Shown here piece after piece: positions 1-64,000 of a stretch of DNA of 64,000 bases (positions within the stretch are counted from its first letter, which is position 1; every line of letters begins with the position of its first letter). The notes below the pieces were generated by a model that had not been told where the DNA came from, did not search any database, and saw only the letters and a list, made by a program, of their open reading frames with translations. The translations under genes and the position numbers were made by a program. This DNA comes from a virus. Location: the IMG/VR virus record IMGVR_UViG_3300042975_000098, one strand, 5' to 3'.

Positions 1-24
1 GGCGCGTGCATTAATCTTCTCGCC

Positions 25-2505
25 GTGATCGGCGGCAAGTCCGGCAGTGACGGCGGTCTCATCGGCCGCATGTACACTGGGCTGTACCAAGGGCTCATCG
101 TGCTGGCGTTCGTCGCCGTCGGCGTGTGGATGCTGTATACCGGTCTCATCAAACGCAAGTACTCGACGGCGTTCTCCGGCCTCGGCTGGTCGCTGCTGCT
201 GTTCGCCATCGGCGTCATCGCCATGGTCAACCCGATGATGACGGCGAAGGCGCCGCTCGCGGTCGGAACCAGCGCCGCGTCATGCGTGATCGAGGGGCTG
301 AACGGAGTGAACTGCTTCAACCCGACCTCCGCTTCGGCCACGGACGTGAACGCGTCGGCCGGCACGGAATGCGCCATCGGCATACCGGCGGGCGCGTCGC
401 TGGATGAGCAGTTGTCCATCACGTCACGCGAGGCCAGTTGCAGCATATGGAAGGCGTTCGTCCTCGAACCGTGGGCGGTCGGCCAGTTCGGCACCAGTTA
501 CGCGAACCTGTACACGGGAGGGCTCGGCTCCACGCAGGCGTCGTTCGTCGCCGGGCTGAAGACGCCGAAGGACATGGATTACTGGAAGTCGATCACCACG
601 TCCATGTATTCTAAGGACGGCAATGGCGACGATTTCTGCTCGGATGACAAGTCTCCGTACCGTTATTCGAACATAGCCCTGTATCAGCTTGATCTCATGA
701 CCTCCTATCATGATTGCTCGGGCACGGGCGGCATAGCCTATCATGACGCTACGAGCATCCCCGGCGACTCGCGCACGTTCGCCGACTGGTACTACGTGGT
801 GGACGCGATGTTCCAGGCGAAGTCCACGGCCGGGACGAACGAGAAGGACTCGTCGTACATGTGGGAGCAATGGTACGGCGGCAACTCGTTCGCTCGGTTC
901 AACACGTCGCTGGTTGCCGTTATCGGCACCATCCTCGCCGCCATCGTGCTCGTCAGCACGGCGGTGCTGGCGCTGGTGTACATGTTCACTGGCATATTCC
1001 TCATGGCGTTCGCATCGCTGTTCCTGCTCATCGGCGTCGTTCCCGGTCGCGGCAAGAAGATTTTCCTCGGATGGTTCGAGCAGGTGGTGTCAGCCGTCCT
1101 CAAATACTTCGCCACCATACTATGGGTGCTGGTGGGCGTTCAGATGTACGGGGCCGTGCTCGGCGGGGCCTCCAACATGGGCATGACGCTGATCTTCATC
1201 GTCGTGGTGAGCATGGTCATCTGGATGTATCGCAAGGAGTTCATCAACATGATGTCACGCGTCAACATGGGCGGGCAGCAGATGAGCAACAAGCTCGGCG
1301 AGAAGATGAAGTCGATGGGCCGCGGCGCCGCCGATTACGGCAAGGCCCGCGTCGGCGGCGCGATCGGCGGGTTCGTCGGCGGCACCGATGACATGGACTC
1401 CTACTCCGGCAACATCGGCGACCGTGCGAGGACGCTTGGCCATAACATCCGCCAGCGCGCGGCGGCCGGTCACGATCGCGCCGGCTGGGCTGGCATGCAG
1501 AAGCTCAAGCAGGGCAACAACGTCATCGGCTCCGCGGCGAAGTCGTTCGATCAGGTCAAGGACGGCCGCCGCCGGGTCGCCACCAAGCAGTCGGATGACG
1601 TCGCGCAGACCATTCACACGGCGCAGGACACTCTCCGATCCGAACTCAAGGGCAACACGGTCGGCATGGACAAGACGGCGCTCGGCAGCGCGTACGCGGA
1701 CGTGTCCAAGTTCCGCGCCGAATCGACCGCGGAGCAGACTCGCAAATCCGCCCCGCATAGGGCGACGGCGGCGAAGGCGTCGCGCGCGCTCGCCGATCAC
1801 GATCGCGTCGCCAGCGCATGGGACTCGAGGATCAGTTCCGCCGCGGCGTCCGGCACGAACGTCGTGCTCTCGGACGGAGCTTCGGTGTCCTCCGCGATGC
1901 TCAAGCGCTACACGGACTACGAGGGTGCGAACAAGAAGCTCGCCGACGATGCGGCCGGGCTGATCACGCTGAGCGCGTCCGAGAAGGCCGCGCAGCAGTC
2001 GATCAAGGCTTCGAACAAGGGCGACCACGACTTCATCGCCGCGGACAAGGCGAATGTGGTCAACGATTGGGACAATAGCAACCTCGCCGGGTACGGTCTC
2101 AGCGGCATCACCGACTACACGTCGCTGGTCAAAGCGAAGGAAGATGCGGATAAGCACATCGACGAGATCCACGCGCAATACGAGCAGAAGACGAAGATGG
2201 CCGACCAGATGGATGCGTTGAAGAAACTCGAGACCATGGGCAAGGTCGCGGACATGAACGCATCAAGCCAGAACGCGCACGGCACGAACGGCAAGGTGTC
2301 GAAAGCCACCCGCGCGGCCCTCGCCAGCAACGCGACCACGGCCGCCGAGTTCCTTCACCGTGACGCCAGCGGCAAGGTGGCCGTCGACCTCGATGCCATC
2401 AAGGCATCCAGTGACCTCGACTACACGTCTCACACGTCAGGCAGGAGAATCAACCGACAGAATCTCCGCGACGACGCGCATGGCAGGAGTTCAAGCCCGT
2501 TCTGA
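25..2505 (+). CDS. VirB6/TrbL-like polytopic conjugation membrane protein, paralog 1 (5' end probably outside the window)
   Basis: Multiple TM segments, an extracellular loop with CSIWKAFVLEPWAVGQFG and a charged C-terminal tail. Motifs are shared with 6905-11527 and 11545-14022. The frame is open from base 1. Confidence 0.7.
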   Translation: MIGGKSGSDGGLIGRMYTGLYQGLIVLAFVAVGVWMLYTGLIKRKYSTAFSGLGWSLLLFAIGVIAMVNPMMTAKAPLAVGTSAASCVIEGLNGVNCFNPTSASATDVNASAGTECAIGIPAGASLDEQLSITSREASCSIWKAFVLEPWAVGQFGTSYANLYTGGLGSTQASFVAGLKTPKDMDYWKSITTSMYSKDGNGDDFCSDDKSPYRYSNIALYQLDLMTSYHDCSGTGGIAYHDATSIPGDSRTFADWYYVVDAMFQAKSTAGTNEKDSSYMWEQWYGGNSFARFNTSLVAVIGTILAAIVLVSTAVLALVYMFTGIFLMAFASLFLLIGVVPGRGKKIFLGWFEQVVSAVLKYFATILWVLVGVQMYGAVLGGASNMGMTLIFIVVVSMVIWMYRKEFINMMSRVNMGGQQMSNKLGEKMKSMGRGAADYGKARVGGAIGGFVGGTDDMDSYSGNIGDRARTLGHNIRQRAAAGHDRAGWAGMQKLKQGNNVIGSAAKSFDQVKDGRRRVATKQSDDVAQTIHTAQDTLRSELKGNTVGMDKTALGSAYADVSKFRAESTAEQTRKSAPHRATAAKASRALADHDRVASAWDSRISSAAASGTNVVLSDGASVSSAMLKRYTDYEGANKKLADDAAGLITLSASEKAAQQSIKASNKGDHDFIAADKANVVNDWDNSNLAGYGLSGITDYTSLVKAKEDADKHIDEIHAQYEQKTKMADQMDALKKLETMGKVADMNASSQNAHGTNGKVSKATRAALASNATTAAEFLHRDASGKVAVDLDAIKASSDLDYTSHTSGRRINRQNLRDDAHGRSSSPF

Positions 2506-2576
2506 CGGGCGCCGCACGTTAGATTCCCGTAGGCGTTCATGATATTCGTGAGGGCAGAGGCGAGAGGAGCAGTGAT

Positions 2577-3251
2577 TTGAACATCGAGAAACGGCTTGAC
2601 GATGGGTCGACCATCATGTCGGTCGCCATACCAGAGTTCCTTGCTTGCGTGGATTATGCCATCATAGACAAGACGAAGCGCTGGTCGTACTCGGACATGC
2701 TGGTCGACGCGGAGAAACTCGCCGGGCCGCAGACGCTCAAGGGGTACAAGAGCCTGATCGATCAGAAGCTGTTCGGCATCGACGCCGACGGCTACCCCGT
2801 CATCGAGGTCGCGGCCCGTCAGCTGGTGTGGCTCACGTCATCCATTCGCAATCATGATGTCATCGTCAACATCAAGGTGGCGGTGGACCACCGGCGCATG
2901 ACGTTCGTGTTCCTCCACGACAAGAGCTCCTGGGTGCTGTACTGGAAGTCGAAGACGGTGTACAGGTTCATCTCCGGTCTCATGGTGGAAAGCCCCGGCA
3001 TGGCGCTTCACCGCAGCATCATCCATGTGCTCGACAAGGCCAAAGTCGACAAGGTGTCCGTCGCGTTCATCGTGAAGAACGACATGGGCCGCGATCTTTC
3101 ATCGACGGTCATCGCAAGCAACGAGTACGGCGAGTACGTGGAGCAGGAACCCGACCCTATGTTCGTGTTCGATGCGCGCGCCCCGTGGCCCGTGCATTAT
3201 TCCCGGTACTCGATACTCGATAGGTTCGATGACATTCTCAAGGGGGTGTAG
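2577..3251 (+). CDS. Hypothetical protein
   Basis: 224-aa ORF with TTG start after an AGGAG SD, typical codon bias, abutting the next gene. Confidence 0.7.
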   Translation: MNIEKRLDDGSTIMSVAIPEFLACVDYAIIDKTKRWSYSDMLVDAEKLAGPQTLKGYKSLIDQKLFGIDADGYPVIEVAARQLVWLTSSIRNHDVIVNIKVAVDHRRMTFVFLHDKSSWVLYWKSKTVYRFISGLMVESPGMALHRSIIHVLDKAKVDKVSVAFIVKNDMGRDLSSTVIASNEYGEYVEQEPDPMFVFDARAPWPVHYSRYSILDRFDDILKGV

Positions 3252-3253
3252 TC

Positions 3254-5506
3254 ATGGCCCTGCGTCCACGTCACGGCGATTCGCCGGCGACGACGCCGGC
3301 TAACCCGGAGAGGGCGGGGGAACCAGCCGATGCCGCTGGCGTCAACCAGTCGGCTTCCGTCGACCCAATTACCCGGACCCCGGTCCCAGCCGTTGGCGAG
3401 ACCGTCGCCCAAGCCGGTCATCCCGCGCTCGTCGACGAGCCGCTGGCTCCGCCCGCCATGCCGATTCCAACTCCTGATCCGCATCCGCGCCGCGCCCGAC
3501 CGCATGCCGACCACGTTGCGCCTGAGCCAGATGATCAACCCGATGATGCGGGCGATGGCGAATCTCCGGGCGCCGGCGCTTCCGGTTCGCCCCGCGGACG
3601 TTCGGCCGCTTCTTCGGGCGCGCCTCCACGCCCGGTGTCACCTATGCCCGCCGGAGCGCCAGCACCGGCCTCCGCTGCCACGCCGGCTTCGTCGGCGGCG
3701 CCTCATCAGGCTTCATCGGCTCCGCATTCGACGCGGCGCCGATCATCATCGTCGGCGGCGCCGACATCCGCTGCCGCACCGGCGGGGGCGTCGCCATCGC
3801 CATCGTCATCGGCGGGCGGCCCTGCGCCACCGGCGGTTGCGTCGCCATCGTCCGGCGGCCCTGCGCCCTCGCCGACCGCCGGCCCATCGTCATCGGCGGG
3901 CGGCGGATCGTCATCATCGGCTCCGCCCTCCCCGTCGCCGCGCCGAGCCTCGTCCTCGCGGCATGCGCCGCCGCCGAACTCGTTCGCGGCGCGCGCGGCG
4001 CGGAGCATGCGCTCGTCGGCCGGTTTCGATTCGCTGACGTCGCGCGCCGCCTCGGCCATATCGGCGGCGAAGTCGCTGGGCAGTCAGGCGTGGAACACCA
4101 TCAAGTCCGTTGCCGGGAAGACGAAGCGCGCGGTTCTCGGCTTCATCTCGTTTGTGAGGAACCCGCTGGTATGGGGCACGGCGGTGTTCCTCATCGCGGC
4201 GCTGCTGTTCACATCCCTGTTCCAGACGCTTGGCAAGGATGACGTGAAGACGTCGTGCGACACCGCCGACTCCGCGTCCACGGTGAACCTCGGTGGCGAT
4301 ATCGGGAACAATGAGGATGCGAAGAAGATCGTGGCCATTCTCAACGACCCGAAGTCCGTCGGCGCCGATTCGCTGGCCGGCAAGTTCGGCAAGACGCAGA
4401 TAGCGGCGTTGCTGGGCAACTGGACCATAGAGTCATCCATGCATTTCAACGTCACCTACGGGCATCAGAAGGACGGGGCCAGCAACTCGGATCTGGCCTC
4501 CTGGCTGTCCGGGAAGTCGGTGGCCCCGATCGGGCTTGTCCAGTGGAACGGCGGTAGGGCATCCACCCTTGTCAGGCTTGCCGATTCGGAGGGCAAGCAG
4601 TGGTATGACGGTTCCGTGCAGATGAAGATGTTCCTTAACGAGATGCAGGCCGAGTATGGCAAGACGCTTGAAGGACATGGGTTCTTCTCCACCGATGATC
4701 TACAGACGGCCACGCGGATAGTCCAGGACTATTACGAGGTACCGGCGTTGCCGGGCACGCCAGCGGCCGCCGCCGAACTGTCGAAACGCTATGCCGCCGC
4801 CCAGACTGTGGCGAAGGCGATCGGCGGCATGTCCACGACGACCGTGGAAGCATCATGCGATGATGCTGGCGCGCACGGCGATCCGAGGTTCGGCAGCACG
4901 GACAACCCCGGCATCAAGGATGACGAGTGGTCGAAGGCCAGCAAGTACGCGCAGGCGACGGTGAACACGGCGATAGCGTTCGTCCAGGATGACCGGCTGT
5001 TCTACCAGCAGCTTCCGCCGAACGCGGGTGGTTATGACTGCTCGGCTTTCGTGACCGCCGTCATCGAACTGGCGACGGGGTACACGTATGCGGGCACGAA
5101 GGTCACGAAGGGATACGATCCGAAGGATTTCTTCGAGCACCGCGCGGAGAAGACCAAGCGCGACCTTCAGTGGCCAACGTACACGGGTGGCATGATGGCA
5201 GCCGTGCCGGCGTCGTCGAAAGCATACGTCGGCATGAGCAGTGACGGCGACATCGAGGGCAAGCTCCAACCGGGCGACGTGTTCGTGAATGACGAGCACA
5301 CCAAGATGTACGCGGGTCATCGCGCGTCGGACGGCAAGGTGGTGTGGGTGCAGTCATCCTGCCCGGGGGCGGAGAAATGGAAGGATATCGCTATGACGAA
5401 GAAGCGATCTGATATGGGCGTTTCCGTGAGCTCGGGCATCGATGCCGGCGATGGAATGACCTATCAGGTGTATCGACCATACGTTCTCATGGGGTCGAAC
5501 GGCTGA
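3254..5506 (+). CDS. Conjugation peptidoglycan hydrolase: Pro/Ser-rich N-terminus, TM anchor, phage-tail-lysozyme-like domain and NlpC/P60 domain (VirB1/CwlT role)
   Basis: IAALLGNWTIES...GLVQWNGGR...YEVP (lysozyme-like) and GGYDCSAFV...LQPGDVFVNDEHTKMY (NlpC/P60 Cys-His). Confidence 0.85.
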   Translation: MALRPRHGDSPATTPANPERAGEPADAAGVNQSASVDPITRTPVPAVGETVAQAGHPALVDEPLAPPAMPIPTPDPHPRRARPHADHVAPEPDDQPDDAGDGESPGAGASGSPRGRSAASSGAPPRPVSPMPAGAPAPASAATPASSAAPHQASSAPHSTRRRSSSSAAPTSAAAPAGASPSPSSSAGGPAPPAVASPSSGGPAPSPTAGPSSSAGGGSSSSAPPSPSPRRASSSRHAPPPNSFAARAARSMRSSAGFDSLTSRAASAISAAKSLGSQAWNTIKSVAGKTKRAVLGFISFVRNPLVWGTAVFLIAALLFTSLFQTLGKDDVKTSCDTADSASTVNLGGDIGNNEDAKKIVAILNDPKSVGADSLAGKFGKTQIAALLGNWTIESSMHFNVTYGHQKDGASNSDLASWLSGKSVAPIGLVQWNGGRASTLVRLADSEGKQWYDGSVQMKMFLNEMQAEYGKTLEGHGFFSTDDLQTATRIVQDYYEVPALPGTPAAAAELSKRYAAAQTVAKAIGGMSTTTVEASCDDAGAHGDPRFGSTDNPGIKDDEWSKASKYAQATVNTAIAFVQDDRLFYQQLPPNAGGYDCSAFVTAVIELATGYTYAGTKVTKGYDPKDFFEHRAEKTKRDLQWPTYTGGMMAAVPASSKAYVGMSSDGDIEGKLQPGDVFVNDEHTKMYAGHRASDGKVVWVQSSCPGAEKWKDIAMTKKRSDMGVSVSSGIDAGDGMTYQVYRPYVLMGSNG

Positions 5507-5532
5507 GCCGCCGGACTGGTATCATATGAAGC

Positions 5533-5997
5533 ATGAGAATGTCTAAGCGTTATAAGTGGATGGTGTTCGCCTTCGACCAGGGCGACATATCGTCGCGGCC
5601 GCCGCTGGCGGAGTTCAGGGCGGAGCTTCGCGCATGGGGGTACTCGGGTCGTGTCGATGCGGAGACCAAGGATGACGTGATCCTGTTCATGCGCGAACAG
5701 GTGTCGAAACGCATGTACTACGATTACAGCGGCCATGTGGACTTCGCGTCAGGGAGGTACTGCTCGGTGCAGATCCCCATGGTCGGGTTCACCGAGTACG
5801 GAGACGGGGCCAGATTCCGCCTGACCAAGGATGGCATGGTGCTCGACAAGGATGGCGGCTCCTACGATGACGTCCGGCGGCAGATCGCGGGCATCATCGC
5901 CGAGTATTCGTCCACGGCTCTCAGATACTCGGCGGGCGGCGTGGCCGAATCGTCGATATTGCGCCTACGTGATAACAAGACAGGAACTCATCGGTAG
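5533..5997 (+). CDS. Hypothetical protein
   Basis: 154-aa ORF with ATG 7 nt after GGTATCAT (leaderless geometry). Confidence 0.65.
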   Translation: MRMSKRYKWMVFAFDQGDISSRPPLAEFRAELRAWGYSGRVDAETKDDVILFMREQVSKRMYYDYSGHVDFASGRYCSVQIPMVGFTEYGDGARFRLTKDGMVLDKDGGSYDDVRRQIAGIIAEYSSTALRYSAGGVAESSILRLRDNKTGTHR

Positions 5998-6265
5998 GAT
6001 ATCGAAGACCACCGCCCTCCCCAAGGGACTTGTGAGCGAGGTGCTTGACGCGCTCGTCGACGTCGCGGACGATGAGGTCGCGTCGTCGATGGAGTTCCAG
6101 GTGCCCGGCATGTTCGTCATCAAGAGCAAGACCGTGCCCGAGAGGGAGACTGTTGACGTGAACGACCGTTCCCGCAAGGTGACGTTGCCGCGCGTCGAGA
6201 CGATATACCCGAAGCTCGCCCCGTCCTTCATCCTACGCTTCAAGGACGCCCGCCGGCGCCGCTGA
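5969..6265 (+). CDS. HU/IHF-family DNA-binding protein
   Basis: MITRQELIGRISKTTALPKGLVSEVLDAL...FQVPGMFVIK...PKLAPSFILRFK fits the HU fold. The GTG start at 5969 is 8 nt after GATATT. Confidence 0.8.
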   Translation: MITRQELIGRISKTTALPKGLVSEVLDALVDVADDEVASSMEFQVPGMFVIKSKTVPERETVDVNDRSRKVTLPRVETIYPKLAPSFILRFKDARRRR

Positions 6266-6283
6266 CGGCGATATTCGGTTGGC

Positions 6284-6844
6284 ATGAGAGAACGCAAGAA
6301 CGTACGGACGCTGACCTTCGAGATGGTCCCCAAGGACGTGCTGCGAATAGCGGCGAAGTCCATTGGCGAGGGCGCTTTGGAATCCATCTGGAGGTCCATC
6401 GAGGATCTCGCCGATGACGGCGAGGTCGTGTTCTACCTGCTTCTGCGCGTGGTCGAGGGCGATCCCGTGGGGTTCGCCCTGTTTCATTACGAGCGCATGG
6501 AGTCATCCGGTTTCTCCTATGTCATTGGCATCATCGATGCCGTCTGCACAGCGCCGGCGTACCGCGGGCAGGGTTACGGGGCGATGCTCACGTTCAACGT
6601 GCTCAAACGCATGAGCATCCACGGCGTGAACCGTATCGAGCTTGTGCTCAAGTCCGCGCCGAATGCCGACGTCTCCGCGCCCATGGGGTCGGAGAGGTTC
6701 CTGTTCGATCTGGGGTTCAAGAAGGTGGCGTACCTTCATAACCACTGGGCGCAGGATAGCATGAACCACCCCTACGACTGCCCGGTGTGCCATGGGCGCC
6801 CGGATTCATGCGTCGGCGTGCTCATGGCCATCAACGAGACCTGA
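6284..6844 (+). CDS. GNAT-family N-acetyltransferase with C-terminal Cys cluster
   Basis: Motif A VCTAPAYRGQGYGAML and C-terminal CPVC-x6-C. Confidence 0.85.
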   Translation: MRERKNVRTLTFEMVPKDVLRIAAKSIGEGALESIWRSIEDLADDGEVVFYLLLRVVEGDPVGFALFHYERMESSGFSYVIGIIDAVCTAPAYRGQGYGAMLTFNVLKRMSIHGVNRIELVLKSAPNADVSAPMGSERFLFDLGFKKVAYLHNHWAQDSMNHPYDCPVCHGRPDSCVGVLMAINET

Positions 6845-6904
6845 TTTCCATCGTCCGCGCCGCCCACGCGATATTCCTATAACGGTGGGACTCGTGAAGG
6901 GGAG

Positions 6905-9900
6905 GTGCTCGTGAACGTCGCTTATGCTGGCCGGCGACCCGTCATCGGCTCGTACCGGCCGCGGACGATCGTCCGCCGCGTGGTCGCATCGATCATGATC
7001 GTCGTGTTCCTGCTGACCGGCGTGATCGTCTCCGCGTCCGCGGCGTTGGCTGATGACGATTGTTCGCCCGGTGATTCCAACCCCGTGTACAAGCAGTTCA
7101 AGAAGGCGGCGTGCCAGGGAATTCACTCGCCGGACGGCTCCGACCCGCTCGACAAGGTGATGAGGAACGACCCGTCGAAGAATGACGAGTCGCTGGGCGT
7201 GGTCAGCCTCATCTACAATCGTATGCTCAACCCCGCGTACTACATCAACTCCGGGGTGAACGCTGGCGACGCCGACTCGTGGAAGGGTCATTGCGCGGCG
7301 TTGGATTCGCCGCCGACGTTATCGAACAACAACTGCGACGTGCCGGGGATACTCACCGAGGCCATCCAGGACGTGGCGAACGTCATCGAGCCATCGGGTA
7401 TCACCAGCGGGCAGAAGGACGTGGCGAAGACTCCGCTTGGGCTCGGCATCGCCACGTCGCTGCTTCCGACCGACGACGTGCCCGCCAAGGCGGAGGACCG
7501 CACGTACAAGTACACCGGGCTTGAGGACTTCGGATACAACCTGCAATGGGTGAGGTACGCCGGCGAGTGGGATTACGTGAAGGTGTACACCGAGGATCGT
7601 CTCAAGACGTCCATGGGCCTCGGCGACGCGATATCCCTGCCGTTCAAATCGCTGTGGTCCGGCATGAAGTCCGGGGTCGGCGTCTACTCCGATCTCGTAT
7701 CGAAGCTTTCCAGCGGCGACTACTCCGGTCTCGCCGGGTCATTGCTTCACGCCAACCCGTTCGGCTCGGCCGCCGCCGCCGGCGACGCCATGAGCTACAC
7801 GTTCCTGAGCACCGTGCTCAATGGCTATGAGCAGACCGTGGTGAAGGACGGTTCGTGGTACCGTCCGGAGTTCGCCAACTCGACGGTGTATGGGTCGCGC
7901 TCGCTTACGGACATCGAGATTGCGGCCTTGTCCCGCGTGAACGTCGTCGACCTGTGGAACCAGAACATCGCGGGGGTGCTGGGCAAGTATGGCATCGACG
8001 TCGACGGTCTGAAACGACAGTCGGCGGCGCCGGCCGCTCCGGTGAAGGACGTCAAGAAGGACAAGGACGGCAATATCGTCAAGGACAAGGACGGCAAGGA
8101 TGTCACCGAGTACGAGCCGTGGTCGAAGTGGAAGTCCGAAAACCAGAAGCAGATCGACTGGGGGAAGGCCAACCTGAACGTCGACGCGGGCAAGTATGAC
8201 GACTCGGCCGGTGATGCGCTCGACAAGTACAACGCGCTGAAGACCGAGTGGTCCAAGGCAGCCGACTCATGGGTGGAGGCGCAGTCCAAGGCGCAGGAGG
8301 ACCAGAACATGCCCTCCATCCTGTCGGATATGGGAACGCTCATCGGCGGCGCGACGTCGACGTTGCAGCAGTCCGCGTCGAATCCGTCGTCGGCCCTGTA
8401 CTGCGCCGATGACGAGAACCAGCCGGTCGGCTCCGCCAGCAACGCCATCGTGAAGTCGGCCGTCTCCAAGGGGCTGCGCGACCCCGGCAAGGAGGCGTTC
8501 GACGCGGATGGGAACTGGGCGTGCGGCGGCTCACCGCGCCCGACCATCGTCGGCGGGCTGTTGGGCTCCGCCGGCGACGAGCAGCAGAAGGCCTCCAAGG
8601 ACACGAGACGCACCGCATGGGGCGGGTTCAACATCATGGACACGCTGCTGTGGAACAAGTTCGATTGGCTCTCCCAGAAGATACTCGGCGCCAGCCAATG
8701 GCTGGCCATGCTGACGAACCAACTCATCGCCATGAGCTACCAGCCGATACTCACGCAGCTTGGTCTGAAGGCGCTGACCATCAAACTCGTCACGGCGTTC
8801 AAGGACACGATATACATGAACCTGCTGGTGCTGTTCATCGCCATCGCCGCGCTCATGATACTGCTGCGGTTCACGAAGGGCGAGTGGACCGCGAGCTTCG
8901 GCCAGATCGGCGGTCTCGGGATGACGATCGGGCTCGGCATCATCGTGCTGCTGTCGCCCTCGGCCATCTTCACACTCGTTGATGACGCGCCATCGATGCT
9001 CGAACGCGCGGGCATGGCCACGATACTCCAGCCGTCCGCGAACGATGCCGTCTGCAGTGCGACGGGAACGGCGAAGGGCACCATATCGGTCGGCGATTAC
9101 GTCGACCTGTTCGGCAAGGACACCGGTTTCAACCCTGATTCCACAGTGCGGACCATGCAGTGCGACGTGTGGAAGGCGTTCGTCCTCAACCCATGGGCCT
9201 TCGGCCAGTTCGGAACCAACATCGACAACCTGTACGCCGACGGCCACGCCGGCGAGGGCGATTCCGGCGCATCGGATATGAAGACCAGCACCGACGTCCG
9301 GAAGATCGTGGGCGACGCCGCGGTCAACATGGGCGACGGGAAGATCGTCAACAACTGGGGGATCTACCAGTTGTCGCATGAGCTGTCCGGATCGTCGACG
9401 ACCGTGGACGCGACGGCGACGAACGGCGTCATCGACAAGGACCTGTACCGGCTCGTCGATCTCCAGGCCGGGCCGGATAACGCGGCCGGTCGCACCACGA
9501 AGTACTTCGAGGCTTGGAAGGGCTCGACGGCATCGCGCATGCTCGTGGCGATCGTGGCGCTGGCGTCGAACGTCATGGCGCTTATCGGACTTGGCGGTCT
9601 GGCTCTGCGCAAGATCGAGTACACGGTGCTCATGTGCCTGTTCCTCATGATCCTGCCGTTCATGCTGCTCATCGGTCTGCTGCCCGGGAACAGCAGGATG
9701 AAGCTCAAGTCGTACGGCTGGGAGATTCTCGGGCTGGTGCTCAAGCGCGTGTTCTCGGTGATCATCCTCACCGTTGGCATCATGGTGGTGCTCGGAGGGC
9801 AGACTGGCGACTCGGACTTCTTCACCCAGTCGTTGGCGACGATGGCGCTCGCGGGCGTGGTGATGATCTACGGGCCGAAGCTTCTTGGGCTCATGTCATC

Positions 9901-11527
9901 CAAGGTCGACGAGAAGGCCGGATCGTTCCACGATTACGGGAAGAAGGCGCAGGATTACGCGGAGAACAACCCGTACCTCGCCATGGTCCGGGATGATTCA
10001 CGTTCGATGGCCGTGGGCACGGTCGGCGCGATACTGGGCAACGCCGCAGCCGGCCGTATCTTCGACCCGGCTTCGTCATCGCATGTCGCCGATGCTTATA
10101 AGCTTAACCTGGCGACCAGGGTTCGCACCACGAGGAACCAGGCCGCCTCGGATTACCAGAGCGCGGTCGACAAGGCCGATCATGATTATCGCCAGCATAA
10201 GACCACGGCCGCGGAGCACGACGCCGCCATCGCGGCCGCGAGGGCGGCGCGCCGCAGTGCCATGAGGTCCGTGGCGCCGCAGGCCGCGGAGCTTCACGCG
10301 CTGAACAACGGATCGCTGTCGGCGAAGGTCAAACTGGCCGATGACATCAGGAAGGCGAAGACCGTAAGCCCCGCCGAACTCGCGAGAATGTCAGCCGCAG
10401 AGCGGGCGCGCATCACCAAGCTGCGTGGGCTTGCTGGTGGTCTCGACCAGGGGGGCAGTCTCGCGAAGTCCGTGGCGCATAGCACGAATGTGCTGTCCAA
10501 CCGCGCCAACTACATGCGGCATCGCAAGGGTCTCGGCATAGGTTCGCTCGACGTGATGAACGACGTCCGCAAGGAGGCCGACCAGCAGAAGCGTGATGCC
10601 GCCGAACGCCTTCGCGACTCCGGTGGCGAGGCGATGCCGGACCCGACCGTCATCGGGTCGCCGTCGAGGAGCATATCCGAGGACCTTGCGAACGGCGGGG
10701 CGTCCAAGGATGACATCACGACGATACTTCAGTCACGCTCCGGCGACTTCCGGTTCGTGGAGAGGGCGCTCGACCCGGATGCCTCCGCGGCCGATCGCGC
10801 GCGCGGCCGTCGGGAGCTGACGGAGATCGTCGACGGGGCCGCGCTCCCCGACGCCGATAAGGAGAAGCTCAAGGACAACATCGCGCTGTCGGCCATGAAG
10901 GACGATAACGAGATCGCGCGCCGAAGCGCCATGAAGGATGCGCTCGGCTCCGATTTCGTGAAGCGCACGTTGCGTCACCGTGAGGCCACGAAGGAGGCGA
11001 ACACGCGGGCGGTCAAGAACTCCCGGAACAGCAAGATCAGATCGATCCAGTCATCATCGCTGTCCGATTCCGCCAAACAGGCGGCGTTCGCCATGGCGGA
11101 GAGCACGTTCAAGACGAAGATGACCGAGCTGAACATGAACGATTCCGATTGGCTGTCGGCGAACTACTCGAGTCTGGAGTCGAAGCGCTCGGCGAAGATA
11201 GCCTCGGACCTGGCATCCGGCAAGGTCAAGCCCTCCACGGCTTCGGAGATGCGTGACCGTCTCGCCAAGGGAGGAGCCGAGGTCCGACGTCGTGGAACGA
11301 TAATCAAGAACATCGACGACTACGCCGCCGGCCGGCTTCCCGCCGCGGCCGCAAAGAGGATCAAGGCGAGGATACGCGCCCAGCGGGCGGCGGACACGGA
11401 CACGCTGGGGGTGACCCGCTCGGCGACGGACGCGAAGAACAAGGCGACCCGGGCGACCCGGTCCGCCCGGCGCGCCGCGCATGACGTTCACGAGAACGTT
11501 TCATCGCATCTGGACGGGCTGCTCTGA
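6905..11527 (+). CDS. Large VirB6/TrbL-like conjugation membrane protein, paralog 2
   Basis: Signal/TM, large extracellular region, CDVWKAFVLNPWAFGQFG, NWGIYQL, TM bundle and long charged cytoplasmic tail. Confidence 0.7.
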   Translation: MLVNVAYAGRRPVIGSYRPRTIVRRVVASIMIVVFLLTGVIVSASAALADDDCSPGDSNPVYKQFKKAACQGIHSPDGSDPLDKVMRNDPSKNDESLGVVSLIYNRMLNPAYYINSGVNAGDADSWKGHCAALDSPPTLSNNNCDVPGILTEAIQDVANVIEPSGITSGQKDVAKTPLGLGIATSLLPTDDVPAKAEDRTYKYTGLEDFGYNLQWVRYAGEWDYVKVYTEDRLKTSMGLGDAISLPFKSLWSGMKSGVGVYSDLVSKLSSGDYSGLAGSLLHANPFGSAAAAGDAMSYTFLSTVLNGYEQTVVKDGSWYRPEFANSTVYGSRSLTDIEIAALSRVNVVDLWNQNIAGVLGKYGIDVDGLKRQSAAPAAPVKDVKKDKDGNIVKDKDGKDVTEYEPWSKWKSENQKQIDWGKANLNVDAGKYDDSAGDALDKYNALKTEWSKAADSWVEAQSKAQEDQNMPSILSDMGTLIGGATSTLQQSASNPSSALYCADDENQPVGSASNAIVKSAVSKGLRDPGKEAFDADGNWACGGSPRPTIVGGLLGSAGDEQQKASKDTRRTAWGGFNIMDTLLWNKFDWLSQKILGASQWLAMLTNQLIAMSYQPILTQLGLKALTIKLVTAFKDTIYMNLLVLFIAIAALMILLRFTKGEWTASFGQIGGLGMTIGLGIIVLLSPSAIFTLVDDAPSMLERAGMATILQPSANDAVCSATGTAKGTISVGDYVDLFGKDTGFNPDSTVRTMQCDVWKAFVLNPWAFGQFGTNIDNLYADGHAGEGDSGASDMKTSTDVRKIVGDAAVNMGDGKIVNNWGIYQLSHELSGSSTTVDATATNGVIDKDLYRLVDLQAGPDNAAGRTTKYFEAWKGSTASRMLVAIVALASNVMALIGLGGLALRKIEYTVLMCLFLMILPFMLLIGLLPGNSRMKLKSYGWEILGLVLKRVFSVIILTVGIMVVLGGQTGDSDFFTQSLATMALAGVVMIYGPKLLGLMSSKVDEKAGSFHDYGKKAQDYAENNPYLAMVRDDSRSMAVGTVGAILGNAAAGRIFDPASSSHVADAYKLNLATRVRTTRNQAASDYQSAVDKADHDYRQHKTTAAEHDAAIAAARAARRSAMRSVAPQAAELHALNNGSLSAKVKLADDIRKAKTVSPAELARMSAAERARITKLRGLAGGLDQGGSLAKSVAHSTNVLSNRANYMRHRKGLGIGSLDVMNDVRKEADQQKRDAAERLRDSGGEAMPDPTVIGSPSRSISEDLANGGASKDDITTILQSRSGDFRFVERALDPDASAADRARGRRELTEIVDGAALPDADKEKLKDNIALSAMKDDNEIARRSAMKDALGSDFVKRTLRHREATKEANTRAVKNSRNSKIRSIQSSSLSDSAKQAAFAMAESTFKTKMTELNMNDSDWLSANYSSLESKRSAKIASDLASGKVKPSTASEMRDRLAKGGAEVRRRGTIIKNIDDYAAGRLPAAAAKRIKARIRAQRAADTDTLGVTRSATDAKNKATRATRSARRAAHDVHENVSSHLDGLL

Positions 11528-11544
11528 TGCGATATTCACCGGGC

Positions 11545-14022
11545 ATGGGTATCGCATCGTATGGCCGCGCCGCGGGGCGCTCATACCGTCGCGTGCCCGT
11601 ATGGGCTCGCTCGCTCGTCGTGCTCCTGCTCATGGCGGTGCTTGCCCCGCTGGCGGTGGCGCTGGCCGCTTCGGCGAACGACGCCCGCGCCGGCAGCATC
11701 GTCCAGTACGTGCTGTGCTCATGGGAGGACCCCAACGACAAGAAGGCCATTCCCGTGGTCAAGACGGTGTACGAGATCACGCAGACGGAGGACCTCCAGT
11801 ACCAGTTGTTCTCGAAGTCGGCGATCGGCGCGTCCGCGGCCGACCCCGGGTACGACATCCCGTCGATGCTGGCCATGTCCGATTACGCGAAGAACAACCT
11901 CGACATCGTGAACTCCGGCAACAAGACCGCCAGGAAGTACACGCCGTACGATCTGTACGGTTATGCCGGGATGAACTTCACGAACTACCAGGGCGAGTGG
12001 AACTGGCTGAAGGTGTATTACTGCACGTCCGATAACAAGGGAACCGGAGAGGATAAGGCCCCGGAGGATCTCAAGCTTAACCTCTACTATCAGAACCGCA
12101 AGCGACCCTTGGACAACTGGGCCTCGCGAGCGGCGTCGCAGGACCCCCGCGTCCGGCAGCGCACGAACAACCTGTACGCGAGCAACATGTCGCTTGACAT
12201 CGCGAACATCATGTTCTGGGTGACGAAGCTGGTGACCGCGTTCTGCACCTCGCTGATGGCGTTGTCGTTCTCGAACATCGTGGATAAGATGGGACTCATC
12301 GGCGCCATGAAGCCCATCATGACGAACCTGTTCTCCGGGCTGTTCTGGCCGCTGATGTTCATCATGATGGTCATGACAGCGGTCACGCTCATCAGCATGG
12401 GCCTTATCAAACGCCAGTACCGGCAGGCGCTCGGTGCGTTCATCAAGGCGCTGGCCTGCATGGCCGGCGGCATCTTCATCTCCATGTACCCGATGCTCTT
12501 CCTATCGCTGCCGAACGACGTCGGTCTGCTCGGCCAGTACCTCGTCATGAGCGGCCTGAGCAACACCGCGAACGTGTCCGGCGACGACTTCTGCTCCACG
12601 GACACCACGGAGGGCGGGTTCAAGTCCGTGAGCCTTGACGTGGTGCGTAACGGCCGCATCGACGACGAGGCGATAACGAACGCGCTGTCATCGGCGGCTG
12701 ACGCCTCGTCTCGGGCCATGACGTGCTCGTACTGGAAGCTCTTCGCGCTGACCCCGTACTCGCTCGCACAGTACGGTTCCTCGTATGACACGCTGTACGC
12801 GAAGGGGAAGGCGCCGGCCGGCTCCACCGAACTGGGGAACAAGAACACCTACCCGGGTCTCGCCGCGGTGCCGGTCGGCAACGACAAGACGATCAACAAC
12901 TGGCTGATCTACCAGTTGAGCGCCCAGAACGTGGCGCATGTGCCCAGCGCCATATCGGACGCCTCAACCGGCGCGATAACGAAGCCGTCGAAACCGTACT
13001 CGAACGTCGACCAGTACGCACGTCAGAACAAGATGGTGAACAACGTGTACGGCGACTGGTACCGAACCGTGGACGCGCTGTCGAACTACGATGTCGACGG
13101 GTCGAACAACAAGACGAAGGATTCGGCGGCCACGACGAACCAGTGGACCATGTGGATCGGCAATGCGCAGGGCCAGCGCATGATGGTGGCGATGCTGTCG
13201 ATCCTCGTGGCCGTGGTCGGCACCATGGGTCCGATCGTCATGGGCGCCACGGTGGTCGTGGCCGCGTTCGCGTGCGTGCTCATCATGGCGTTCGCGCCGC
13301 TGGCGCTCACGTTCGGCATGTGGGCCGGTCGCGGTCAGGAGATCCTCAAGGGGTGGTGGCAGCTTCTCATCGAGAGCATCGTCAAGCGGGTGGTGCTCGG
13401 TCTCGTGTACATGGTCATGCTGGTGCTCGATCTCATCATCATGCGTGGCATCGGCGGTCTGGGCGATTATCTGAAATCGGCTATCATCGTATCATTGCTG
13501 TCATACGTCATCGTGAAGAACCGGTCGGTCATCGTCAGGCTGTTCACCAGTTCCGTGGGCGGCTCGTTCTCGGCGACGAGGAACCGCATCGGCGCCACCA
13601 TCGGCAAGCACGGTCACGGCGCGGTGAATGGGGTTCGCAACGTCGGGGTCGGCGCGGTCGGCGGCATGCGCAACCATCTTGGCTCGAACGCGTTCAAGTC
13701 GACGGTGAAGGGAGCCGGCATCGGAGCGTCACGCACCGTGAAGAACAGCCTGTACACGTCCGACATGGGCCGCAAGATACTGCAGGCCGAGCAGATCACC
13801 AAGAACCAGAACGAGAAGGCGCGCCGCCGCAAGGAGGGGCTGTCCGATGACGATGACAACACGGATAACGGCACCTATGAGTACTTCCAGTGCGAGTCCT
13901 GCGCGAACATGGTGACCGCGGCGGACTATACGGACGTCTACGGTCACATCGTCTGCAACGACTGTTATGATTCCGGTGCTTGGCGAAGCGTACCGGGAGC
14001 GGACAGATGGGGTAGGCCGTAG
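11545..14022 (+). CDS. VirB6/TrbL-like conjugation membrane protein, paralog 3, with C-terminal CxxC...CxxC
   Basis: CSYWKLFALTPYSLAQYG, NWLIYQL, GRGQEILKGW and C-terminal CESC...CNDC. ATG 11545 is 8 nt after GATATT (alternative start 11527). Confidence 0.7.
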   Translation: MGIASYGRAAGRSYRRVPVWARSLVVLLLMAVLAPLAVALAASANDARAGSIVQYVLCSWEDPNDKKAIPVVKTVYEITQTEDLQYQLFSKSAIGASAADPGYDIPSMLAMSDYAKNNLDIVNSGNKTARKYTPYDLYGYAGMNFTNYQGEWNWLKVYYCTSDNKGTGEDKAPEDLKLNLYYQNRKRPLDNWASRAASQDPRVRQRTNNLYASNMSLDIANIMFWVTKLVTAFCTSLMALSFSNIVDKMGLIGAMKPIMTNLFSGLFWPLMFIMMVMTAVTLISMGLIKRQYRQALGAFIKALACMAGGIFISMYPMLFLSLPNDVGLLGQYLVMSGLSNTANVSGDDFCSTDTTEGGFKSVSLDVVRNGRIDDEAITNALSSAADASSRAMTCSYWKLFALTPYSLAQYGSSYDTLYAKGKAPAGSTELGNKNTYPGLAAVPVGNDKTINNWLIYQLSAQNVAHVPSAISDASTGAITKPSKPYSNVDQYARQNKMVNNVYGDWYRTVDALSNYDVDGSNNKTKDSAATTNQWTMWIGNAQGQRMMVAMLSILVAVVGTMGPIVMGATVVVAAFACVLIMAFAPLALTFGMWAGRGQEILKGWWQLLIESIVKRVVLGLVYMVMLVLDLIIMRGIGGLGDYLKSAIIVSLLSYVIVKNRSVIVRLFTSSVGGSFSATRNRIGATIGKHGHGAVNGVRNVGVGAVGGMRNHLGSNAFKSTVKGAGIGASRTVKNSLYTSDMGRKILQAEQITKNQNEKARRRKEGLSDDDDNTDNGTYEYFQCESCANMVTAADYTDVYGHIVCNDCYDSGAWRSVPGADRWGRP

Positions 14023-14115
14023 CATGACCGGTCGCGTTACGGCGTTGCCCGGCTGTCGATCCGCTCGCGGGGCGTGATCGGTCATCATCGATTCCATACG
14101 CGATATTCGTGTTCC

Positions 14116-15318
14116 ATGGCAATCCAGTTCAAGTCGCTCATCGATAACCTGCTGTCGCCTATTCGCGGTCTCATCGGCGCGGGCGGCGGCAAGTCGAAGG
14201 CGAAGCCCGCCGGCTCCGGCCGCCCTCCCATGAGCGATTACATCGACGATAGCGTCATCGAGGATGACGAGGATCGCGCGTTGAAATCAGAACTGGGCTC
14301 GAAGAGGCCCGAGACGTTGGACCTCATGGATATACCCGATCACCGGGACCCTCCCGATGACGTGCTCAGCCCCGGTGACATGTCCGCCATAAGGTTCACC
14401 ACCACCAGGCCGGAGGGGTATTCGAAGAAGCAGGTCGCCGCTTACTTCCGCGTCGTCAAGAAGAGCATCAGGTGGTGGTATGACACCATGGCCACCAGGG
14501 ATGGCGAGATAGCGGCGCTCGGTACGCAGCTTGACAAGATGTCGACCGACCTTCACAATATGAAGCTTAACGCGGAGATGGCCGAGGGGCTGTCCGTGGT
14601 GACAGGCGATGACTCATCGACGGAGCAGGAGCTCATGCAGGCCCAGATCACGATAGGCAATCTCAACGATCAGATCGCGAAGCTGAAACGACGCGCCGGG
14701 TCCGGTGAGCCCGGACCGGGGGACTCGCGGTTCGATTCCATACAGAACGAACTGGCCATGTCGCAGTTGGAGAACAAGAAGCTCCGCAAGTCGTTGGAGT
14801 CGATGCGCGCGTCGCTGGCCGCCGCCAACGAGGAGGCGCTTGGCGTGGATGGCGTGCCCGTCGGACATGTGGTCGATCTGCCGGCGCCTGACGTGTCGAC
14901 GCCGCTGCGCGCTCCCGTCACCGATTCGGTTCCGCCGCCGGATGATGACGAGGGCGCCGTCCCGATCCCGCGGGTGACCGCCATGGAGCCCGGCGCGCTC
15001 GGTCATGACGATGCGCTGACGCCGCCGTCGTTCGATGACGACACGCCATCCACGGTAGACGCCACGTCGACCGCGCCCGACGTGGCGCTGCCCTTGCCGG
15101 CGCTGCCGGATGATGACGATGACGGCGGTGCGCTGCCGTCGCCTCCTGTCGATGGCGGTCTTGGCCTGCCGGAGCCATCGCTCCCCGTTGCTGGAGCCGG
15201 TGATGTTCCGCCGTCGGATGATGACGTGGATCTCATCCAGCCGTTGCCGGATGGCATCGGTGATGATGACATGGAGGACCTTGACTTCGGCGACGGGGAT
15301 GATTTCACCTTGGAGTAG
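14116..15318 (+). CDS. DivIVA-domain coiled-coil protein with acidic Pro-rich tail
   Basis: LSPGDMSAIRFTTTRPEGYSKKQVAAYF resembles the DivIVA N-terminal motif (LTPxDI...F...GY...V..F), followed by coiled coils. Confidence 0.7.
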   Translation: MAIQFKSLIDNLLSPIRGLIGAGGGKSKAKPAGSGRPPMSDYIDDSVIEDDEDRALKSELGSKRPETLDLMDIPDHRDPPDDVLSPGDMSAIRFTTTRPEGYSKKQVAAYFRVVKKSIRWWYDTMATRDGEIAALGTQLDKMSTDLHNMKLNAEMAEGLSVVTGDDSSTEQELMQAQITIGNLNDQIAKLKRRAGSGEPGPGDSRFDSIQNELAMSQLENKKLRKSLESMRASLAAANEEALGVDGVPVGHVVDLPAPDVSTPLRAPVTDSVPPPDDDEGAVPIPRVTAMEPGALGHDDALTPPSFDDDTPSTVDATSTAPDVALPLPALPDDDDDGGALPSPPVDGGLGLPEPSLPVAGAGDVPPSDDDVDLIQPLPDGIGDDDMEDLDFGDGDDFTLE

Positions 15319-15325
15319 GCTCCTG

Positions 15326-15448
15326 CGTCGATTACGCTCATACGATAAGCAAACGCTTGCCGTGTGAGCGTATTTTTCATGCGGCGTCGGAAAAACGGCG
15401 TTTTCGATGAGGGTATCACAAAACGTCGAAAACGCCGCATACGTGGCT
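15326..15448. repeat. Palindromic intergenic repeat, copy A (hairpin plus T5, then a second inverted repeat)
   Basis: TACGCTCA...TGAGCGTA TTTTT and GGCGTTTTCGA...TCGAAAACGCC. Homologous to 46044-46166. Confidence 0.85.
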
Positions 15449-15482
15449 TACAGCACGTTTACGACCCGGTGGCCGTGCGACC

Positions 15483-15490
15483 GGTATAAT
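15483..15490 (+). promoter_or_regulatory. GGTATAAT -10 promoter, class 1 (representative; TATAAT also starts at 17789, 30971, 32378, 34370, 35058, 41460, 48881, 50048, 54477)
   Basis: Perfect sigma70/SigA -10 hexamer preceded by GG at 10 gene boundaries in a high-GC background. Six copies have a start codon 6-7 nt downstream. Confidence 0.85.
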
Positions 15491-15496
15491 GCTCGC

Positions 15497-17776
15497 GTGA
15501 GAAGGATACTACGCCCGTTGGGCCTGCTGTTAGCGTACGTACTCGGAATGTCAGCCGCGATCGCGGTGCTGGTCGCCGTGATCGGCTCGGCCGCGCTCGG
15601 CGGTCTCGCCCCGGCCGTGAAGTACTGGAACGAGTCCCCATCGAAGCTGGCAGACGTTCATGTCGGCCAGCGCTCCGTCATGTATGATAAGAACGGAACG
15701 CAGTTCGCGGAGATATGGAGCGAGAACCGGGAGACCGTGGACTCGCTCGACAAGGTGTCCAAGTACGTCAGCTCCGGTGTCGTATCCGCGGAGGACAAGA
15801 ACTTCTATCATCACGGGGCGTTCGATCTGGTCGCCACGATTCGCAGCGCTGTCACCGGATCGGGCGGCGGTTCGGGCATCACCCAGCAGCTTATGAAGAA
15901 CCTCGCCTATTACGGCTCCGATGACAGCGGCAAGACGAAGGTCACGGAGACCACCATAGCCCGCAAGGTGCGGGAGCTGAAACTCGCCATGTACTACGAG
16001 CGGGACCACTCGAAGCAGGACATCCTGCTCAAGTACCTGAACACAGTGGCCATGGGTTCGCCGAACGTGTACGGCGTCCAGACGGCCGCGCAGACCATAT
16101 TCGGCAAGTCGGCCGCCGACCTCACGCTGAAGGAGTCGGCGGCGCTCGCGGGCAGCGTGAACAACCCGAGCCTGTACAATCTCATGAACCTCGCGGACAA
16201 GTCGACGAGCGCCCGCGTGGCCGCCCGCACCGATTACGTGCTTGGACGGATGCTCGCCGATGGCGTCATCACGCGGGCCGAGTACCGTGACGCCAAGGCG
16301 GCGCCGCTCACCACCGACATCCATGTGGCCAGCGGCGGGTGCGGGGCGTCGAAGTACCCGTTCTACTGTCAGTACGTCGTCAGCTACATGCTGGGATACA
16401 AGCTTCTCGGCAGCACCGCCAAGGATCGGGCGGCCGCATTCGGCGTCGGCGGCTTCGCCATACACACCGCCCTCGACCCGGTGAAGATCGAGAAGCTGGA
16501 GAAGCATCTCAAGGATGACTACGGCGTTCACAACCGCGCCGTCCAGGCCACGGCCGTGGTCGAACCGGGAACGGGCGGCGTGCTGGCCATCGGAGCCAAC
16601 CGCGACTGGGGCGTCGACGCGAATGCCGGGCAGACGCAGATCGTGCTCGCGGACACGCCCACGCAGGTCGGTTCGACGTACAAGATGATCACGCTCGCCG
16701 CCGCCCTGAACGCCGGTTGGACCGAGCAGCAGCTTATGAGCGACGTCAGCGCCGCGTGTCCATGGGCCAAGCCGGGCTTCGACTACCCGGCCGGCGGCAT
16801 GCAGGTGTCCACGTCATGCGCGCTCCAGGGAGGCAGGCTGAGTTACCTGCAGGCGACCGCCTACTCGTCCAACGTGTGGTTCGCCGAACTGGAATCGCGC
16901 ATCGGCGTGCTCACCGTGAAGAAGTTCAGCGGCGAGGTCGGGCTGAACACCCCGGACGCCATCAACGCCCGCTCCGCGTCGTTTACGCTCGGAGTCGTGG
17001 GTGATTCGCCCATCCAGATGGCGGCGGCGTACGCCACGTTCGCCAACAAGGGCGTGTACTGCCCGGCGACGCCGATAACGTCGCTGTCGCGTCTGGACGG
17101 CTCCTCGATAACGCCGCCGGACGATTATGACGATTCGGCCTACTCGTGCCGGTCGGTGATGAGTCCGAGGTCGGCGAGCATCGTGCTGAAGGCGCAGAAC
17201 GCTAACGTGAACGGTCCGATGCCCGGCCGTTTCGGCATCGACGGCATGATATCCGGTCGGTCGACGGTCGGCAAGTCCGGCACCGGCGACAACTACGCGA
17301 ACCTCTCGTGGGCGCAGACCACGCAGCAGATGGTGGTGTTCTCGGATGCTTACGACCCCCGCGGCAACTTCCGGTACCCGCTCGACTACGTGGTGTGGCG
17401 CGGGTACGGCGTCGGGCCGTTATCCGAGTTCGTGGTGAAGACCACGCGCGACTACATCGTGGACGCGCTCGACGGCGTTCCCAACGTGGCGCTCGACATG
17501 GATAACCAGCAGACGTCGTTCCTGAAGACGCGCAGCAGGAACCCGGATCTCATCTCCGTCCCCGATCTCACCGGCATGTCCCCGTCCGCGGCGCTGGCAA
17601 CGCTTTCGGCTCGCGGGCTGGACGGAGCCGTGCTGGCGCATGGTCGGCGCGTGGACGCGCGGGCCGCCGACGCCGGCTGGGGCGATTCCGTGGTGGTGGG
17701 CCAGTCCGTGGCGCCGGGAACCTCCATCATGAGTGGTTCGAAGCGCGTCATCGAGTTGTCGCTGGCGTCACGCTGA
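15497..17776 (+). CDS. Class A penicillin-binding protein (transglycosylase, transpeptidase and PASTA; PonA-like)
   Basis: GT51 motifs EDKNFYHHG, GGSGITQQLMKN, RKVRE and KQDILLKYLN. TP motifs STYK, SSN and KSG. C-terminal PASTA VPDLTGMS. Confidence 0.92.
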   Translation: MRRILRPLGLLLAYVLGMSAAIAVLVAVIGSAALGGLAPAVKYWNESPSKLADVHVGQRSVMYDKNGTQFAEIWSENRETVDSLDKVSKYVSSGVVSAEDKNFYHHGAFDLVATIRSAVTGSGGGSGITQQLMKNLAYYGSDDSGKTKVTETTIARKVRELKLAMYYERDHSKQDILLKYLNTVAMGSPNVYGVQTAAQTIFGKSAADLTLKESAALAGSVNNPSLYNLMNLADKSTSARVAARTDYVLGRMLADGVITRAEYRDAKAAPLTTDIHVASGGCGASKYPFYCQYVVSYMLGYKLLGSTAKDRAAAFGVGGFAIHTALDPVKIEKLEKHLKDDYGVHNRAVQATAVVEPGTGGVLAIGANRDWGVDANAGQTQIVLADTPTQVGSTYKMITLAAALNAGWTEQQLMSDVSAACPWAKPGFDYPAGGMQVSTSCALQGGRLSYLQATAYSSNVWFAELESRIGVLTVKKFSGEVGLNTPDAINARSASFTLGVVGDSPIQMAAAYATFANKGVYCPATPITSLSRLDGSSITPPDDYDDSAYSCRSVMSPRSASIVLKAQNANVNGPMPGRFGIDGMISGRSTVGKSGTGDNYANLSWAQTTQQMVVFSDAYDPRGNFRYPLDYVVWRGYGVGPLSEFVVKTTRDYIVDALDGVPNVALDMDNQQTSFLKTRSRNPDLISVPDLTGMSPSAALATLSARGLDGAVLAHGRRVDARAADAGWGDSVVVGQSVAPGTSIMSGSKRVIELSLASR

Positions 17777-17844
17777 CGCTCCGCCCGGTATAATGAACAC
17801 AAAGCAAGCAAGCCGTGATCGACGGCGTTGAAAGGATTACTGAT

Positions 17845-18975
17845 ATGAGACTGACATTTGATCATGACAGGTTCGTGGCCGCCGTCAAGTGGGCGCTGCT
17901 GGTCGTTGACAGGAAGAAGCCCGGTTCGAGCGTGAGCATACAGCCGTCGGAGGACGGCCGCGTTGTGGTGTTCGGCGCCGATGATGGTCGTGCGAACACC
18001 GCGGTCGTCGATGCCGTCGTCGACGATCCCGCCGATCTTCGTCGGATCGACCTCTCCGCCGTGTTCCTGAAGAAGTCCATCGACCGTTTCATGGATGACT
18101 CGCTGGTGCTGGAGAGCAAGACCGCGGACACGAAGATCATGTCGGGCATCACCGTCAGCGTGCCGATGATGACCGGTGCATGGAACAAGCCCATCGACCT
18201 CAAGTCGTACAGGAAGATCGGCACGCTTGACCCGCGCGACCTCTCCGCCGCGGTGAAGAAGCTGCTCACCCTCACCGATTCCACCACGCAGGACAAGCGT
18301 TTCTCCACCATCGACTTCACGTTCGCCAAGGGTTCGCTGGGACTCATGGCGACCGACCGTTTCTCCCTGTCCGTCCGAACGCTGGCGTACGACTACGATG
18401 ATGACTGCGATGACGCGCGCATGCTCATACCCGGCTCCGGGCTGTCCGCGCTGACGGCCGCCCGCGACGCGCAGACGGTCACCGTGTACCATGATGACAG
18501 TTCAAGCGTCTTCGTGTTCGACAGCGGCGAGACCGCGCGCATCGACCTGCTCCAGGAGGAGCCGCAGGAGTACGCGCCGCTCGTGTACTCGACGCCGCGC
18601 GAGCATGAGCATTCGTTCACCGTGGACGAGTCCGAGCTTCTCAACCTCGTGAACACCGCCGACGCGCTGTCGGAGTCGACGCCCGACGTCATCATCCAGG
18701 CGGGACCTGACGGCGGCGAACTTTGGAACAAGGACGAGACGCTTCACGCGCCGCTGGCCCTCGCCGACGTCGATTTCGACAAGCCCATGCGATTCCGCTT
18801 CCAGACGGTCATCATCAGCGAGACGCTGGCGTGCTCCGATGGCGGTCGCATCAAGGTGCGGTTCGTGGACGCCGTTCAGCCCATCGTGTTCTCGCAGGTG
18901 AAGGAGGATGGCTCGGTCGACGATTCGGTCTACATCCTCAGCGTGCCCGTGGACGATTCGGCGGCCGTCGAGTAG
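17845..18975 (+). CDS. dnaN: DNA polymerase III beta sliding clamp (divergent)
   Basis: ~376 aa with LMATDRFSLSVR (ATDxxRL motif) and C-terminal YILSVPV. Start placed at ATG 17845 after AAAGGA. Confidence 0.8.
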   Translation: MRLTFDHDRFVAAVKWALLVVDRKKPGSSVSIQPSEDGRVVVFGADDGRANTAVVDAVVDDPADLRRIDLSAVFLKKSIDRFMDDSLVLESKTADTKIMSGITVSVPMMTGAWNKPIDLKSYRKIGTLDPRDLSAAVKKLLTLTDSTTQDKRFSTIDFTFAKGSLGLMATDRFSLSVRTLAYDYDDDCDDARMLIPGSGLSALTAARDAQTVTVYHDDSSSVFVFDSGETARIDLLQEEPQEYAPLVYSTPREHEHSFTVDESELLNLVNTADALSESTPDVIIQAGPDGGELWNKDETLHAPLALADVDFDKPMRFRFQTVIISETLACSDGGRIKVRFVDAVQPIVFSQVKEDGSVDDSVYILSVPVDDSAAVE

Positions 18976-19045
18976 TCGGGTCGCGCGAAGGCATTTGGAA
19001 TGATCGGCGGCGCCTCGTCGGCGTCGCCGTCTTGCGCATGGAGGA

Positions 19046-20953
19046 ATGATGGCCATTACGAAACCGGATTACGAGCGTCTTGAGGACGTCTTCCCGTCGT
19101 TCGACGCGGGCGACGGGCAACGGGGTCTCGATGACATACCCCCGGAGTTCGCGAGTCTTGTCCGGATCATGAGCAGGTCGTTGGATCACGTGAACCGGGT
19201 ACACTCGATCATGGTGAGCGGTTCGCCGCTCACGGGGAAGACGTTTCTGATCCGCTCGTTCGCCGCCGCGCTCGCCGACCTACCGTCCACGTTCGCCACC
19301 CGTCGCGTCCGGACGATCTCGCCGGACGCCAAGGACCAGGACGTCATGGCCATGGCGCGCATCCTCGGCGGGCATGACGCGAAGGACATCGTGTACACCA
19401 CCGATTACCGTGATGCGGTCATGGTCATGGAGGCGAACCGCTCGGTGTCCGTCATTCTCGAGATACAATCCGACCAAGCGCTCGGCTCACCCGCCATGAA
19501 CGATCGCGGCATCATGTCGAGCTTCGATGTCGTGGACCTCGACGGGCTGGATATGACCTGGGGTTCGTTCGTCCATGAACTACAGACCGTGAACCGCACG
19601 CAGTACGAGCCCAAGTACCACATGAGGGTGGACGATCGCGACGTCGCCCGGTTCGCAAGGGCGGCGTGGCGCGCGGGCGTGCTGGATGCCTCGGATGAGG
19701 ATTGGAAGCGCAAGATCCCGCGACGGGGCGACTCCATATCGTTCCCGATCGGCATCGCCGTCGACCTCCTCGAGACGGTGGAGCTCCGCATGACCGAGAC
19801 CGGCCCGGGCGCATCCATGCGCCGTCTGGTCACGGATGCCGCCGATGACACGCTGGCGCTCGGCAGCGACTACTCGGACGTGAACCACATCATGGGACTG
19901 GATCGACTGCTCGCCGAGGGCGGAGAGTTCGAGGCCGATGACGAGGGCGTCGACGATTCCGATGCGGATTCGGAGCCGGTCATCCACCCGTACTCGGACA
20001 TAACCACGCTCCCGGATCGCCTCCATGACCACATCGTGGGGCAGGACGGCATCGTTGACCGGATCAGCGACGCGCTCGCCATCGACGCCGCCGGACTGCG
20101 GACGAAGCCCGGCCCCATCGCCTCGTTCGTCTTCCAGGGACCTTCCGGCGTCGGCAAGACGGAACTCGCACGCGTGCTGGCGGAGGAGGTATTCGCCGCG
20201 CCGGTACAGTTGATCCGGCTGGACATGTCCGAGTATGCGGATGAATCCTCGCTGAGCAAACTCATCGGCTCGGCGCCCGGTCTCGTCCAATCCGAGGACG
20301 GCGGCAGGCTGACGAACGCCATCAAGCAGCACCCGCAGTGCGTGCTGCTGCTCGATGAGGCGGAGAAGGCGCATCACACCGTGTGGAACACGTTCCTGCA
20401 GGTGCTTGACAGCGGAGTGCTGACGGACGCCCGCGGCATGACCGTCGATTTCAGCCATGTCATCGTGATACTGACGACCAACCTCGGCAATAACGAAGCC
20501 CTGCGCCCCAAGGCGGGGTTCGGCTCGCAGGGCGGGGACCATGAGTCGATGACCTCGTTCTTCAAGGAGGCGCTTCGCCGTTACTTCCTCCCCGAGTTCA
20601 TAGGCAGGCTCGACTCGGTGTTCGTGTTCGGCAGGCTCGACCACGAGGAGCTTCGGCGCATCGTCCGCATGCAGCTGGACAGGCTGCGCGGCGCTATCCA
20701 TGATGGCCATCGTTCGCTGACGATAACCATTGATGACGATGACGCCATGATCGACTGGCTTCTCGATCAGGCCGATTCGGACAGGTTCGGCGCGCGCGGC
20801 GTCCAGAACGTGATTCGCAGGCGCGTGGCGCTCCCCGTGTCGCGTTGGATCATATCCCATGAGAGCGACGCGGACGCGCGGGCGGTGACGGTCGCCTACG
20901 AATCCGGCAGTAACGATATTGTCATGACCGACAATGGAATCAAGGGGGCATGA
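19046..20953 (+). CDS. ClpA/ClpB-family AAA+ ATPase (intact D2, degenerate D1)
   Basis: IVGQD, GPSGVGKT, IRLDMSEY, LLDEAEKAH, PEFIGRLD and FGARGV, with a remnant N-terminal Walker A GSPLTGKT. Confidence 0.88.
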   Translation: MMAITKPDYERLEDVFPSFDAGDGQRGLDDIPPEFASLVRIMSRSLDHVNRVHSIMVSGSPLTGKTFLIRSFAAALADLPSTFATRRVRTISPDAKDQDVMAMARILGGHDAKDIVYTTDYRDAVMVMEANRSVSVILEIQSDQALGSPAMNDRGIMSSFDVVDLDGLDMTWGSFVHELQTVNRTQYEPKYHMRVDDRDVARFARAAWRAGVLDASDEDWKRKIPRRGDSISFPIGIAVDLLETVELRMTETGPGASMRRLVTDAADDTLALGSDYSDVNHIMGLDRLLAEGGEFEADDEGVDDSDADSEPVIHPYSDITTLPDRLHDHIVGQDGIVDRISDALAIDAAGLRTKPGPIASFVFQGPSGVGKTELARVLAEEVFAAPVQLIRLDMSEYADESSLSKLIGSAPGLVQSEDGGRLTNAIKQHPQCVLLLDEAEKAHHTVWNTFLQVLDSGVLTDARGMTVDFSHVIVILTTNLGNNEALRPKAGFGSQGGDHESMTSFFKEALRRYFLPEFIGRLDSVFVFGRLDHEELRRIVRMQLDRLRGAIHDGHRSLTITIDDDDAMIDWLLDQADSDRFGARGVQNVIRRRVALPVSRWIISHESDADARAVTVAYESGSNDIVMTDNGIKGA

Positions 20954-22176
20954 TGGCTGACGAATACGGGTTCGACATTCTTAACGATCTCGACGGTTCA
21001 TCCAGCGAGGAGGAACGGCGGGAGGCGAGGCGCGTGCCCGATATCCTCAAGACGCAGCAGTCGGCGGGATCGTCGGCGCCGGCCGCCCCGCCCGCGGCAC
21101 CGGTAGAGACGGCACCGGTCGAAGTGAAACGCCCGGCACCCGCCCCGGCCGTCGTTCCCGACCCGGTGGCGTCATCGACCTCATCGCCCTCGTCTCCGCC
21201 GGCGATCGACGATTCGGATGACCTTGATTTCGATTATGATTCGCTGGCCCCGTCGGCCACGCTTGCGGTGGATGACGGTGGCGCCGGCGCGTCGCCGTCC
21301 GCTGCCGACGATGATGACGATTTCATCTCCACGTTCGAGAACCTCGACATCGGTGATGGCGCGGCGCCGGCTGAGCCGAAGCGTCCGAAGGTGCCCGATC
21401 TCGAATCGCTGGACATGCGCTTGCAGGGCTCCGATGACGTGGATGCCCTGCTCGGCGTGAAGCCGCCGGCCGTTGTCGATAGCAAGCCGGTCGCCGTGAC
21501 CCGTCCGACGCGGACGGTGAAGGTTGCGAAGACCGAGTCTCCCCGCGCCGCCGCCCGGCCCGCGGTCAGCCAGCCCGAGCGGCCCGCGGCGAATCACGTC
21601 GATCGGACGCCCGCGGCTCCTGAGCGGACGCCTGAGCGCGCCGAGACGGCACGCCGCGCCGGTGGAACGCCGCAATCCTCGAAGATGTTCCCATTGGGCG
21701 AGCAGGTGGACCTCTCGCTCATCAGGAAGATCATCGCCATCATCGACGACTACCGTTCACTGACCGATTACCAGGCGGCGATACGCGGGTTCATTGAGGC
21801 GTATGTGGAGACCATCAACGCGAAGGTGGACGTGAACGACGAGGCCGCGCTGGTGAAGGCGATCATAGAGATCGACCCGGCCATGCGAACCGGCGTCCAT
21901 GACCTCATCGAGGCGAAGAACAGGAAGGGCGCCGAGCGCGCGTTCTTCCTCGTAGCACTCAGCGAGTCGCGGCTCCGGTACATCGGTCTCATGCTTCAGC
22001 TTTCCGGGGCCGACATCGATCTCAATAAGATCAGCGGATCGGGGTTCGACGATCTGCGACGAAGCGCCGAGGTTGTCGAGAAGGCGGTCGAGGGCTACGC
22101 CGACAAGAACATGGCGTACATCACCAACATCGACAAGATTCTCCAGGATGCCAAGAAGACGATGGAGACCCGATGA
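20950..22176 (+). CDS. Hypothetical protein (acidic/Pro-rich disordered N-terminus, helical C-terminal domain)
   Basis: 408-aa ORF, ATGA-coupled to neighbours on both sides. Confidence 0.75.
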   Translation: MMADEYGFDILNDLDGSSSEEERREARRVPDILKTQQSAGSSAPAAPPAAPVETAPVEVKRPAPAPAVVPDPVASSTSSPSSPPAIDDSDDLDFDYDSLAPSATLAVDDGGAGASPSAADDDDDFISTFENLDIGDGAAPAEPKRPKVPDLESLDMRLQGSDDVDALLGVKPPAVVDSKPVAVTRPTRTVKVAKTESPRAAARPAVSQPERPAANHVDRTPAAPERTPERAETARRAGGTPQSSKMFPLGEQVDLSLIRKIIAIIDDYRSLTDYQAAIRGFIEAYVETINAKVDVNDEAALVKAIIEIDPAMRTGVHDLIEAKNRKGAERAFFLVALSESRLRYIGLMLQLSGADIDLNKISGSGFDDLRRSAEVVEKAVEGYADKNMAYITNIDKILQDAKKTMETR

Positions 22177-22697
22177 GCGATCTGACGCATGACGACCTCT
22201 CCTTCCTCGACCGGATCGGGCTGGATGACAGGATACAGGCTCGCGCCGGCGCCGACGAGCCGGCAAGGACGCGCCCCGCGTTCCCCCGCCGTACGATGAT
22301 CGCGCTGCTCGTGCTCATGATCGCCATGCTCATCGGAGCCGTGGCCATCATCCAGACGGCGGTTCCGTACGTGCGTCTGGCGTCCACGAAGGAGTTCGCG
22401 ACGGTAGCCGGCTCGTCATCGTCCGCCGGCGACGAACTGGGGCTTGACGATGTGAACGCGGTGAAAACGCTGTACTCCGCGCAGTGGATGATGTACGCCG
22501 GCATCGTCATCGTGTTCCTGCTGATCGCGGCGATCATAGCGGGCGTGTGGTGGCTGCGCTCAAGAAGATGGGATGATGAACATGACGAGAAGGATGCGAT
22601 GGCTGGTGGCGGTGATCGCGTTGCTGGCGACGGCGGCGGCATCATGCGGGCTGACGGTGATGACGATGAGGGTACGCTCGACAGCGACATCGGTTGA
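22173..22697 (+). CDS. Hypothetical membrane protein (2 TM)
   Basis: Two hydrophobic helices. The 3' end overlaps the next ORF by more than 100 bp, so the end is uncertain. Confidence 0.6.
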   Translation: MSDLTHDDLSFLDRIGLDDRIQARAGADEPARTRPAFPRRTMIALLVLMIAMLIGAVAIIQTAVPYVRLASTKEFATVAGSSSSAGDELGLDDVNAVKTLYSAQWMMYAGIVIVFLLIAAIIAGVWWLRSRRWDDEHDEKDAMAGGGDRVAGDGGGIMRADGDDDEGTLDSDIG

Positions 22698-23199
22698 GTC
22701 GATGCCGGCCGATGCCGAATCCTCGGCGTTGGAGTGGACGGGGAAGCGGCTGACGGCATTGTCGAAGGCGTTGCCCTCCGATTTCTTCAGCAACGACTCG
22801 AAGGAGATGTCCCGCCTGAATAAGGGCGATTACGGCTTCGTGCCCAAGACGATACGCGATGCCGTGGTGTTCGACGGGTCTTCACTGGATTCCTCCCGCT
22901 CGATCTCATCGGCGGCGTTGAAGACCTCGGCGTGGTCGGCGCTCATCATGGCCGCGCAGACCTATCAGATCGCCGGCAAGTCCAAGGCCTCGTCATCGAA
23001 CGTCGGCATGGTGTACGTCATCGGCGATCGCGTCTACGTTCCCATGGAGGCGGTGGACGGCATACCGGCCGACCTGGTGATGGTGCTTCGCAGGCAATCC
23101 GGCTCGTGGGCGTTCGACGGCTCAGCCACCGGCGTGCTGATGTCGGCGAAGGTCAGGTACACCGCCGTGGAATCGTTCGGCAAGGAGACCACGAAATGA
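22573..23199 (+). CDS. Hypothetical exported or membrane-anchored protein
   Basis: Basic N-terminus plus hydrophobic stretch (RWLVAVIALLATAAASC, possible lipobox). Confidence 0.65.
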   Translation: MMNMTRRMRWLVAVIALLATAAASCGLTVMTMRVRSTATSVESMPADAESSALEWTGKRLTALSKALPSDFFSNDSKEMSRLNKGDYGFVPKTIRDAVVFDGSSLDSSRSISSAALKTSAWSALIMAAQTYQIAGKSKASSSNVGMVYVIGDRVYVPMEAVDGIPADLVMVLRRQSGSWAFDGSATGVLMSAKVRYTAVESFGKETTK

Positions 23200-24182
23200 G
23201 ACGATGGCTTCATGGGCTGCTGAACGATCACGGCAGGGTACTCGCCATCATGACCGCCGCGCTCATCGTCATCGAGACCGGCGCGGTGTACTACGGTTCG
23301 GCCCAATGGTTCATCCCGCCACTGGTGTACGCGGCCGCCGTCATCGTCATCGCGCTGGGCGGCCGCGCGCGACTCGTGGGCAAGATGGCGTTCTGCGTCA
23401 TCGGCGTGGTGATGCTGGCGGCGTTCTCGGTGATGGCCGGCACGGCCTACTCGTCATCATCCACGATCGGCAGTTCATGGGGGCTGTCGGTGATCGCCGG
23501 GTGGCTGCTCGCGATGGTCCTCCCGTGCTTCCTGATCATCACGCTCGACGCATGGTGGCTGCCCATCGTCGGCGCGTTGCTGGCGTTCGTCATCTCGTAC
23601 GCGCTGATGCCGTTCGGAACCACGGTCGTCATCGTCACGTCGCTGGCTGTACCGGTCGTGCTGTCGATGATAGCAGGTTCGCTCGTCCCCGCGCTGGTCC
23701 GCAGCCGGCATCGACCGCTGGTCCTCGGTTCGGATGCGCTGCCCATTCACGGCAGGGACATGACGCTTGGCCGCCATCGCGGCATGACGGTAATCGAGTC
23801 TGACGGGTACGGTTTCGCGCTCATCCCGATTCGCATGGATCGAGGGTTCGCCGTCGACGAGAAGGGCCGCGTGTCATATCGCGGTCGTAACGCCTACGGT
23901 TTCCTCGACTACTGGGCGCGCCGGTCCGTGCGGCGGGCGAACGCGAACGTTCTCCCCGTCTTCGTCGACATGGATGACGTGAATGAGGCGACGCACCGTC
24001 GCCCCCGTCTCATGTCGGTGGGCGGCCACGCCATCGGCATGGCGTCGCGCGGCGTCACGGAGAAAGGGCTGTCCGGCCTGACGGCCGGCGGTTCCCTCCT
24101 CGTGCGTCTGAGCGATCGCGAGCGCCGCCGACTTGGTTTTGCGATATTGCATGACGACTTGAGAAAGGGAAACCATGTCTGA
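23196..24182 (+). CDS. Hypothetical polytopic membrane protein
   Basis: ATG 23196 is coupled to the upstream stop; about 6 TM helices followed by a soluble domain. Confidence 0.7.
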   Translation: MRRWLHGLLNDHGRVLAIMTAALIVIETGAVYYGSAQWFIPPLVYAAAVIVIALGGRARLVGKMAFCVIGVVMLAAFSVMAGTAYSSSSTIGSSWGLSVIAGWLLAMVLPCFLIITLDAWWLPIVGALLAFVISYALMPFGTTVVIVTSLAVPVVLSMIAGSLVPALVRSRHRPLVLGSDALPIHGRDMTLGRHRGMTVIESDGYGFALIPIRMDRGFAVDEKGRVSYRGRNAYGFLDYWARRSVRRANANVLPVFVDMDDVNEATHRRPRLMSVGGHAIGMASRGVTEKGLSGLTAGGSLLVRLSDRERRRLGFAILHDDLRKGNHV

Positions 24183-25075
24183 CTATCTTGATAAGTATAT
24201 GGATGCCGAGGCCGAGGTCGCCGAGCAGGCCGCCGCTAAGCGGCAGAAGCTTCGAGAGCAGGGCAAGGAGCCGAAGCCGGTCATCGCCCTGGATGATAAC
24301 GTCATGTCGAAGGCTGCTGCCGTCGAGGTCACCGATTCCATCCGCGCGTCCGCCACGGCGACGTACATTCTCGTGAAGCGAGCGCATGACTATCAGGCGT
24401 GGAAGGCCATGGGCTACCCGTCATGGACCGATTACGTGGTCCATGAGTTCGACATGACCGCATCGCGCAGTTATCAGCTTATCAATCAGGCGAACGTCAT
24501 CTCGGAGATCGAGAAGGTCGTGCCGGAGGGCTCGAAGATCACGCTCACCGAGAAGCAGGCTCGTGACATCAAGAACGAGCTTCCCCGGATAACGGAGAAG
24601 ATAGCCGCCACCGATGTCGATTCGGATAATGCGAACGATGTCGTGAACGATGTCGTGAATGACGCCCGCGAGCAGAAGCGCAAGAAGTCGGAGCCGAAGG
24701 ATAAGGACCCCTCTTGCCGATTTCGGCCCGGTGGACGAGAACCCCGCTTCCAAGCTCGACAAGAAGAGCAAGGCCGACGCTCCCGACCGTCTGTCGGCGT
24801 CCGGGAGCGGTTCCACGGCCGATGACCCGGTGGATCTCGACGCCCCCATCGGTGCCGGCACTGGAGTCGATGCCGATTTCACGGAACCCGCCATCGACGA
24901 TTCGGATAACGACGTCGTGGCGCTGCAGTTCGTGTTCAGTTCGGTGAGCACGCTCGGCAACCCGTATGACGTGGCGAAGAAGTTCTCCGGCGATAAGAAG
25001 GCGTTGATGAAGAACGTTCGCACCACCATCGATTGGCTGGAGAAGTTCCAGAAGTCCATCGGGGACGCGAAGTAA
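24175..25075 (+). CDS. Putative HTH-type DNA-binding protein of mobile elements; +1 frameshift at 24708-24711
   Basis: AWKAMGYPSWTDYVVHEFDMTASRSYQLI motif. ORFs 24175-24825 and 24659-25075 join as KDKD-PLADF if one C of CCCC is removed. Confidence 0.65.
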
Positions 25076-25082
25076 CGATATT
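25076..25082 (+). promoter_or_regulatory. (C/T)GATATT putative promoter motif, class 2 (representative; GATATT also starts at 2541, 5955, 6270, 6870, 11531, 14102, 20915, 24143, 26584, 28733, 43497, 45046, 49883, 53289, 63960)
   Basis: 16 copies at gene boundaries; seven have an in-frame start codon exactly 8 nt downstream. Confidence 0.75.
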
Positions 25083-25090
25083 CGTCTGAC

Positions 25091-26539
25091 ATGCCGCTAT
25101 CACGTAGGAAACATGTCGATCCCATGGATGATCTGGGGCTCCCCGCCCCGAGCATTCCGGCTCCGGACTCGCTGACGGCCAAGTCGGTGCCGTTGGCTCC
25201 TCCCTCCATGCCCGACGAGTCCCTACCGCTTCCCGATGACGATTCGCTGGACATCGACGATTCGGATGATGACGACCTCATTCTCGACGAGTCCGATGCG
25301 GCGGCTGATGACGACGAGTCATCCGGGATAATGCCTCCCGACGAGATGCTGGCGGCGGCCGCGACCGATGACGTCGGCCGCGACAGGGACGTCGCCGCTC
25401 TACGGGCGGCCGCGGCCGCCGCCGAGAGCAAACGGCAGCAGGTGAAGGCTACGATGGCGGCGAACACTGCGGCCGACACCAGCGAGGCGCGGAACTCCAG
25501 AACCACCACGCTTGATAAGCCCGCCGACGGCAAGAAGGACAACATGCGCAAGGCGCGCATCGTCCAGCGCACGGTGATCTCGCTGATGGTGGTCATCATC
25601 ATCATCGGCCTGCTGAACGCGTTCATGCCCCGCAAGACGCTGACGATGGCCGACGTCGAGAACGTGGTGGCCACGCAGACGGGCAACAACGGCTACCCGT
25701 TGGATGGCGCCGCCGGCATCGCGCAGCAGTTCGTCCAGGCGTACATCCTGTATAACGGCACCGGTTCCGCGGCGAAGATGCTGAACGTGTTCTATAACGG
25801 CATGTCATCGCAGCAATCGGCCGTCGACTCTCCGGTCAACTCGGAGATCATCACCCTGAACGGCAACATCGCGCAGCGCATCGAGTACGGTCCCATCGTG
25901 TACGGCAGGCAGTCGTTGGCATCGAACGTAGGCGATTTCACGGTGGGCACGCTCGTGTACCAGATCGACACGTCGAACGGCCGCCCGATTCTCGACGCGA
26001 ACGGGAAAATCAAGTACAAGTGGCTGTTCTTCGACGTCGGAGTCTACTACGACAAGAAGTCGAACACGTTCGCCATCTCCAAGGACTCGCCGAACCTCAC
26101 GTCGGAATCGCGAACCTCGCAGCAGAACAGCATCCCCGACCCCGCGCTTCCCGGCGACAAGCAGGAGAACAAGAACATGGTCACCACGGCCATGACGCAG
26201 ACGCTCTCCGATTACATGGACGCATGGGCCGAGGGCAAGCAGTCGACTCTCTCCAACCTGACGACGAACAACCACACGCCGCAGGCCATACAGGGGCTCA
26301 ACGGCATGGTGACGCGCGACGGCGATCTCATCTACACGATATACGGTCCCACGAAGAAGGCTGGCGACCATTATTACAGGGCCCTCGTCACGGTCAACTG
26401 GAAGGACTCGATCGACGACCAGAAGACGATATCGTATAAGAGCCAGTACGTGCTGTACGTGGACAAGACCACATCCGGCAAGTACCTCGTCTACGACATC
26501 CAGCCATACAAGTACTACGTCGATAACGCCCTTGACTGA
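25091..26539 (+). CDS. TcpC/VirB8-like conjugal transfer protein
   Basis: Single TM followed by two NTF2-like halves (AQQFVQAYI..., LSDYMDAWAEG..., VTVNWKD...SQYVLYV...GKYLVYDI). Confidence 0.75.
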   Translation: MPLSRRKHVDPMDDLGLPAPSIPAPDSLTAKSVPLAPPSMPDESLPLPDDDSLDIDDSDDDDLILDESDAAADDDESSGIMPPDEMLAAAATDDVGRDRDVAALRAAAAAAESKRQQVKATMAANTAADTSEARNSRTTTLDKPADGKKDNMRKARIVQRTVISLMVVIIIIGLLNAFMPRKTLTMADVENVVATQTGNNGYPLDGAAGIAQQFVQAYILYNGTGSAAKMLNVFYNGMSSQQSAVDSPVNSEIITLNGNIAQRIEYGPIVYGRQSLASNVGDFTVGTLVYQIDTSNGRPILDANGKIKYKWLFFDVGVYYDKKSNTFAISKDSPNLTSESRTSQQNSIPDPALPGDKQENKNMVTTAMTQTLSDYMDAWAEGKQSTLSNLTTNNHTPQAIQGLNGMVTRDGDLIYTIYGPTKKAGDHYYRALVTVNWKDSIDDQKTISYKSQYVLYVDKTTSGKYLVYDIQPYKYYVDNALD

Positions 26540-26641
26540 GCCGGGCATCACGCATCGGTGCCGGAAACAGTTAGATGAACGTCGATATTACCATGTCGTT
26601 GTCTTAACGGCGACGGGTGGATTCTAACGGAAGGCAGAGAA

Positions 26642-26962
26642 ATGTTCACATTCGATGTGCTCAATAACGGGCTTACTCTGATCATGGCCAGTGGTCTGAG
26701 CGGATTGGCGACCTCGCTGATCAAGAACTGGATCGGACCGGTGTTCCTGGTCATCGTCGCGGTCACCGCGTTCGGCTTCATCAGAAGCCAGGCGTGGACG
26801 AAGCTGATCGCGTTCGTCGGCATCGCCGCGCTCGTCGGCGCGCTGATCTTCTTCGGCAGCGACCTGTTCGGTCAGGACGGCGTGATCTCCGGAATGTTCA
26901 CGAACGCCGGCAAGGCCGTGGGCGGCGCCAACAACAACACCGGCGCGTTCAGCGGTCAATGA
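26642..26962 (+). CDS. Small 2-TM protein, VirB2/TrbC pilin-like
   Basis: 106 aa with two hydrophobic helices and a basic linker (FIRSQAWTKL), directly after the tcpC-like gene. Confidence 0.6.
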   Translation: MFTFDVLNNGLTLIMASGLSGLATSLIKNWIGPVFLVIVAVTAFGFIRSQAWTKLIAFVGIAALVGALIFFGSDLFGQDGVISGMFTNAGKAVGGANNNTGAFSGQ

Positions 26963-27375
26963 TGCCGAAGCAATCGGAGAACAAGGACCTCGATTACATC
27001 GCGAAGCTGGCGGCCGGCATGAACGGGCACACCAGAACCGTGACCGAGGCCGAACAGGAGCTGGCGGCCCGTCAGCTTGAAGCGGTGACGTCAAACACCG
27101 ACGAGAACGATGATGACGTCGCCGCCGCCGAGGATGCTGAACCGACGTACACGAACGCCGTCGACGATCCGATGGCGGTGTTCGGCATCGGCGAGCAGCT
27201 TCTCGGCATCGATGATGACGCATCCATCAGTCTCCTCGATCTCATGAAGCGCATCGCCAAGGTCTACAAGGCCGAGGGCGATGGCGGGTCGGTACGCATC
27301 ATGGCCACGGGCGACGGGTCCGTGAAGAACGTGGATTACGACGTCGCCAGCCACACGCTGACGTTCATCGTCTAA
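26959..27375 (+). CDS. Hypothetical acidic protein
   Basis: ATG 26959 is coupled to the stop of the pilin-like gene. Confidence 0.7.
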   Translation: MMPKQSENKDLDYIAKLAAGMNGHTRTVTEAEQELAARQLEAVTSNTDENDDDVAAAEDAEPTYTNAVDDPMAVFGIGEQLLGIDDDASISLLDLMKRIAKVYKAEGDGGSVRIMATGDGSVKNVDYDVASHTLTFIV

Positions 27376-27385
27376 GGAGGCGGGC

Positions 27386-27520
27386 ATGTTCGATCGCAGA
27401 TACGTGGTCCGAGAGCAGCACGGGCATTCCGCTCTGCTATGGCTCATGTGCGGCTGGTGCGTGCTGTACATCCCGGTTCTCTACTACATCGTATCGCCCC
27501 ACCACTACTTTCACTTGTAG
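27386..27520 (+). CDS. Small membrane protein, 44 aa (not in the ORF track)
   Basis: TAAGGAGG SD then MFDRRYVVREQHGHSALLWLMCGWCVLYIPVLYYIVSPHHYFHL*, followed by a hairpin. Confidence 0.75.
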   Translation: MFDRRYVVREQHGHSALLWLMCGWCVLYIPVLYYIVSPHHYFHL

Positions 27521-27535
27521 CATCCGCCGGGCGGC

Positions 27536-27580
27536 ATGACTTCGAGGCGCATGGGTTCGCTCATGCGCCTCGACCGTCAT
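27536..27580 (+). terminator. Stem-loop, probable terminator
   Basis: TCGAGGCGCATG...CATGCGCCTCGA, a perfect 12-bp inverted repeat after the small ORF. Confidence 0.6.
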
Positions 27581-27619
27581 CGGCGGCGTTAGATGACGAA
27601 TGACAACGAGGGAGAGCGT

Positions 27620-28717
27620 ATGGCACGGTATGGGTTGATGAGAACAGGCGAGCACGCCGGCGAGTACACGTTGTGCCACGCACGGGACATGGCCTCGTGC
27701 CCGTATCATTCCGAGCACGTCGACATGACCGCGGCCGAGGCGATGACCGTCAACGAACCCGTCATCGAACGCCGGCAGCAGCACGCCATGCCGCGAGCCA
27801 TGATGACGCCGCGCCGTTTCGAGCGCGCTCGTCGCATGGCCGGCGCGGTGCTGGCCATCACCGCGCTCACGACTACGCTCGCGGCCTGCGGGAATACGTC
27901 GGAGTCGCCGGCGAACGTTGACGATGGCACGCCCGGAACCGCGGAATCTTACGCGCGGTTGAAATCGGCCGCCAAGGGTGGCGTCGACAGGATGCGGAGC
28001 AGCCGTGCCGCCTCCCGTCTGCGTGACAAGCTGACGTCATCGGATACGAAGGCGCAGGTGGAATCAATGCTGGGGTCGTTGAAATCGGGGTCGCGCGATG
28101 CCGGCGAGTCCGATCAGTCGCAATCATCAACGTCTTCCGGGGGCGCGTCGGCGTTCGGCAGCGTGTCGGCGGCGCAGGGTCTTGCCGATCTCAACGCGCT
28201 TCGCGTCGCGGGTCCGTCAGCAGTCGGTTATGACCGGTCGGAGTGGAGACAATGGGACGTCTACGGTTCGAGATCGTGCTGGTCGGTTCGTGAGCAGACG
28301 ATAGCGACGCAGGCCACCGGCGTCAGGCTCGCCGATGATGGGTGCTCCATCGAGGCGGCATCGCTGACAAGCCCGTACACGGGTTCGTCCGAGTCGTTCG
28401 GGACGAGCAGGGATGTGTCCTCGCGTATCCAGATCGATCATGTGGTGCCTTTGAAGTACGCCGCGGAGCATGGGGCGCAGTCATGGTCCGCGGCCGATAA
28501 GGAACGGTACGCGAACGACACCACGCCAGGTCATCTCATCGCCGTCGATAGCCATTCCAATGAGGCGAAGGGCGATTCCGGTCCTTCCGAGTGGATGCCA
28601 TCGGCGAACCAGTGCGCCTACGTGGAGGATTTCGTCGGCGTGCTTCGCAAATGGAGCATATCCATAAGCCCCGCCGACGCGACGTTCGCTCAGCGGCAGC
28701 TTGCCTCTTGTCGTTGA
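27620..28717 (+). CDS. HNH (DUF1524-like) nuclease lipoprotein with N-terminal C-C-H-H motif
   Basis: GYDRSEW, QIDHVVPL, YAND, LIAVDSHSNEAKGDSGPSEWMP and internal lipobox LAAC. Start follows a GGGAG SD. Confidence 0.85.
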   Translation: MARYGLMRTGEHAGEYTLCHARDMASCPYHSEHVDMTAAEAMTVNEPVIERRQQHAMPRAMMTPRRFERARRMAGAVLAITALTTTLAACGNTSESPANVDDGTPGTAESYARLKSAAKGGVDRMRSSRAASRLRDKLTSSDTKAQVESMLGSLKSGSRDAGESDQSQSSTSSGGASAFGSVSAAQGLADLNALRVAGPSAVGYDRSEWRQWDVYGSRSCWSVREQTIATQATGVRLADDGCSIEAASLTSPYTGSSESFGTSRDVSSRIQIDHVVPLKYAAEHGAQSWSAADKERYANDTTPGHLIAVDSHSNEAKGDSGPSEWMPSANQCAYVEDFVGVLRKWSISISPADATFAQRQLASCR

Positions 28718-28773
28718 AATACCGCCGTTGGCGATATTCCGTCGCAGGATGAAATTGACGGAATGGAGCTGGA

Positions 28774-29427
28774 TTGCTGAGGGCATATAGGAACCTTGAC
28801 ATGCGGCCCAGCGGCATCGATGGGTTGGGCCGTCTGACGTCCGTCGACGTCGCGGCGATGACCGGCTGGCTGGCCGCGCATGGGGTTCCTGCCTCGGAGA
28901 CCAACCTCGACCTCGCCGCAGCAAGATCGAACCGATCGGCGTGCTATGGCATCATCGTGGTCGTCCGCAACGGGGAGCTTCCGACGCCGGATGTTGAACG
29001 CTCCAACGATTCCATCGCGGGGTTCCTCATCGGCCACTCCGCGTCCCCGGCCGATCGCAACGCGCTGGCGGTGTTCCGCCCGGTCAGTTCATCCGCCAGG
29101 CTCTTCGATTCCATGACCATGATCATCACGGGGAACAAGACGCTATCCATCGTCGACGCCATCGCCAACCTCTCACGGTACAATGACTCCTCCATGACCG
29201 CGTTCCTGCTGCGCAAGCTGCAGAGTTCATGGTATGGTCACCGGCCCGTGGTCATCGCCCATGACGGCTACCGCATCGACGGCGGCGTGGGAAAACAGAT
29301 GGTCAAGTTCGGGTTCCACGTGTACGGGGCCGGGACCTTCGACGCGCTGGCGGCCCCCGTGAAACGGCAGGGCCCCTGCGCGGCGCTCATGGCGTTCAGG
29401 GTACATGATTCCAGGGAGGGCGTATGA
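28774..29427 (+). CDS. Hypothetical protein
   Basis: 217-aa ORF coupled to the next gene; start uncertain. Confidence 0.6.
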   Translation: MLRAYRNLDMRPSGIDGLGRLTSVDVAAMTGWLAAHGVPASETNLDLAAARSNRSACYGIIVVVRNGELPTPDVERSNDSIAGFLIGHSASPADRNALAVFRPVSSSARLFDSMTMIITGNKTLSIVDAIANLSRYNDSSMTAFLLRKLQSSWYGHRPVVIAHDGYRIDGGVGKQMVKFGFHVYGAGTFDALAAPVKRQGPCAALMAFRVHDSREGV

Positions 29428-29975
29428 TACAGTCACTGCTCGATCGCGTGCGATCGATAATAGCCGACGACAAGGGGCTGGTGGGCTCGATCATCGCCAT
29501 CGTCGTGCTGGCGGCCGTGAGCGTCGCCGTCGACATGCTCGCGCCCGAGACCACGTGGTTCCATTACCTGCGCGCCGTACTCGCTCTAGCGCTGTCGGCC
29601 CCGTTGTTCGTCGGCGGGTACTTCCTTGCCGATAAGCAGCATCAAGCCAACGTTCGCAAGGCCGATGAGGACGGCGACGTGTACATCCCCTTCAAGTCCC
29701 GTTACCTCCCATCGCAGCGGCAGAACCAGTCGATCGTGGTGGTGGGCGTGATGCTCGCCATAATCATCGTGAGCAGTTTCACCGCGTTGTACACCGTGGG
29801 CGCCGCCGTCGTGCTGGCGACGTCGTATGCGATGGTGGCCTATTGCTCGCTGAGCGACGAGGAGCGTGAGCTCAAGGACATCGGCGTCGATGACCGCTCG
29901 GCGGGCGAGTTCGTGAAATCGATGGATGACGATGAGGATGCCGAGGATGGCGAATCGTCGCCCGACCATCGTTAG
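29424..29975 (+). CDS. Hypothetical membrane protein (4 TM)
   Basis: Four hydrophobic helices and an acidic tail. Confidence 0.7.
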   Translation: MIQSLLDRVRSIIADDKGLVGSIIAIVVLAAVSVAVDMLAPETTWFHYLRAVLALALSAPLFVGGYFLADKQHQANVRKADEDGDVYIPFKSRYLPSQRQNQSIVVVGVMLAIIIVSSFTALYTVGAAVVLATSYAMVAYCSLSDEERELKDIGVDDRSAGEFVKSMDDDEDAEDGESSPDHR

Positions 29976-30010
29976 ATGATTCGGTGAAGAGCGATCGATT
30001 GGAGCACGTA

Positions 30011-30913
30011 ATGTCAGCGATGAAACAACAATATGGCGTGAATGCGGATGGTTCGGTGAGCCGTTGCCGTGCCAAGCCGGGGAACATGGGAAGGTTCGGC
30101 TGTACTCATGGGTCGCATTGCCTGTTGAGCGCCGCCGAGGCGGCCCGGATCAACGAGGTGTCCGCCGGCAAGCGCGCGGACACCTCGCCGTTGAACAAGA
30201 AGCGCGTTGGGGTTCTCGATGCCAGGATCAGCGGAGTGGACGCTGATTCGCTGTACTCGGGAGCAGTCAAACGGCTGGACGTCCCGCGCGACCAGACCGT
30301 GGTGCCGCCCGAGCGTCTGACCGCTCCGGACACGGTGCGCGGCGACGAGGAGAAGGAGATCGACTGGGTGATGAGCAAGTCGGCCGATCTCATCGGACAG
30401 CCGCTCGCCGATTCCGAACGCGACACGCTCGTCGGCTCGTTGCGCAGGTACGCCATCGAGTCGAAGTCGAGGTCGGTGTCGCCGGCGGAGGAACACGAGT
30501 TGAGAACGGTTCTCATGGAGCCGGGTGATGCTTCCAACGAGTCGGTGGGCAAACTCATGGGGCATGAGCCATCGAGGAAACGATACGCGGACTACCTGGT
30601 CGACAGCGGCAAGGTCGATGATGCGGGCGTGAAGACCCTGTGGTCGGAATCGCCTGACCGTTGCCTTGACGCGCATCGCGTTCCTGCCCGGTATGTGAAT
30701 GAGACCATAGGCGCGGACCCCGCGTCCACGCCGGCGGCGCGCCTATCCAAGGCGTTGAGCCATTACGGAGCCGAGCCGGGCAAGGTCAGCGCTGCGCTGG
30801 CGGTCGTTCGCAAGCGCACCGCCGACAGGGAGCTTCCGCCGTCATATCTCGCGGAATGCGAGTGGGCTGTGTCGCTGAACCCCGATGACAAGGTGCGCGA
30901 CGCCATCAAGTGA
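30011..30913 (+). CDS. Hypothetical protein with N-terminal C-C-H-H motif
   Basis: YGVNADGSVSRCRAKPGNMGRFGCTHGSH; GGAG SD before ATG 30011. Confidence 0.7.
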   Translation: MSAMKQQYGVNADGSVSRCRAKPGNMGRFGCTHGSHCLLSAAEAARINEVSAGKRADTSPLNKKRVGVLDARISGVDADSLYSGAVKRLDVPRDQTVVPPERLTAPDTVRGDEEKEIDWVMSKSADLIGQPLADSERDTLVGSLRRYAIESKSRSVSPAEEHELRTVLMEPGDASNESVGKLMGHEPSRKRYADYLVDSGKVDDAGVKTLWSESPDRCLDAHRVPARYVNETIGADPASTPAARLSKALSHYGAEPGKVSAALAVVRKRTADRELPPSYLAECEWAVSLNPDDKVRDAIK

Positions 30914-30983
30914 ACGACGTCAACGCCAGTTGGTGCCCCGGTCGACCGTAGATCGACCGGGGCACCACGGTATAATGGGCGGC

Positions 30984-32367
30984 ATGGGCAGAAACTCAGT
31001 GACTTGGAAATGCTCGTCCTGCGGGTACTCATCGGTGATGAAGTTCATGGTGTGTCCGTCGTGCGGCTCGGCGCACACGGCGACCGCGGAGGGAGGGGCC
31101 GCCGATGGCCCCGATGCGGGCATGCGAATACGGACGAAGCCAGACGCCGGGTACGTGAGCACGACCACGGCGGCCACGGTCAAATCAATAGCGCGCACCC
31201 GATCGCCTCGCGTGCCGAGCGGTCTCACCGAGTTCGATCGACTGCTGGATGGCGGCTTCGTGGATGGGCAGGTGGTGCTGATCGGCGCGGCGCCGGGGTT
31301 CGGCAAGTCGACGCTCGCCATCGAGATACTTGAATCGCTGGCCGAGCGCGGCGAATCATGCCTGTACGCGTCCGGTGAGGAATCGCAGGAGCAGTTGGCC
31401 GAACGCGCCGTCCGCGTCGGCTCCGTGAACGGCAATGTGAGGATACTGTCCACATCGGTGGTCGAGGATGTCCTCCACCACGCCGATGCCCTGGACGCCG
31501 GGTACGTGGTGGTCGACTCGCTCCAGACGATGGCGTCGGCGGCGGTCGACGGCCTGATCGGCGGCGTGGCGCAGTCGAAGGAGTCGGCGATGGCGTTCAC
31601 CCGGTACGCGAAGGCGAATCACGTCGTGTTCATCCTGGTGTCGCAGTTCACGAAGAACGACGAGGTGGCGGGGAGCAATCAGATCGCCCATATCGTGGAC
31701 ACCGTGCTGATCGGCGATTCCGATGAAGAGACCCGCCTGAAGTTCCTCCGGTCGGAGAAGAACCGGTATGGCCGTACCGGCGAGACCGCCATCTTCGTCC
31801 ACGAGTCCGATGGCATCAAATCCGTGGACGACCCGTCCGAGTACCTGATGGGCGACATGTCCGACCCGGTTCCCGGCGCCGCGCGAACATGCGTGAGCGA
31901 TGGCTCGCGCATGCTTCCGATCGAGTTCGACGCGCTCGTCGTCGACGCCGCATACGGTTCCCCGCAGCGCCAGTTCAACGGGTTCAACCCCTCACGTGGC
32001 AAGATACTCGTGGCCGCGCTCACGAAGTACGTCCGCGAGTTGAAGCTCGGCGAGCGCGACGTGTTCGTGAACGCTCTCGCCGGCGTGCGCGCGGTCGACC
32101 CGAACGCCGACCTCGGCGTGGCGGCGGCGGTGGCGTCATCGGCTTTGGATCAGGCTCCGCGCTCGCGCACCATGTGGGTCGGCGAGGTGACGCTCACAGG
32201 GCATGGTGGTGGGCCGTGGTCTCATCGAGAGCAAGGCGCGCGAGGCGATGCGATTGGGGTTCGAGCGCATCGTGATCCCCAAGTCGGCGATGTCGCCGGC
32301 GCTGGGCTCCCTCGGCATCGAGGTGCGCCCCATCTCCCGGCTGTCCGACATCACGACCGTGCTGTGA
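30984..32367 (+). CDS. radA: DNA repair protein RadA/Sms; +1 frameshift at 32199-32201
   Basis: CSSC...CPSC zinc finger, GAAPGFGKST, YASGEES, VVDSLQT, KNRYG and Lon-like C-terminus. After GEVTLTG the +1 frame continues MVVGRGLIESKAREAMRLGFERIVIP to TGA 32367. Confidence 0.92.
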
Positions 32368-32389
32368 GCGCGACCGGTATAATGCCGAT

Positions 32390-32839
32390 ATGGTTGACAG
32401 CAATGACGGGACCGTGTACAGCGGCATCAAGATCGAGCTTCCGAGCTTCCCGGAGAGCAGGGGCGACGGGTACGTCCCGGAGAGGATCGTCGACCCGCAC
32501 GGCGATTACCAGGACATCATCGCGGTGAACAAGGCCATCGACGGCGTGCGCATCCGGTTGTTCAAGGTGAATGCGCTGCTCAAGCACGTCGAGCGCAAGG
32601 CCATCGAGGCGCAGGCCGCCTACGACCGCATGTTCAACAGGGCGTTTCTCGACGCCGAGGGGCGGACGGCGGAGATGAAGCGCTGTATCGCCCAGATTCA
32701 GACGGAACCCGAGCAGAACAAGGTCCTCGTCGCGCAGCAGATGGCGAAGGAGCTTTCACGGCAGTCACGGCAGATGTCCATGGAACTGGAGGCGCTGAAA
32801 ACCGTGTCCTATAACATCAGGAAGGTGAGTGACCTATGA
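32390..32839 (+). CDS. Hypothetical helical protein, possibly a UvsY-like recombination mediator
   Basis: 149 aa with coiled-coil character and a leaderless start after GGTATAAT. The resemblance is weak and by eye. Confidence 0.6.
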   Translation: MVDSNDGTVYSGIKIELPSFPESRGDGYVPERIVDPHGDYQDIIAVNKAIDGVRIRLFKVNALLKHVERKAIEAQAAYDRMFNRAFLDAEGRTAEMKRCIAQIQTEPEQNKVLVAQQMAKELSRQSRQMSMELEALKTVSYNIRKVSDL

Positions 32840-34353
32840 TGAAACGAAGAATAGCGCTCGGCGGCATCATCGCCGCCATGGTCGCATGCGTGATCGCCAC
32901 CATATGGTTCTCATGGTCGGCGTGGTCCGACTACCGCAGGCTTGTGGCGACGGCCAAGCCCACGAGCCGTTACTCGACCGCCTACCAGGCGAAGGACTTC
33001 CCCGGCATGTCCTACCCGAAGGCGCTCACCGATTCGATCGGCGGCGGCTGGAGGAACACCGGGGCCAAGAGCACGTCCATGATACCCGATTCATGCGTCG
33101 TGGTGCCCGACGCCGCGTCCATGCTCGTCCAGCAGACGTTCTCGTCCACGGCGGGCAAGCTGACCATACAGGTGTACGGCGCCGGTCAGGCCCGCAGACA
33201 GTACGATCAGTACGTGAACTCGCTGTCCAACTGCTACGCGGGGATGAAGGTCGATGGACAGACTACCATGTACCCCGACGGCATGCTGACCACCGCGGGC
33301 GACGTCATCGTGTCGTACACGGGCTCGGACGCCGGGCTGACGTCCAGGCTCCCCGGAGTGGTCCGCGACAGGCTGTCGGACTCCGGGTGCGTGGCGCTTG
33401 ACGAGCAGTCGGGCGACGCGACCAGATCGTTCTACTATGATGACAGGACCTACACGGGTCTCATCCAGCGGGAGACCGTCTCCATAGCGCCCACGTACGT
33501 CGACGAGGCGTCCCCGCAGTCGCTGGCGGACGCCGGCGGTCATCTGGAGGCGGTGTTCAAGGACCCGACCATCCAGTCGGTGTCGAAGCCCGAATCGCCG
33601 ACGCCCGGCGGCATGAAGACGTCGCTGCCGTCGGCGCCGTCGCAACCCACGTTGACGTCGGCGCCCACGAAGCCGTCGGCATCGAAGGTGATCTCATACC
33701 AGGTGGTGGACGCGAAGGGACCAGGATGCGGGTGGTCGTGGTCCGGCCAGTCGACGCCGAGGTTCGACTCGAAGCGGCTTGGCGCGAACAGCCGGACGCT
33801 AAGGGAGAACGCGAGGAACGACCTGCGAACCGCCGTGGCTTCGTACAATCAGCAGGCCGCGGCCTGGTCGGCGAACACGACGCTGGCGATGTCGTTCGCG
33901 ACGTCATGGGACTCCTACGTGTCGGACGTGAACGCCGTGTACGCGGCGTGGAACGACCTGAACGGCAAGCGCGACGCGTTCAAGCCGACGTGGGATGCCT
34001 ACATCGCCGAGTACACGGCATGGAAGCAGTGGGATGGCAAGCGAACTGACGCGGCGAACCAGTACGCGTCAGACCTTCAGAAGTGCGAGGCCGCGAAGAC
34101 CGGCTCGGCCACTCCGTCCCCGGACCCCTCGTCATCGGCATCGCCGACGGCCGGTGATGACACGCCGACGGGTTCGCCATCGGCGTCGCCGTCGCCGTCG
34201 CCGACCGCCACCGATGATGACAAGGCCAAGGCCGACTGCGCCGGGACGGTTGCGCGCCCGGCGATACTCGACCAGCAGAAACCGTCGAAGCCGGACCGGC
34301 CGCCCCTGCCATCCGGGATGACCATACCGGATTCGTGGACGCAGGATGACTGA
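32836..34353 (+). CDS. Hypothetical membrane-anchored extracellular protein
   Basis: N-terminal TM, several Cys, Trp-rich helical segment and Pro/Ser/Thr linkers. Confidence 0.75.
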   Translation: MMKRRIALGGIIAAMVACVIATIWFSWSAWSDYRRLVATAKPTSRYSTAYQAKDFPGMSYPKALTDSIGGGWRNTGAKSTSMIPDSCVVVPDAASMLVQQTFSSTAGKLTIQVYGAGQARRQYDQYVNSLSNCYAGMKVDGQTTMYPDGMLTTAGDVIVSYTGSDAGLTSRLPGVVRDRLSDSGCVALDEQSGDATRSFYYDDRTYTGLIQRETVSIAPTYVDEASPQSLADAGGHLEAVFKDPTIQSVSKPESPTPGGMKTSLPSAPSQPTLTSAPTKPSASKVISYQVVDAKGPGCGWSWSGQSTPRFDSKRLGANSRTLRENARNDLRTAVASYNQQAAAWSANTTLAMSFATSWDSYVSDVNAVYAAWNDLNGKRDAFKPTWDAYIAEYTAWKQWDGKRTDAANQYASDLQKCEAAKTGSATPSPDPSSSASPTAGDDTPTGSPSASPSPSPTATDDDKAKADCAGTVARPAILDQQKPSKPDRPPLPSGMTIPDSWTQDD

Positions 34354-34415
34354 TCTGCCGGTTTGGTGGTATAATGTTGGTGAAGTCAATGACATGTTGT
34401 AGGAAAGGTTAAATA

Positions 34416-34988
34416 ATGGCACAGGCAAGCATGCAGGAGATCATCTACGGTGGCGTATCGTTCATCGGCGAGCCCCGCAAGTTCAACACCACGAACCGCG
34501 AGGGCAGGGAGGTGACGCGCACTGCTGTGAACATCAGCATCGCCGTCGCCCGCCGCCAGTTGAACCGCGACACCAACCAGTGGGAGGACACCGATAAGTT
34601 CTACGTGGACTGCTCGCTGTTCGACCGTCTCGCCGATAACGCGCTCGCTTCTCTTCACCTCGGTGACCGCGTGTTCGGCGTCGGCCGTCGCCAGTACAAG
34701 AAGCCGTGGACCGATAAGAACGGCGTGGAGCATAAGAACGACACGCAGGTGGTCCTCGACTACCTCGGTCCCGATCTGAACATGTGGCCATGGCAGGTGA
34801 ACCGTCCCGACCGCGCAGCCGGCTCCTCAAGCGCGCCGGCGAGCCGCCCGGCCCCAGCCAAGCGTCAGGCCACGGCCAAGGCACCGGCCGCGAAGACGCC
34901 GGTGACGAGCGCGCCCGCGGATGACCCGTTCGGCGATCTGGACATCGGCAAGGAGTTCGAGGCCGGCTCCGACCCTTGGGGCGACTGA
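34416..34988 (+). CDS. ssb: Single-stranded DNA-binding protein
   Basis: NRDTNQWEDTDKFYVDCSLFDRLADNALASLHLGDRV...LGPDL is an actinobacterial SSB pattern; acidic tail; AGGAAAGG SD. Confidence 0.92.
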   Translation: MAQASMQEIIYGGVSFIGEPRKFNTTNREGREVTRTAVNISIAVARRQLNRDTNQWEDTDKFYVDCSLFDRLADNALASLHLGDRVFGVGRRQYKKPWTDKNGVEHKNDTQVVLDYLGPDLNMWPWQVNRPDRAAGSSSAPASRPAPAKRQATAKAPAAKTPVTSAPADDPFGDLDIGKEFEAGSDPWGD

Positions 34989-35013
34989 TTTTAATAGCGG
35001 TCTTGGTGACTCT

Positions 35014-35046
35014 GAAGGTGGGCGTGGGAATCCGCGCCCGCTTTCG
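35014..35046 (+). terminator. Stem-loop after ssb
   Basis: GAAGGTGGGCGTGG-GAAT-CCGCGCCCGCTTTC hairpin with G-U pairs. Confidence 0.6.
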
Positions 35047-35069
35047 TATATGGAAGGTATAATGCTGAC

Positions 35070-35870
35070 ATGGATAGAATCAACCCCTTCAACGGGAGAA
35101 CACCAGAGCAGGAAAACCGCCGTGCCGCGGACGATGAGTGGAAAAACCTCATCTCGGGACAGCCGTCGCCGGAGGAGACGCGACGAGCCGACCGCATCCG
35201 ACGACGGAGGACCGCGATCGGCATCACCATCGCCATCGTGGCGGTGCTCGCACTGTCTGTTGGCATGTTCCTCGCCGTGCGCGTTACGCTCAACCGTAAA
35301 CTTGACTATAACCAGCGTCAGTCGACGTCCACGTCGGCGCCGGCCTCGCCCACGGTGAAGCCGAACAAGGCGTCGCCGAACGGATCGTTCTCGAACCCGG
35401 CTGCGGCGGCGGACGGTATCGGCAATGCCCCCACCGGCGACGTCGGCGTCTCGTTCGACCTGTCGACCATGAAGTTCGTCAACCCGGACAAGACGTCGAG
35501 CGCGGTGTCGTTCCCGTTGTTCGAGTCGATGAAGGTGGTGTCCGAGCCGTGCGTGCTGAAGAGCGCCGCGGCGACATGCTACGTCGGCGTCGGCAAGGTG
35601 GGTTCGGCCGACGTGTCCGTGTACGCGTTCAGGAACGCGAAGACGTCCTCGCTGCTGTACTCGTCGGAGGCGAGCTCCAGCGTACCCAGCAATGGAGCCG
35701 CGTTCGCCTACACGCAGAAGGTGTCCGCGAATGGCAAGAGCCAGAACGGTCTGTTCATCGTGTTGAAGAACCAGAACGGCGTGCTGCTCACATCTTCGGA
35801 CGGGTCGGCGTTGTCATCGATCGCCAGCGATTCCGGCAAGCACTTCATGGTAACTGAGTCAGCGCAATGA
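35070..35870 (+). CDS. Hypothetical single-TM protein
   Basis: RRRR plus TM, then a Ser/Thr-rich extracellular part; leaderless start after GGTATAAT. Confidence 0.7.
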   Translation: MDRINPFNGRTPEQENRRAADDEWKNLISGQPSPEETRRADRIRRRRTAIGITIAIVAVLALSVGMFLAVRVTLNRKLDYNQRQSTSTSAPASPTVKPNKASPNGSFSNPAAAADGIGNAPTGDVGVSFDLSTMKFVNPDKTSSAVSFPLFESMKVVSEPCVLKSAAATCYVGVGKVGSADVSVYAFRNAKTSSLLYSSEASSSVPSNGAAFAYTQKVSANGKSQNGLFIVLKNQNGVLLTSSDGSALSSIASDSGKHFMVTESAQ

Positions 35871-36853
35871 CGGCGATTCTCACCAAGGATGGTCTGGAGC
35901 TTGATGACCCGGAGGTCATCGAGAAGATCGCCAAGTCGAAGATGTCGCCGTCAACGGTGTCGGGGCTGCTCCAGTGCCCGGCCCGGTTCATCGCCGCCAA
36001 GTACGTGGTCAAGGATCTCATTCCGCAGGACCCGCTCGGCGCCAACGTCCTCGGCACCACCTTCCACAAGGTCATGGAGTACTACTTCATGCTGCCGAAG
36101 GACAAGCGAACCACGCAGACGCTCCGCATGGCGCTCGCCAAGACCCTGCGCGATGACGAGTTCGCGCTGGTAAGGGATGACGATCAGGCCGTGGAGCGCG
36201 TGAAGGACATGGTTCGCGGCTTCTACCGGCTGAACACGCACCCGGAGACCGTGGACGTGGCCACCATCAAGAACGACTGGGGGTATGACAAGCGAGGGCT
36301 GGAACTGTACGTACAGGCCGACCTCGAGGATGGCATGCGCCCGGTCATGGGGTTCATCGACCGGTTGCGCGTCGGCGAGCGCGGGCTTATCATCGATGAC
36401 TGGAAGACCGGCGCCAAGGTGAAGGACTACGATCCGTCCTCACGGTTCCCCGATTTCGATTACGTTCGCCAGCAGACGTTGTACACGATGATTCTCGAGA
36501 AGATGGGCCATGAGGTGGAGTCCGCCAATCTCATATACCCTGTGGCGCGATGGTCGGATGGTTCCGGCGAGCATACCGGCAAGGTCACGTCGCTGCCGGT
36601 CCATGACAAGAAGATACGGTCCAAGGCGCTTGATGATGCCCGCAAGGCGAGCATGATGCTTGACTCGTCCGTGGAGAACAATCGTTACGAGTGCTCTCCG
36701 AGTCCGTTGTGCTCGTGGTGCCCGTTGGTGAACGTGTGCCCCGCGTCGTTGAAGATCAACAAGGAGAACGCCGTCGAATCGCGGGCGAAGCAGCCGGCGC
36801 CGGATGTGTTCTCCGGCCGGGTGACGTGGAGAAGCACGAAACCGGTCGAGTAG
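35867..36853 (+). CDS. RecB/Cas4-like PD-(D/E)xK exonuclease with four-Cys cluster
   Basis: SPS...CPARF, GTTFHKVME, GFIDRL, IIDDWKTG, QQTLY and CSWC...CP. Confidence 0.88.
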   Translation: MTAILTKDGLELDDPEVIEKIAKSKMSPSTVSGLLQCPARFIAAKYVVKDLIPQDPLGANVLGTTFHKVMEYYFMLPKDKRTTQTLRMALAKTLRDDEFALVRDDDQAVERVKDMVRGFYRLNTHPETVDVATIKNDWGYDKRGLELYVQADLEDGMRPVMGFIDRLRVGERGLIIDDWKTGAKVKDYDPSSRFPDFDYVRQQTLYTMILEKMGHEVESANLIYPVARWSDGSGEHTGKVTSLPVHDKKIRSKALDDARKASMMLDSSVENNRYECSPSPLCSWCPLVNVCPASLKINKENAVESRAKQPAPDVFSGRVTWRSTKPVE

Positions 36854-36899
36854 GGTACCATGGGGTGTCGGATGATGGAATCGCAGGAGGAGTCGTAAC

Positions 36900-38438
36900 G
36901 TGGCAATGAAAATAGAGGAGATGGCGCAGGAGGGGCTGGTATCCACGCTTCTCTACCTCCCCGAGAACGTCAAGGACGTGATGGGATTCCTTGGCGAGGA
37001 CGAGTTCAGCAATGGTCGGATGAAGACCATATACCATGCGGTGCTTGAACTCAGCAAGTCCAATCAGCCTATAACGTACGCCTCCGTGGTGTCCTGGCTT
37101 GACCTGAACGGCCGTCTGCAACCGGCCGGCGGGCCGGAGGAGCTTCGACGACTGTTCGGCGATGGAGCGATGAACGGCAGCGTACACACCATCGAGTACT
37201 GGGCGCGCATCGTCAAGGAGGCCGCGCTGAAGGAGCAGACGGGCGAGATTCTCGACAAGGCCAAGAAGGACTTGGCTAAGCCGGGCGTGCGGACGAAAAC
37301 CATCATCGGCAATGTCCAATCGGACTCTAATGACGTACTCATGCGCATCAGCGACAACGCCGATATCGTCGATCTGAAGGATTATTACCCCGAGTACTTC
37401 GACGAGATCAAGGAACGTCGCAGGATATACCAGGAATCGGGTGGCAATCCATTGGCGGCGAACCACGGCATACCATCCGGATTCCCCACCATCGACAAGA
37501 TCGTCGGCGGTTGGAAGCCCGGGCAATACATCACCGTGGCTGGAAGGACATCCGTGGGCAAGTCGTTCACCGTCTCCAACTTCCTCATCGCCGCCTGCGC
37601 CGACAACAAGTCGGTGCTCTTCTTCTCCGCAGAGATGCCGAAGAACGAGATCGTCGATCGTCTGCTCGCCGCCATTTCCAATGTGAAATATGCTCATGTC
37701 CAGAAGGGGAACCTCACTGACGAGGACATGGAGCACCTGTCGGCGGCGCACGAGACGTTCGATAAGATGAAAATAAAAATCGACTGCACTCCCGGTATGG
37801 ACATGAACCACATCAAGGCTGAGTCCATGAAGGCGGCCACCTCGGATAATGGTCTGGATATGGTCATCATCGATTATCTTCAGCTCATCACACCCGATAA
37901 CCCGCGCGACCAGCGCGAGCAGCAGGTGGCGAAGATATCATGGAGCATCAAGATGCTTGCGGCATCCCTGAAGATTCCGGTCATCTCCGTGTGCCAGCTT
38001 AACCGAATCAAGAAGGATGACGAGGACCCGACTCCCCGTATCGATGACATTCGCGAGAGTGGTCGTATTGCGCAGGATTCCGCGGTCATCATCCTCATCG
38101 ACAGGGACATTACGAACACTGACCCACACACACCGACAACATTCATCATCGGTAAGAATAGGAACGGCAAGACCGGAATACGCTTCAAATGCCATACGCT
38201 CCTGTCATACGGCAAGTTCAAGGAGATGAACGAAACCGGAGACATGTTCGACGAAGACGGTGAACCCAAGCAGATGGAAGATACCGGGAGCGCTGGCGAC
38301 AACGCCGACAAGCGGCCCGGCGTCACATCTGGATCGTCAACCGATGATGACAAGTACGCGCCCACGGACCCTGATAAGATGGATGCGTGGCTGGGCAGCG
38401 AATCATCGCCGTCCGACTTCGACAAGTTCGACTTTTAG
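36900..38438 (+). CDS. dnaB: Replicative DNA helicase
   Basis: GIPSGFPTID, AGRTSVGKS, FFSAEM, IIDYLQL, QLNR, IRESGRIAQD and KNRNG. Confidence 0.95.
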   Translation: MAMKIEEMAQEGLVSTLLYLPENVKDVMGFLGEDEFSNGRMKTIYHAVLELSKSNQPITYASVVSWLDLNGRLQPAGGPEELRRLFGDGAMNGSVHTIEYWARIVKEAALKEQTGEILDKAKKDLAKPGVRTKTIIGNVQSDSNDVLMRISDNADIVDLKDYYPEYFDEIKERRRIYQESGGNPLAANHGIPSGFPTIDKIVGGWKPGQYITVAGRTSVGKSFTVSNFLIAACADNKSVLFFSAEMPKNEIVDRLLAAISNVKYAHVQKGNLTDEDMEHLSAAHETFDKMKIKIDCTPGMDMNHIKAESMKAATSDNGLDMVIIDYLQLITPDNPRDQREQQVAKISWSIKMLAASLKIPVISVCQLNRIKKDDEDPTPRIDDIRESGRIAQDSAVIILIDRDITNTDPHTPTTFIIGKNRNGKTGIRFKCHTLLSYGKFKEMNETGDMFDEDGEPKQMEDTGSAGDNADKRPGVTSGSSTDDDKYAPTDPDKMDAWLGSESSPSDFDKFDF

Positions 38439-38447
38439 GAGGATCGC

Positions 38448-38861
38448 ATGAGAAGGAGCACGCCGCGAAGCGCACGACCGGATGCGGCCGGCGCGCGCGG
38501 GCTATTCGGTGACGCTACGCCATCGGCCGACGTCGCCGCCAAGGCGTTCGTGGGACGCTTCCAATCAACCGACGCGTATGGCACGATGGTCGGGTCGTAC
38601 GCCGGGGCTTCGGGTGATTACGATATCGTGAACCACAAGATAGAAGCCGCATACCACCGGTTCGTCATCGTTCTCGGATGGCCGATGGATAAGTTCTTCA
38701 AGGTGCTGGCGAACGTGCTGACTCTCAAGATGGACGTCAGCCGTTACTCGTTCGGGCTTCTTGGAAGGAAATATGATGCCGGGCGCTTATCGAACGGCCC
38801 GCTTGAGGACATGGACATGAGGGATTACCACTACATCATAGGAGACCGACCATGCCGCTGA
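38448..38861 (+). CDS. Hypothetical protein
   Basis: AGGAGG SD; in an operon between dnaB and the ATPase. Confidence 0.65.
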   Translation: MRRSTPRSARPDAAGARGLFGDATPSADVAAKAFVGRFQSTDAYGTMVGSYAGASGDYDIVNHKIEAAYHRFVIVLGWPMDKFFKVLANVLTLKMDVSRYSFGLLGRKYDAGRLSNGPLEDMDMRDYHYIIGDRPCR

Positions 38862-39547
38862 CATACGATGGCTCCGATGTCTTCCGCAAGAACGAGGACA
38901 ACATCGACGACTACACCAGGTTCCAGCAGCGTGACGATGCCGAGGTGGCCCGCATCCTACGCGAGGAGGAGGCCGCGAACCGCGCGAAGGCGGCGGCGGC
39001 ATGGAAGCGCTGGTGCCCGTCAACGTACGCCGACGCGACCATACGGAGCATAGCCGACTTCGACATCACGTCGGCGAGGACGCTGGCCTCGGCGGTGCGC
39101 GCATCCAAGTCGGATGCCCGGCCCCGTGGGATGCTCATCACGTCCGACGCTACATCCGGCGGCAAGACCTGGGCCATGTACGCGTACCTGTCGGCGCTGG
39201 TGAGGAACGGCGTGCTGACGAGACCGCTGGATGAGATCAGAATCACCACGGAATCGGACCTGTTCGACGGCCTGAGGAACTACTCGACCCGCGGCTCCAC
39301 GCTCCGATGGCTGTTCGCCGCAGGCGTCCGGCTCATCGCCGTCGACCCCATTCGCGGGGCAGAGGACAAGACCGGACTCGTATGGCCGCGAATCGTGGAC
39401 AAGGCGATGGCGACCGGCGTGTCGTTCGTGTTCTGCATGAACATCGACCGGAACAAGTTCGCTGGTGATGCGTTCCTCTCCAACGTCGACAAGCTTGTGT
39501 CGGATTCCGACAGCATCAACCTCACTGGCTGGCCGAACCATGGATGA
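38852..39547 (+). CDS. DnaC/IstB-like P-loop protein (divergent helicase-loader candidate)
   Basis: PSTYADAT, GMLITSDATSGGKTW (Walker A-like) and LIAVD; position after dnaB. Confidence 0.55.
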   Translation: MPLTYDGSDVFRKNEDNIDDYTRFQQRDDAEVARILREEEAANRAKAAAAWKRWCPSTYADATIRSIADFDITSARTLASAVRASKSDARPRGMLITSDATSGGKTWAMYAYLSALVRNGVLTRPLDEIRITTESDLFDGLRNYSTRGSTLRWLFAAGVRLIAVDPIRGAEDKTGLVWPRIVDKAMATGVSFVFCMNIDRNKFAGDAFLSNVDKLVSDSDSINLTGWPNHG

Positions 39548-40019
39548 CGTCGATCGCGCCGACGTCATCACCATCGACAGCGTGAACCTTTCCCCCGAGC
39601 TCCCCGCCTACGACGCGCGCGCGAACGCCTACATGGAGTACGTGCTGGCGCGCGCCGCCGACGTCATCATGGTGCACGGGCTACGCGTCGGGTCGACGGT
39701 GCTGGACGCGGCCGGCGCGTACTCGGCGCATGTCGGCGAGGACCATGGCATGGGGTTCGTGAACGCCACGCTCATATCGTCGGCCGGCCGCATCGTGGGC
39801 TCGAAGGCGCTGCAGCTGTCGGCGAGACTGGGCGGCCGCACCGTCATCCTCGCACCGGATTGCCTGGTGGACCAAGTGTACTTCAATCGCCGGCCGGTCC
39901 GGCTGTACAACATGGAGAACGTCGCCGGGCCGTTCTTCGAGGCGCAGCGAACGTTCGTCGTCCGAAACGCTGGCGCGCGACTCGTATCTCACGCATCGCC
40001 GGGCGACCGGGCACGATGA
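39540..40019 (+). CDS. Hypothetical protein
   Basis: Start overlaps the upstream gene end; codon bias as neighbours. Confidence 0.6.
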   Translation: MDDVDRADVITIDSVNLSPELPAYDARANAYMEYVLARAADVIMVHGLRVGSTVLDAAGAYSAHVGEDHGMGFVNATLISSAGRIVGSKALQLSARLGGRTVILAPDCLVDQVYFNRRPVRLYNMENVAGPFFEAQRTFVVRNAGARLVSHASPGDRAR

Positions 40020-40026
40020 TGACCTC

Positions 40027-40383
40027 ATGTACATGGCCGCGGACATGCATGCGCTGCCGGGCGCTGACTCCATGAGACTGCTCACCGGGCTGACCAGCCG
40101 GAAGGGAGTGCCGCCGTCGGCATGGTCGGACGTGTGGGACGAACTGCGTCATGGCGAGCCCGGGTACACGGATCGCGGGCGCGACGTGTTCAACGCGGAC
40201 ATCGTGCTCCCCGCCTACGTCCGTCAGCACAGGCGGTCGTACATGATGGCCTATGGCGATCTGTACGGTCGGGTCGGATCGCCGGTGAGCGTGGACGTCA
40301 TGGGCATGAAGTCCACCGCGAACGACATACCCTTCTCCGGGACGTATGGGCTCACCATGAGCGTGTACGTACCGAGGATATGA
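40027..40383 (+). CDS. Hypothetical protein
   Basis: 118-aa ORF filling the operon gap. Confidence 0.55.
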   Translation: MYMAADMHALPGADSMRLLTGLTSRKGVPPSAWSDVWDELRHGEPGYTDRGRDVFNADIVLPAYVRQHRRSYMMAYGDLYGRVGSPVSVDVMGMKSTANDIPFSGTYGLTMSVYVPRI

Positions 40384-40412
40384 ACATCAGTGAAATCGGA
40401 AAGGAACCGCAT

Positions 40413-41457
40413 ATGTCATCACCTGATCTCCATGATCTGGACGTCACCACCATCGAGGTGCCGTGGTCGAAGGGGAGGCGGGTTCGCGCCCGTTTCCATG
40501 ACCCTCGGCTCCATGGGCTTATGGTGCTCATGGTGGAGGATACCATCCCGTCGGGGGCGAGCGCCGGCGACCCGCTGGCCGCGGATCGTCTGGCGACGAT
40601 GATATGGAGGTTCCCGCGTAAGATCCTCCCCTGAGGTGAACACTCATCGCGTGTTCTCCCGTAACTCCGCATCGAGCCGTGCGCGCTCCATGAAGACGAC
40701 CCTGCGCCAGGTCATGACCGACCCGTACCTGCCGACGTGGACGTTGAACCGTCGCGGCATGACCGGCGAGTACGCCGATGACGGGACCGTCGCCGCCGCC
40801 GACAGGATAGCGCTGGCCGCGCGCGACTCGGCTGTGCTGTCCGTGCTCCGGCTGCTGCTGGGCAATGACCTCCCGGCCGATGCCCGCGCCGCCGACTGGG
40901 AACATTGGATCGACTGGTATAACGAGCACGTCTACAGAGCGGATACGCCGGATGCGGCGGCGCTGAGCATCCACAAGCAGGATGCGAACCGTTATCTGGA
41001 GCCATGGATGTGGCATGAGGCGCTGGTCACCTCATCGTACTGGGGCAACTTCCTCGACCTGCGGATATCCGATGCCGCGGAACCTTCCATCCACGCGCTC
41101 GCCGTGCTCGTGAAGGCCGTGCTGTCGGCCTCGACGCCATCACGGTCGTGGATACATGCTCCGTTCGTGGACGCTCCGGCCGCGATCACGCCGTCATTCG
41201 ATGACGTGCGCCCGCTGGTCATGCGATCGGCCAGCGAGTGCGCTCGCATCTCCTATAGGAACCGCTCCACGCTGGCGAACTCCGATTCCGGCGAACTGGG
41301 CGCGCGGCTTCTCCGCGATCGCCATCTCTCTCCGTTCGAGCATGTGGCGTTCGCGTCCGCCGACCTTCCGGAAGGCTGGGCTCCGGGCTCCCCGGCGTCA
41401 TGGGCATCCAACCTCGACCCGTCATGGCTGCAGCTCCGTCATGTCATCGCCGATTAA
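40413..41457 (+). CDS. thyX: FAD-dependent thymidylate synthase; +1 frameshift at 40628-40631
   Basis: WRFPRKILP joins EVNTHRVFSRNSASSRA if one C is removed; also HKQDANRYLEP, CARISY and HLSPFEH. Alternative start 40380. Confidence 0.85.
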
Positions 41458-41471
41458 GGTATAATGGGTAA

Positions 41472-42710
41472 GTGGATAGCAATGGAAACTTCATACTGGC
41501 GCACATGTCGGACCTTCATCTGGGGTACCAGTCGGGCAGGAGACTGACCGACCGCGGCCTGAACCGCCGTGAGATGGATGGCTATAAGGCGCTCCACGTC
41601 ATGATCGATGACGTGATCGCGGACGGCGAGTCCGATGCCGTCCTTATCGCCGGCGACGTGTTCCACACGCCCTACCCGTCCATCATGTCGATCATGGTGG
41701 CGCAGAGCGAGATACGACGGCTGTCGGATGCGGGGATGCCGGTGTACATACTCACCGGGAACCACGATGTGTCCGACATCCAGTCAGAGCTTGCCGCGAC
41801 CGCGCTGCTGAACGACCCGGCGCGTTCCATATTCGCCCACTGGGAGGATTACGTGCTGCATAGGATCGGCGACGGAATCTACCTCCATATGGTGTCCCAT
41901 CATCTCTACAAGGATCAGGCGAGCACATGGGATAAGGTACGGCCGATTCCGGGGGCCATCAACATCTTCACCACGCACGGCGCGATGATCGACCCGCTCA
42001 CGAAGATGCAGCTCCACACGGAGCGGTCACCGCGCGAGGTCATCATCCCGAACGAGATCGTCATGAACCCGGCGTGGGACTACCGGCTGCTCGGCCACAT
42101 CCACGAGCGCGGTTTCGTCGGCTCGAAGGAGGCCGCCGAGGATGCTGGCAGCCTGCGAACATATTACAACGGCTCGCTCATCCGCCGCGGCTTCGCTGAC
42201 GGCATCACCGATCTCGGTCGCGGCTGGACGAAATGGACCATCACGCCGACAGGCGCGTTCTCCTTCGAGTCCAGGACGATAGCGCAGCGCCCGCAGATCG
42301 ATTTCCCCGTCATCGATGCGAGGACGCTGACGGCCTCGGAGGTCACCGACGTGATCCTTGACAATCTTGATTCGGTAAGGGCGGATGCAAACGTGCGCGC
42401 GGCTCCCATACTACGCCAGAGGGTCACGAACATCACCACGGATAAGAAGCGGGCGATCGACAACAACATGATATCGGATCACGCCTCGTTCGCCCTTGAA
42501 TGGCGTTCCGTGTTCAAGAAGGACGACTCGGATGACGCCGAGCATGAGACCATCGGCGCGCTGACCGGCAAGTCGCTGGACGAGCAGTACTCGAACTGGC
42601 TGGCCGATGCGAGCGCGTACAAGGATCTTCATGACTCCATCCGCGATGAGGTGGCCGATGATACGAAACGGTTCATAGCGATGGGCCAGGACTCGGTATT
42701 GGGGGATTAG
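41472..42710 (+). CDS. sbcD: SbcD/Mre11 nuclease
   Basis: HMSDLHLG, IAGDVFH, TGNHD, LGHIH and YNGS. Confidence 0.9.
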   Translation: MDSNGNFILAHMSDLHLGYQSGRRLTDRGLNRREMDGYKALHVMIDDVIADGESDAVLIAGDVFHTPYPSIMSIMVAQSEIRRLSDAGMPVYILTGNHDVSDIQSELAATALLNDPARSIFAHWEDYVLHRIGDGIYLHMVSHHLYKDQASTWDKVRPIPGAINIFTTHGAMIDPLTKMQLHTERSPREVIIPNEIVMNPAWDYRLLGHIHERGFVGSKEAAEDAGSLRTYYNGSLIRRGFADGITDLGRGWTKWTITPTGAFSFESRTIAQRPQIDFPVIDARTLTASEVTDVILDNLDSVRADANVRAAPILRQRVTNITTDKKRAIDNNMISDHASFALEWRSVFKKDDSDDAEHETIGALTGKSLDEQYSNWLADASAYKDLHDSIRDEVADDTKRFIAMGQDSVLGD

Positions 42711-42711
42711 C

Positions 42712-43491
42712 ATGCGTGATTTGAGGAGAATGCTTGATGTGAGGACCATCGTCATCATGGTGGTGGTGATGGCGATCGCCATCGGTGCGCCGGCGGCGTA
42801 CGTGCTCGGCGTACGCCCATGGCTGGAGCGCCGTGACGCCGCGCGCACCGCGGAGACCTCCATCGTGCCCGTGGGGCACACATGGAGCAAAACCACCGTG
42901 AAGACCGATGACGTGTCGGTGAACCCCACGCAGTACGTGATGTCCAACCATGACAAGCGTTTCTCGTGCTACGGGTTCAAGGGTTCCGACCGCTCGCCCG
43001 ATCATGTCGTCAAGGTCGTGCTGGCGTTCGGCGACGAGAAGAGCCGCGACTGGACGGGGCAGCAGTTCACCACGCTGGCCGGGGCCATGAAGACCGGTCG
43101 CATCGCGGTCGACGTGTGCTACCTGCTGTCATCGGACGCCTATTCGGCGTTGGCGATGGAGGCGCTCGCGGAGATCGATTACAACGATCCGGGGAACACG
43201 TGGTCGGCGATGTCGAAGCTCATGATGGTCGACGCGACCGACCTCGCGACGCAGAAGGCCAGGCTTGGCGCGGTCATGGATGTGGTGAAGTCGATATCGA
43301 ACGCGGACGGGAAGGTCGACATCTCGGAGAGTTCGCTGCGCACGGGGTCGTTCCTCCAATGGTCGCGCGTGATGACGTCCGCGAACCACACCGAGGTCAT
43401 CCCCGCGGTGTTCGCCGACGGGAAGAACATCACCGCGAAGTTCAGGCTGTACGACCCGGATTCGTTCACCGTGACCCTGAATGGCCTGTGA
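42712..43491 (+). CDS. Membrane-anchored thioredoxin-fold (DsbA-like) protein lacking CxxC
   Basis: N-terminal TM; VKVVLAFGDEKSRDW where CxxC is expected; IPAVFADGK cis-Pro-like motif. Confidence 0.5.
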   Translation: MRDLRRMLDVRTIVIMVVVMAIAIGAPAAYVLGVRPWLERRDAARTAETSIVPVGHTWSKTTVKTDDVSVNPTQYVMSNHDKRFSCYGFKGSDRSPDHVVKVVLAFGDEKSRDWTGQQFTTLAGAMKTGRIAVDVCYLLSSDAYSALAMEALAEIDYNDPGNTWSAMSKLMMVDATDLATQKARLGAVMDVVKSISNADGKVDISESSLRTGSFLQWSRVMTSANHTEVIPAVFADGKNITAKFRLYDPDSFTVTLNGL

Positions 43492-43510
43492 CCGATGATA
43501 TTCCCGTGCC

Positions 43511-45034
43511 ATGAACTATCTTTCCAATCTTCTTGATGATCAGAACGAGGAACAGCCGATAGCCAAGGCGCAGGAGTCCGTGGGCGACCTCAATCTGCGG
43601 AAGATCATGTCGCTTCCACCGAGGTTCTTCGATGGCTACTGGGATTACGTCGACGCGTGCGTGACATGGATCTACGGTTCCGTGACGAAGGCGGTATCGC
43701 CGATACTGGCGTCGGGCCGCTCCTCCGGCCACGATTCCGATGAGTACAAGCAGGCGGCCGGCGCGCTGCGATCGTTCGTGATGAGGTACGCGGGGCAGCA
43801 TCCGACAAGGCTTGACGTTGATATCGTATCCCAGATGGTGGAGTATCAGATACTCGGCATGGGCATCATCGAGCCCATATGGCGTGACGAGAACGTGGAG
43901 GAGCTTTTCATCGACGGGCCGAGCCGCGTGAACATCATCTATCATGGCAAGAAGCTCCGCGTGCCCGCGGTCACGTTCAAGAACAAGGATCACGTCTACC
44001 GCGTGGTGTCCAAGGTTCTGGAGGAGACCAACCGTAAGGACCTCGACTTCGGGCAGAACCACCCGTATCTCGACGCGCGCCTAGCCGACCTGTCCCGAGT
44101 CGCCGGCATACACGACACGATATGCCCCGGGGGGCCGGTCGTGGACATACGCCGCCACCCGACCCACTACTGGACGCTATCCGACATCGTGGCCAAGGGG
44201 ACCTGCAGCAGGGAGATGATACAGGACCTGGCCAAATGGATAGAGGCGAAGATGTCCATCCTCGTCATCGGCGAGACCGGCTCCGGCAAGACGACGTTCC
44301 TTGACGCGATCTCCGGGCTGTTCCCCGCATCGGCCAGGATATGGACGATAGAGGACGTTCAGGAGCTGGAGCTGAATCCGAACAAGCCATTCAAGGTGCC
44401 GGGGTGCGAGGTCAAGCTTCCCAACAAGGACGGCGGCAACGGGTTCACCATCAAGGACCACGTGAAGGCATCGCTGCGAATGATGCCGGATATCGTCGTC
44501 ATCGGCGAGACCAGGGACTCGTCCGCGTATGACCTCATGGATGCAGCGAACACCGGTCACCAGGTGTTCTCCACGCTGCACGCGAACAGCGCCGACAGCG
44601 CCATCGACCGTCTTGTGGACCTCATCTCCTCTGGCGGCGACATCAAGGGCCGTGACGCGCTGGGCATGATCGCGTCGGCGTTCGACGTCATCGTCCACAT
44701 CGGGCTCGACAAGCAGGATTACGTTCGCCGCGTCATGGAGATATCCGAGGTCGCGGCGCGTCCCGTGGCCGAGTCGTTCACGACCTCCGCCGGCAAGACG
44801 ATAACGGGCGACGCCACGGTTCCCACCACCGATCTCTGGCAGTTCCAGCAGACCGGGCTGGACGAGCATGGGCACGTCATAGGCGACTGGGTGAAGGTCG
44901 CGGACATCAGTCCGACGCTGGCGCGACGCAAGCGTCTCCCGTTCACCCGCGACTTCACGTGGGATGACTGCGTGGAGCTTGAGGGGTTCAAGGATCGGGA
45001 TACGACCATTCGTCATGGCGTCGGCGACGAGTGA
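43511..45034 (+). CDS. cpaF: CpaF/TadA (VirB11-family) secretion ATPase
   Basis: GETGSGKTT, TIEDVQEL, SLRMMPDIVVIGETR and NTGH...STLHANS. Confidence 0.92.
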   Translation: MNYLSNLLDDQNEEQPIAKAQESVGDLNLRKIMSLPPRFFDGYWDYVDACVTWIYGSVTKAVSPILASGRSSGHDSDEYKQAAGALRSFVMRYAGQHPTRLDVDIVSQMVEYQILGMGIIEPIWRDENVEELFIDGPSRVNIIYHGKKLRVPAVTFKNKDHVYRVVSKVLEETNRKDLDFGQNHPYLDARLADLSRVAGIHDTICPGGPVVDIRRHPTHYWTLSDIVAKGTCSREMIQDLAKWIEAKMSILVIGETGSGKTTFLDAISGLFPASARIWTIEDVQELELNPNKPFKVPGCEVKLPNKDGGNGFTIKDHVKASLRMMPDIVVIGETRDSSAYDLMDAANTGHQVFSTLHANSADSAIDRLVDLISSGGDIKGRDALGMIASAFDVIVHIGLDKQDYVRRVMEISEVAARPVAESFTTSAGKTITGDATVPTTDLWQFQQTGLDEHGHVIGDWVKVADISPTLARRKRLPFTRDFTWDDCVELEGFKDRDTTIRHGVGDE

Positions 45035-45059
45035 CGGCCACTGACGATATTCCGCAGGC

Positions 45060-46034
45060 ATGATGACAACAGTGCTCGCAGGCAACTCGCTACTCATATT
45101 CAAGATAGTCGCGGCGGTGGTCGTAGGCTTTCTCGTCGTGGTGGCGGGTCTTATCGTTCGTAGCTACTATGGCGGCTACAAGGCGAAGATGACCCTTGAG
45201 GATCAGCTTCGGCAGCAGCTTTCGCCGGATTACGATGAGACGGTTCATCTTGACAAGTCGATCCGCATGCGGTGGAACAAGTACTGGGAGAAGGCGCTCA
45301 TCGATTCCGGCGCCAACATATTGTCCGCGAACCGGCAGAACGCCGGCAACATCGTGCTCATCGGCATGGCCGCGATCACCGCGGTGCTCACCGTGCTCTT
45401 CCGCGGGCAGATACTCGGAGCCATCATCATCACGCTGCTGGCGTTGTTCGTCCTGGGCATCGTGCTGTCGTTCATGGCGGACAAGCGCATTGAGACGCTG
45501 ACCAATGAGATACCGCAGTTCATCAGCGGTCTTATCGCCGCCGATCAGACATCGAACTCGCCAAGAGTGGTTCTACAGTCCGGCATCAGGGCCGCTGCGC
45601 CCGAACTCCGCGAGGAGCTTGTGGTCATTGAGAACAAGCTTCATGACGGGGCCGGTCTGAAGGACACCCTTGAGGAGTATGTGAAGACAAGCCCCATATT
45701 CGTGCTCAGGTTCCTGATGATCTGCATCATCCTCGCCTCCGACGCGAACACGAGCATGACGCCGCAGTTGAAGAAGATACAGGAGATCGTGGACGCGCGC
45801 CAGCGTGTGGACCGCGCGCGCAGGCAGGCGGTCGCCAGCATCATGCCTACCATCTGGGTATCCACCATCTTCATTCCGGCGATGTTCCTGTACACGTACA
45901 TTCTGCAGCCGATCGCGAGGGCGTTCTGGTTCCACACGCTGTTCTCATGGCTCATCTTCCTGGTGGTCATCGTGCTGTACTGCTTCGGAATCTGGGTGAG
46001 CAAGCATCTCGTCGATAAAATCAAGAACATGTAG
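45060..46034 (+). CDS. tadB: TadB-like (T2SS F family) membrane protein
   Basis: TM pattern, EIPQFISGL...APELREEL segment and position directly after cpaF. Confidence 0.8.
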   Translation: MMTTVLAGNSLLIFKIVAAVVVGFLVVVAGLIVRSYYGGYKAKMTLEDQLRQQLSPDYDETVHLDKSIRMRWNKYWEKALIDSGANILSANRQNAGNIVLIGMAAITAVLTVLFRGQILGAIIITLLALFVLGIVLSFMADKRIETLTNEIPQFISGLIAADQTSNSPRVVLQSGIRAAAPELREELVVIENKLHDGAGLKDTLEEYVKTSPIFVLRFLMICIILASDANTSMTPQLKKIQEIVDARQRVDRARRQAVASIMPTIWVSTIFIPAMFLYTYILQPIARAFWFHTLFSWLIFLVVIVLYCFGIWVSKHLVDKIKNM

Positions 46035-46043
46035 GCGGCGCTA

Positions 46044-46166
46044 CGTCGATTACGTTCGCACGGCAAGCATTCGCTTATCATATGAGCGTATTTTTCGTAC
46101 GACGTCGAAAAAACGGCGTTTTCGATGACGACATCACGAAAACGCGATCCGGCGTTCTGCGTGGCT
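46044..46166. repeat. Palindromic intergenic repeat, copy B
   Basis: CGTCGATTACG...TGAGCGTATTTTTC...AAAAACGGCGTTTTCGATGA shared with 15326-15448. Confidence 0.85.
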
Positions 46167-46205
46167 CTCACGCGATTCGCCGGGCGCGCGGGAAAGGGTA
46201 GGGCA

Positions 46206-47438
46206 ATGGATTTCAGCGAGCGCTACAAGCGGATGGACCGTTACACGAGGCTTGTCATCGACAGTCTCATCGCCGGCATCAAAGCGCATCAGAGCCAGAT
46301 GCTCGTCGCCAACCCCGGTACCGGTAAATCGGCGCTCGTATACGATCTCGCGAAGAACTTCCTGGGCTATGACGTCATCACCATCGTGGGCAGTCAGAAG
46401 GAGCCCACCGACATCACGGGGTTCCCGAAGACCGTGGGCAAGCCGCTGCCGAACGGCGACACCGTGAGCGTGACCGAGTACGCGATGGCCGAATGGCAGT
46501 TCAGGATACTGCAGACGCCCAAGCTGGTGCTGTTCCTTGATGAGTACTCGAACAGCAAGCCAGATGTTCAGGCGGCGCAGCTGCAGATCATCAACGAGCG
46601 CGTGTTCCCCGACCTGACGCCGGTGCCGAAGCAGACCGTCATCATCGGGGCCATGAACCCCGTGGAGACGGCCGCCGACGGGTACGAGATATCATTGCCG
46701 TCCGCGAACAGGATCAAGTTCATACCATGGGAGCCAAGCTTCACGTCATGGAAGAACGGGCTGCTCGACAACTGGGGGTCGCCCGACGCGATCAGCGCGG
46801 AGGAGATGAAATGGCGCCGGCGCGTGGTGGAGTTCCTCGGCAGGAACCCGGCGCTCGTGTACAAGCTCCCCGATGGCAAGGCGACGGCGAACGCGGGCTC
46901 CGTCTACGGCTTCGGCGGCTCGCCGGCGCAGGCGGACATATACAAGACCGCGTACCCGTCCAACCGCTCGTGGACGAATCTGGCGCGTGAGCTCCAGTAC
47001 TGCGAGCGCGGCGATAAGAAGTACACCTATGATCTCATCGAGCTCTCGGCGCGTGGCATCGTCGGGTATGAGGCCACGCGCAAGTTCATGGACTACCTGA
47101 TAAAATCCGATGACCAGACGCCCGACCTTCCGAACATCCTGCAGGACCCGTCGATCGTCAACTGGGCGGGGATGAACGGGAACACCAGAATCGGTCTGGT
47201 CCGAAGCCTTATGGATTACGTGCTGTCCACCGAGGCGCGCGTCGACCAGAAGAAACGGCTCGCGCTAGGCGTCCGGTTGTTCAGTTATCTTGGCAACCAC
47301 GATCAGGCCGCGCTCGTGGCCGGCTATCTGCAACGGCTCATCCAGGCGCTCGGCAACAACGACATGATCTCGGAGAGCCGGGAGCTTATACGCGTCCCCG
47401 CGTTCAAGGCCATGATGGGCCGGATGAGGGGAAGGTGA
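46206..47438 (+). CDS. MoxR-like AAA+ ATPase
   Basis: ANPGTGKS, EPTDITGFP, LFLDEY, GAMNP, SANR and PSNRSW. Confidence 0.88.
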   Translation: MDFSERYKRMDRYTRLVIDSLIAGIKAHQSQMLVANPGTGKSALVYDLAKNFLGYDVITIVGSQKEPTDITGFPKTVGKPLPNGDTVSVTEYAMAEWQFRILQTPKLVLFLDEYSNSKPDVQAAQLQIINERVFPDLTPVPKQTVIIGAMNPVETAADGYEISLPSANRIKFIPWEPSFTSWKNGLLDNWGSPDAISAEEMKWRRRVVEFLGRNPALVYKLPDGKATANAGSVYGFGGSPAQADIYKTAYPSNRSWTNLARELQYCERGDKKYTYDLIELSARGIVGYEATRKFMDYLIKSDDQTPDLPNILQDPSIVNWAGMNGNTRIGLVRSLMDYVLSTEARVDQKKRLALGVRLFSYLGNHDQAALVAGYLQRLIQALGNNDMISESRELIRVPAFKAMMGRMRGR

Positions 47439-47445
47439 TCGCGCC

Positions 47446-48855
47446 ATGGCTTCGAATCTGACCGACGAGCAGCGCGCGGAATGGTCGGCGGCCGTCGCCG
47501 GCGCGGAGCTCAGCGCCTCGGAACTCAGCGTCGGCCTGGCGTCGATGGTGCCGTTCGCGTCGACCGTTGTTCGCGTGTCGGCCATCGATGAGTACTGGCG
47601 CGTGGCGCTCGGCCCCGGTTTCTGGCGATACCCGGAGCGCGAGCGGGAGGCGATCGTCATCCACGAATGCCTTCACGTGGTGTGCAACCATCACGCCCGC
47701 GCCAGGATAGCGCACCAGTCGGATGCCAAGACATCCAACATGGCGCAGGACCTTGAGATCAACCAGCTTATCACCACGCTGCCAAGGGTCCATCTTCCCG
47801 ATGATGCGCTCATGCCCGGTGAAACGCTGCGCGTCCCCCGGAACCGCACCATGGAGGAGTACTACGGCATTCTGTCCGACGGCGATGGCGATGGGGACGG
47901 CGGTGATGGCGCGGAGTCCAGCGAAGCATCGTCCGGCGCCGGCCCGAAACCGCCAGCGGACGCCGGCGGCGAGTCCGATGACGATTCGCGGTCGGATGCC
48001 GACGGGTCGCAAACGGGCGGCGGCGATGGCGGCCAGCGGGATCGCGGGCAGGGCACCCATGGAGGTCCTGGACCATGTGACGGCGACCGCGGCATGGAGG
48101 TCGAGAACGAGGCCGACGCGATCGGCATAGGGAAGCTTGATGGAACGAACCAGTCGTTCGCCCGCCAGCAGGTGGCCGAGGACACCCGCAAGTCGATGGC
48201 GCATGGCACGGGGTCCATGGATGGCTCCTTCGCCGCGCGGCTGCTTGACGGCATGAAGCCGCCGAGGGTCAACTGGCGCGAGGTGCTCACCCACGCGTAC
48301 TCAAGAGAATACTCGAAGGCCGCGAGGCGCTGTATCGACTATTCCTACAAGCGGGTGAACCGTCGCGGCACGGCGTTCGCCTCCGATCTCGTGTTCCCCG
48401 GACTCGTCGGCAGATCGCCCCGGACCATGGTCGCCGTGGACACCTCCGGCTCCATGGGCGAGAGGGATTACGACGCGATGCTCCGCGAGGTGTCCGCGCT
48501 GCTCAAGGAGGTGTCGCATTCCGAGAAGAACTCGATCGTGTTCTTCTGCGTGGACACGAAGATGAAGGACCCGGACCTGGTGACGGATATCGCCGACATC
48601 GATCTCAAGGGAGGAGGCGGCACCGACATGGCACCGGCGTTCGCCTACGTCAGCGGGCTGTCGCGCTCGAAACGCCCGGACGTGTTCGTGCTGGTGACGG
48701 ATGGCGGGTTCGACTGGAGCCGGTTGGAGAGGTCATGGCCGGCGGGCGTGAAGGTCATCATCGCGTTGACCTCCGACATGTCGCTGGGGTCGATCCCGGC
48801 GTTCGTGAGCGAGAACGCCACCGTGGTCGTCATCGGTGATTCCGCGCGCCGCTGA
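47446..48855 (+). CDS. DUF2201-type putative metallopeptidase with vWA domain
   Basis: HECLH, NMAQDLEIN, VDTSGSM, GGGGTDM and VTDG. Confidence 0.88.
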   Translation: MASNLTDEQRAEWSAAVAGAELSASELSVGLASMVPFASTVVRVSAIDEYWRVALGPGFWRYPEREREAIVIHECLHVVCNHHARARIAHQSDAKTSNMAQDLEINQLITTLPRVHLPDDALMPGETLRVPRNRTMEEYYGILSDGDGDGDGGDGAESSEASSGAGPKPPADAGGESDDDSRSDADGSQTGGGDGGQRDRGQGTHGGPGPCDGDRGMEVENEADAIGIGKLDGTNQSFARQQVAEDTRKSMAHGTGSMDGSFAARLLDGMKPPRVNWREVLTHAYSREYSKAARRCIDYSYKRVNRRGTAFASDLVFPGLVGRSPRTMVAVDTSGSMGERDYDAMLREVSALLKEVSHSEKNSIVFFCVDTKMKDPDLVTDIADIDLKGGGGTDMAPAFAYVSGLSRSKRPDVFVLVTDGGFDWSRLERSWPAGVKVIIALTSDMSLGSIPAFVSENATVVVIGDSARR

Positions 48856-48930
48856 GCGTCTCTCCGTCACCACCATGCGGTATAATAAGGGTGTTAGCGA
48901 AGCGGGCAGATCGCCCGCGGCAGGCAAGGA

Positions 48931-49884
48931 GTGATGATGGCAGATACGTTCATGAGGACCCCGTTCGTCTCGCATGATCAGCCGGATGCGGATGGCGTCC
49001 GCGCGGAGGTCATGGTGCAGACCGGCGTGGCCATGGTCGCGTCGGTGGACAGCAATGGCAAGAACGCCAAGGTGGAGCTGAAGGCCGATAACCAGAAGTA
49101 CACGGTGAAGACGTGGATGACCCCCGGCAACAAGGCGTTCGACATTCTCGATGACGCCTATAAGAACAACAAGCCCATCAACGTCCGCGTCGAGCAGCGC
49201 AGGCTGAAGAGGAACCGCGACACGAAGGAGCCGATTCTTCGCTCGACCCCCATCAGGGAGCTTCTCGTGGACCCCACGACCCATAAGCAGACGAACGACC
49301 TGGCCCGCCGCAACGCGGTGAAGACGCTGGTCGGCGTCGCTCCCGTGGACGGCGACATGGAGTTCACCGGCGAGGAGGTGACGCTGCCATCCGAGGACCC
49401 GCAGGAGGGTTCGCACGCCGGCGTCATGTCATCGAACCCGGTGACCTCGACGCCGCCCGCCGGCTACCATTCCGATGGCTATGAGGCCCAGCCGTGGAAG
49501 GGCACGAACAACGATGGCACCGTGAACGCCGGCGCGTATGGCGTGGGCGCGGCCGCCGGGTTCTACTTCCTCGCGTTGGAGCAGAACGCGAAGATCGGCG
49601 ACGCGCTGGCGAAGACGTTGGCGTCGAAGCTGATGGTGGTGTGCGATTACATGCAGAAGAAGGTGTATGACGGCCGTCAGGAGTACGCCGAGCGGAACGC
49701 CGCATCGCATCTTCGCGCGCGCGAGGTGGTCACCGAGGTCATCAAGAGCCGTCTGCAGATCACCGATGAGGTCCTTGCCTCCAGCGAGTCGCTGGGCGAG
49801 TGGCTGAAGAAGGTTCTCGCCGCCTCCGAGGAGATATACCAGTGGGCTTACGAGGATTACGGGAAGTCCATCGCCAACCGGTGA
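48931..49884 (+). CDS. Hypothetical protein
   Basis: 317 aa with AAGGAG SD and its own GGTATAAT promoter. Confidence 0.75.
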   Translation: MMMADTFMRTPFVSHDQPDADGVRAEVMVQTGVAMVASVDSNGKNAKVELKADNQKYTVKTWMTPGNKAFDILDDAYKNNKPINVRVEQRRLKRNRDTKEPILRSTPIRELLVDPTTHKQTNDLARRNAVKTLVGVAPVDGDMEFTGEEVTLPSEDPQEGSHAGVMSSNPVTSTPPAGYHSDGYEAQPWKGTNNDGTVNAGAYGVGAAAGFYFLALEQNAKIGDALAKTLASKLMVVCDYMQKKVYDGRQEYAERNAASHLRAREVVTEVIKSRLQITDEVLASSESLGEWLKKVLAASEEIYQWAYEDYGKSIANR

Positions 49885-49896
49885 TATTGTCATGCT

Positions 49897-49989
49897 GTCC
49901 AGTCGATGAGGATTACGAAGGTCCGCGCTCAACGGAGTCCGAGACCATAGTGCCTCACTATGAATGACCTTACTCATCGGCTGGATTTT
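49897..49989 (+). ncRNA. Candidate structured non-coding RNA (~90 nt)
   Basis: Begins exactly 8 nt after GATATT. It has a 14-bp terminal stem GTCCAGTCGATGAG/CTCATCGGCTGGAT, inner stem AAGGTC/GACCTT, hairpin CATAGTG-CCT-CACTATG, ends in TTTT and has no credible ORF. Confidence 0.6.
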
Positions 49990-49995
49990 CATTAC

Positions 49996-50035
49996 CAGTT
50001 CGGGGTCGGCGAATCACATCGTCGGCCCCGAACTG
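49996..50035 (+). terminator. 17-bp stem-loop
   Basis: CAGTTCGGGGTCGGCGA / TCGTCGGCCCCGAACTG, fully paired with two G-U pairs on the + strand. Confidence 0.7.
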
Positions 50036-50060
50036 TATGCGTGACGGTATAATGCCGGTC

Positions 50061-51068
50061 ATGACAAGACTCGTGACGATCAACTACGAAACGCTTTCCT
50101 ACGCCGAGCAGCGGGCATCCGACATCATGGACGAATGGGGCATCGACCGAGCGTCGCGCAGGCACACCGATGACGTCGTCAAGCGCCCCGGCCGCACGCT
50201 GTTCGGCCCGCCCATGGCGTGCGTGCTCACCATCAGGGACAAGTCGATGCTTGAGGCCGCCACCAGCGCCATGGCGGCGGAGGGAGCGGCGTTCGCGGGC
50301 GCCGGCGTGGTCATGCTCGCGTCGTTCCCCGAGAACACGAAGGCCATGAAGTCGTTCACGGCCGCCGTGCGCGAACTCGGCGGGGTGGCGGAGACGCCCA
50401 AGAAGAACCGCGACGGCGAGATAACCGCGATCATGTCGACCATACACCTCAACGCGAGGTCCGCCGAGTTCCTGCTATCCTACGTTGGCGGCGATTACGA
50501 GATACTGCTGCCGTTGGCGAAGTCGATAGCCGTGCTGCCGCGCGCCGAGCAGGAGGCGCTGACGGTCGACGACCTCATCGTCAGGCTTCCCGACCATCCG
50601 GGGGAGATAACGGTGTGGGGCGATTTCCGCAAGCATGAGCAGGGGCTTGACGATCTGATCATGGCCGGCGATCGCGGCGCCGCGCTCGCCCGTCTTCGTC
50701 GTATACTCGCGGGCGGCACGCAGCCGCTTGTCGTACTCGCGTTCCTCCGCAACCGGTTCGCCGCGATGTACCAGTTGAAGACGATGCTGGCCGCCGGTGT
50801 CGACGCCAGCACCGCGGCGGTCACGCTTGGCCTTCCCGACCCGGCATACAGCGGCAAGGGCCGTAAGGACCCGAAGACCGGTAAGAGCGGGTACCCCACC
50901 TTGAAGACGATACGCGCGCTCGGCGGCGCATCGGAGAGCGCGCTGACCAATGACATGAGGGAGTTCGTCAGGATCTCGGAGATCATGAAGGGGCAGCACC
51001 CCACCATACGCATGGATGCCGCTGATGCCCTGATCCACCTTGTGGCCACCATCACCATGGAAGGATGA
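50061..51068 (+). CDS. holA: DNA polymerase III delta subunit-like (clamp loader), divergent
   Basis: ~335 aa; RTLFGPP, AEFLLSYVGGD, GDRGAALARLRRIL...PLVVLAFL and C-terminal MKG follow the actinobacterial HolA pattern. Confidence 0.6.
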   Translation: MTRLVTINYETLSYAEQRASDIMDEWGIDRASRRHTDDVVKRPGRTLFGPPMACVLTIRDKSMLEAATSAMAAEGAAFAGAGVVMLASFPENTKAMKSFTAAVRELGGVAETPKKNRDGEITAIMSTIHLNARSAEFLLSYVGGDYEILLPLAKSIAVLPRAEQEALTVDDLIVRLPDHPGEITVWGDFRKHEQGLDDLIMAGDRGAALARLRRILAGGTQPLVVLAFLRNRFAAMYQLKTMLAAGVDASTAAVTLGLPDPAYSGKGRKDPKTGKSGYPTLKTIRALGGASESALTNDMREFVRISEIMKGQHPTIRMDAADALIHLVATITMEG

Positions 51069-51069
51069 C

Positions 51070-53286
51070 ATGCAGTTAGAGTTGGAATCCGTACACCTGC
51101 GGAACTTCAGAATACACGCCGATTACACATTCAAACCGGCTTCGACCGGCGTCACCGCCATCGTCGGCAAGAGCGGCCATGGCAAATCCACCATCACCGA
51201 CGGGCTCGCGTGGGCGCTGTTCGGCACGAAGCCGCACTCGACGGTCAAGTCGGACTCATGGCGGCGTCAGCTGGCCCCGGAATCCGAGCCATGCTACGTC
51301 GACGTGAGCATCAAGGTCAACGATCAGAAGGTTCGCATCAAGCGCAGCATCGTCAACATGTCCGGCGCGGCGCAATGCGAATGCTGGCTTGACGGCGAAC
51401 TGGTCGCCGGCCCGGCCGTGACCCATGCCGCGAAGTGGATCAGCAAGACGCTCGGCCTTGACGAGGACGGGTTCCTGTCCGCGGTATTCGTCCAGCAGAA
51501 GCAGTTGGAGACGATCGTCTCCGCATCGCCGACCGAACGGCGCACCATTCTGGAGAAGCTCACCGGAATCACCGCGGTGACGAAGGCCATGGACCTGGCT
51601 CATGACGAGGAGCGTGGCTACGCGAAGGTCGTCGGCACGCTGAGGACGGATGACACGAAGCTCCCATCACTGGAGAAGTCCATAGCCAAACTCACGAATC
51701 ACATGGCCGACCTCGAATCGGAGTCCGATGACATCGGCGCCCGCATGGCCAAGGCGAAGCAGGATGGCGTCGCCGCCCGCGAGCGGTTCGACGCGCTGGA
51801 CGATCAGCACACGAAGCTCGAATCCAGCCGGGCGCGCTTCGACACCATCGACAAGGAGTACTCGATGCTCTCGGACCGCCAGTCCGAACTGATGGACAAG
51901 CAGAAGGAGCTCAAGGCCGGGCTGCCGTCAACACCTGTTGACTCGGCCACCATCGCCAAGCTCGAATCCGATCTCGACGCGCTCGCCACCCGCCGCTCGC
52001 AGGCGGCGTCGATCGTGAACGACTGCCGCCGGCTGGTAGCGGCGCGGCCGACCGCCGGCGAACTGGCCGACCTCGAATCCAAGGCGAAGTCGGCCGCGGA
52101 GGCCGCGAACGCCGACGATGGCGACGCGCTGACCGCGGAGCATGACCGGGTGAAGTCCGAGCACGCCGTGGCGGCAAGCCAGCGGCGACAGTACGAGAAG
52201 TCGCTGAAGGCGTTCGAGTCCGGCGACGTGGGCATCTGCCCGACCTGCCTCCAGCCCATCAAGGATCTCGGTCACATCAGGAAGAGCCTTGATGACATGC
52301 GGACGCGCGAGATCGATGCGAAGTCGAGCATGAAGTCGCTGGAGAACCGCATCACGGAGCATGAAACCGCCGTGTCGGCATCGGCGACGGCGGCGGCGGC
52401 GCTGGCTGACGCACGCGAACGCGAGCGTGTCGGCTCCGATGCCGACGCGCGGCTCGTCGACGCGGACGCGGAGCTCCAGACGGTGAAGGCCGAGGAGAAG
52501 GCCGTGCGGCGCACGTTGTCCGGCGTGGATTCCGATCGCGTGAAACAGCGAAACTATGATGACGTTATCGCCGAGTTCGATCGCGTGGCCCGCAGGCTGT
52601 CATCGGTGGCGGCTTCGCGTTCGGCGTTGTCCAAGGAGATCAAGGAGGTCGGCGCCGGGTTCACCGATGCCAGGCTCGAACGCGCGCGCAAGGCCATAGA
52701 CAAGGCGAGGGCGTCCTATAACGAACTGGAGCGGCGGTCGATCAAGATGGATGGTGAGCGCAGTCTGACCGAGGAGAAACTCGACCGGGCCGTCGAGACG
52801 AAGAAGAGCATCGAGGAGCAGATCGAGCAGAAGCGCGACATGCTCAGGAAGCTTGAGGTGGCCACCGGTTCGACATCTGTGCTGTCCGGCTTCCGCCAGT
52901 ACATGATACTCAATTCCATCCCGCAGATCACCGATTACGCGTCCGACCTCATCACGAAGATCACGGACGGCGCGTTCACGCAGATCGACATCGACAGCAA
53001 GTTCAACATGTCCGTGACCACCGGGGACGGCGTTGCCCGAGGGGTGGGGCTGCTGTCGGGCGGCGAGCGCGACGTGGTGGCCCTGTGCATGAGGCTTGCC
53101 ATATCCACGTTGCTCAGCGGCGGCTCGCCATCGCTCATCATACTCGACGAACCCGTCACCGCGCAGGACGACGACCGCACGGAGGCGGCGCTGGCGGCCA
53201 TTCGCGACATGCGCATCGGGCAGACCATCATCATCGCCCACAACGAGATAGTGAAGTCCATCGCGGATAACGTGGTGGAACTGTAG
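51070..53286 (+). CDS. sbcC: SbcC/Rad50 SMC-like ATPase
   Basis: LRNFRIH, GKSGHGKST, Q-loop FVQQ, CPTC zinc hook, LSGGE, ILDEP and IIAH. Confidence 0.9.
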   Translation: MQLELESVHLRNFRIHADYTFKPASTGVTAIVGKSGHGKSTITDGLAWALFGTKPHSTVKSDSWRRQLAPESEPCYVDVSIKVNDQKVRIKRSIVNMSGAAQCECWLDGELVAGPAVTHAAKWISKTLGLDEDGFLSAVFVQQKQLETIVSASPTERRTILEKLTGITAVTKAMDLAHDEERGYAKVVGTLRTDDTKLPSLEKSIAKLTNHMADLESESDDIGARMAKAKQDGVAARERFDALDDQHTKLESSRARFDTIDKEYSMLSDRQSELMDKQKELKAGLPSTPVDSATIAKLESDLDALATRRSQAASIVNDCRRLVAARPTAGELADLESKAKSAAEAANADDGDALTAEHDRVKSEHAVAASQRRQYEKSLKAFESGDVGICPTCLQPIKDLGHIRKSLDDMRTREIDAKSSMKSLENRITEHETAVSASATAAAALADARERERVGSDADARLVDADAELQTVKAEEKAVRRTLSGVDSDRVKQRNYDDVIAEFDRVARRLSSVAASRSALSKEIKEVGAGFTDARLERARKAIDKARASYNELERRSIKMDGERSLTEEKLDRAVETKKSIEEQIEQKRDMLRKLEVATGSTSVLSGFRQYMILNSIPQITDYASDLITKITDGAFTQIDIDSKFNMSVTTGDGVARGVGLLSGGERDVVALCMRLAISTLLSGGSPSLIILDEPVTAQDDDRTEAALAAIRDMRIGQTIIIAHNEIVKSIADNVVEL

Positions 53287-53331
53287 TCGATATTCCGACG
53301 ACCTGATAACCAGCAGGGGAGGCGACCGGGC

Positions 53332-54334
53332 ATGGCCGATGCGAAGAGCGAAACGGGCAAGAGGAAGAAGAAGATACTCGACCTGAACGCGTCGAGGGTG
53401 GCGGCGACCGCCATCGCCTCGATAACCACCTCCATCATCGCGTCAAGGCTGACCACCACGGTGAACAGCCTGATAGCGCTCGCCATCGTGTCCGTGATCT
53501 CCACGCTGTCCATCGAAGTGTACTCGCGTGTCCTCCACGGCACCCGGAAGGTCGCGGTGAAGACGGCGGCGCTGATCCCGTACTCACGGATACTGCCGGA
53601 TGGCATGGCCGATTCCATCAACGCGCGGTTGGAGCACGCCCTCGATGACACCGCGGGGTCGATGCCGGCCATCGTCGGCGCGGAGCCGCCGACCGCCGAC
53701 ATCGAGAGACCGGCCGATGTCGATTCGCCGGCAACCGCGGCCGGCGATGACGCCGCCGTGCTGGTCGGACCCGATGGCGCCGCCGCGGTGGTGAAGGCCG
53801 AGACCGCCTGCCGGCGATGATGACGATCACGGCGAGCGCATCGGCAGGATCACGCAGACGGTGCTTCTGTTCGTGGTGGTGGCGCTGATGACGATACTCG
53901 GCAGCGGCATCGTGTCGTCGATGATACAGAAGCCGACCACGGAGACGAACGTGTACCCGAGGACGTCGCTGTCGACCGAGGACACCCGTAAGATCATCGA
54001 CTCGGCGTCGGCGTCCGCGGCCGACAAGGTGAACGCCGCGCAGTCGACGACCGATGCGCGGGTGTCGGCGCTGTCGGACAGGATATCGGCGCTGGAGTCG
54101 AAGCTGGATTCGCTGGAGTCCGCCGCTAGCGGCAAGCCATCCACGCCGACCGCGAGCGCGTCGCCATCACCGAGCGCGTCGGCGTCGCCGCCCGCATCGT
54201 CGGCGCCTACGCAGCAGCCATCGGGGGCGAGCGAGGCCGATCTGGAGGCGCTGCGCAAGCAGGTGAACGATCTGAAGGCCGAGGTGGACGAGTTGAAGGC
54301 CGCCGGCGCCACATCCACGGAGACGCAGAAGTAG
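53332..54334 (+). CDS. Hypothetical membrane protein; probable +1 frameshift near 53800-53810
   Basis: 53332-53820 and 53861-54334 join as ...KAET-(P/A)AGDDDDHGERIGRITQTVLLF... if one C is removed. The second ORF has no SD. Confidence 0.55.
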
Positions 54335-54510
54335 AACGTGCCGCTCAGACGCGCGTTAAGGGGTCATAGGCGGCATTTGCCGTCATACGGGTGTAATCTC
54401 ACCGGCAGTGGCCGAAGGCACGCTGGCGCCCGCCAGCGAGCGATTCCGTTGTCGGTCTGGCGGCTTGGGTTTCTGGTATAATAAAATCACATGAAAGTAG
54501 AAGGAGCATT

Positions 54511-56649
54511 ATGACGAAGAAGGCGGAGGAGTATTCGGCTGACACCCTGCTCACCCTTGATGACCGTACCCATCTGATCAAGCGCATGGGCCTCACATTC
54601 GGCCCGGAGGGGACGAACCCGGATTATCCGTACTCGCAGCAGAAGACGGTGGCGGTCAGGGAGATCATCGATAACTCCACCGATGAGATCCGCTCCGGGT
54701 ACGGTTCGCACGTCAGGCTGACCATCAGGGCCGATCATGGCGTGGAGGTCATGGATTCCGGTCGCGGCATCCCCGTGGACGTGAACCACACCACGCATGA
54801 GTCCGGCATCTACATGTCGCTCGGCAAGACGCAATCCGGCGGCAAGTTCTCCACGGATTCCAACCGGTTCACCAGCGGGTTGAACGGCGTCGGCGGCGGT
54901 TCGGTGGCGTTGGTGTCGCAGGCCATGTTCGTGACGGTGTACCGCGCCGGCAAACGGTACTCGCTGGACTTCCATAACGGTCTGCCCGGGTTCTTCGCCA
55001 AGTACGGCGACCCGACGTCGAAGTTCACGTCGCTGAAGGACATGGGCAAGGACAACTCCTACCTGAAGGTGGAGAAGGACACCCGGCCGGCGTCGGTCCG
55101 CAAGGACTACAAGACCGGAACGACCGTGCTGTTCTGGCTGGACGACAGCGCGTTCGTCAGCTCGAAGCCGATCGATGACCTTGACCTGGTGAACCGTCTG
55201 AAGTTCACGGCGTTCCTCACGCCCGAACTGTCGGCGGAGGCCATCGACGAGTGCCATCCCGTTGACGGCGAGCCGCTCCGCGAACAGTTCCATTACCCCG
55301 ACGGCATCGTGAGCATGGTGGATTACCTGGCTCCGAACGACAAGCTCATCCCCATCCAGCACATCGTCACCGAGGGGCATTACGTCGAGCAGGCGAACGT
55401 GCTCACCCCGGACGGCAGTCGCGAGCGGGTCGTCAAGAAGCCGGTCGAGCGCCGCATACCCATCGAGGTCGCGTGGACATACTCGCCCGACGCGTCCAAG
55501 GACCGTGACTACCGCATGGAATCGTTCGTGAACTCCATCTACACGAAGCTCGGCGGCGTTCACGAGAAGGCGTTCGAGCGCGCGCTGGTGAAGTCGTTCG
55601 TACCGAACATGAAGCCCTCGCAGGGGCTGAAGAAGGCCGACGAGCCGCCTCGCATCGACGATTTCATGGAGGGCATGACCGTGGTCCTGTCCGTCCAGCA
55701 ATCCGAGCCCATGTTCGACTCGCAGGCCAAGGAGTCGCTGTCGGGCTCGGAGAACCAGAAGGCCATACAGGCGGCGCTGGAGCGATCGTTCACCGAGTGG
55801 ATCGAGACGCGGAAGAACAAGGAGCCGTTCGACCTGATGGCCCGCAAGGTCATCCAGGCGTCGCAGGTGCGCCAGCACGCCGAGGAGCAACGGCAGCTGA
55901 AGCGCAAGGCGAACGCCATCGCGTCATCGTCCATGCCATCGAAGCTCAAGGACTGCGAGTTCGCCGGCAGCGAGGGCACCGAACTGCTCATCTGCGAGGG
56001 CGATTCCGCGTCCGGCGCGCTGACGGCCGCGCGCGACGCGCAGTACCAGGCGGTGCTGCCGGTTCGAGGCAAGGGCATCAACGCCGCCAAGGCATCCGCG
56101 GCCCGGCTCATGGCCAACGAGGAGGTCCAGTTCATGATCAAGGCGCTCGGCGCCGGGTGGGGCAAGGACTTCCAGCTCGACAAGATGCGCTACTCGCGCG
56201 TCATCTTCGCCACCGATGCCGATGATGACGGGTACCATATTCAGGACCTTCTGCTCATCATCTTCTGGACGCTGTTCAAACCAGCCGTCCTCGACGGCCG
56301 CGTGTTCGTCGCGGTGCCGCCGTTGTACGAGGTGACCAGCAGGAGCGGCGATCTCATCACGACGCTGGTGACTCCGGCCGACTTGGAGGAGTTCAAGCAC
56401 AAGCAGGATAACGCCGGCAAGAAGCCGGGTTCTGATTACCTGGTCGACCGCACCAAGGGTCTTGGCCAGAACGACGCCGAGGTGCTGTGGGAGACCATGC
56501 TGAACCCGTTGAACCGGGTGCTCAAGCAGATCGATGCGAAGGACATCGAGGCAATCCAGTCGGCCCTCGCCGTGACGAACGGCAGTGACGTGTCAATAAG
56601 GAAGAACTGGATCGAATCGACGGCCGGCACCATCGAGGACGAGGACTGA
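54511..56649 (+). CDS. gyrB: Type IIA topoisomerase subunit B (GyrB/ParE)
   Basis: EIIDNSTDE, DSGRGIP, SGGKF, GLNGVG, EGDSA, PVRGK, TDADDDGYHI and KGLG. GyrB and ParE cannot be separated by eye. Confidence 0.88.
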   Translation: MTKKAEEYSADTLLTLDDRTHLIKRMGLTFGPEGTNPDYPYSQQKTVAVREIIDNSTDEIRSGYGSHVRLTIRADHGVEVMDSGRGIPVDVNHTTHESGIYMSLGKTQSGGKFSTDSNRFTSGLNGVGGGSVALVSQAMFVTVYRAGKRYSLDFHNGLPGFFAKYGDPTSKFTSLKDMGKDNSYLKVEKDTRPASVRKDYKTGTTVLFWLDDSAFVSSKPIDDLDLVNRLKFTAFLTPELSAEAIDECHPVDGEPLREQFHYPDGIVSMVDYLAPNDKLIPIQHIVTEGHYVEQANVLTPDGSRERVVKKPVERRIPIEVAWTYSPDASKDRDYRMESFVNSIYTKLGGVHEKAFERALVKSFVPNMKPSQGLKKADEPPRIDDFMEGMTVVLSVQQSEPMFDSQAKESLSGSENQKAIQAALERSFTEWIETRKNKEPFDLMARKVIQASQVRQHAEEQRQLKRKANAIASSSMPSKLKDCEFAGSEGTELLICEGDSASGALTAARDAQYQAVLPVRGKGINAAKASAARLMANEEVQFMIKALGAGWGKDFQLDKMRYSRVIFATDADDDGYHIQDLLLIIFWTLFKPAVLDGRVFVAVPPLYEVTSRSGDLITTLVTPADLEEFKHKQDNAGKKPGSDYLVDRTKGLGQNDAEVLWETMLNPLNRVLKQIDAKDIEAIQSALAVTNGSDVSIRKNWIESTAGTIEDED

Positions 56650-56693
56650 ACGACGTCGCCAGCGGTATGATGACAGCGGAGGCATAAACACAC

Positions 56694-59600
56694 ATGGACG
56701 GTTTCGTCAATCTTCACAACCACTCGGAGTACTCGCTGCTGGACGGGTTCTCCCACGTGGACGAGTACATCCACCGCGCGTGGTCGCTTGGCCAGGACGC
56801 CGTGGGTCTGACCGACCACGGCAACCTCCATGGCGTATACCAGCTTGTCTCGCGCGCGCTGGCGTCAAGCCATGTCGCCGACGGCAACGGACGGCCGCAG
56901 GAGCCGGTGTACGTGAAGCCGATACCGGGCGTGGAGGCGTACATGGCCCCGCTGAACCCTCTCGGCGCCAAGGTGCGCAAACCGGTGTACTACGGCACGC
57001 CAAGCCAGCGGCACATGGACGTCTCCGCCCGCGGGTCGTACCTTCACCTCACGCTGCTCGCGCAGAACGACACGGGATGGCATAACCTCATCAAACTGGT
57101 GACGGCCGGCAGCACCCCCGAGACGTTCCGCCAGCACCCCCGCATCGACATGGACATGCTGGCCCGGTATGCGGATGGTCTCATCGCGTTCACCGGCTGC
57201 CCGTCAGGAGAGATCGCCACGAGGTTCAGGCTCGGGCAGGATGACAAGGCCTACGAGTACGCGCGCCGCATGAAGGACCTGTTCCCCGGCCGCTACTACG
57301 TCGAGGTCATGAACCACCGGATGAAGTCCGACATCGAACGGGTCGTGCTCGGCAAGCTGCGCAGGATGTCCGATGACCTGTCCATCCCGCTGGTGGTGAC
57401 GAACGACTGCCATTACGCCATGCCCGAGGACGCGAAGCACCAGGAGGAGATGCTGGCCGCGCAGTCGAACGCGAGCATGCTGGACGCGGCCACCTATGAC
57501 GGCGGCCCCAGGTTCGCGTTCGACAGCCACCAGTACTACATGAAGTCCGCCGATGACATGCTGAAGCTGTTCCCGGAGTCCGAATGGCCGAACGCCGTCG
57601 CCGACGCCATCGCCATCCGTGACGGCGTTCACGTGAACCCGGATGATGACATGTCCGGTCGCATCGCCGACGGGCTGGCGGCCGCCGTCATGACCGGCTC
57701 CGGCGTGGCCGACGACGTGGTGTCGCTGGTGTCCATGCTGGGCGAGCGCATGACAGGCGAGGGCATACTGCGACGCTGCGCCGACGCCGGCGTGGCCGAG
57801 GGCGGCGCCGACGCGAGCACGGTTGGTCGGCGGGCGCTGGCGCTGTTCACGCCCGATGACGGCATCGACATCAAGCTGCGTCATGACCTCAGACCGGTGG
57901 TCCCGGTCCCCGATGGCGAGACCGAGGAGTCGATGTTCCAGAAGCAGATCAACGCGGGGTTCAAACGCAAGTACGTGGATGAGAAGGCCGACCCGGCGAT
58001 CATGGTCGAGGCGAAGAAGCGCATCGCGCACGAGTACCCGGTGTTCGCGAACAACAACTTCATCCAGTACATGCTCGTCGTCGCCGATTACATCAACAAG
58101 GCCCGCGAGATGGGCGTCAGCGTCGGCCGCGGCCGAGGAAGCGCTGGCGGCAGCATCATCGCGTACCTCATGGACATCGTTCGAGTGGATCCGATTAAGA
58201 ACAATCTGATCTTCGAGCGCTTCCTGAACCCCGAACGCTTGTCGCCACCCGACGTGGACACCGATTTCGCGTCATCGCGCAAGAACGACGTGCTCCAGTA
58301 CGTGCAGCGCAAGTACGGTAACGACAAGATATCCAACGTCATCGTCTTCACCACGTTCAAACCACGCACCGCATGGTCGGACATGGCGAGGATATACCGC
58401 ATCCCCATCTACGAGTCGAATCGCGTCAAGGGCCTCATACCGGAGGAGAAGGACATGACCCTGGCCTCGCTGTTCGACCGGAATAGCAAGTTCTACGACA
58501 AGGCCGCCGATTTCCGCGAGGCCGTGAAGGCGTACCCGCAGGTATTGGAGGCTGCGTTGGCGATAGAGGGCAGGGTGAAGACCACCACCATCCACCCGTG
58601 CGCCGTCATCATGGCCGACGTGCCGATCTCAGACGTGGCCCCGCTGGCATGGCGCCCGAAGCCCAAGGACCCATGGGGCGACTGGTATACGCAGTGGACG
58701 TACCAGGAGTGCGAGGCCCTTGGCCTCATCAAGATGGACTTCCTGTCGCTCATCGATCTCGACATCATCTCGTGGACGGTCGCCAACATCAAGAAGACCC
58801 GCGGCATCGACATATCCATGGAGGATGTCGTCAAGAACATGGATGACAAGCCCACGTATGACATGCTCGGTCGCGGCGACACGCTCGGCGTGTTCCAGAT
58901 GGGAAGCAGCAACTTCCAGGACCTCATGATACGCATGAAGCCTACCAGATTCGATGACATCTCCGCTGGCGTCGCTTTGTACCGACCGGGCCCGATGGAT
59001 ATGGGAGCCCACATCGCCTACGCGGACGCGAAGAACGGCCGGATCAAGCCCGAACTGCTCGACCCCTCGTTCAAGGACACCGCCATCGACCGCATTCTCG
59101 CGCCGACATACCAGAAGATCGTGTACCAGGAGCAGGTCATGCAGATATCGCAGCAGGCCGCAGGGTTCACCATGGGGCAGGCTGACGTGCTCCGCAAGGC
59201 CATGGGGCACAAGAAGCCGGAGACCATGGCGGCCATGCGCACCAAGTTCGTGAACGGATGCGTCGCCAACGGTTACGAGCGCGGTGCCGTCGAGAAGCTG
59301 TGGGGGTTCATCGAGGAGTTCTCGGCCTATGCGTTCAACAAGGCGCACTCGGCCGCGTACGGGCAGGTGTCCTACATGACCGCGTGGCTGAAATGCCACT
59401 ACCCGGCGGAGTTCATGAGCGCCTTCATGAGCGCCCACATCAAGGAGAAGTCGAAGCTCTCCGAGTTCGTTGATGACTGCGGCGCCATCGGGCTCAAGGT
59501 CTCCGGTATCGACATCAACGAATCCGAGGGCAAGATGACGCCCGTGAGAAAGACCGCGCCGGACTCGCCGGACATCGTGTTCGGGCTTGAGGGGCTGAAC

Positions 59601-60569
59601 GGAATCTCCGAGAAGCTGTCGGCCGATATCGTCGCGTACCGCCAGCGTCACGGCCGGTTCGCAAGCGTTGATGACTTCATGCGCAACGCGCCGGACGGAC
59701 TCATCAACGCGGCGACGCTGACCACGCTGGCGAACGTAGGCGCGTTCGACGGGCTGGGCGTGAACAGGCGCGCGCTCGCCACGTCGGCGGCCGAGGTCGT
59801 GGCGTTCTACAAGGACGTGTCGAGGAACGCGACCAGGGGGCAGCGCTCCATCTTCGACGTCATGGGGTCGAACGACCATGACGTGTACCAGTTCCCGGAC
59901 ATCGAGGACTGGTCGTTCATCGACAAGCTGAAGATGGAGAAGACGATCGCCGGCACGTACGTGTCCGCCCGTCCGCTGCAGAACGTGGGCCGCGGCATGT
60001 CCTACCTGCGGGCGGCGTCGAACATCCCCATCATCGCCGCCGACGATCTGAGCAGGGCCACCGGCCGCGGCACGTTCCGCACGCTCGCGTTCCTCACCGG
60101 CATCGAACGCAGGACGAGCCGTAAGGGAACGCCGTTCTACCGTCTGAACATCGATGGTGATGAGACGTCGACCCCGGCCATGATATTCGGCGGTCAGGTT
60201 GATGCTATCGAGCAGTCCGACGCGAACCTCGTCGACGGGTCTCTCTACCTGGTGTCCGGGAAGTACTACAACGGGTACAACGACCGCATGACCTACTCGA
60301 TCGAATCGGTGACGCCGATGGAGCTCGCACGGGACGGCCGCATGCCGCTATGGGTGCGACTCACCGAGGCCAGCGCCGAAGCCGCCGAGAAGATCATCAA
60401 GCGCGAACTCGCCCGCCACCCCGGTGACCTGCCGGTGTTCTTCTCCGTGAAGCTTCACGATGGCACCATCGACAACCACTATAGCGGCCTGTCGATAAGC
60501 GATGACGATGAATCGATCATGGAACTAGAGGACGCCATCGGTAGCAAGCGCATGGGCGTTTGGGAATGA
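56694..60569 (+). CDS. dnaE: DNA polymerase III alpha subunit
   Basis: LHNHSEYSLLDG, TDHG, GRGSAGGS, FERFLNPER, PDVDTDF, KMDFL and YAFNKAHS. Confidence 0.96.
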   Translation: MDGFVNLHNHSEYSLLDGFSHVDEYIHRAWSLGQDAVGLTDHGNLHGVYQLVSRALASSHVADGNGRPQEPVYVKPIPGVEAYMAPLNPLGAKVRKPVYYGTPSQRHMDVSARGSYLHLTLLAQNDTGWHNLIKLVTAGSTPETFRQHPRIDMDMLARYADGLIAFTGCPSGEIATRFRLGQDDKAYEYARRMKDLFPGRYYVEVMNHRMKSDIERVVLGKLRRMSDDLSIPLVVTNDCHYAMPEDAKHQEEMLAAQSNASMLDAATYDGGPRFAFDSHQYYMKSADDMLKLFPESEWPNAVADAIAIRDGVHVNPDDDMSGRIADGLAAAVMTGSGVADDVVSLVSMLGERMTGEGILRRCADAGVAEGGADASTVGRRALALFTPDDGIDIKLRHDLRPVVPVPDGETEESMFQKQINAGFKRKYVDEKADPAIMVEAKKRIAHEYPVFANNNFIQYMLVVADYINKAREMGVSVGRGRGSAGGSIIAYLMDIVRVDPIKNNLIFERFLNPERLSPPDVDTDFASSRKNDVLQYVQRKYGNDKISNVIVFTTFKPRTAWSDMARIYRIPIYESNRVKGLIPEEKDMTLASLFDRNSKFYDKAADFREAVKAYPQVLEAALAIEGRVKTTTIHPCAVIMADVPISDVAPLAWRPKPKDPWGDWYTQWTYQECEALGLIKMDFLSLIDLDIISWTVANIKKTRGIDISMEDVVKNMDDKPTYDMLGRGDTLGVFQMGSSNFQDLMIRMKPTRFDDISAGVALYRPGPMDMGAHIAYADAKNGRIKPELLDPSFKDTAIDRILAPTYQKIVYQEQVMQISQQAAGFTMGQADVLRKAMGHKKPETMAAMRTKFVNGCVANGYERGAVEKLWGFIEEFSAYAFNKAHSAAYGQVSYMTAWLKCHYPAEFMSAFMSAHIKEKSKLSEFVDDCGAIGLKVSGIDINESEGKMTPVRKTAPDSPDIVFGLEGLNGISEKLSADIVAYRQRHGRFASVDDFMRNAPDGLINAATLTTLANVGAFDGLGVNRRALATSAAEVVAFYKDVSRNATRGQRSIFDVMGSNDHDVYQFPDIEDWSFIDKLKMEKTIAGTYVSARPLQNVGRGMSYLRAASNIPIIAADDLSRATGRGTFRTLAFLTGIERRTSRKGTPFYRLNIDGDETSTPAMIFGGQVDAIEQSDANLVDGSLYLVSGKYYNGYNDRMTYSIESVTPMELARDGRMPLWVRLTEASAEAAEKIIKRELARHPGDLPVFFSVKLHDGTIDNHYSGLSISDDDESIMELEDAIGSKRMGVWE

Positions 60570-60576
60570 GGTTCAC

Positions 60577-62070
60577 ATGTCTGATGACGATTCACTGAGC
60601 GGGCTGTTCGACTTCGCCGACGCCGCGCCCGCCGATGATGGCGGTTCGACGCCGGAGTCATCGGGCGCCATGCCATCGACTGACGGGCCGTCTCCGAGCG
60701 ACTCGAACTCCGTGCCGGCGTCATCGCCGAGTATCGATGACGTGCCCGCGGACGTTGACGGATCGCCGTCGGCGCCGGCCGCGCCGGCAGTCGATGACAC
60801 CGTGTTCCCGCTCGGCGACGATCAGCCGCTGGCGTCCCCGTTCACGCCCGCGGACGAGGCGGAGCAGCCGCTCAGCGATGATAGGCTTGCGGCGCTGCTC
60901 GATGACGGGTACGACATGGATTCCGATGATGACCTGTCGGCGCCGGAACCGCAGGAGGACATGATTCTCGGCGATGACGAGGAACTGCCCGCACCGAGCG
61001 TGCCCGACGTGCCGCCCGCGGTCGCGCTCGACGACGTGACCGGCCTGCCCATCCCCGAACTGCCGGCCATAGGCGTCGACGACGACGCCGCCGGCTCGCC
61101 AGGCAGCCCGGACATGCCGGCGCCGCCCATCGATGACGATCTGCCGTCGCCGGTGACGACATCGCTACCGACGCCGATGGACATGGGCGAGGATGACGAG
61201 CCATCCACCGCTGATGGCGATGACATCGATGAGGATGATACGCAGTTGTTCGATGACGACCAGTCAACAGATGTTGACGGCGACGACCCCGACGATGACG
61301 ATACGCCAGCCGCCGAGCCTGACGGTGATGACGGAACCGAGTCCGGTGAGAGCGACGACGATGCGGGTGGTAATCCCGGGAAGATCGACGCGCTGAAATC
61401 CAAGTTGGCTTCGTTCTGGCGGCAGGTGAAGACCGAGTTCACTTCCCCGGAGGCGGCGGAGAGAGCCATGAGGGGAGGCGACGGGTCGGAGCCGACGAAC
61501 GCCGACACGGGCGAGTCCGATGATGGCGATGTCGATTCCGATGACGAGCCATCCAAGGAACTGGTGGCGGAACCTGCCGGCGCGAAGAGCAAACCGGGCG
61601 CTGGCGGCGCCGGCAAGGGCGGCGGTTGGCTTGCGCCGTGGAGACTGCTCATCGGCCTGTTCAGAACGGCGGGCAAACTGGTCAGGATAGCCGTGTCGCT
61701 CGCCGGCGTGTTCGCCGTGCTGCTCGTGGTATGGCTAGTGCTCAACGTTCCCGTGGCGATGAACCACACCGAGGCGAACACGATCGCCGCCGACGAGGGT
61801 TCGGTCACCGTGGCCGCGGCGGATTACCATGATGGTCGGGTCAACGTCGAGTTGAGGAACGGCGGCGACATGATAGCGCACGTCCACGCGACCGTGCGAC
61901 TCTACGCCTGGGCACCGCGGTCTGCCGTCACGCTGCTCGCGCCCCGGCGGACCGCCGAGTGCGAACTGGGGTCGGCCGATATCGACCCGGGAGCGGATAG
62001 GACGTTCACCGTCGAATGCCCGGCCGCCGGTCACTGGGTGCGCCCGCGGGTGGTGGTTCAATACCAGTGA
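60577..62070 (+). CDS. Hypothetical protein: very acidic disordered N-terminus, TM, small extracellular beta domain
   Basis: D/P-rich first ~330 aa, a hydrophobic helix and a C-terminal domain with two Cys. Confidence 0.75.
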   Translation: MSDDDSLSGLFDFADAAPADDGGSTPESSGAMPSTDGPSPSDSNSVPASSPSIDDVPADVDGSPSAPAAPAVDDTVFPLGDDQPLASPFTPADEAEQPLSDDRLAALLDDGYDMDSDDDLSAPEPQEDMILGDDEELPAPSVPDVPPAVALDDVTGLPIPELPAIGVDDDAAGSPGSPDMPAPPIDDDLPSPVTTSLPTPMDMGEDDEPSTADGDDIDEDDTQLFDDDQSTDVDGDDPDDDDTPAAEPDGDDGTESGESDDDAGGNPGKIDALKSKLASFWRQVKTEFTSPEAAERAMRGGDGSEPTNADTGESDDGDVDSDDEPSKELVAEPAGAKSKPGAGGAGKGGGWLAPWRLLIGLFRTAGKLVRIAVSLAGVFAVLLVVWLVLNVPVAMNHTEANTIAADEGSVTVAAADYHDGRVNVELRNGGDMIAHVHATVRLYAWAPRSAVTLLAPRRTAECELGSADIDPGADRTFTVECPAAGHWVRPRVVVQYQ

Positions 62071-62089
62071 TCCGTATATTGAACTGTGT

Positions 62090-63874
62090 ATGAGAACTAT
62101 TCTTGACGTCCCGTACATGGAGTCGATGGCCGCTCGCGCGGCCGGCGCCAGGTACGACGCGAAACTGAAGATCACCTATTACGATGGAGCGGCGCCGGCG
62201 GCGCTGGCACGCTGGCTCACCGATGACTACTCGTACTCGCGGTGGGTTGAGGATTCCATGAACGGGGCGGTACGCCCGGTGGCCATGTCGAGCACCGCGT
62301 TCACGCCAAAGCCCCATCAGGTCACCGCGGCGCATGCGATCGCCAGCGCGTGGGCCAAGGGTTCGCCCGGCTTCCTCATCGCCGATTCCACCGGTCTTGG
62401 CAAGACGCTCTCGGTCATCGCCGGCGTGTGCGCGATCGCCAGCGTCCGCGGGTGCTCGAGCGCGCGCCCGTTGAAGACGCTCATCGTCAGCCCGCTCGGC
62501 GCTAAGGGCGTGTGGTCGCAGACGTTGAAATCCTACCCGCCGTCATCGTGTCTTCGCCCGCTGATCATCAACTACCAGCAGTTGAACAAACTGGTGAAGC
62601 CGCCGACGGCTGAGATTCGGCAGCGTTCGCGGGCGAATAAGAGCGGCAGGATATCGACGCATACGAAGAACATGCTCGTGGCTCGCGACGGCACCATGAG
62701 AATACATTTCGACGTCATCGTGTTCGATGAGTCGCATTACCTGAAGAACTACGGTTCCAGCGCGGTGTCCATGCTAGCGGCCACCATCGGCGGGTTGAAC
62801 GCCGAGTATGTTCGCGGTAAATCACCGTTCATCGTGTACAGCACGGCCACACCGGCGTCCACGCCATTCCATTACGCGATCATGGCGCCCACGTTGTCCA
62901 TGCTGCTGAACCCGCGGCTGAAGCATCCGGTGACGCCGGTGAAATGGCCCGAGTTTCTGAAACGCGAGGGGTTCCACGTTCACAAGGCGAAAACATGGTC
63001 ATGGGCGACGGTGCCGTACTGGGGCGCGAAGAGCGATGACCCGAGGGCGGTGGAACGCTACCGCGCCGGCAAGACGAAAGCGGAGCGCGAGCGAAGAGAG
63101 GACTCGGAGCGTATCGGCAAGGCCTGGTCGAGCGAGGGCGCACCGTACATAGCGCGTGAGCCCACCGATCTGCGCGGCTGGCCCAAGCAGCCGGTGAACC
63201 CGTATTACATCTCGCCGACCGCCGACGATCGCGCGCGGTACGAGGAATCGTGGCTTGAGTTCCGGGCATGGCTGAAACTCAAGCGGGCTGGGCAGTCGAA
63301 CCCGCGCGACGGGCTGACGAAACGGCTGCGATTCCGTCAGAAGGCCTCGCTCATCAAGGCCCCCTACGTGGCCGAGCACGCCATCGAACTCGTGGAATCG
63401 GGCATGCAGGTGTTCATCGGCGTCCAGTTCCTCGATACGGTTCGCATCATGGAGCAGGCGCTCGCCAAGGCGCGGGTGTCGTTCGCCGACTGCACGGGAC
63501 TCAGTGATGACAAGCAGGCCGAGCGGCTGAGATTCCAGCGGGGCGAGGCGAAGGTCGTGTTGTGTACGGTCAAGGAGGCCATGTCCTTCCACGCCGGCGA
63601 GATACTGCCCGATGGCACCAGGGCATCCTCCGCACCGCGTATGACCATCATCGCCGACGTTCGCGAGAACCCGAACGATTGCGTCCAGCAGATGGGCAGG
63701 GCCCATAGGGACGGGCAGGAGTCGCCGTGCGAGTTCCCGTTGCTGCTGGGCACTGTCGACGAGAAGGTCATGGGGTCGTTCATCCGGTCGTGCGCGAACA
63801 TGAAGACCATGAAGGCCGACTCGGACCCCGAGTATCTCGACCGCATATTCCTTGGATCGGGCGGGCATCAATAA
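62090..63874 (+). CDS. Superfamily 2 (SNF2-like) helicase/ATPase
   Basis: PKPHQ, IADSTGLGKT, VFDESH, STATP, RFQRG and QQMGRAHRDGQ. Confidence 0.88.
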   Translation: MRTILDVPYMESMAARAAGARYDAKLKITYYDGAAPAALARWLTDDYSYSRWVEDSMNGAVRPVAMSSTAFTPKPHQVTAAHAIASAWAKGSPGFLIADSTGLGKTLSVIAGVCAIASVRGCSSARPLKTLIVSPLGAKGVWSQTLKSYPPSSCLRPLIINYQQLNKLVKPPTAEIRQRSRANKSGRISTHTKNMLVARDGTMRIHFDVIVFDESHYLKNYGSSAVSMLAATIGGLNAEYVRGKSPFIVYSTATPASTPFHYAIMAPTLSMLLNPRLKHPVTPVKWPEFLKREGFHVHKAKTWSWATVPYWGAKSDDPRAVERYRAGKTKAERERREDSERIGKAWSSEGAPYIAREPTDLRGWPKQPVNPYYISPTADDRARYEESWLEFRAWLKLKRAGQSNPRDGLTKRLRFRQKASLIKAPYVAEHAIELVESGMQVFIGVQFLDTVRIMEQALAKARVSFADCTGLSDDKQAERLRFQRGEAKVVLCTVKEAMSFHAGEILPDGTRASSAPRMTIIADVRENPNDCVQQMGRAHRDGQESPCEFPLLLGTVDEKVMGSFIRSCANMKTMKADSDPEYLDRIFLGSGGHQ

Positions 63875-64000
63875 GTGATCGCACAAGTTGTTAGATGGTG
63901 TTCCAGTGGGCATCCAGCCGGAGTTGGTCGCATGTCGTTGGGTAACTGGTAATCGACGTGATATTGGACGGTCGGACATGCTCACGTATGTTCATGTTTG

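Follow-up and report, generated by a model that had tools for sequence, protein, structure and literature searches.

Several described systems place one class of genes under a promoter word of its own. The late promoters of bacteriophage T4, TATAAATA, are read by the phage sigma factor gp55 with gp33 and the sliding clamp. The middle and late promoters of the Thermus phage P23-45 are of the extended -10 type with no -35 element, and the host polymerase is redirected to them by gp39 and gp76. Mobile-element sigma factors with private regulons include SigN of B. subtilis pBS32, gp28 of SPO1 and the clostridial TcdR/UviA group; we know of none of this type that drives a leaderless conjugation and pilus regulon. 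Mycobacteriophages of clusters A and K carry stoperators, which are 13-bp repressor sites, and start-associated sequences that include a Shine-Dalgarno (SD) sequence. The P23-45 factors gp39 and gp76 are cited in PMC5312081. In M. tuberculosis and C. glutamicum, leaderless promoters with only a -10 element carry TANNNT 7-12 nt upstream of the transcription start site (PMC3898074, PMC3890552). The M. tuberculosis start is a purine preceded by a pyrimidine, and [G/C][A/G]N stands directly ahead of the hexamer in 49% of TANNNT promoters, CGN making up 45% of the cases (PMC3898074).

The 64,000-nt stretch of DNA analysed here, the window, is probably part of a giant, conjugative, plasmid-like element of Actinobacteria. 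Matches of transfer type in the window are a TrbL/VirB6 protein just under the cut-off, a weak TcpC, CpaF and TadB. A complete 420-kb relative, G001, encodes a TraG/VirD4 coupling protein and an FtsK+Hint fragment, and a search of it for an HK97 capsid gave no match. Megablast of 25 kb of the window against plasmid and phage collections gave no match, an exact 47-mer taken at the end of the window does not occur in viral and metagenome collections, a CpaF search of genome contigs found no relative, and viral contigs searched with a CpaF alignment returned G001 only. A literature search found nothing relevant on GATATT with leaderless promoters and no description of the element family. From the DNA sequence, we consider it somewhat better than an even chance that YGATATTS is the core of a second promoter class on this giant conjugative element, with the element's own sigma factor as the probable reader. 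The sites are listed in Table 1.

Table 1. Class-1 sites (GGTA(T/C)NAT, first base given; together spanning 5518..56671), GATATT copies (class 2) and the small RNA in window coordinates, with observations on G001 orthologs
Feature	Position	Strand	Context	G001 ortholog
Class-1 site	5518	+	upstream of replication/recombination genes	
Class-1 site	15483	+	upstream of replication/recombination genes	
Class-1 site	17787	+	upstream of replication/recombination genes	
Class-1 site	30969	+	upstream of replication/recombination genes	
Class-1 site	32376	+	upstream of replication/recombination genes	
Class-1 site	34368	+	upstream of replication/recombination genes	
Class-1 site	35056	+	upstream of replication/recombination genes	
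Class-1 site	36854	+	upstream of replication/recombination genes	
Class-1 site	41458	+	upstream of replication/recombination genes	
Class-1 site	48879	+	upstream of replication/recombination genes	
Class-1 site	50046	+	upstream of replication/recombination genes	
Class-1 site	54475	+	upstream of replication/recombination genes	
Class-1 site	56664	+	upstream of replication/recombination genes	
Class-2 motif	2541..2546	+	predicted +1 2555; 22-nt SD leader to TTG 2577 (224 aa, unassigned function, after VirB6/TrbL-like gene)	upstream GATATC
Class-2 motif	5955..5960	+	N8 to GTG 5969, HU-like, 98 aa	
Class-2 motif	6270..6275	+	N8 to ATG 6284, GNAT acetyltransferase; earliest possible ORF start	
Class-2 motif	6870..6875	+	21-nt leader, SD GGGGAGG, to GTG 6905 (1,540-aa protein)	
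GATATT, minus-strand copy	8072..8077	-	the only one; inside 1,540-aa gene	
Class-2 motif	11531..11536	+	N8 to ATG 11545, 825-aa protein	motif plus SD leader
Class-2 motif	14102..14107	+	N8 to ATG 14116, weak DivIVA-like protein	GATATC plus leader
Class-2 motif	20915..20920	+	in 3' end of ClpB-like gene; 21-nt SD leader to ATG 20950	
Class-2 motif	24143..24148	+	18-nt SD leader to ATG 24175 (216 aa)	GATATC 73 nt upstream of aligned start
Class-2 motif	25077..25082	+	N8 to ATG 25091, weak TcpC-like, 482 aa; earliest possible start	starts at GATATC-N8-ATG
Class-2 motif	26584..26589	+	44-nt leader to ATG 26642, 106-aa membrane protein	GATATC upstream
Class-2 motif	28733..28738	+	27-nt leader to TTG 28774 (217 aa)	GATATC upstream
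Class-2 motif	43497..43502	+	N8 to ATG 43511, CpaF/T2SSE ATPase	
Class-2 motif	45046..45051	+	N8 to ATG 45060, TadB/T2SSF	
Class-2 motif	49883..49888	+	overlaps stop of gene 48931-49884; small RNA follows, no ORF	
Structured small RNA	49897..49990	+	begins at motif+N8; 14-bp closing stem then U-tract	
Class-2 motif	53289..53294	+	2 nt past SbcC stop; 29-nt SD leader to ATG 53332	
GATATT, intragenic	60182..60187	+	inside Pol III alpha gene; C at -1, A at +1	
Class-2 motif	63960..63965	+	predicted +1 63974, 4 nt upstream of ATG 63978; gene exceeds window	

The hexamer occurs 17 times on the plus strand and once on the minus strand (17 of 18 copies on the coding strand), and every one of the 17 plus-strand positions given in an earlier note on this DNA was found again. 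The total shows no enrichment over shuffled sequence (18 against 12.9 +/- 3.1) and it is the placement that is striking. Non-coding sequence plus stop codons amounts to 2,960 nt and holds 13 copies where 0.46 are expected; the maximum in 5,000 shuffles was four, and there are no reverse-strand copies in non-coding DNA. In the 60 nt upstream of gene starts no hexamer is more enriched than GATATT, and these stretches, 4.6% of the window, contain 14 of the 17 copies (binomial p about 1e-16). A compositional artefact of AT-rich intergenic DNA was rejected as an explanation, since 60 hexamers matched to GATATT in composition are present 0.58 times on average and GATATT itself 13 times. One-mismatch variants in non-coding DNA number only five.

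The earlier description of the copies as lying at or just before gene starts needs amendment at some sites. The site at 49883 precedes a small RNA rather than an ORF, the copy at 60182 is intragenic and a possible internal promoter, and those at 5955, 20915 and 24143 fall within the upstream gene, at its 3' end (for 5955, gene 5533-5997). The minus-strand copy at 8072, which the earlier note does not list, is probably due to chance.

When distances of 0-20 nt to an ATG or GTG opening an ORF of at least 60 aa are counted, a gap of exactly 8 nt occurs seven times and no other gap more than once. The seven start codons (ATG or GTG) 8 nt beyond the motif are without an SD sequence, as had been claimed. 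The one at 11545 has an alternative in-frame start upstream, ATG 11527, which overlaps the upstream stop, and the one at 14116 has GTG 14074. Two of the seven assignments can be set beside protein alignments: the Pfam HU match begins at residue 3 of the ORF starting at GTG 5969, and the first methionine of CpaF is invariant across 17 homologs. The other sites are mostly leadered with an SD, again as described before, with eight genes having leaders of 4-44 nt; at 63960 the motif lies 12 nt before the ATG. The base before GATATT is always a pyrimidine (12 C, 5 T) and that following is usually C (11) or G (5). Near the predicted +1 there is a G three bases upstream in 13 of 17 sites, a C at -1 in 13 of 17 and a purine at +1 in 14 of 17. 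These preferences are present at leadered sites too. The absence of a shared -35 element was borne out, with no position from -40 to -16 above 9/17 among the 17 window sites, and between 40 and 58 kb of the window there is one canonical -35/-10 pair against 4.5 expected.

A translation signal was considered and rejected: no ORF follows the site at 49883, where an RNA nonetheless begins at N8+1. Since this structured RNA begins exactly at motif+N8, GATATT would mark an RNA 5' end. The RNA has a minimum free energy of -70.8 kcal/mol (z -7.3) and matched no family in an Rfam search. Alignment of the window, L004 and G001 gives a 16-bp closing stem from the predicted +1, with 13 pairs showing compensatory changes.

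A second word, GGTA(T/C)NAT, is found 15 times on the plus strand and once on the minus strand, seven of its sites being 6-7 nt upstream of ATG or GTG. This class 1 matches the actinobacterial housekeeping TANNNT consensus. With the first base of the start codon as +1, GATATT spans -14 to -9 and shares its frame with class 1, GGTATAAT-N6-ATG; the two differ at -13 and at -9 to -7. The core replisome genes carry GGTATAAT rather than GATATT, in agreement with the claim that no such gene lies behind GATATT. Orthologs in G001 retain the class of the window gene: class 1 in 9/13 against 2/32 (p = 3.6e-5) and class 2 in 8/12 against 8/33 (p = 0.012), the class-2 count being made with a distance cap outside which two further cases fell. 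These comparisons of sequence support a GATATT class distinct from the GGTATAAT class of sites.

The class-2 signal is kept in syntenic relatives of 45-53% GC. In L004 (45% GC; CpaF about 52% identical in amino acid sequence) the motif occurs at the orthologous CpaF, TadB, post-SbcC and small-RNA sites, and the DNA flanking these shared sites is not alignable with the window. At CpaF the motif is GATATT in L004 and CATATC in L030 and G001; at TadB it is GATATT in L004 and GATATC in G001 and L031; the post-SbcC site is at 19876 in L004 and at 121579 in G001, as CATATC-N8-ATG. CATATC- or GATATC-N8-ATG is present in L030, L031 and G001, and ydjM of L116 is preceded by GATATT-N8-ATG. In both L116 and G001 an intrinsic terminator lies directly upstream of the motif. 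In G001 an unbiased scan over hexamers and spacings recovers (T)[G/C]ATATCTT, the top combinations being ATATCT with d=7 (20 sites), TGATAT with d=9 (16) and GATATC with d=8 (15). Conservation has its limits. L003, a 98% relative, has GATCTT in place of the motif at TadB; the N8 pattern was not seen in the more distant L032; and L035, a contig of 64% GC carrying a related sigma gene, has GATAAT-N7-ATG, clearly neither class. Spacing, a pyrimidine at -1 with a purine at +1, a non-coding RNA at the predicted +1 and conservation across very different GC contents together indicate that GATATT is a conserved promoter-like signal at a fixed distance from the predicted transcript start.

What type of promoter might this be? 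Like the leaderless promoters of actinobacteria, class 2 lacks a -35 element and has one of -10 type a short, constant distance ahead of the start, a pyrimidine followed by a purine +1 (14/17, with C at -1 in 13/17), an SD-less AUG or GUG at +1 and an S-R-N triplet. It differs in reading TATTCS without T at -7, in having seven to eight invariant rather than degenerate bases, in being specific to a gene class and in being kept throughout a family of mobile elements irrespective of GC content. When the start codon supplies +1, the hexamer of the window reads TATTCS, T occupying -7 in 2/17 sites and C or G in 14/17; in the same frame G001 has TATCTT or TATCCT, which match TANNNT at most sites. 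If GATATT is instead placed at -12 to -7, leaving an 8-nt gap, the window sites do have A-11 and T-7, but T-7 is lost in the GATATC of G001, so no single frame gives the full TANNNT in all lineages. With respect to the extended -10 element, TGnTAnnnT, G-14 is invariant in the window and -15 is C in 12 and T in 5; in G001 many sites read TGATATC and 11 read CATATC. The label non-canonical given to the motif is therefore apt for the window's branch, but another branch reads as an ordinary extended -10, TGnTATCTT. A sigma-28/FliA/WhiG promoter (TAAA-N15-GCCGATAA) was rejected, as only CGATA is shared and there is neither TAAA nor a conserved base at -35.

The earlier note predicted a sigma factor of the element's own, or an activator redirecting RNA polymerase, encoded outside the window. 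A search for a sigma gene within the 64 kb found none, and relatives do encode one. G001 carries a single Sigma70_r2 gene, and the family to which it belongs is located on giant contigs (262-491 kb), one 58-kb contig and a few short fragments, with one member of 64% GC. It is cleanly separated, nine representatives having E <= 1e-59 and the next sigma 1e-39. In these relatives Sigma70_r2 scores 44.9-47 bits (cut-off 24) and TIGR02937 78.3 bits (cut-off 42.9), with the RpoD and RpoS equivalog models far under their cut-offs. The best PDB and NCBIfam matches are SigA, RpoD, RpoS and SigB over regions 1.2-4.2; FliA and WhiG match far lower, which argues against a reader of that kind. A metagenome search with the sigma alignment, in which one pattern was generic, gave only generic sigmas of 25-37% identity. 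The neighbourhood GyrA-YdjM-x-sigma-LigA is conserved, and GATATC-N8 sites lie 250-280 nt upstream of the sigma ATG in G001 and L033. Residues Q437 and T440 of sigma70 face base -12 (PMC2613000), and at these positions the family has invariant H and Q, a ready-made natural experiment on -12 recognition. A match between sigma subfamily and the last base of the motif (T or C) was seen in two clades only.

The family's RpoD/RpoS-like sigma is most likely the reader of class 2, on the grounds that the residues reading -12 differ from those of sigma70 and that its own gene lies behind a class-2 site. The class-2 promoter would comprise a -10-type element alone, without a -35, and transcription would begin 9 nt past the hexamer. 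For seven genes +1 would be the A or G of the start codon, giving a leaderless mRNA; at eight, a leader of 4-44 nt, mostly with an SD, would follow, and at one site the small RNA. Class 1 would drive replication and recombination genes, and class 2 dispersed transfer, pilus, envelope and nucleoid genes. With the sigma gene behind a class-2 site the system could act as a self-reinforcing on-switch, though such a site fits a cascade equally well as autoregulation. In the same-strand arrays each SD-less start codon follows the gene before it by 15-25 nt, and these codons may be translated well only from transcripts that begin there, which would tie translation to firing of the gene's own promoter and not to read-through.

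The idea of a conjugation regulon stands for dispersed transfer, pilus and envelope genes, but the set is wider. The dispersed transfer and pilus genes of class 2 in G001 are those for the coupling protein, the FtsK fragment, CpaF, two TadB/C paralogs and the TcpC-like protein; its leaderless class-2 genes comprise the TraG/VirD4 coupling protein, the FtsK+Hint fragment, CrgA, CpaF, two T2SSF paralogs and the TcpC-like gene. Beyond conjugation there are HU, GNAT, the DivIVA-like gene and the small RNA in the window, and MoxR, an SNF2 helicase, LemA and an ABC ATPase in G001.

Could the host read both classes? A less probable account than that of the element's own sigma has host RNA polymerase with a housekeeping or group-2 sigma using GATATT as a (S/T)GN-TAT... 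variant of the extended -10, with the strict conservation reflecting an operator that overlaps it and serves a repressor or activator of the element, or else a regulated promoter that is weak by design. Transfer genes of conjugative elements are commonly under repressors, which counts in favour, as does the geometry that class 2 has in common with class 1. The G001 motif, TGnTATCTT or TGNTANNNT, is a normal extended -10 usable by a housekeeping sigma, and CGA-TAT fits the M. tuberculosis pattern [G/C][A/G]N-TANNNT (PMC3898074). However, T-7 is absent at 15/17 window sites, and a housekeeping -10 is normally degenerate, unlike the 13 exact copies against five one-mismatch variants in non-coding DNA. 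The motif is moreover fixed across hosts of 45-63% GC, orthologs keep their class identity, and the family retains a dedicated sigma with altered promoter-reading residues.

The cascade could also run in reverse, an improbable arrangement in which host polymerase reads class 2, including the sigma gene, and the element sigma then reads class 1 to turn replication genes on. The 560 nt upstream of the G001 sigma gene do contain sites of class 2 and none of class 1, class 1 too is unusually invariant (GGTATAAT in the window, GGTACCAT in G001), and its GG at -14/-13 sits where sigma regions 2.4 and 3.0 are altered. Nevertheless class 1 agrees with the housekeeping TANNNT, having A-11 and T-7 in all lineages, plasmid replication genes are needed at all times, which suits a host sigma, and class 2 of the window, lacking T-7, is the poorer substrate for such a factor. 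Processing of long same-strand transcripts by an endoribonuclease cutting 8 nt downstream of the motif, to yield leaderless mRNAs and the small-RNA 5' end, is very improbable: all genes are on one strand, many sites have no preceding terminator and a defined RNA 5' end at N8+1 suits processing as well, but class-1 TATAAT sites have G-14, TAT at -12 to -10 and the distance to +1 in common with the motif, C at -1 followed by a purine is what initiation typically shows, and the terminators directly before the motif in L116 and G001 leave no upstream transcript to cut.

To return to the element's sigma as reader of class 2, how does such a system compare with those described? T4 late promoters are likewise a dispersed -10-only word marking one functional or temporal gene class beside host-type promoters, and they are read through an element-encoded factor, a likeness that depends on the candidate sigma. 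The analogy drawn earlier with T4 is sound as to function; as to the factor it is not, the candidate being a full RpoD/RpoS-like protein and not a minimal gp55-like one, and nothing suggests clamp dependence. The element is probably conjugative, and T4 is a lytic phage. A T4-type late promoter as such was rejected, as the sequence differs and the sole sigma of G001 is RpoD/RpoS-like with regions 2-4. In P23-45 an extended -10-type element without a -35 also defines a gene class, and that phage offers an alternative route in which an RNA polymerase-binding factor, not a new sigma, picks the genes; a family-specific sigma exists in the elements considered here. SigN, gp28 and the TcdR/UviA group resemble the element in having their own sigma-70-family protein that may control its own gene plus a private gene set, but they are of ECF-like or strongly reduced types and depend on -35 elements, unlike the candidate sigma and class 2. 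Stoperators and start-associated sequences are, like class 2, short asymmetric words oriented along transcription and recurring in the intergenic gaps of an actinobacterial mobile genome. Stoperators have no fixed distance to start codons, whereas class 2 lies at a fixed distance from an SD-less start and coincides with a predicted RNA 5' end.

A broader reading, which we put forward tentatively and think rather less likely to hold in full, is of a private two-word promoter code in giant (about 0.17-0.5 Mb) conjugative elements. The host-type GGTA..AT would drive replication, and [G/C]ATAT(T/C) would be read only by the RpoD-like sigma, whose changed -12/-14 reading head, encoded behind its own promoter type, would create a bistable transfer switch; most targets would have SD-less starts in same-strand arrays and be translated only from transcripts begun by the switch, making the regulon immune to read-through. 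If true, these very large conjugative elements, an uncultured family, would have a simple regulatory code that is readable from sequence alone and sorts hundreds of mostly unannotated genes into maintenance and transfer/envelope sets. It would also supply a compact, orthogonal pairing of promoter and sigma factor for use in Actinobacteria, and a testable case of leaderless translation insulating a regulon from read-through transcription. The class signals serve, in addition, to correct start-codon calls, for example those of a PBP (15497), a KaiC-like gene (30984) and a Pol III delta-like gene (50061).

The window carries 17 copies of GATATT on the + strand and one on the - strand. That total does not exceed chance; their placement does. 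Together, non-coding sequence and stop codons make up 2,960 nt and contain 13 copies against 0.46 expected (maximum four in 5,000 shuffles), and none of the reverse complement. In the window's non-coding DNA, the mean for 60 hexamers of identical composition is 0.58 copies, and one-mismatch variants number five in all; upstream of gene starts GATATT is the top-enriched hexamer (p ~1e-16). Spacing was measured without recourse to gene calls, using ORFs of at least 60 aa. The distance to the opening ATG or GTG is exactly 8 nt in seven cases, with at most one case at any other distance from 0 to 20 nt, which confirms the fixed spacing first proposed. Conservation extends beyond the hexamer (Y, GATATT, S, S, N3, G, N, C, purine), with C at -1 in 13 of 17 sites and a purine at +1 in 14 of 17, and this also holds where a leader follows. 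As had been claimed, no conserved -35 is found at these sites in the window; there are, if anything, fewer classical -35/-10 pairs than expected. The SNF2 helicase gene is preceded by TATATT, possibly a drifted site of this class; its ortholog in the complete giant relative G001 starts at GATATC-N8-ATG.

The GATATT at 49883 has no ORF downstream. The 140 nt from 49897, eight nucleotides beyond the motif, have a folding MFE of -70.8 kcal/mol (z = -7.3), and the motif occupies the equivalent position in the orthologous intergenic regions of G001 and of the relative L004. Alignment of the three elements reveals a small RNA with a 16-bp closing stem from the predicted +1, then a U-tract, and 13 pairs stay paired despite changes on both sides. 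Rfam provides no family match for it. Judged from sequence, GATATT marks an RNA 5' end. A purely translational role is ruled out because a covarying, structured RNA begins at motif plus N8 where there is no ORF. Between this RNA and the next promoter lies a perfect 17-bp hairpin with no U-tract after it. Elsewhere, two copies of a ~90-nt element, identical in 71 of 93 alignment columns, occupy the gaps behind the DivIVA-like gene and behind TadB; each has a terminator-like hairpin (the loop differs), a second small hairpin and an end at an ATG.

A second motif, class 1, is GGTA(T/C)NAT, mostly GGTATAAT, with 15 copies on the + strand of the window and one on the - strand. Genes behind it include those for SSB, the SbcD-like protein, GyrB and Pol III alpha. 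Seven copies lie 6-7 nt upstream of an ATG or GTG, and three in-frame codons so placed are probably the true leaderless starts, correcting the start calls; that of the KaiC/DnaB-like gene abolishes a 29-nt gene overlap. Counted from the start codon as +1, the class-1 sequence is G-14 G-13 T A T A A T and that of the GATATT type, class 2, is G-14 A-13 T A T T C S in the window. Common to both are G-14, TAT from -12 to -10 and the spacing to +1; they differ at -13 and from -9 to -7.

Relatives, metagenomic contigs of 170-494 kb, were reached via CpaF homologs. L004 (45% GC, CpaF ~52% amino acid identity) is syntenic with the window and has GATATT-N8-ATG at both CpaF and TadB, with further copies immediately behind the SbcC stop and at the small RNA. 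Its class-1 sites, GGTATAAT or GGTATCAT, precede SSB, SbcD-like (Metallophos), Pol III delta-like and one unnamed gene. G001 (419,707 bp, terminal repeats, 49.5% GC) is syntenic over almost the whole window. In an unbiased hexamer-by-spacing scan of G001 the leading entries are ATATCT at d=7 with 20 sites, TGATAT at d=9 with 16, and GATATC at d=8 with 15, and GGTACC at d=9 emerges as a second class. Class 2 in G001 takes the form (T)[G/C]ATATCTT, which in the common frame becomes TGnTATCTT and so has the form of a regular extended -10. CATATC, GATATC and AATATC stand at N8 upstream of CpaF, TadB and MoxR in L030/L031; the more distant L032 shows no such pattern. No single frame yields a full TANNNT across all lineages; the family-wide invariant is A-T-A-T at -13 to -10, with G or C before and a pyrimidine after. 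In L003, a 98% relative, the TadB site reads GATCTT with an altered distance to ATG, which may reflect natural promoter variation or a misassembly (contig coverage 5x). In L116, ydjM has GATATT-N8-ATG immediately 3' of an intrinsic terminator, a clean terminator-promoter junction suited to a reporter test.

Positions of features in the window and its relatives
Feature	Element and position	Context
Conserved small RNA, ~95 nt	window 49897-49990; L004 16508-16605; G001 117571-117665	5'/3' ends pair in 14-16-bp stem
GGTATAAT 6-7 nt upstream of in-frame GTG 15497	window 15483	PBP
GGTATAAT 6-7 nt upstream of in-frame ATG 30984	window 30969	KaiC/DnaB-like
GGTATAAT 6-7 nt upstream of in-frame ATG 50061	window 50046	Pol III delta-like
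17-bp hairpin	window 49996-50035	before class-1 promoter at 50046
~90-nt element, two copies	window 15319-15406; 46035-46124	intergenic
TATATT	window 62075-62080	9 nt upstream of ATG 62090 (SNF2 helicase)
GATCTT	L003 3188-3193	TadB
Terminator (11-bp stem + U-tract) and GATATT promoter	L116 8245-8300	ydjM
Sigma ORF (locus L002)	G001 283201-284320	

Promoter class is inherited with the gene. Class 1 is common to both orthologs in 9 of 13 window-G001 pairs against a background of 2 of 32 (p = 3.6e-5), and class 2 in 8 of 12 against 8 of 33 (p = 0.012), a comparison whose distance cap missed two more class-2 pairs, the TcpC-like gene and that for the 1,540-aa protein. Class-2 targets in the window are the 224-aa gene after VirB6, HU, GNAT, the 1,540-aa and 825-aa proteins, DivIVA-like, four unknowns, TcpC-like, a small membrane protein, CpaF, TadB, the small RNA and the gene after SbcC. 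Among the leaderless class-2 genes in G001 are those for a coupling protein (TraG/VirD4), an FtsK+Hint fragment, CrgA, CpaF, two T2SSF paralogs, a TcpC-like protein, MoxR, LemA, an ABC ATPase, YdjM, an EEP nuclease and the SNF2 ortholog. The conjugation regulon envisaged in the earlier note survives as the centre of the set, in transfer, pilus and envelope functions, but the set is wider, taking in HU, GNAT, the small RNA, MoxR and SNF2 among others.

The window itself is ~63% GC overall (60-64.5% per 4-kb window) with ~50 genes, all on the + strand. Pfam matches cover transfer, pilus and envelope functions (TrbL/VirB6-like, lysozyme, a class-A PBP with PASTA domain, CpaF, TadB and, weakly, DivIVA-like and TcpC-like proteins), replication and recombination (KaiC/DnaB-like ATPase, SSB, PD-(D/E)XK nuclease, DnaB, SbcD-like, SbcC-like, Pol III delta-like, GyrB-like, Pol III alpha, SNF2 helicase), and HU, GNAT, a ClpB-like ATPase, GmrSD, MoxR and a VWA protein. 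A megablast search with 25 kb gave no close DNA match in the plasmid and phage collections. The presence of CrgA, DivIVA and the PASTA PBP suggests an actinobacterial host. IMG/VR lists G001 (IMGVR_UViG_3300044557_000292), which has terminal repeats, among the viruses. Its genes include those for the coupling protein, the FtsK+Hint fragment and CrgA, along with Tad genes. To judge by the presence of the coupling protein and the lack of any HK97 capsid match in Pfam, it looks conjugative and plasmid-like, not viral.

What might read class 2? An element-encoded sigma factor outside the window had been suggested; the 64 kb indeed contain no sigma gene, and the evidence for such a factor comes from the relatives. 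G001 has a single Sigma70_r2 gene, other helix-turn-helix matches being weak only, and homologs are present on other giant contigs in a conserved neighbourhood, GyrA-YdjM-x-sigma-LigA. An exhaustive HMM search defines a tight family of ~10 representatives, 20 orders of E-value from all other sigmas, with one member lying on a contig of 64% GC. The alignment of the family with SigA/RpoD/RpoS/SigB extends from region 1.2 to 4.2 and shows invariant H and Q at the sigma70 Q437 and T440 positions, which face base pair -12; Q437H alters specificity there (PMC2613000). Judged from the alignment, the residues of region 3.0 with which sigma70 recognises the TG of an extended -10 also appear to be replaced. 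GATATC-N8 sites lie 250-280 nt upstream of the sigma gene in G001, where the site follows a terminator, and in L033. Subfamily QRLGYK occurs with ATATC lineages and QRH..DI with ATATT lineages, which carries little weight with two clades only. Besides the family sigma, a host sigma with an element repressor may account for class 2, or there may be a reverse cascade between the two promoter classes. The sigma ORF of G001 is open for 72 codons upstream of the first ATG, and its homologs are extended at the N terminus. Its start codon may be non-canonical, because ATA and ATT are the only candidate codons behind a strong SD (AAGGAGAGGG).

Follow-up and report, generated by a model that had tools for sequence, protein, structure and literature searches.

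A DivIVA-like coiled-coil gene and a class A penicillin-binding protein gene, both conserved in a family of giant plasmid-like elements, are direct neighbours in one branch only

The 64,000-nucleotide stretch of DNA analyzed here (the window, GC content 0.63) originates from an uncultured giant plasmid-like element. Its left part carries genes for large membrane proteins and a wall hydrolase on the plus strand. The gene at 1..2505 (+), whose 5' end lies outside the window, encodes a VirB6/TrbL-like polytopic membrane protein with five transmembrane (TM) segments. Its scores for Pfam TrbL (25.2 bits, cut-off 25.9) and for CD3337/EF1877 (1.5e-15, 56.9 bits, cut-off 120) both remain below the cut-offs, as do all other matches to type IV secretion system (T4SS) families (CD3337/EF1877 40-57 versus 120 bits, TcpC 17.9 versus 27 bits). 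A peptidoglycan hydrolase gene follows at 3254..5506 (+) with a Phage_lysozyme2 domain at residues 377-521 (Pfam 8.5e-19, 68.6 bits). The initial annotation had described this context as VirB6-like genes and a lysozyme/NlpC hydrolase. The VirB6-like genes and the lysozyme-type enzyme were recovered, but a profile search of the window at E<=0.01 revealed no NlpC/P60 domain; this domain was seen only in the upstream gene of relative L005.

Further downstream a conserved block opens with a GNAT acetyltransferase gene (6284..6844, +; Pfam Acetyltransf_1 2.3e-8). It continues with genes for a giant 1540-aa membrane protein containing six TM segments and a VirB6/CD3337-like segment (6905..11527, +; NCBIfam CD3337/EF1877 2.1e-10) and for an 831-aa VirB6/CD3337-like membrane protein with seven TM segments (11527..14022, +; NCBIfam 5.7e-14), and ends with a DivIVA-like gene. 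GNAT homologues are located upstream of the membrane pair in three of five fetched stretches (G004, G006 and G007); the stretches of G003 and G005 stop short of this position. Homologues of the 1540-aa protein were found in all five complete relatives of the element (E 1e-90 to 1e-200), which are 0.31-0.44 Mb in size. The 831-aa protein terminates in a CxxC...CxxC zinc-ribbon tail, of which C789, C810 and C813 are invariant in eight homologues. Its gene is positioned directly 5' of the DivIVA-like gene in eight out of eight cases (window, L005, L007 and G003-G007).

The DivIVA-like gene (14116..15318, +) was assigned on the basis of profile, family and structure-model evidence. Its reading frame opens at GTG 14074 (414 aa) and relatives begin at ATG 14116 (400 aa). 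The protein has no membrane segments and is composed of a leader of ~80 residues, a motif of 35-40 residues (at about 14365-14487), a coiled coil of ~140 residues (to about 14838) and a disordered, acidic and proline-rich tail of ~150 residues. Pfam DivIVA (17.6 bits, cut-off 28, residues 98-158 of the 414-aa frame) and TIGR03544 (14.6 bits, cut-off 22, residues 98-124) match the same place. Thus, the motif was taken as present although both scores are sub-threshold. Pfam DivIVA was matched at E<=0.01 by 13 of 62 family members, and a single-sequence search of solved structures yielded no DivIVA among its matches. The profile of the family matched the solved N-domains of DivIVA (2wuk, E 0.005; 2wuj, 0.027), GpsB (0.1) and Wag31 (0.35), in each case at profile positions 72-106, and a trimmed profile aligned with residues 3-41 of Micromonospora DivIVA (17.7 bits). 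The profile-profile comparison with hhalign supported the assignment with a probability of 90.3% (P 1.5e-6, score 31.4); the scores of 30 column shuffles all stayed at or below 14.3, and the coiled-coil part by itself reached 21.8%. An AlphaFold2 model of residues 71-150 (pLDDT 89-97) predicts a short helix, two bridge residues and a 56-residue helix. All 62 sequences have G101, and F94, P99 and V107 each occur in at least 90% of them. The DivIVA-motif coiled-coil gene of the initial annotation was therefore borne out, with a motif that is short and below the curated cut-offs.

Like the N-domains of DivIVA, Wag31 and GpsB (2wuj, 2wuk, 6lfa, 8e2c), the protein continues directly from the motif L-x-P-x-D-[LVM]..V.F....P.GY...V..F...V into a long helix of coiled-coil type. 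In contrast to these proteins, the motif does not open the protein but is internal, behind a leader of 80-165 residues, a long acidic disordered tail closes the protein, and the Pfam and TIGRFAM scores stay under the cut-offs. The loop is shorter than in Micromonospora DivIVA and has no evident hydrophobic-plus-basic tip. Members of the family are present in all five complete elements. A search of 401 Actinomycetota genomes gave a match in only one of them, and this match was marginal and confined to the coiled-coil part.

The DivIVA-like gene is followed by a repeated intergenic element (15323..15448, +) with two terminator-like hairpins, each with a T run, and a terminator-like site at 15353-15371. 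The double hairpin folds with -38.8 kcal/mol (z -4.72), which none of 200 shuffles matched. Within the stretch, RNA-library contig depth peaks at this element, in contigs of one study in which transcript ends are not visible. A second copy is located between a TadB-like and a MoxR-like gene (46041..46166, +; repeat family D4 with 75% identity, 79% column identity in the alignment). The first copy includes ATG 15407, from which the longest open reading frame of the penicillin-binding protein (PBP) starts (15407-17776, +; 789 aa). The 30 codons from this ATG to GTG 15497 overlap the non-coding element, and 14 of these 30 residues differ from a 95%-identical homologue, compared to 28 of 759 residues downstream of the GTG. 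GTG 15497 is the likely true start (15497..17776, +). By reading of the sequence, a TATAAT -10 hexamer (15485..15490, +) is located 6 nt ahead of it. A TANNNT box 6-7 nt 5' of the PBP start is also found in L005, L006 and L098 and, by eye, in L007. According to these consensus matches for promoter and terminators, the PBP gene would have a -10 promoter of its own, 3' of the hairpins, and yield a leaderless mRNA. Since hairpins and a candidate leaderless start separate both genes, the PBP is likely expressed apart from the DivIVA-like protein.

The PBP consists of a single predicted TM segment (residues 41-59), a GT51 domain, a transpeptidase domain and a C-terminal PASTA domain (Transgly 1.3e-43, Transpeptidase 2.7e-18, PASTA 1.6e-7 in the profile search of the window). 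An alignment of the window protein with 21 relatives (38-61% identity) revealed that E129-D130 (EDxxF), G153-Q161 (GGGSGITQQ), R186-K187..E190, S423xxK426, S487xN489 and K623xG625-T626 are invariant. Consequently, the catalytic motifs are all intact, as initially proposed. The score for TIGR02074 (PBP_1a) of 254.9 bits is below the curated cut-off of 508.75, and the protein is thus a divergent class A PBP. Its architecture resembles that of chromosomally encoded Actinomycetota class A PBPs that end in a PASTA domain, which we take to be of the PonA2 type. C312, C321, C552 and C581 also occur in Micromonospora and Nocardia PBPs and are absent from Listeria and Collinsella PBPs. Unlike the chromosomal proteins, the window PBP is borne by a mobile element, possesses an additional cysteine pair (C451/C471) specific to the element PBPs and belongs to a separate, fully supported clade.

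The phylogeny of the PBP was analyzed in a tree of 54 rows. Twenty element PBPs share one branch (SH-aLRT 100, stem 0.55). In a search with the window PBP, 113 protein clusters reach at least 516 bits (39-95% identity), the next match drops to 338 bits, and outside the element clade the identity to the window PBP does not exceed about 37%. GT51 genes occur once per element copy in all five complete relatives. Since the element PBPs form one clade of their own across elements with GC contents of 0.36-0.63, the PBP is inherited with the element. According to the tree, the PBP was not captured recently from a host.

The initial annotation regarded the DivIVA-like gene and the PBP gene as a pair. 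They are direct neighbours in the window, but of 29 related loci whose upstream context is available only three have the DivIVA-like gene directly 5' of the PBP gene, and among the complete relatives the genes are adjacent in one and 20-34 kb apart in four. Co-occurrence itself was complete, with each gene once per element copy and on the same strand in 5/5. All five also keep the lysozyme-type hydrolase on this strand; its gene comes first, then the membrane block including the DivIVA-like gene, and last the PBP gene. The proposed combination of genes for a wall hydrolase, a wall synthase and a DivIVA-like protein on one element therefore stands, but without a conserved pairing of the latter two. 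In most relatives the PBP gene is placed among replication genes, ahead of a DnaN-like clamp. A scan of the flanking genes in the distant relatives L011 and L014 revealed a DnaB helicase gene, small and AAA-type genes, then the PBP gene and the clamp gene. In the window the DnaN-like sliding clamp gene (17815..18975, +; phrog_947 2.5e-25, TIGR00663 7e-5) is the conserved 3' neighbour, clamp-like genes being found at this place in relatives too, and it is followed by a gene for a ClpB-D2-type AAA+ ATPase (19046..20953, +; Pfam AAA_2 3.9e-50, ClpB_D2-small 5.2e-11) with a homologue in G003. Because the two genes belong to different modules and are neighbours in one branch only, a dedicated polar-growth kit is unsupported.

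In a functional pair, the DivIVA-like protein would be a scaffold that defines where in the membrane the PBP is recruited or activated, whether at the junction of mating cells, at an outgrowth or at a site of repair. In Gram-positive bacteria DivIVA/GpsB-type heads do bind PBPs. Moreover, the genes share one strand in all complete elements, and the adjacent arrangement in the window, L005, L007 and G003 coincides with a subclade of 6 rows at support 100, and selection for co-regulation, not chance juxtaposition, might account for this. Besides the rarity of the adjacency and the separate promoter behind the hairpins, the cytoplasmic part of the PBP speaks against this reading. Counted by script from GTG 15497, three residues precede the TM segment, and 3-9 do so across exactly the subclade with adjacent genes; thus a cytoplasmic partner finds little PBP to contact. 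It is in the subclade with widely separated genes that the PBP carries a longer cytoplasmic tail, which includes an acidic-FF motif. Overall, we consider such recruitment unlikely.

Somewhat less probable still is that the PBP represents host-benefit cargo for redundant or stress-tolerant wall synthesis, unlinked to transfer and to the DivIVA-like gene. A conserved bifunctional PBP of giant plasmid-like elements is known already from the "Inocles" of oral Streptococcus, whose authors propose such a benefit to the host. According to the Inocle paper, these elements of up to 395 kb encode a DNA polymerase III, a gyrase and conjugation functions of their own, and one N-terminally anchored bifunctional transglycosylase/PBP is conserved in all taxa, transcribed in saliva and read by the authors as promoting host peptidoglycan synthesis (PMC12340149). 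By this description the Inocles resemble the window element; the paper does not mention a PASTA domain or a DivIVA-like gene, both of which the window element has. The Inocle marker Replic_Relax (PF13814) reached the cut-off in none of the five complete relatives, with one weak match in the relative of lowest GC content. Class A PBPs are also found on cultured Arthrobacter-group megaplasmids of 375-440 kb (e.g. NZ_CP099467.1, NZ_CP053545.1, NC_011879.1). These PBPs are 33-35% identical to the window PBP, group beside the element clade in the tree and stand in a different gene neighbourhood; searches of two of these plasmids detected no member of the DivIVA-like family and no counterpart of the 831-aa membrane protein. 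The position among replication and maintenance rather than transfer genes in most relatives also suits a cargo role. However, the strict single copy across the whole GC range and the clade-specific cysteines fit an element-intrinsic need better, and the hydrolase is equally kept.

That 14116-15318 encodes a generic coiled-coil protein unrelated to DivIVA is improbable: the single-sequence scores and searches, the 13 of 62 members and profile matches dominated by coiled-coil proteins would agree with it, but the weak matches converge on the same 35-40 residues 5' of the coiled coil, three solved DivIVA-type N-domains are among them, and the hhalign controls and the conserved residues contradict it.

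Channels of Gram-positive conjugation systems comprise a VirB6-like membrane protein of the CD3337/EF1877 type, a TcpC/VirB8-like protein and a dedicated wall hydrolase. The window resembles them in its VirB6/CD3337-like proteins, its hydrolase of lysozyme type and a weak match to TcpC on one strand, the channel-family matches all staying under the cut-offs. It differs in its three VirB6-like paralogues of very large size (among them the 1540-aa protein and the one with the zinc-ribbon tail), in the DivIVA-like gene that closes the block and in the wall synthase on the same element. A literature search found no link between DivIVA-type proteins and Gram-positive conjugation channels; in the one paper that contained all the search terms, DivIVA appears in the reference list only. 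A DivIVA-like family tied to a channel block appears to be undescribed.

Gene integrity, PBP family membership, synteny, co-occurrence and monophyly were observed directly; from there we infer localisation, partners and physiological role of both proteins. Judged by its synteny, the DivIVA-like protein would act as cytoplasmic scaffold or adaptor of the T4SS-like membrane channel. By analogy to DivIVA-type heads, it may direct this channel to sites of membrane curvature, for example cell poles or septa. The PBP is predicted to polymerise and cross-link peptidoglycan on the outer side of the membrane. It may supplement or reseal the host wall opened by the lysozyme-type hydrolase for channel or pilus assembly, or otherwise keep the wall of element-bearing cells intact. 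Thus, in a reading that we place somewhat on the probable side, the DivIVA-like gene and the PBP gene serve distinct core functions in a widespread family of giant plasmid-like elements (about 0.3-0.44 Mb), a channel scaffold or adaptor and the resealing or upkeep of the wall, which abut only in the branch of the window.

All genes of the window lie on the plus strand, and its GC content is about 0.63. Relatives of the window's proteins were found on contigs of up to 347 kb, and the window represents 64 kb of an element of ~347 kb. Domain searches identified a TrbL/VirB6-like membrane protein (1–2505), a Phage_lysozyme2 hydrolase (3254–5506) and a GNAT acetyltransferase (6284–6844). Two very large CD3337/EF1877-like (VirB6-type) membrane proteins of 1540 and 831 amino acids follow (6905–11527 and 11527–14022), then the DivIVA-like gene (14116–15318) and the PBP gene (15407–17776 as the longest ORF). 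Directly downstream are genes for a DnaN-like sliding clamp (17815–18975; phrog_947, 2.5e-25) and a ClpB-D2-type AAA+ protein (19046–20953). Farther downstream a weak TcpC-like match, SSB, DnaB, Tad-type pilus ATPase and platform genes, SbcC, GyrB and DnaE were found. A search of plasmids gave no DNA match to the DivIVA-like/PBP locus.

The initial annotation had read the two neighbouring genes as a polar-growth kit carried by a mobile element. The conservation of their adjacency was analyzed at loci holding relatives of the PBP; the alignment of the DivIVA-like family is too variable to serve as a locus query. A DivIVA-like gene lies directly upstream of the PBP gene in two (L005, L007) of the 15 metagenome loci with upstream context (17 loci in total) and in one (L098) of the 14 IMG/VR loci. 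Five IMG/VR records (G003–G007, corresponding to L098, L101, L102, L105 and L106/L108) of 310–438 kb, filed as viruses and rated 100% complete, were searched over their whole length. The two genes adjoin in one of them (G003); in the other four the DivIVA-like gene is located 20–34 kb upstream on the same strand. The DivIVA-like family occurs once per record in 5/5, with two genes visible in the doubled record G007. Both genes are thus present together on the same strand in all five; as the records were found via their PBP, the count is free of bias for the DivIVA-like gene alone. In G007 every searched gene appears twice at mirror positions (inverted terminal repeats), and this record looks like a doubled assembly.

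Each of the two genes has other, more constant neighbours. In G003–G007, L005 and L007 the DivIVA-like gene is found directly 3' of the homologue of the 831-residue protein, which is itself directly 3' of the homologue of the 1540-residue protein. In the distant relatives L011 and L014, whose flanks were scanned, the order is DnaB helicase, a small gene, an AAA-type gene, PBP and DnaN-like clamp. Since the DivIVA-like gene tracks the VirB6-like gene and the PBP tracks the DnaB and clamp genes, the window is, as judged from gene order, a junction of two modules and not a conserved operon. The adjacency of the two genes is not kept across related elements. In the close relative L006 (GC 0.37) the place upstream of the PBP gene, taken by the DivIVA-like gene in its sister L007, is occupied by a RecA gene and by 1.1 kb (8742–9886) that hold no ORF of at least 60 amino acids on the gene strand. 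This difference points to a recent rearrangement of the module junction. The closest relatives also carry a small coiled-coil gene (162–204 amino acids) between PBP and clamp (L005, 12520–13134; L007, 6549–7148; L125, 6202–6690), which is absent from the window; the L005 protein has a weak similarity (1.4e-5) to the coiled coil of the DivIVA-like family.

The 88 nt past the stop codon of the DivIVA-like gene fold into two hairpins with a T run after each of them (−38.8 kcal/mol, z −4.72; 0/200 shuffles were as stable). A TANNNT hexamer is located 6-7 nt 5' of the PBP start codon in the window, L005, L006 and L098 (found by script) and in L007 (found by eye). Leaderless mRNAs with a −10 hexamer just before the start codon are common in Actinomycetota. 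The GTG at 15497 is probably the true start of the PBP gene, although the longest ORF opens at the ATG at 15407. Four observations argue for this start: in most homologues the start lies just a few residues ahead of the membrane segment; an exact TATAAT sits 6 nt upstream; the ATG falls inside a 126-nt non-coding element with a second copy at 46041–46166; and a 95%-identical homologue departs from the window sequence at 14 of the first 30 residues, compared to 28 of the 759 later ones. Apparently, the first 30 codons of the longest ORF (15407–15496) look non-coding, the GTG is likely a leaderless start, and gene callers probably mis-start the PBP gene. For the DivIVA-like gene, a GATATT hexamer (14102–14107) is found 8 nt 5' of the ATG, and this gene may have its own near-leaderless start.

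In two runs of one study, RNA-library contigs map to parts of both genes and accumulate over the hairpin element; neither transcript ends nor strand or level can be read from such contigs, and uncovered parts are uninformative. The intergenic element of ~126 nt itself is repeated in the window (15323–15448 and 46041–46166, copies 75–79% identical) and holds two terminator-like hairpins. In both copies the conserved stretch reaches the first ATG of the downstream ORF, which is the PBP in one case and a MoxR-like gene in the other. The repeat shows the highest RNA-library contig depth of the stretch, and some contigs diverge on both flanks. An Rfam scan of 13900–18100 gave no match at E≤1. The element may act as a cassette of terminator and promoter, or encode a small RNA.

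The PBP of the window matches the Transgly (1.3e-43), Transpeptidase (2.7e-18) and PASTA (1.6e-7) domains. It was aligned with 21 relatives of 38–61% identity. Among these 22 sequences the GT51 residues E129, D130, G153–Q161 (GGxxITQQ), R186, K187 and E190 are invariant, and so are the transpeptidase residues S423 and K426 (SxxK), S487 and N489 (SxN) and K623, G625 and T626 (K(T/S)G). These GT51 residues of the motifs EDxxF, RKxxE and GGxxITQQ, with the catalytic glutamates of the first two, were also present in 22/22 rows of a second alignment which included outgroups. The PBP had been annotated as intact, and the invariance of all glycosyltransferase and transpeptidase motifs agrees with this. 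A single hydrophobic anchor comprises residues 41–59, numbered on the ATG-started ORF. By its domains, motifs and anchor the protein is a class A (bifunctional) PBP. It would be anchored N-terminally with its catalytic domains outside, an orientation read from the family.

Six cysteines of the PBP are invariant and extracytoplasmic, and three disulfides are predicted. The pairs C312/C321 and C552/C581 are common to actinobacterial PBPs, and C451/C471 is specific for the element clade, even in low-GC elements. PBPs of a distant subclade (e.g. L011, L012, L104, L105) possess an N-terminal cytoplasmic tail of 35–50 residues with a conserved acidic-FF motif (such as DDFF, DEFF and EDFF; columns 1–60 of alignment A1), which may be a docking peptide for a cytoplasmic partner; the window's subclade is without this motif.

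In the subclade with adjacent genes only 3–9 residues precede the transmembrane segment. Therefore, just where the genes adjoin, the PBP offers little surface to a cytoplasmic scaffold. The adjacency in the window and the joint presence on complete elements are what a functional kit of DivIVA-like protein and PBP acting together would look like. Comparative synteny did not uphold the adjacency seen in this one window, and the short cytoplasmic N-terminus also speaks against such a kit, which we regard as unlikely.

Searched as a single query, the window PBP gave no match in IMG/VR, and species genomes yielded only distant Micromonospora PBPs. Its relatives form 113 clusters at 516 bits or more, and the next match falls to 338 bits; the contigs carrying PBPs of this clade reach 727 kb. 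A tree was calculated with IQ-TREE (short search, LG+G4) from 54 rows hand-picked from roughly 220 PBPs: 20 of the element clade, 11 of the next-best group and 23 others including Micromonospora, Nocardia, Collinsella and Listeria; the PBPs not chosen were near-duplicates and additional weak matches from metagenomes. In this tree the element PBPs share one branch (SH-aLRT 100, stem 0.55), apart from the PBPs of Micromonospora and Nocardia, and the subclade with adjacent genes is a separate branch of six rows (support 100). PBPs of cultured Arthrobacter-group megaplasmids fall in a group neighbouring the element clade; in these megaplasmids neither the DivIVA-like family (0/2) nor the 831-residue protein (0/2) was found.

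The GC content of the PBP-carrying elements ranges from 0.36 to 0.63. Judged by the single supported clade, this range of element GC, and the shared and clade-specific cysteines, the PBP gene was inherited with the element and not captured recently from a host. A PBP serving purely the benefit of the host is an improbable reading. The initial annotation had considered altered beta-lactam susceptibility, and no sequence feature of the window PBP favours a role in beta-lactam resistance. An element-intrinsic wall synthase remains our preferred reading of the PBP.

The product of 14116–15318 missed the curated cut-offs for DivIVA (Pfam PF05103, 17.6 bits versus 28; TIGR03544, 14.6 bits versus 22). 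A word-indexed protein search found only three near-identical relatives, and tblastn against plasmids gave no match to the protein. An exhaustive HMMER search revealed 230 representative clusters at E≤0.001, 110 of them at E≤1e-10. The domain call was tested on an alignment of 62 family members, 13 of which match Pfam DivIVA at E≤0.01 (best 1.5e-4). Compared to solved N-domains, the family profile matched DivIVA (E 0.005 for 2wuk, 0.027 for 2wuj), GpsB (0.1) and Wag31 (0.35), all at one profile site amid coiled-coil noise. Cut to its 58-residue head, the profile aligns with residues 3–41 of Micromonospora DivIVA (17.7 bits). An hhalign comparison with nine DivIVA-domain paralogues of two Micromonospora genomes gave a probability of 90.3% and a score of 31.4; the best of 30 column shuffles scored 14.3, and the coiled-coil part alone reached a probability of 21.8%.

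Structure-based searches were less specific. No DivIVA was among the matches of a single-sequence search of solved structures, and in the ESM Atlas DivIVA-domain clusters appeared only at 0.83–0.85, which are lead-level scores. The AlphaFold2 model is confident only over residues 71–150 (pLDDT 89–97) and consists of a short helix, two bridge residues, a 56-residue helix (104–159), two more helices and disorder from residue 250. Fold searches with the full-length model (Foldseek) and the N-domain model (Foldseek; VIA-align wide, best Z 5.9) returned generic coiled-coil and long-helix matches only, the monomer models being dominated by one long helix, and are uninformative on the fold.

The N-domain of DivIVA lies at the extreme N-terminus and carries a hydrophobic/basic loop tip that inserts into the membrane. 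Neither this position nor this tip was found in the DivIVA-like protein. Its motif lies directly upstream of the coiled coil but starts at residue 84 of 400 in the window and at residues 78–167 in relatives, and its loop reads T-R-P-E and is shorter than in Micromonospora DivIVA. A search of 401 Actinomycetota genomes for the family gave one marginal match, to the coiled-coil part only. Because the motif is internal, the loop is shorter and without tip, and the family is essentially absent from these genomes, the protein is not a DivIVA orthologue. The annotated DivIVA motif is retained as an N-domain motif followed directly by a coiled coil. On the basis of these profile comparisons the head of the protein is very probably DivIVA-like; that the resemblance is spurious, as the coiled-coil noise might suggest, is very unlikely in view of the shuffle controls.

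The C-terminal 161 residues of the neighbouring 831-residue protein (13537–14022) end in a CxxC...CxxC zinc-ribbon-like motif, three cysteines of which are invariant among eight homologues. Such conservation suggests that this VirB6-like protein has a tail in the cytoplasm for docking or for binding nucleic acids. A predicted complex of this tail with two copies of the DivIVA-like protein (residues 60–250) scored 0.00 in a run without controls and carries no weight either way.

Taken together, the observation in the initial annotation was confirmed and its interpretation partly supported. On balance we lean towards a joint reading: the DivIVA-like protein would serve the VirB6-type channel block as a scaffold or adaptor in the cytoplasm, and the PBP would be an independently expressed, element-intrinsic wall synthase. 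Class A PBPs have a repair role in the wall. Because of this role and the co-conservation of hydrolase and PBP, the PBP would reseal or reinforce the wall opened by the element's hydrolase.

The five complete relatives are filed as viruses, but HK97 capsid was found in 0/5 and conjugation-type genes are present, and a phage reading was set aside. The closest published description of this kind of element is the Inocle family of plasmid-like elements of up to 395 kb from oral Streptococcus, for which own Pol III, gyrase and VirB4/VirD4 are described (PMC12340149). A bifunctional transglycosylase/PBP is reported as conserved in all Inocle taxa (PMC12340149). Like Inocles, the window belongs to a giant plasmid-like replicon, with DnaE, GyrB, DnaB, SSB and clamp, and the complete relatives contain the conjugation-type ATPase AAA_10 (5/5) and one GT51 gene per element copy (5/5); the Phage_lysozyme2 hydrolase is likewise present in 5/5. 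In contrast, the text of the Inocle paper mentions neither PASTA nor DivIVA (PMC12340149). The Replic_Relax domain (PF13814), found at the N-terminus of the Inocle marker InoC, was over the cut-off in 0/5 complete relatives, with one weak match of 22.1 bits in G006. Tentatively, the DivIVA-like protein may derive from DivIVA and serve a monoderm conjugation-type channel as its targeting or scaffold subunit. With lysozyme and class A PBP it might then form a self-contained wall system to open, build through and reseal, core to an unnamed superfamily of giant elements in low- to high-GC hosts of which Inocles would be one branch.

For one branch of giant plasmid-like elements, a conserved PBP has already been published. 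New are the breadth of the PBP clade, its monophyly and its usual location in the replication module, as well as a DivIVA-like family tied to the channel block. A literature search found no link between a DivIVA-type protein and a conjugation channel; the one paper with all terms names DivIVA in its reference list only. The negative outcome also counts, as the adjacency in one window hinted at a kit and comparative synteny was against it. The PBP clade provides a practical marker for such elements; IMG/VR lists several of them as viruses. To our knowledge, how monoderm type IV systems are positioned in the cell is an open question, and the DivIVA-like family is a concrete candidate for placing a Gram-positive transfer channel. 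Wall hydrolases are known cargo of conjugation systems. That a whole lineage of giant elements keeps a wall synthase as a single-copy core gene suggests that very large mobile DNA requires, or benefits from, peptidoglycan synthesis of its own.

Follow-up and report, generated by a model that had tools for sequence, protein, structure and literature searches.

Polymorphic toxins and effectors can carry an N-terminal trafficking domain such as LXG or MuF. The capsid-targeting sequences of the T4 internal proteins and the N-terminus of P1 DarB are short unfolded peptides that belong to capsid-forming phages and are cut at L/I-x-E. Signal peptides of the KxYKxGKxW/accessory-Sec type are the extended signal peptides of Gram-positive surface proteins, and their extension is a basic peptide. 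XVIPCD, as described in the part of the source used here, is the C-terminal domain of Xanthomonas type IV secretion system (T4SS) effectors (PMC8740702). The polyvalent proteins of conjugative elements and phages, again as set out in the portion of the paper drawn on here, are proposed to act early and to undergo protease processing; they are defined by several effector domains per polypeptide, often including a zincin peptidase, and by a genetic setting that has T4SS or phage structural genes (Iyer, Burroughs, Anand, de Souza and Aravind, 2017; PMC5512222).

In this article, I discuss two genes within a 64-kb stretch of DNA (the window, analysed at its full length) whose products, P0001 (N-terminus MARYGLMRTGEHAGEYTLCHARDMASCPYHSEHVDMTAAEAMTVNE) and P0002 (N-terminus MSAMKQQYGVNADGSVSRCRAKPGNMGRFGCTHGSHCLLSAAEAARINE), are headed by a previously undescribed N-terminal domain of about 65 residues (Table 1). 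The two N-termini match those quoted in the first-pass annotation, and its observation of a shared N-terminal module on proteins that are otherwise unrelated is borne out, the remainder of P0001 carrying a GmrSD_C/DUF1524 nuclease domain and that of P0002 having no Pfam match. The domain runs from a beta-hairpin (YG-x-N-x-DG) through a Cys-Cys-His-His knuckle and an acidic helix (T-x2-EA-x3-NE) into a flexible linker and an L-x-K(K) motif, and the unit is longer than the tag of ~45 residues originally proposed, adding the helix, the linker and the L-x-K(K) some 25-30 residues past the second His. Searching all six frames of the window, the C..C..HxxH..AAEA pattern occurs at two sites, in P0001 and P0002 only, and a profile of 62 family sequences also finds these two proteins alone (E 4e-22 and 2e-16, respectively). 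Pairwise BLASTP between them is weak (17 residues, E 0.042), so their homology rests on profiles: among 1,234 ORFs, a long-loop profile (45 sequences, none from the window) matches P0001 at E 5e-7 and a short-loop profile (20 sequences) matches P0002 at E 2e-9, a cross-subtype test that is not fully independent because the members were collected with a profile seeded by P0001 and P0002.

Table 1. Features of the locus and of the GTTAGAT sites in the window, with the basis for each where given
Feature	Position	Strand	Basis or relation
GTTAGAT before non-family gene 2577-3251	2518..2524	+	16 nt upstream of GATATT
GTTAGAT (AGTTAGATGA) before small two-TM gene 26642-26962	26570..26576	+	7 nt upstream of GATATT
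Perfect 12-bp inverted repeat TCGAGGCGCATG...CATGCGCCTCGA	27541..27572	+	read from sequence
10-mer CGTTAGATGA, copy 1, core GTTAGAT 27588-27594	27587..27596	+	24-33 nt 5' of P0001 start
P0001 gene, 365 aa: putative zinc module, linker, predicted lipoprotein signal peptide, GmrSD_C/DUF1524 nuclease	27620..28717	+	
P0001 putative zinc module, short-loop subtype, residues 3-46, candidate ligands C19/C27/H30/H33	27626..27757	+	
P0001 M57-P58-R59, position equivalent to family L-x-K motif	27788..27796	+	positional inference
P0001 signal-peptide-like segment MMTPRRFERARRMAGAVLAITALTTTLAAC, lipobox L-A-A-C to C90	27800..27889	+	weak LptM_cons match
P0001 GmrSD_C (DUF1524, HNH-type) nuclease domain, residues 265-346	28412..28657	+	Pfam
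217-aa gene between P0001 and P0002	28774..29427	+	position kept in G001
183-aa membrane protein gene, TAG stop inside 10-mer copy 2	29424..29975	+	position kept in G001
10-mer CGTTAGATGA, copy 2, core GTTAGAT 29971-29977	29970..29979	+	32-41 nt 5' of P0002 start
P0002 gene, 300 aa: putative zinc module, disordered linker, all-alpha repeat cargo	30011..30913	+	
P0002 putative zinc module, long-loop subtype, residues 7-49, candidate ligands C19/C31/H33/H36	30029..30157	+	
P0002 L61-N62-K63-K64, conserved L-x-K(K), in low-confidence linker	30191..30202	+	orthologues, model
P0002 cargo, residues ~100-300, confident all-helical repeat (HEAT/LRV-like solenoid)	30308..30910	+	model
GTTAGAT after gene ending 63874, upstream of GATATT and ATG 63978	63890..63896	+	

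A common C-C-H-H module therefore stood, whereas the single consensus spacing first given for it did not, since P0001 has C-x7-C-x2-H-x2-H and P0002 has C-x11-C-x-H-x2-H; across the family the spacing is C-x7 or x11-C-x1-2-H-x2-4-H, in two interchangeable subtypes (short loop and long loop), 66 of 67 proteins show the C..C..H..H pattern, and G9, C19, H33 and H36 never vary across 62 sequences. The four invariant ligands of zinc type, together with a confident small predicted fold, fit the metal binding suggested by the first-pass annotation, and the module may well bind zinc. In the P0002 model the beta-hairpin is followed by a third strand (35-39) and a helix (41-57), both His stand before that helix, and pLDDT falls below 50 for residues 56-70, the linker. 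The net charge of the module is near neutral, with +0.9 for the knuckle half and -2.1 for the following helix.

None of the catalogues searched contains this domain: Pfam has nothing over it in P0001, P0002 or 66 relatives, PHROGs and NCBIfam gave one and two stray matches, respectively, in 62 module sequences (full-length PHROGs matches cover the HNH cargo only), the module profile against PDB sequences returned only a His-tag artefact, and the fold searches peaked at E 0.26 (Foldseek) and Z 3.1 (VIA-align wide), a weak or absent match that does not show a new fold. Classical C2H2 (beta-beta-alpha) fingers have C-x2-4-C in a hairpin and H-x3-5-H inside a helix, and this type, Ros/MucR included, was rejected for its different spacing and for the position of both His ahead of the modelled helix. 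Zinc ribbons carry two CxxC/CxxH knuckles on two hairpins and were likewise set aside, the module ligands being a single Cys, a Cys-x-His and a His, with no CxxC pair. ZAS anti-sigma domains are helical, carry H-x3-C-x2-C and frequently precede a membrane span; that motif is absent, and the module model is mainly beta plus one helix. A likeness to ZAS proteins exists in layout only, the nuclease group having a zinc domain, a membrane span and an outside domain in succession.

The first-pass annotation had expected a profile HMM of the two N-termini to recover N-terminal fusions on related elements, and among 1.84 billion entries it recovers 68 protein clusters at E<=1e-3 (11 at <=1e-10), nearly all matching over the first ~55 residues, with cargo in 39 groups. 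Of the 67 family proteins, 61 have the YG between residues 2 and 12, a placing that the P0001 start at ATG 27620 (MARYG), preceded by GAGGGAG, fits. For three or more of the other six, P0013, P0028 and P0071 included, I read a Met immediately ahead of the module. Neither the family proteins nor G001, a relative used at its full length of 420 kb and syntenic with the window, showed an internal or C-terminal copy. Behind the module, 64 cargo regions fall by BLAST into 39 unrelated groups, one of which carries both module subtypes, and among the kinds are nucleases (lipoprotein and HNH types, with HNH in seven clusters and DUF1524 in five), an SF2 helicase, a zincin peptidase, a zeta-toxin kinase and proteins with helical repeats. 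Judged from sequence, the picture is of a constant module and separable, diverse cargo.

In P0001 the match to GmrSD_C/DUF1524 (PF07510) scores 30.8 bits against a gathering cutoff of 23 (E 3e-7), and P0030, P0038 and P0050 also exceed the gathering score; the cargo of P0002 gave only weak matches to PUF/TOG/ARM repeats; and P0034 and P0035 have an HExxH motif, P0034 with a weak LPD1 match (E 0.006, below cutoff). Between module and nuclease, P0001 has RRFERARRMAGAVLAITALTTTLAAC, a predicted lipoprotein signal peptide with a basic n-region, a hydrophobic core and a lipobox L-[AS]-[GA]-C, and the same order of module, then signal peptide and lipobox, recurs in P0030, P0038, P0050, P0026 and the G001 gene 143460-144698. 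The module thus precedes a signal peptide in four full-length proteins, one fragment and G001, and these signal peptides are atypically placed, 60-100 residues from the N-terminus; because of this site, the module cannot belong to the exported enzyme. Only five of the 39 cargo groups' worth of proteins have a signal peptide. Further along, 54 of 64 proteins have [LM]x[KR] at +19..+40 past the second His, whereas it stands in 19 of 64 when shuffled and in 24% of cargo windows, L.K past the second His is found in 42 of 64 against 73 of 729, and K63 of P0002 is invariant in nine orthologues. A second, unrelated N-terminal module (GATWVExYERAGVxVxGYWR) heads 13 genes in G001, and L-x-K-K follows it in most of these copies. 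That cleavage takes place at L-x-K is a guess.

Module carriers are metagenomic contigs only, of up to 491 kb; searches of named plasmids and of named phages, the latter with 50,697 records, found no member. The family keeps to giant conjugative plasmid-like elements of 170-490 kb that have come to light only through metagenomes. G001 has 8-10 copies of the zinc module, all N-terminal in the ten examined, and at the locus syntenic with P0001 it keeps the module and lipobox but has Endonuclease_NS in place of DUF1524; other cargo there includes a ResIII helicase and a weak NAD-ligase match. Its conjugation-type (Tcp/T4SS) genes comprise AAA_10, TcpE, FtsK_SpoIIIE and lysozyme/CHAP, it encodes two ClpB/ClpC-like ATPases and two ClpP, and a trypsin-like protease gene adjoins its module genes, while the window encodes TrbL, lysozyme, a T2SSE ATPase and a ClpB/ClpC-like ATPase (19046-20953). 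P0001 and P0002 are themselves conserved syntenic core genes, situated beside replication and transfer genes.

With both strands of the window searched, the 10-mer that had been noticed upstream of P0001 and P0002 is exact at those two sites and nowhere else, and neither GGTATAAT nor GATATT stands directly 5' of either gene, as was claimed. Copy 1 lies 15 nt downstream of an inverted repeat that forms a terminator-like hairpin lacking a T-run, and a T-run-based terminator scan did not find it. GTTAGAT occurs five times on the + strand and never on the - strand, each time in non-coding DNA or at a stop codon, and it is the top intergenic-specific 7-mer of a window in which 5.2% of positions are non-coding. 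In the relative L001, TGTTAGATGT is found 50 nt before a module gene, and in G001 TTAGAT precedes 14 of 23 module genes versus 23 of 485 others (p 4.6e-12), or, counting only genes with an upstream gap of >=60 nt, 12 of 21 versus 16 of 257 (p 1.5e-8). As a pattern in the DNA, (C)GTTAGAT(G/T) preferentially precedes module genes, and the enrichment upstream of family genes that had been predicted is seen in the window and in two independent relatives; the motif is not exclusive to the family, since three of the five window sites, and 23 of the 37 G001 genes that TTAGAT precedes, concern other genes. A sigma-70-type -10 element of the actinobacterial TANNNT form is a hexamer with A second and T sixth, lying 6-8 nt upstream of the transcript start. 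The commonest G001 site, GTTAGATT, includes TAGATT and fits TANNNT, and TAGATG is present at four of the five window sites; a promoter consensus scan of the window found no promoter at the GTTAGAT sites.

The module is probably a shared handle for the sorting or processing of its cargo; the roles first suggested for it, as a signal for secretion or targeting or as a substrate tag for Clp or MoxR, are candidate ones. More specifically, I would give a probability of about 0.45 to the reading that it is a folded leader, recognized at the free N-terminus by one shared partner (the transfer or export machinery of the element, or a processing enzyme) and split from the cargo at or near L-x-K(K), with GTTAGAT as the -10-like core of promoters of a distinct class, through which the gene set would be turned on together. 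What argues for it is a real family with a strict N-terminal position, separable cargo, a site ahead of signal peptides and the L-x-K(K) motif, together with a second module that shares L-x-K-K, signs of co-regulation, a T4SS-type context and polyvalent-type cargo. Counting against it, the Sec route would export the lipoprotein nucleases and needs no extra tag, both window genes belong to the syntenic core and are not obvious accessory 'weapons', and the putative promoter motif also precedes non-family genes (three here, 23 in G001); moreover, the known type IV secretion signals are C-terminal or internal, not N-terminal zinc domains. I prefer the version in which the cargo would be delivered along with the DNA, because the cargo list matches the 'first-wave' proteins sent with or ahead of DNA in the portion of the polyvalent protein paper used here (PMC5512222). 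A larger proposal, unlikely when taken whole, is that these giant plasmids have protein sorting of their own, in which GTTAGAT promoters, possibly read by an element-encoded sigma factor, would govern a regulon of at least 20 proteins per element. Each protein would start with a folded 'address' domain, drawn from a set of two or more that can replace one another (among them the zinc module and the GATWVE..GYWR hairpin module), and L-x-K-K would come next; the address would be engaged at the free N-terminus, and the cargo would be freed by cleavage after the Lys and sent with DNA into the recipient as first-wave effectors.

A nucleic-acid-binding zinc finger that brings cargo to its DNA or RNA substrate, or a small regulator domain, would explain the four Cys/His ligands, the basic residues in the knuckle (CRAKPGNEGRYGC) and the many cargoes acting on nucleic acids (HNH, DUF1524, ResIII helicase, Endonuclease_NS and, weakly, NAD-ligase), but I consider it rather improbable, given that the module's charge is close to balanced, that a signal peptide and membrane part it from the enzyme in the nuclease group, that the cargo also takes in helical repeats, a kinase and a peptidase, that it is never internal or C-terminal, and that a non-zinc module fills the same slot before L-x-K-K. 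Equally doubtful is a stability or unfolding tag for the AAA+ machines of the element (ClpB/ClpC-like, ClpP), which would set the lifetime of a co-expressed set of proteins or feed these in unfolded form to another machine: the ATPase in the window, and the two ATPases and two ClpP of G001, are at hand, N-terminal tags are a usual way to engage such unfoldases, and the strict position and flexible linker fit, yet a zinc domain with a stable fold would make an odd degron, no precedent is known for this motif in that role, and both L-x-K(K) and a tag on lipoprotein precursors are left unexplained.

Could the elements instead be huge phages, with the module a particle-loading tag cut by a head protease at L-x-K? 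IMG/VR lists G001 as a complete virus with direct terminal repeats, and six of the best 50 BFVD structure matches are proteins of uncultured 'Siphoviridae sp. ctHip2', although these are weak (E 0.4-1.6). One of the six is named a zeta toxin. G001 has 342 proteins of >=110 aa, and in the 324 of them that were scanned the conjugation-type TcpE, AAA_10 and FtsK_SpoIIIE turn up, but no family of capsid, terminase, portal or tail proteins; the 47 window proteins likewise include no capsid, portal or terminase family. Capsid-targeting systems combine a capsid, a portal and a prohead protease with a tag cut at the protease motif, and such a system was rejected for want of these structural families in the proteins scanned, although divergent genes may escape Pfam. 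Since the profile search of viral contigs also gave only G001 and one weak 9-kb record, and the named phage records gave nothing, I regard this as very unlikely. The least probable reading is that of an oligomerization or scaffold domain, never removed, that pairs or attaches diverse enzymes, for which a small domain with an amphipathic helix before the linker, shared by many enzymes, would be suitable, while the strict N-terminus, the place before signal peptides and the L-x-K-K common to the second module would go unexplained.

Hardly any annotation exists for the giant plasmid-like elements of uncultured bacteria, and what is newly defined here is a domain family (at least 68 clusters), a companion module, a short motif and a linked putative promoter motif, which together mark a predicted co-regulated set of at least 20 proteins per element. 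Pfam, NCBIfam and PHROGs all fail to see the family, which for this reason merits an entry of its own however cautiously the data are read. Should the module indeed serve as an address or as a handle for processing, it would reveal the way in which these elements sort or deliver nucleases, helicases, kinases and peptidases. Their effectors could then be sought by its sequence signature, and it would offer a compact candidate tag with which to direct proteins in conjugation. If the larger sorting proposal holds, Gram-positive-type conjugation would gain its first transfer signal that is N-terminal, folded and metal-dependent.

Compared with the systems introduced above, the nuclease group resembles KxYKxGKxW signal peptides in that a conserved N-terminal extension precedes an ordinary signal peptide, but the extension is a putative zinc domain and few module cargo groups have signal peptides at all. 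As in T4 and P1 capsid targeting, an N-terminal address on unrelated cargo is followed by a short conserved motif that is a candidate cut site, whereas here the address is a predicted folded metal domain, the motif is L-x-K(K), and the elements are without detectable capsid genes. The constant N-terminal domain and variable C-terminal part recall polymorphic toxins, a feature of toxin systems being an immunity gene directly downstream; directly 3' of P0001 is the conserved 217-aa gene, which has no family match, and directly 3' of P0002 a RadA-like gene. With LXG, MuF and XVIPCD, the last as described in the part of its source used here (PMC8740702), the module shares the placing of one conserved domain on many unrelated effectors, nucleases included, and the swapping of cargo behind a constant head (DUF1524 versus Endonuclease_NS at one locus), although there is no similarity of sequence or fold, those domains being helical and the module a putative zinc domain of 45-65 residues. 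Polyvalent proteins, as far as the portion of PMC5512222 drawn on here describes them, include no N-terminal Cys-Cys-His-His domain, and none of the Pfam LPD models covers the module; unlike them, module proteins mostly have one cargo each, as do P0001 and P0002. What module proteins share with polyvalent proteins and their solo-domain versions is the proposal of early action and protease processing, a mobile element with T4SS-type genes and an overlapping cargo: nucleases, a helicase of SF2/ResIII type, a kinase-type toxin and a zincin peptidase with HExxH (P0034/P0035).

The zinc module, the N-terminal Cys-Cys-His-His domain common to P0001 (365 aa, a GmrSD_C/DUF1524 nuclease with a lipoprotein signal) and P0002 (300 aa, with a helical-repeat cargo, the cargo being the protein part behind the module), represents a new N-terminal metal-type domain family that is linked to a short motif and an upstream DNA motif and is confined to giant conjugative-type elements. 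Both N-termini read as the first-pass annotation had worded them, and its claim that the remainders are unrelated also holds, with a GmrSD_C/DUF1524 nuclease domain in P0001 and no family match in P0002. Across all six frames of the window the Cys..Cys..HxxH..AAEA pattern occurs at two places only, namely in these proteins, and since their direct BLASTP similarity is weak (E 0.042 across 17 residues), the profile test proposed in that annotation was run. In keeping with the further family members it had expected, a profile of the two N-termini gave 68 matches at E<=1e-3, 11 of them at E<=1e-10, among 1.84 billion representative proteins; the matches are 58 to 1346 aa long, P0005, P0006 and P0007 are near-duplicates, and nearly all proteins match over their first ~55 residues. 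P0032 (1346 aa), which is repetitive and contains no stretch that was scored, was set aside as a match that is probably false. Chance similarity of the two N-termini is refuted. Word-indexed protein searches returned near-identical copies only (P0003, P0004 and P0005), and the ESM Atlas gave no usable match to P0002 residues 1-57.

The arrangement C-x5-13-C-x1-2-H-x2-9-H is found in 66 of the 67 proteins analysed, with an insertion in P0048, and G9, C19, H33 and H36 are invariant in an alignment of 62 sequences. Two subtypes exist, a long-loop form as in P0002 (YGxNxDGSxSxC[RK]AKP[GE]NxG[RK]YGCxHxxH) and a short-loop form as in P0001 (YG[IL]xxxGxHxGExTxCxAKDPxxCPYHxxGSH); to judge from the sequences these are interchangeable, because single-subtype profiles built without the window sequences recover the other subtype's window protein (E 5e-7 and 2e-9 among 1,234 ORFs) and both subtypes occur within the P0002 cargo group. 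AlphaFold2, given the family alignment, models P0002 residues 1-75 at a mean pLDDT of 81.5 as a beta-hairpin (6-10, 16-18), a ligand-carrying loop, a third strand (35-39) and a helix (41-57), an arrangement retained in the full-length model, where pLDDT falls below 50 at residues 56-70 and residues ~100-300 form a confident all-helical repeat. No family in Pfam, NCBIfam or PHROGs matches the module, the sole match in a PDB sequence search is a His-tag artefact, and the module model found nothing significant with Foldseek against the PDB (best E 0.26) or in a wide VIA-align search (best Z 3.1), nor anything at E<=1e-3 in BFVD, while Foldseek with full-length P0002 returned weak helical-repeat matches only. 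Six different proteins of the uncultured 'Siphoviridae sp. ctHip2', one of them named zeta toxin, stand among the top 50 weak BFVD matches to the 75-residue model, and the genome in question may belong to another giant element of this kind or may bear an analogous expansion.

Each of the 20 family clusters looked up is of metagenomic origin and either has no name or is called 'hypothetical'; the longest contigs of family clusters measure 171, 350, 369 and 491 kb, and one 491,046-base contig entry is common to two different members, P0011 and P0049. With three module queries, tblastn found nothing credible in 72,556 named plasmids or in 50,697 named phages, the one pattern run over one GTDB genome per species had 6 matches and yielded no locus, and no family locus came out of the viral_contigs scans made with the long-loop alignment and with each of the two window proteins in full. 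A metagenome scan yielded one true family locus on L001, a contig of 1.4 kb that belongs to another element, and a second locus, L002, was rejected as false, being a chromosomal methyltransferase region. The window itself (62.9% G+C, nearly all genes on the + strand) belongs, by Pfam, to a large mobile element that brings along genes for its replication and transfer; the window encodes DnaE, DnaB, GyrB, SSB, a RadA-like protein, TrbL/VirB6, a lysozyme, a PBP1-type enzyme, a ClpB/ClpC-like ATPase, TadA/TadB-type proteins and a MoxR and VWA-peptidase pair. Its words are found mainly in bioreactor-sludge metagenome runs, 12 of which contain half or more of the words sampled, and megablast of 27000-31000 found no counterpart in plasmids. 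The RadA/Sms-like gene behind P0002 appears frameshifted near 32204: an intact 463-aa G001 orthologue aligns up to that position (residue 408) and no further, an overlapping ORF encodes the RadA-like C-terminus in another frame, and the tail of the longer ORF appears out of frame.

When IMG/VR was scanned with the short-loop alignment, a relative of 419,707 bases emerged, G001 (49.5% G+C, 508 ORF-genes by a simple greedy call), which shares synteny with window 4-46,000, the proteins being 25-60% identical. It has conjugation-type genes (AAA_10, TcpE, FtsK_SpoIIIE, four T2SSE ATPases, lysozyme/CHAP) and encodes RecA, DnaG, gyrase, a sigma-70-family protein and two trypsin-like proteases, and I take it for a giant plasmid-like element of conjugative type. 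IF3, ribonucleotide reductases, glycolytic enzymes and a complete-looking type I-E CRISPR-Cas set are also present. With the family profile, the zinc module heads 8 G001 genes at E<1e-3 and 2 weak ones, always N-terminally. Among the cargo are a zeta-toxin kinase, a ResIII helicase in a protein of 1035 aa and, behind a weak module, an NAD-ligase, and P0001 and P0002 each have a syntenic counterpart among these genes. In that of P0001 the module, the linker and the lipobox are all retained, but the enzyme is an Endonuclease_NS domain, and the best G001 match to the DUF1524 domain of P0001 is a different gene elsewhere; on sequence grounds, the locus is a case of non-orthologous replacement, the head retained and the cargo swapped.

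Coordinates of the features discussed, in the window and in G001
Element	Coordinates	Strand	Feature
Window	26593-26613		CATGTCGTTGnnnTAACnGG-like stretch past a GTTAGAT site, near a GATATT motif
Window	27587-27596		10-mer before P0001
Window	27620-28717	+	P0001
Window	29970-29979		10-mer before P0002
Window	30011-30913	+	P0002
Window	30885-32528		RadA/Sms-like gene
Window	32203-32367		ORF with RadA-like C-terminus
Window	63930-63950		CATGTCGTTGnnnTAACnGG-like stretch past a GTTAGAT site, near a GATATT motif
G001	63727-64110	-	module B gene
G001	88746-89465	+	module B gene
G001	96008-96412	-	module B gene
G001	101930-104779		949-aa protein, six DUF4379 'treble clef zinc finger' repeats, adjoining an FtsK/SpoIIIE-type gene
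G001	143460-144698		counterpart of P0001
G001	244537-253508		type I-E CRISPR-Cas set (Cas3, Cse1, Cas7, Cas5, Cas6e, Cas1, Cas2)
G001	260718-261620		best match to P0001's DUF1524 domain
G001	283201-284031		sigma-70-family gene, candidate reader of the promoter motif
G001	284548-285279		module gene adjoining the sigma-70-family gene
G001	321122-322228		trypsin-like protease gene, candidate processing enzyme
G001	322321-323637, 323976-324833		module genes adjoining the protease gene

In 61 of 67 proteins the YG of the module falls within residues 2-12; of the six exceptions, three or more (P0013, P0028, P0071) may have mis-called starts, because a Met stands directly before the module. What follows the module is diverse: the 64 proteins with at least 40 residues behind it fall into 39 BLAST groups, the biggest being P0002-like (8), HNH endonucleases (7) and DUF1524 nucleases (5). 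Pfam recognises GmrSD_C in 3, HNH in 7, LRV repeats in 2 and, weakly, LPD1 in P0034, and 51 of 66 family proteins are without any Pfam family; an HExxH motif is present in P0034 and P0035. A membrane segment is confined, among the cargo groups, to the DUF1524 group, in which all four full-length members and one fragment have a lipoprotein signal peptide (L-[AS]-A-C-G) behind the module, which would therefore have to remain cytoplasmic and form no part of the mature enzyme. The linker holds a second constant, a short motif ~25-30 residues past the second His whose commonest form is S/A-L-S-K: exact LSK is found in 21 of 66 linkers, [LM]x[KR] at +19..+40 in 54 of 64 proteins (shuffled mean 19/64; 24% of equal cargo windows), and L.K in 42 of 64 proteins versus 73/729. 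In P0002 it reads L61-N-K63-K64 and sits in the low-confidence linker, K63 being invariant across nine orthologues. Absent from the 64-kb window is a second G001 head, module B, (M)xDHGEPPxxGATWVExYERAGVxVxGYWRG, which is unrelated to the zinc module and begins 13 further, otherwise different proteins, and which is followed 15-30 residues on by L-x-K-K (such as PLSKK, PLNKK, TLKKK, VLRKK) in most of its 13 copies (12 by reading). That two different heads have one motif and one architecture points to L-x-K-K and its reader as their common denominator.

Exact copies of the 10-mer CGTTAGATGA precede P0001 and P0002, as had been claimed, and occur nowhere else in the window; its core GTTAGAT has five copies, all on the + strand and all non-coding or at a stop codon, with 0 on the - strand, and is the top 7-mer for intergenic specificity, above the known promoter-like motifs GTATAAT (8/10) and GATATTC (8/11); three of the five sites lie upstream of non-family genes. 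On L001, TGTTAGATGT stands 50 nt upstream of the module gene start. The expected enrichment before family genes was borne out in G001, where TTAGAT occurs in the ~100-110 nt that precede the gene for 6 of 10 zinc-module genes versus 28 of 498 others (p 1e-5) and before 8 of 13 module B genes; for both modules together it precedes 14 of 23 genes versus 23 of 485 others (p 4.6e-12), or 12 of 21 versus 16 of 257 with upstream gaps of at least 60 nt only (p 1.5e-8). The usual G001 form, GTTAGATT, contains a TANNNT-type -10 hexamer, the commonest upstream word there is another one, TGATATCTT, and I infer that GTTAGAT marks a separate promoter class. The five window sites, when aligned, have no common -35-like element, a simple promoter scan found nothing at them, and a perfect 12-bp hairpin ends 15 nt upstream of the P0001 site. 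A leaderless-start reading was rejected, the GTG at 29984 lying 13 nt past its site with no in-frame start at the equivalent place before P0001. Run contigs at 96-97% identity list no change in 27587-27596, which is uninformative at such divergence, and RNA-library contigs over 27415-27692 and 28485-28714 cannot show transcription or starts. Past two GTTAGAT sites lies a similar stretch, CATGTCGTTGnnnTAACnGG, possibly a shared RNA or operator element. The window's common words, GGTATAAT and (C)GATATT(C), to which TGATATCTT is the G001 equivalent, suggest that many window transcripts are leaderless, because they stand exactly 14 nt before many ATG starts (e.g. 35056, 41458, 25077, 43497, 45046).

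A reading that fits is that the module would be a leader or handle which a single common partner recognises and which is detached from the cargo, because its position is strictly N-terminal, the cargo is separable and exchangeable, the linker is flexible, the module is placed before signal peptides, a second head has the same L-x-K-K and the genes are co-regulated. A complex prediction pairing the module with a conserved 217-aa neighbour scored 0.00 against a mark of 0.32, which is not evidence either way. That the module is a nucleic-acid-binding finger I consider unlikely. Equally unlikely is a tag for Clp-type unfolding or stability, which would be in line with the two ClpP and two ClpC-like ATPases encoded by G001 but would leave L-x-K(K) unexplained. 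That the module loads proteins into phage particles is very improbable: although IMG/VR classes G001 as a complete virus with terminal repeats, capsid, terminase, portal and tail families had no Pfam match among the 324 genes scanned of its 342 of at least 110 aa (the other 18 were left out); divergent ones could escape Pfam. An oligomerisation domain has the least probability of all.

To return to the handle, trypsin-like proteases cleave after basic residues, and one of the two such genes of G001 adjoins two module genes. In the window, a DUF2201 peptidase (47446-48855) is a further candidate protease. PMC5512222 describes proteins that act early and that are delivered by conjugative elements along with the DNA, and the cargo list resembles them; the version I therefore prefer, with a probability of roughly 0.45, is that the handle would sort proteins to the transfer machinery and be processed at L-x-K.

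Literature searches on polyvalent proteins, giant plasmids and N-terminal zinc-binding translocation signals, together with passages of PMC5512222 outside its supplementary domain lists, yielded no description of the module domain. Its ligand spacing departs from those that define the C2H2 finger, the zinc ribbon and the ZAS domain. The module is without a match among the polyvalent proteins, whose logic is like that of the module system, and it likewise matches none of the shared trafficking heads LXG, MuF, XVIPCD and capsid-targeting sequences, but the logic by which these heads work is the same.

Follow-up and report, generated by a model that had tools for sequence, protein, structure and literature searches.

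The window, that is, the whole 64,000-nucleotide stretch of DNA analysed here (IMG/VR record IMGVR_UViG_3300042975_000098), carries a folded element of ~95 nt between two DNA-handling genes. One design, with compensating changes, recurs for this RNA unit in four lineages, and the unit is therefore very likely to be a real RNA gene of a new family. We rate this family as new, though of a general kind that is already known. Direct observations of the present analysis are the fold, the conservation and covariation of that fold, the spacing of the motif that precedes it and the lack of any Rfam match. On balance, and with moderate confidence, we favour the reading of the unit as the gene of a small RNA belonging to a new family, with its own promoter and a DapZ-like layout, whose product would be a stable, trans-acting, protein-binding RNA.

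Structure of the RNA unit

The unit is read on the + strand and is organised around two helices. P1, a helix of 14 bp with two G-U pairs, joins 49897-49910 to 49973-49986. Its 5′ strand starts at the predicted +1, the seventh nucleotide after a putative -10 hexamer, and its 3′ strand runs into UUUU (49973-49989, with the U run at 49986-49989), giving the unit a terminator-like end. P2, of 6 bp, pairs AAGGUC (49918-49923) with GACCUU (49966-49971), and its inner three pairs covary among lineages. The two helices are joined on the 5′ side by a 7-nt asymmetric loop, GAUUACG (49911-49917; family consensus RAUWANR), and on the 3′ side by a single unpaired purine, an A, which follows the 3′ strand of P2 (the two together occupying 49966-49972). 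Above P2 lies a variable apical domain (49924-49965) comprising two hairpins. P3, GCUC-AACG-GAGU (49927-49938), is found in the window clade only; P4, CAUAGUG-CCU-CACUAUG (49946-49962), has a GUG..CAC base which is common to all lineages. The loop enclosed by P1 is in this way a branched domain of 62 nt with a three-way junction. Downstream stands a separate, G+C-rich hairpin of 17 bp (49996-50035, + strand), which is again confined to the window clade. A previous reading, made from the letters alone, had described the 14-bp stem with its two G-U pairs, the internal loop, the AAGGTC/GACCTT stem, the two hairpins, TTTT and the 17-bp hairpin, and every one of these was recovered with the same positions and pairings.

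The segment 49897-49986 gives a branched fold of -37.7 kcal/mol against a mean of -23.7 for dinucleotide shuffles (z -4.5), and none of 200 shuffles equalled it. When the second hairpin is included (49883-50040) the energy is -72.5 against a shuffle mean of -45.5 (z -6.6; 0 of 200 shuffles equal), whereas the opposite strand of the same interval folds more weakly (-60.6). All non-Watson-Crick pairs of the long stems are G-U when read on the + strand, as had been remarked before. The same holds for six of six lineage-independent non-Watson-Crick pairs, and in every lineage the + strand folds better than the opposite strand. Internal ATG frames are also present, differing in length and sequence from lineage to lineage; the reading of the unit as a small coding ORF is consequently rejected.

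Genomic setting

The window is one long + strand gene array of ~63% G+C. The gene order around the unit is Tad ATPase, platform protein, MoxR ATPase, VWA-metallopeptidase, the gene for a 317-aa protein, the gap with the RNA, a holA-like gene, SbcC, GyrB and a DnaE-type polymerase, while SSB, DnaB, a PD-(D/E)XK nuclease and SbcD are encoded further upstream. This gene content places the site inside a replication and repair module. The RNA had been assigned to a transfer regulon, a proposal for which no support was found: its neighbours are replication and repair genes and not transfer genes.

The upstream gene (48931-49884, + strand) has the RNA unit directly on its 3′ side in every lineage. 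Its 317-aa product has no Pfam family. In an AF2 model of the protein (mean pLDDT 72.6) the N-terminal domain is OB-fold-like, and the Foldseek matches of the model, all of them weak and none with E ≤ 1e-3, are without exception OB folds (AspRS anticodon domain, Teb1, SSB and RPA). Acidic tips of the SSB kind, ...DEDDEDF and ...DDDLEF, are carried at the C terminus by two homologues, P0005 and the L019 protein. The 317-aa protein may be an atypical single-strand-binding protein that exists alongside the canonical SSB encoded at 34416-34988. As the adjacent protein it is a candidate partner of the RNA, although this adjacency is common to the whole syntenic block and proves nothing.

On the other side of the gap, the clamp-loader delta-like (holA-like) gene is called in relatives from the ATG equivalent to 50061. 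A putative leaderless promoter, TATAAT-N7-ATG, precedes it (50048-50063, + strand; TATAAT at 50048-50053, start at 50061). TATAAT, TACCAT or TATCAT is found N6-7 before the holA-like ATG, with no Shine-Dalgarno sequence, in L001, L006, L016, L019 and L020. The retention of such a -10 box in relatives indicates that the gene is leaderless, and its start is most likely ATG 50061 rather than position 50037 chosen by the ORF finder.

The organisation of this gene bears on the suggestion that the unit acts in cis, as a leader or attenuator. Transcription would stop at P1 and the U run unless a factor bound to the loop blocked P1, in which case it would read through to holA-like, sbcC, gyrB and dnaE. 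Promoter, structured leader, terminator and genes do form a classical layout, the unit always stands ahead of the holA-like gene, and the conserved loop could serve as a sensor. However, in every lineage a separate -10 box stands 6-7 nt before the holA-like ATG with no Shine-Dalgarno sequence, and a gene built for leaderless expression would be translated poorly from a read-through transcript. An attenuator would, moreover, be expected to sit less easily with the second strong hairpin of the window clade and with the ~290 nt more that precede the gene in L001, and no alternative anti-terminator pairing is evident. Attenuation is therefore considered very unlikely.

The setting has also to be weighed in relation to a role at the level of DNA, in which the hairpin would form in single-stranded DNA during conjugative transfer or replication and serve as a single-strand promoter or a site of single-strand initiation. 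Such a role would suit a conjugative element, and it would suit a site whose upstream neighbour is an OB-fold gene, possibly for an ssDNA-binding protein, and whose downstream neighbours are replication genes. It is nevertheless highly improbable, given that every wobble pair is a G-U when read in the direction of transcription, that T/U runs follow the stem on the + strand only, that the promoter-like box lies outside the stem and that no nick-site or primosome motif was recognised.

Relatives and the conserved plan

Protein searches with the two flanking genes led to assemblies of the same gene order. At the DNA level, nothing similar to 49500-50500 was found by BLAST in plasmid and phage records, and protein-anchored scans of genome, viral and metagenome contig collections gave no relatives. 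Four lineages were defined: the window clade (window, L001 and L008), L006/L007, L016/L017 and L020-L022. In L001 and L008 the flanking proteins are 96-98% identical to those of the window and the RNA is almost unchanged. The few differences include one G-C pair of P4 that becomes G-U, the two G-U pairs of the 17-bp hairpin, both of which become G-C in L001 and L008, and a C-to-A change in L008 which breaks just a 2-bp extension below P3. In the other three lineages the flanking proteins are 30-46% identical, the G+C content is 42-48% and the sequence of the gap is different.

The four lineages share one plan in the same gap: the motif, 6 nt, P1, the 7-nt loop, P2, the top, a purine, P1′ and a U run, downstream of which the leaderless promoter of the next gene closes the arrangement. 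P1 is a perfect closing helix of 11-16 bp throughout. P2 has 6 bp in all four lineages and the form ARG.../...CUU, with its inner three pairs changing in step. The loop between them reads GAUUACG in the window, AAUAAGA in L016, AAUUAAA in L020 and AAUUAUG(AU) in L006. The interior is poorly conserved, yet a GUG..CAC-based hairpin is found in every lineage.

In L010, L014, L009 and L018, where the homologue of the upstream gene is more remote, the same position has only a simple hairpin and a T run, from which it appears that the RNA probably grew from a terminator in one branch. L018 has TATAAT together with its simple hairpin, and L019 has the motif, a longer three-way-junction RNA and a separate terminator; neither is alignable, and both were left out of the RNA family.

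Some further features of these gaps may be recorded. In L001 the 17-bp hairpin is separated from the TATAAT promoter by an additional ~290 bases (L001 3680-3975), which are absent from the window and L008 and include a further GATATT inside a short inverted repeat (L001 3719-3735). A TnpB-like frame seen by eye in this insertion was rejected for want of Pfam support. In L005 the gaps flanking SbcC (1195-1285 and 3750-3850) contain repeated TGTGAACA-type palindromes, which give weak matches to the RNA model (E ~1) and are unrelated to the RNA unit.

Tests of covariation

In a hand alignment of the four lineages every one of the 22 pairs is paired in every cell, and 18 of them show compensatory changes. 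When the alignment is fitted by the model, standard pairs fill 97% of the pair cells, compared with 66% in shuffles (0 of 500 shuffles reach 97%), and 17 of 20 pairs have changed on both sides; these pair counts are inflated, since both alignments were made to follow the structure. In the model-fitted alignment, a shift of the partners by 1-3 columns reduces pairing to 27-41%. For P2 of L006 two registers are possible.

Covariance models gave a reciprocal result. The model built from the window clade alone, searched unfiltered, had as its top three matches L006 (30.5 bits), L016 (18.2 bits) and L020 (16.9 bits), all three located where the unit was expected and with the register unchanged. The model built from L006, L016 and L020 only had its best match in 92 kb at window 49897-49992 (26.7 bits, E 7.5e-4), bearing in mind that E-values from home-made models are rough and that the covariation set consists of four lineages. 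No paralogue was found with either model in the window or in the loci of the relatives, the lesser matches being plain hairpins.

Thermodynamic folding is consistent with the consensus: P1 and P2 together lie at, or no more than 1.7 kcal/mol from, the unconstrained minimum-energy fold in each lineage, and the folds of L006, L016 and L020 have z scores of -3.5 to -4.6. A control on viral contigs produced at least 118 chance matches to the pattern, and among those listed the longest run of consecutive P1 pairs was 4, as against 11-19 in the family. The element had been put forward as a structured RNA, with the lack of any conserved or covarying structure in homologues named as an outcome that would speak against it. 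The P1/P2 plan and the motif spacing recur with covariation in distant relatives, and a conserved, covarying structure is found in all four lineages.

The sequence GAUGA(G) occurs once in the RNA of each lineage (window 49905-49910, L006 6042-6047, L016 1324-1329 and L020 2445-2449). It was spotted post hoc, and the joint chance of this is ~0.013. As GAUGA has a background of 3-6 per kb and the structural positions are non-homologous, its recurrence is probably due to chance, and it was rejected as a conserved element.

Promoter-like motif and RNA ends

The motif TGATATTGT (49882-49890, + strand) is read as a putative extended -10 element (TGn + TATTGT). Within it lies the GATATT at 49883-49888, and its first three letters coincide with the TGA stop codon (49882-49884) that closes the upstream gene. 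The 9-mer TGATATTRT is present in the window, L001, L008, L006, L016 and L020, and L019 has the variant TGATATTGA; within the window the full 9-mer occurs once. In the window clade, L006, L016 and L020 it is followed by 6 nt and then by the predicted +1. P1 begins at this very position in three of the four lineages (the window clade, L006 and L020), as the sequence-only reading had noted for the window; the exception is L016, where it begins 6 nt downstream. The distance from motif to stop codon, on the other hand, ranges from 0 nt (window and L020) to 78 nt (L019). A spacing which is fixed to the base of P1 in three of four lineages and variable to the stop codon argues that the motif is a part of the RNA unit rather than of the 3′ end of the upstream gene. 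In a consensus promoter scan the L006 motif appears as TTGACA-17-TATTAT preceded by TG, which agrees with the consensus at 11 of 12 positions; no -35 box was found at the window copy.

Elsewhere in the window and in L006, GATATT precedes leaderless ATGs by 8 nt, or starts that have a Shine-Dalgarno sequence by ~30 nt, a placement more in keeping with a -10 box than with a signal for translation. In L006, the relative with 46% G+C, GATATT-N8-ATG stands ahead of the gene for the Tad platform protein and of one other gene (1041-1057 and 9388-9404), so that the promoter-like class is shared across the element family rather than being peculiar to the window. Separately, in window 26584-26860, the GATATT at 26584 is followed by a short hairpin and then by GGAAGG and an ATG at 26643, which opens the frame of a small hydrophobic protein. 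This protein was missed at the 150-aa cut-off and may be a pilin or VirB2-like subunit.

At the other end of the unit the U run is UUUUUU in L006, UUUUU in L016, UGUUUUU in L020 and UUUU in the window, and it is interrupted in L001 and L008 (UUCUUC). The window clade thus has weaker U runs, but it has the extra 17-bp hairpin, which is absent from L006, L016 and L020 and is probably a second terminator with no U tail. Were this hairpin to be used, the RNA may be ~140 nt long rather than ~95 nt. A scan for Rho-independent terminators gave no match at the RNA unit, even though a stem and a U run are present, because the loop is 62 nt long.

It could be argued from this end that the unit is an elaborated intrinsic terminator and 3′-end stabiliser of the mRNA of the OB-fold gene, with no separate RNA gene, in which case TGATATTRT might be, for example, an RNase E-like cleavage context (AU/AUU) from which the structure would be set free, or a protein site. 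P1 with its U run has the form of a terminator, distant relatives have a simple hairpin and T run at the same place, the lesser matches of the models are ordinary terminator hairpins fitting P1 only, and the motif is placed either on the stop codon or downstream of it, within the 3′ UTR. Rho-independent terminators are short G+C-rich hairpins with a loop of 3-8 nt and a U run directly after the stem. The unit resembles them in having a G+C-containing stem and then a U run at the end of a gene, but departs from them in its 62-nt branched ‘loop’, its conserved internal loop, its second covarying helix and the promoter-like box at a fixed distance ahead. The branched insert, the conserved loop and the covarying P2 would all be superfluous for termination, and the simple terminator scan finds nothing at the unit. 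The motif, furthermore, keeps its distance to the base of the structure while lying 0-78 nt from the stop codon, it reads as a near-consensus sigma-70-type promoter in L006, and GATATT stands N8 before leaderless ATGs elsewhere, as would a -10 box. A terminator and stabiliser without an RNA gene is for these reasons judged unlikely.

Comparison with known RNAs

Rfam 15 gave no match in the whole window at gathering thresholds, none at E ≤ 10 in 49700-50200 and none at the homologous site in L006, L016, L020 and L019. ARAGORN found no tRNA or tmRNA gene in the window. That the element fits none of the tRNA, SRP and hammerhead consensuses had been stated in the sequence-only reading, and this agrees with these searches. 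The hammerhead consists of three helices around a CUGAUGA ... GAAA core with a UH cleavage site. It was rejected as an identity for the unit, there being no model match at E ≤ 10 in 49700-50200, and the GAUGAG of the window is part of P1, its counterparts in relatives standing at positions that are not homologous.

Small, stable, protein-binding RNAs of mobile elements or bacteria with their termini in a helix include 6S RNA and the phi29-type pRNA, the latter also having a three-way junction. 6S RNA is a rod of ~180 nt with a large central bubble mimicking an open promoter. The unit has no such bubble and no Rfam match; its fold of 90 nt is half the size of 6S RNA and has a 7/1 internal loop and a three-way junction, and 6S RNA was accordingly rejected. 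It differs from the phi29-type pRNA in having no match to the Phage_pRNA family of Rfam and no complementary loop pair for ring formation.

Y RNA and YrlA are marked by a Ro-binding stem sequence, a tRNA-like module and a neighbouring rsr (TROVE) gene. Membership of this group was also rejected: there is no Rfam match, no tRNA-like module and no TROVE (Ro60) protein among the 29 window proteins scanned. The likeness to them is one of shape, with 5′ and 3′ ends in a long stem that has a conserved asymmetric loop, a variable apical module, a 3′ U run and an architecture suited to protein tethering (PMC4201824).

Small RNAs of the DapZ type have their own promoter at or just before the parental stop codon (PMC9438474). 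The unit resembles 3′-end sRNAs of the DapZ/MicL type in having a promoter-like box at the upstream stop, a terminator that would be shared with the parental mRNA and a predicted length of ~100 nt (PMC9438474). Tested on the sequence, this layout is seen in the overlap of TGATATTGT with the TGA stop in the window and L020, and in the near-consensus -35/-10 of L006. The DapZ/MicL-type RNAs, however, have a conserved single-stranded seed, bind Hfq and pair with mRNAs, whereas the ends of the unit are locked in a 14-bp helix and there is no Rfam or sequence relationship. Seed-like pairing of the loop segments with 44 start regions of the window was no better than that of shuffled segments. By analogy, then, the layout of the unit is closest to that of a 3′-end-derived sRNA and its shape to that of Y RNA. 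The idea that the RNA is a regulator or a decoy of RNAP or another protein received no support from these comparisons, which revealed neither a resemblance to 6S RNA nor an antisense target beyond what shuffles give.

Proposed mechanism and significance

The preferred reading, that of a small RNA gene with its own promoter, leads to a model in which transcription of the unit, its +1 and 3′ end, protein binding and any function are predicted from sequence features. The extended -10 promoter TGATATTGT would overlap the end of the upstream OB-fold gene and direct a start at or near 49897. The transcript would fold at once into a rod with its 5′ end paired to its 3′ end in P1, and P1 with the U run would stop transcription after ~95 nt, or ~140 nt if the second hairpin is used, the 17-bp hairpin acting as a back-up stop in the window clade. 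The same terminator would also end the mRNA of the upstream gene. Carried as a family by giant conjugative or replicative elements, the RNA would be stable and would work in trans by binding a protein, for example as a scaffold, decoy or titrator, rather than by antisense pairing through a seed. Among the unpaired parts, the asymmetric loop RAUWANR alone is conserved; it lies opposite one purine between P1 and the partly sequence-conserved P2. With the ends buried, this internal loop conserved and no complementarity beyond chance, protein binding appears likelier than antisense action.

It is attractive to consider, albeit as a quite unlikely extension, that the RNA is a dedicated subunit of an RNP. 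The ever-adjacent OB-fold protein is one candidate for the partner, which would dock at the loop, and the top would be a lineage-specific adaptor, the complex serving in the processing, replication or transfer of the DNA of the element. If true, this would amount to a Y-RNA/Ro-like or pRNA-like device in a conjugative element.

The description of giant uncultured extrachromosomal elements is just beginning. A compact and well-delimited RNA with a promoter box, covarying helices and a conserved loop provides a handle on the GATATT promoter class, and the unit offers an entry point to an RNA-protein partnership within the replication and repair module. Should it prove to be a component of an RNP, a type of functional RNA not seen before on plasmids would have been found; as a mere regulatory sRNA it would still be a new family, by which relatives may be recognised.
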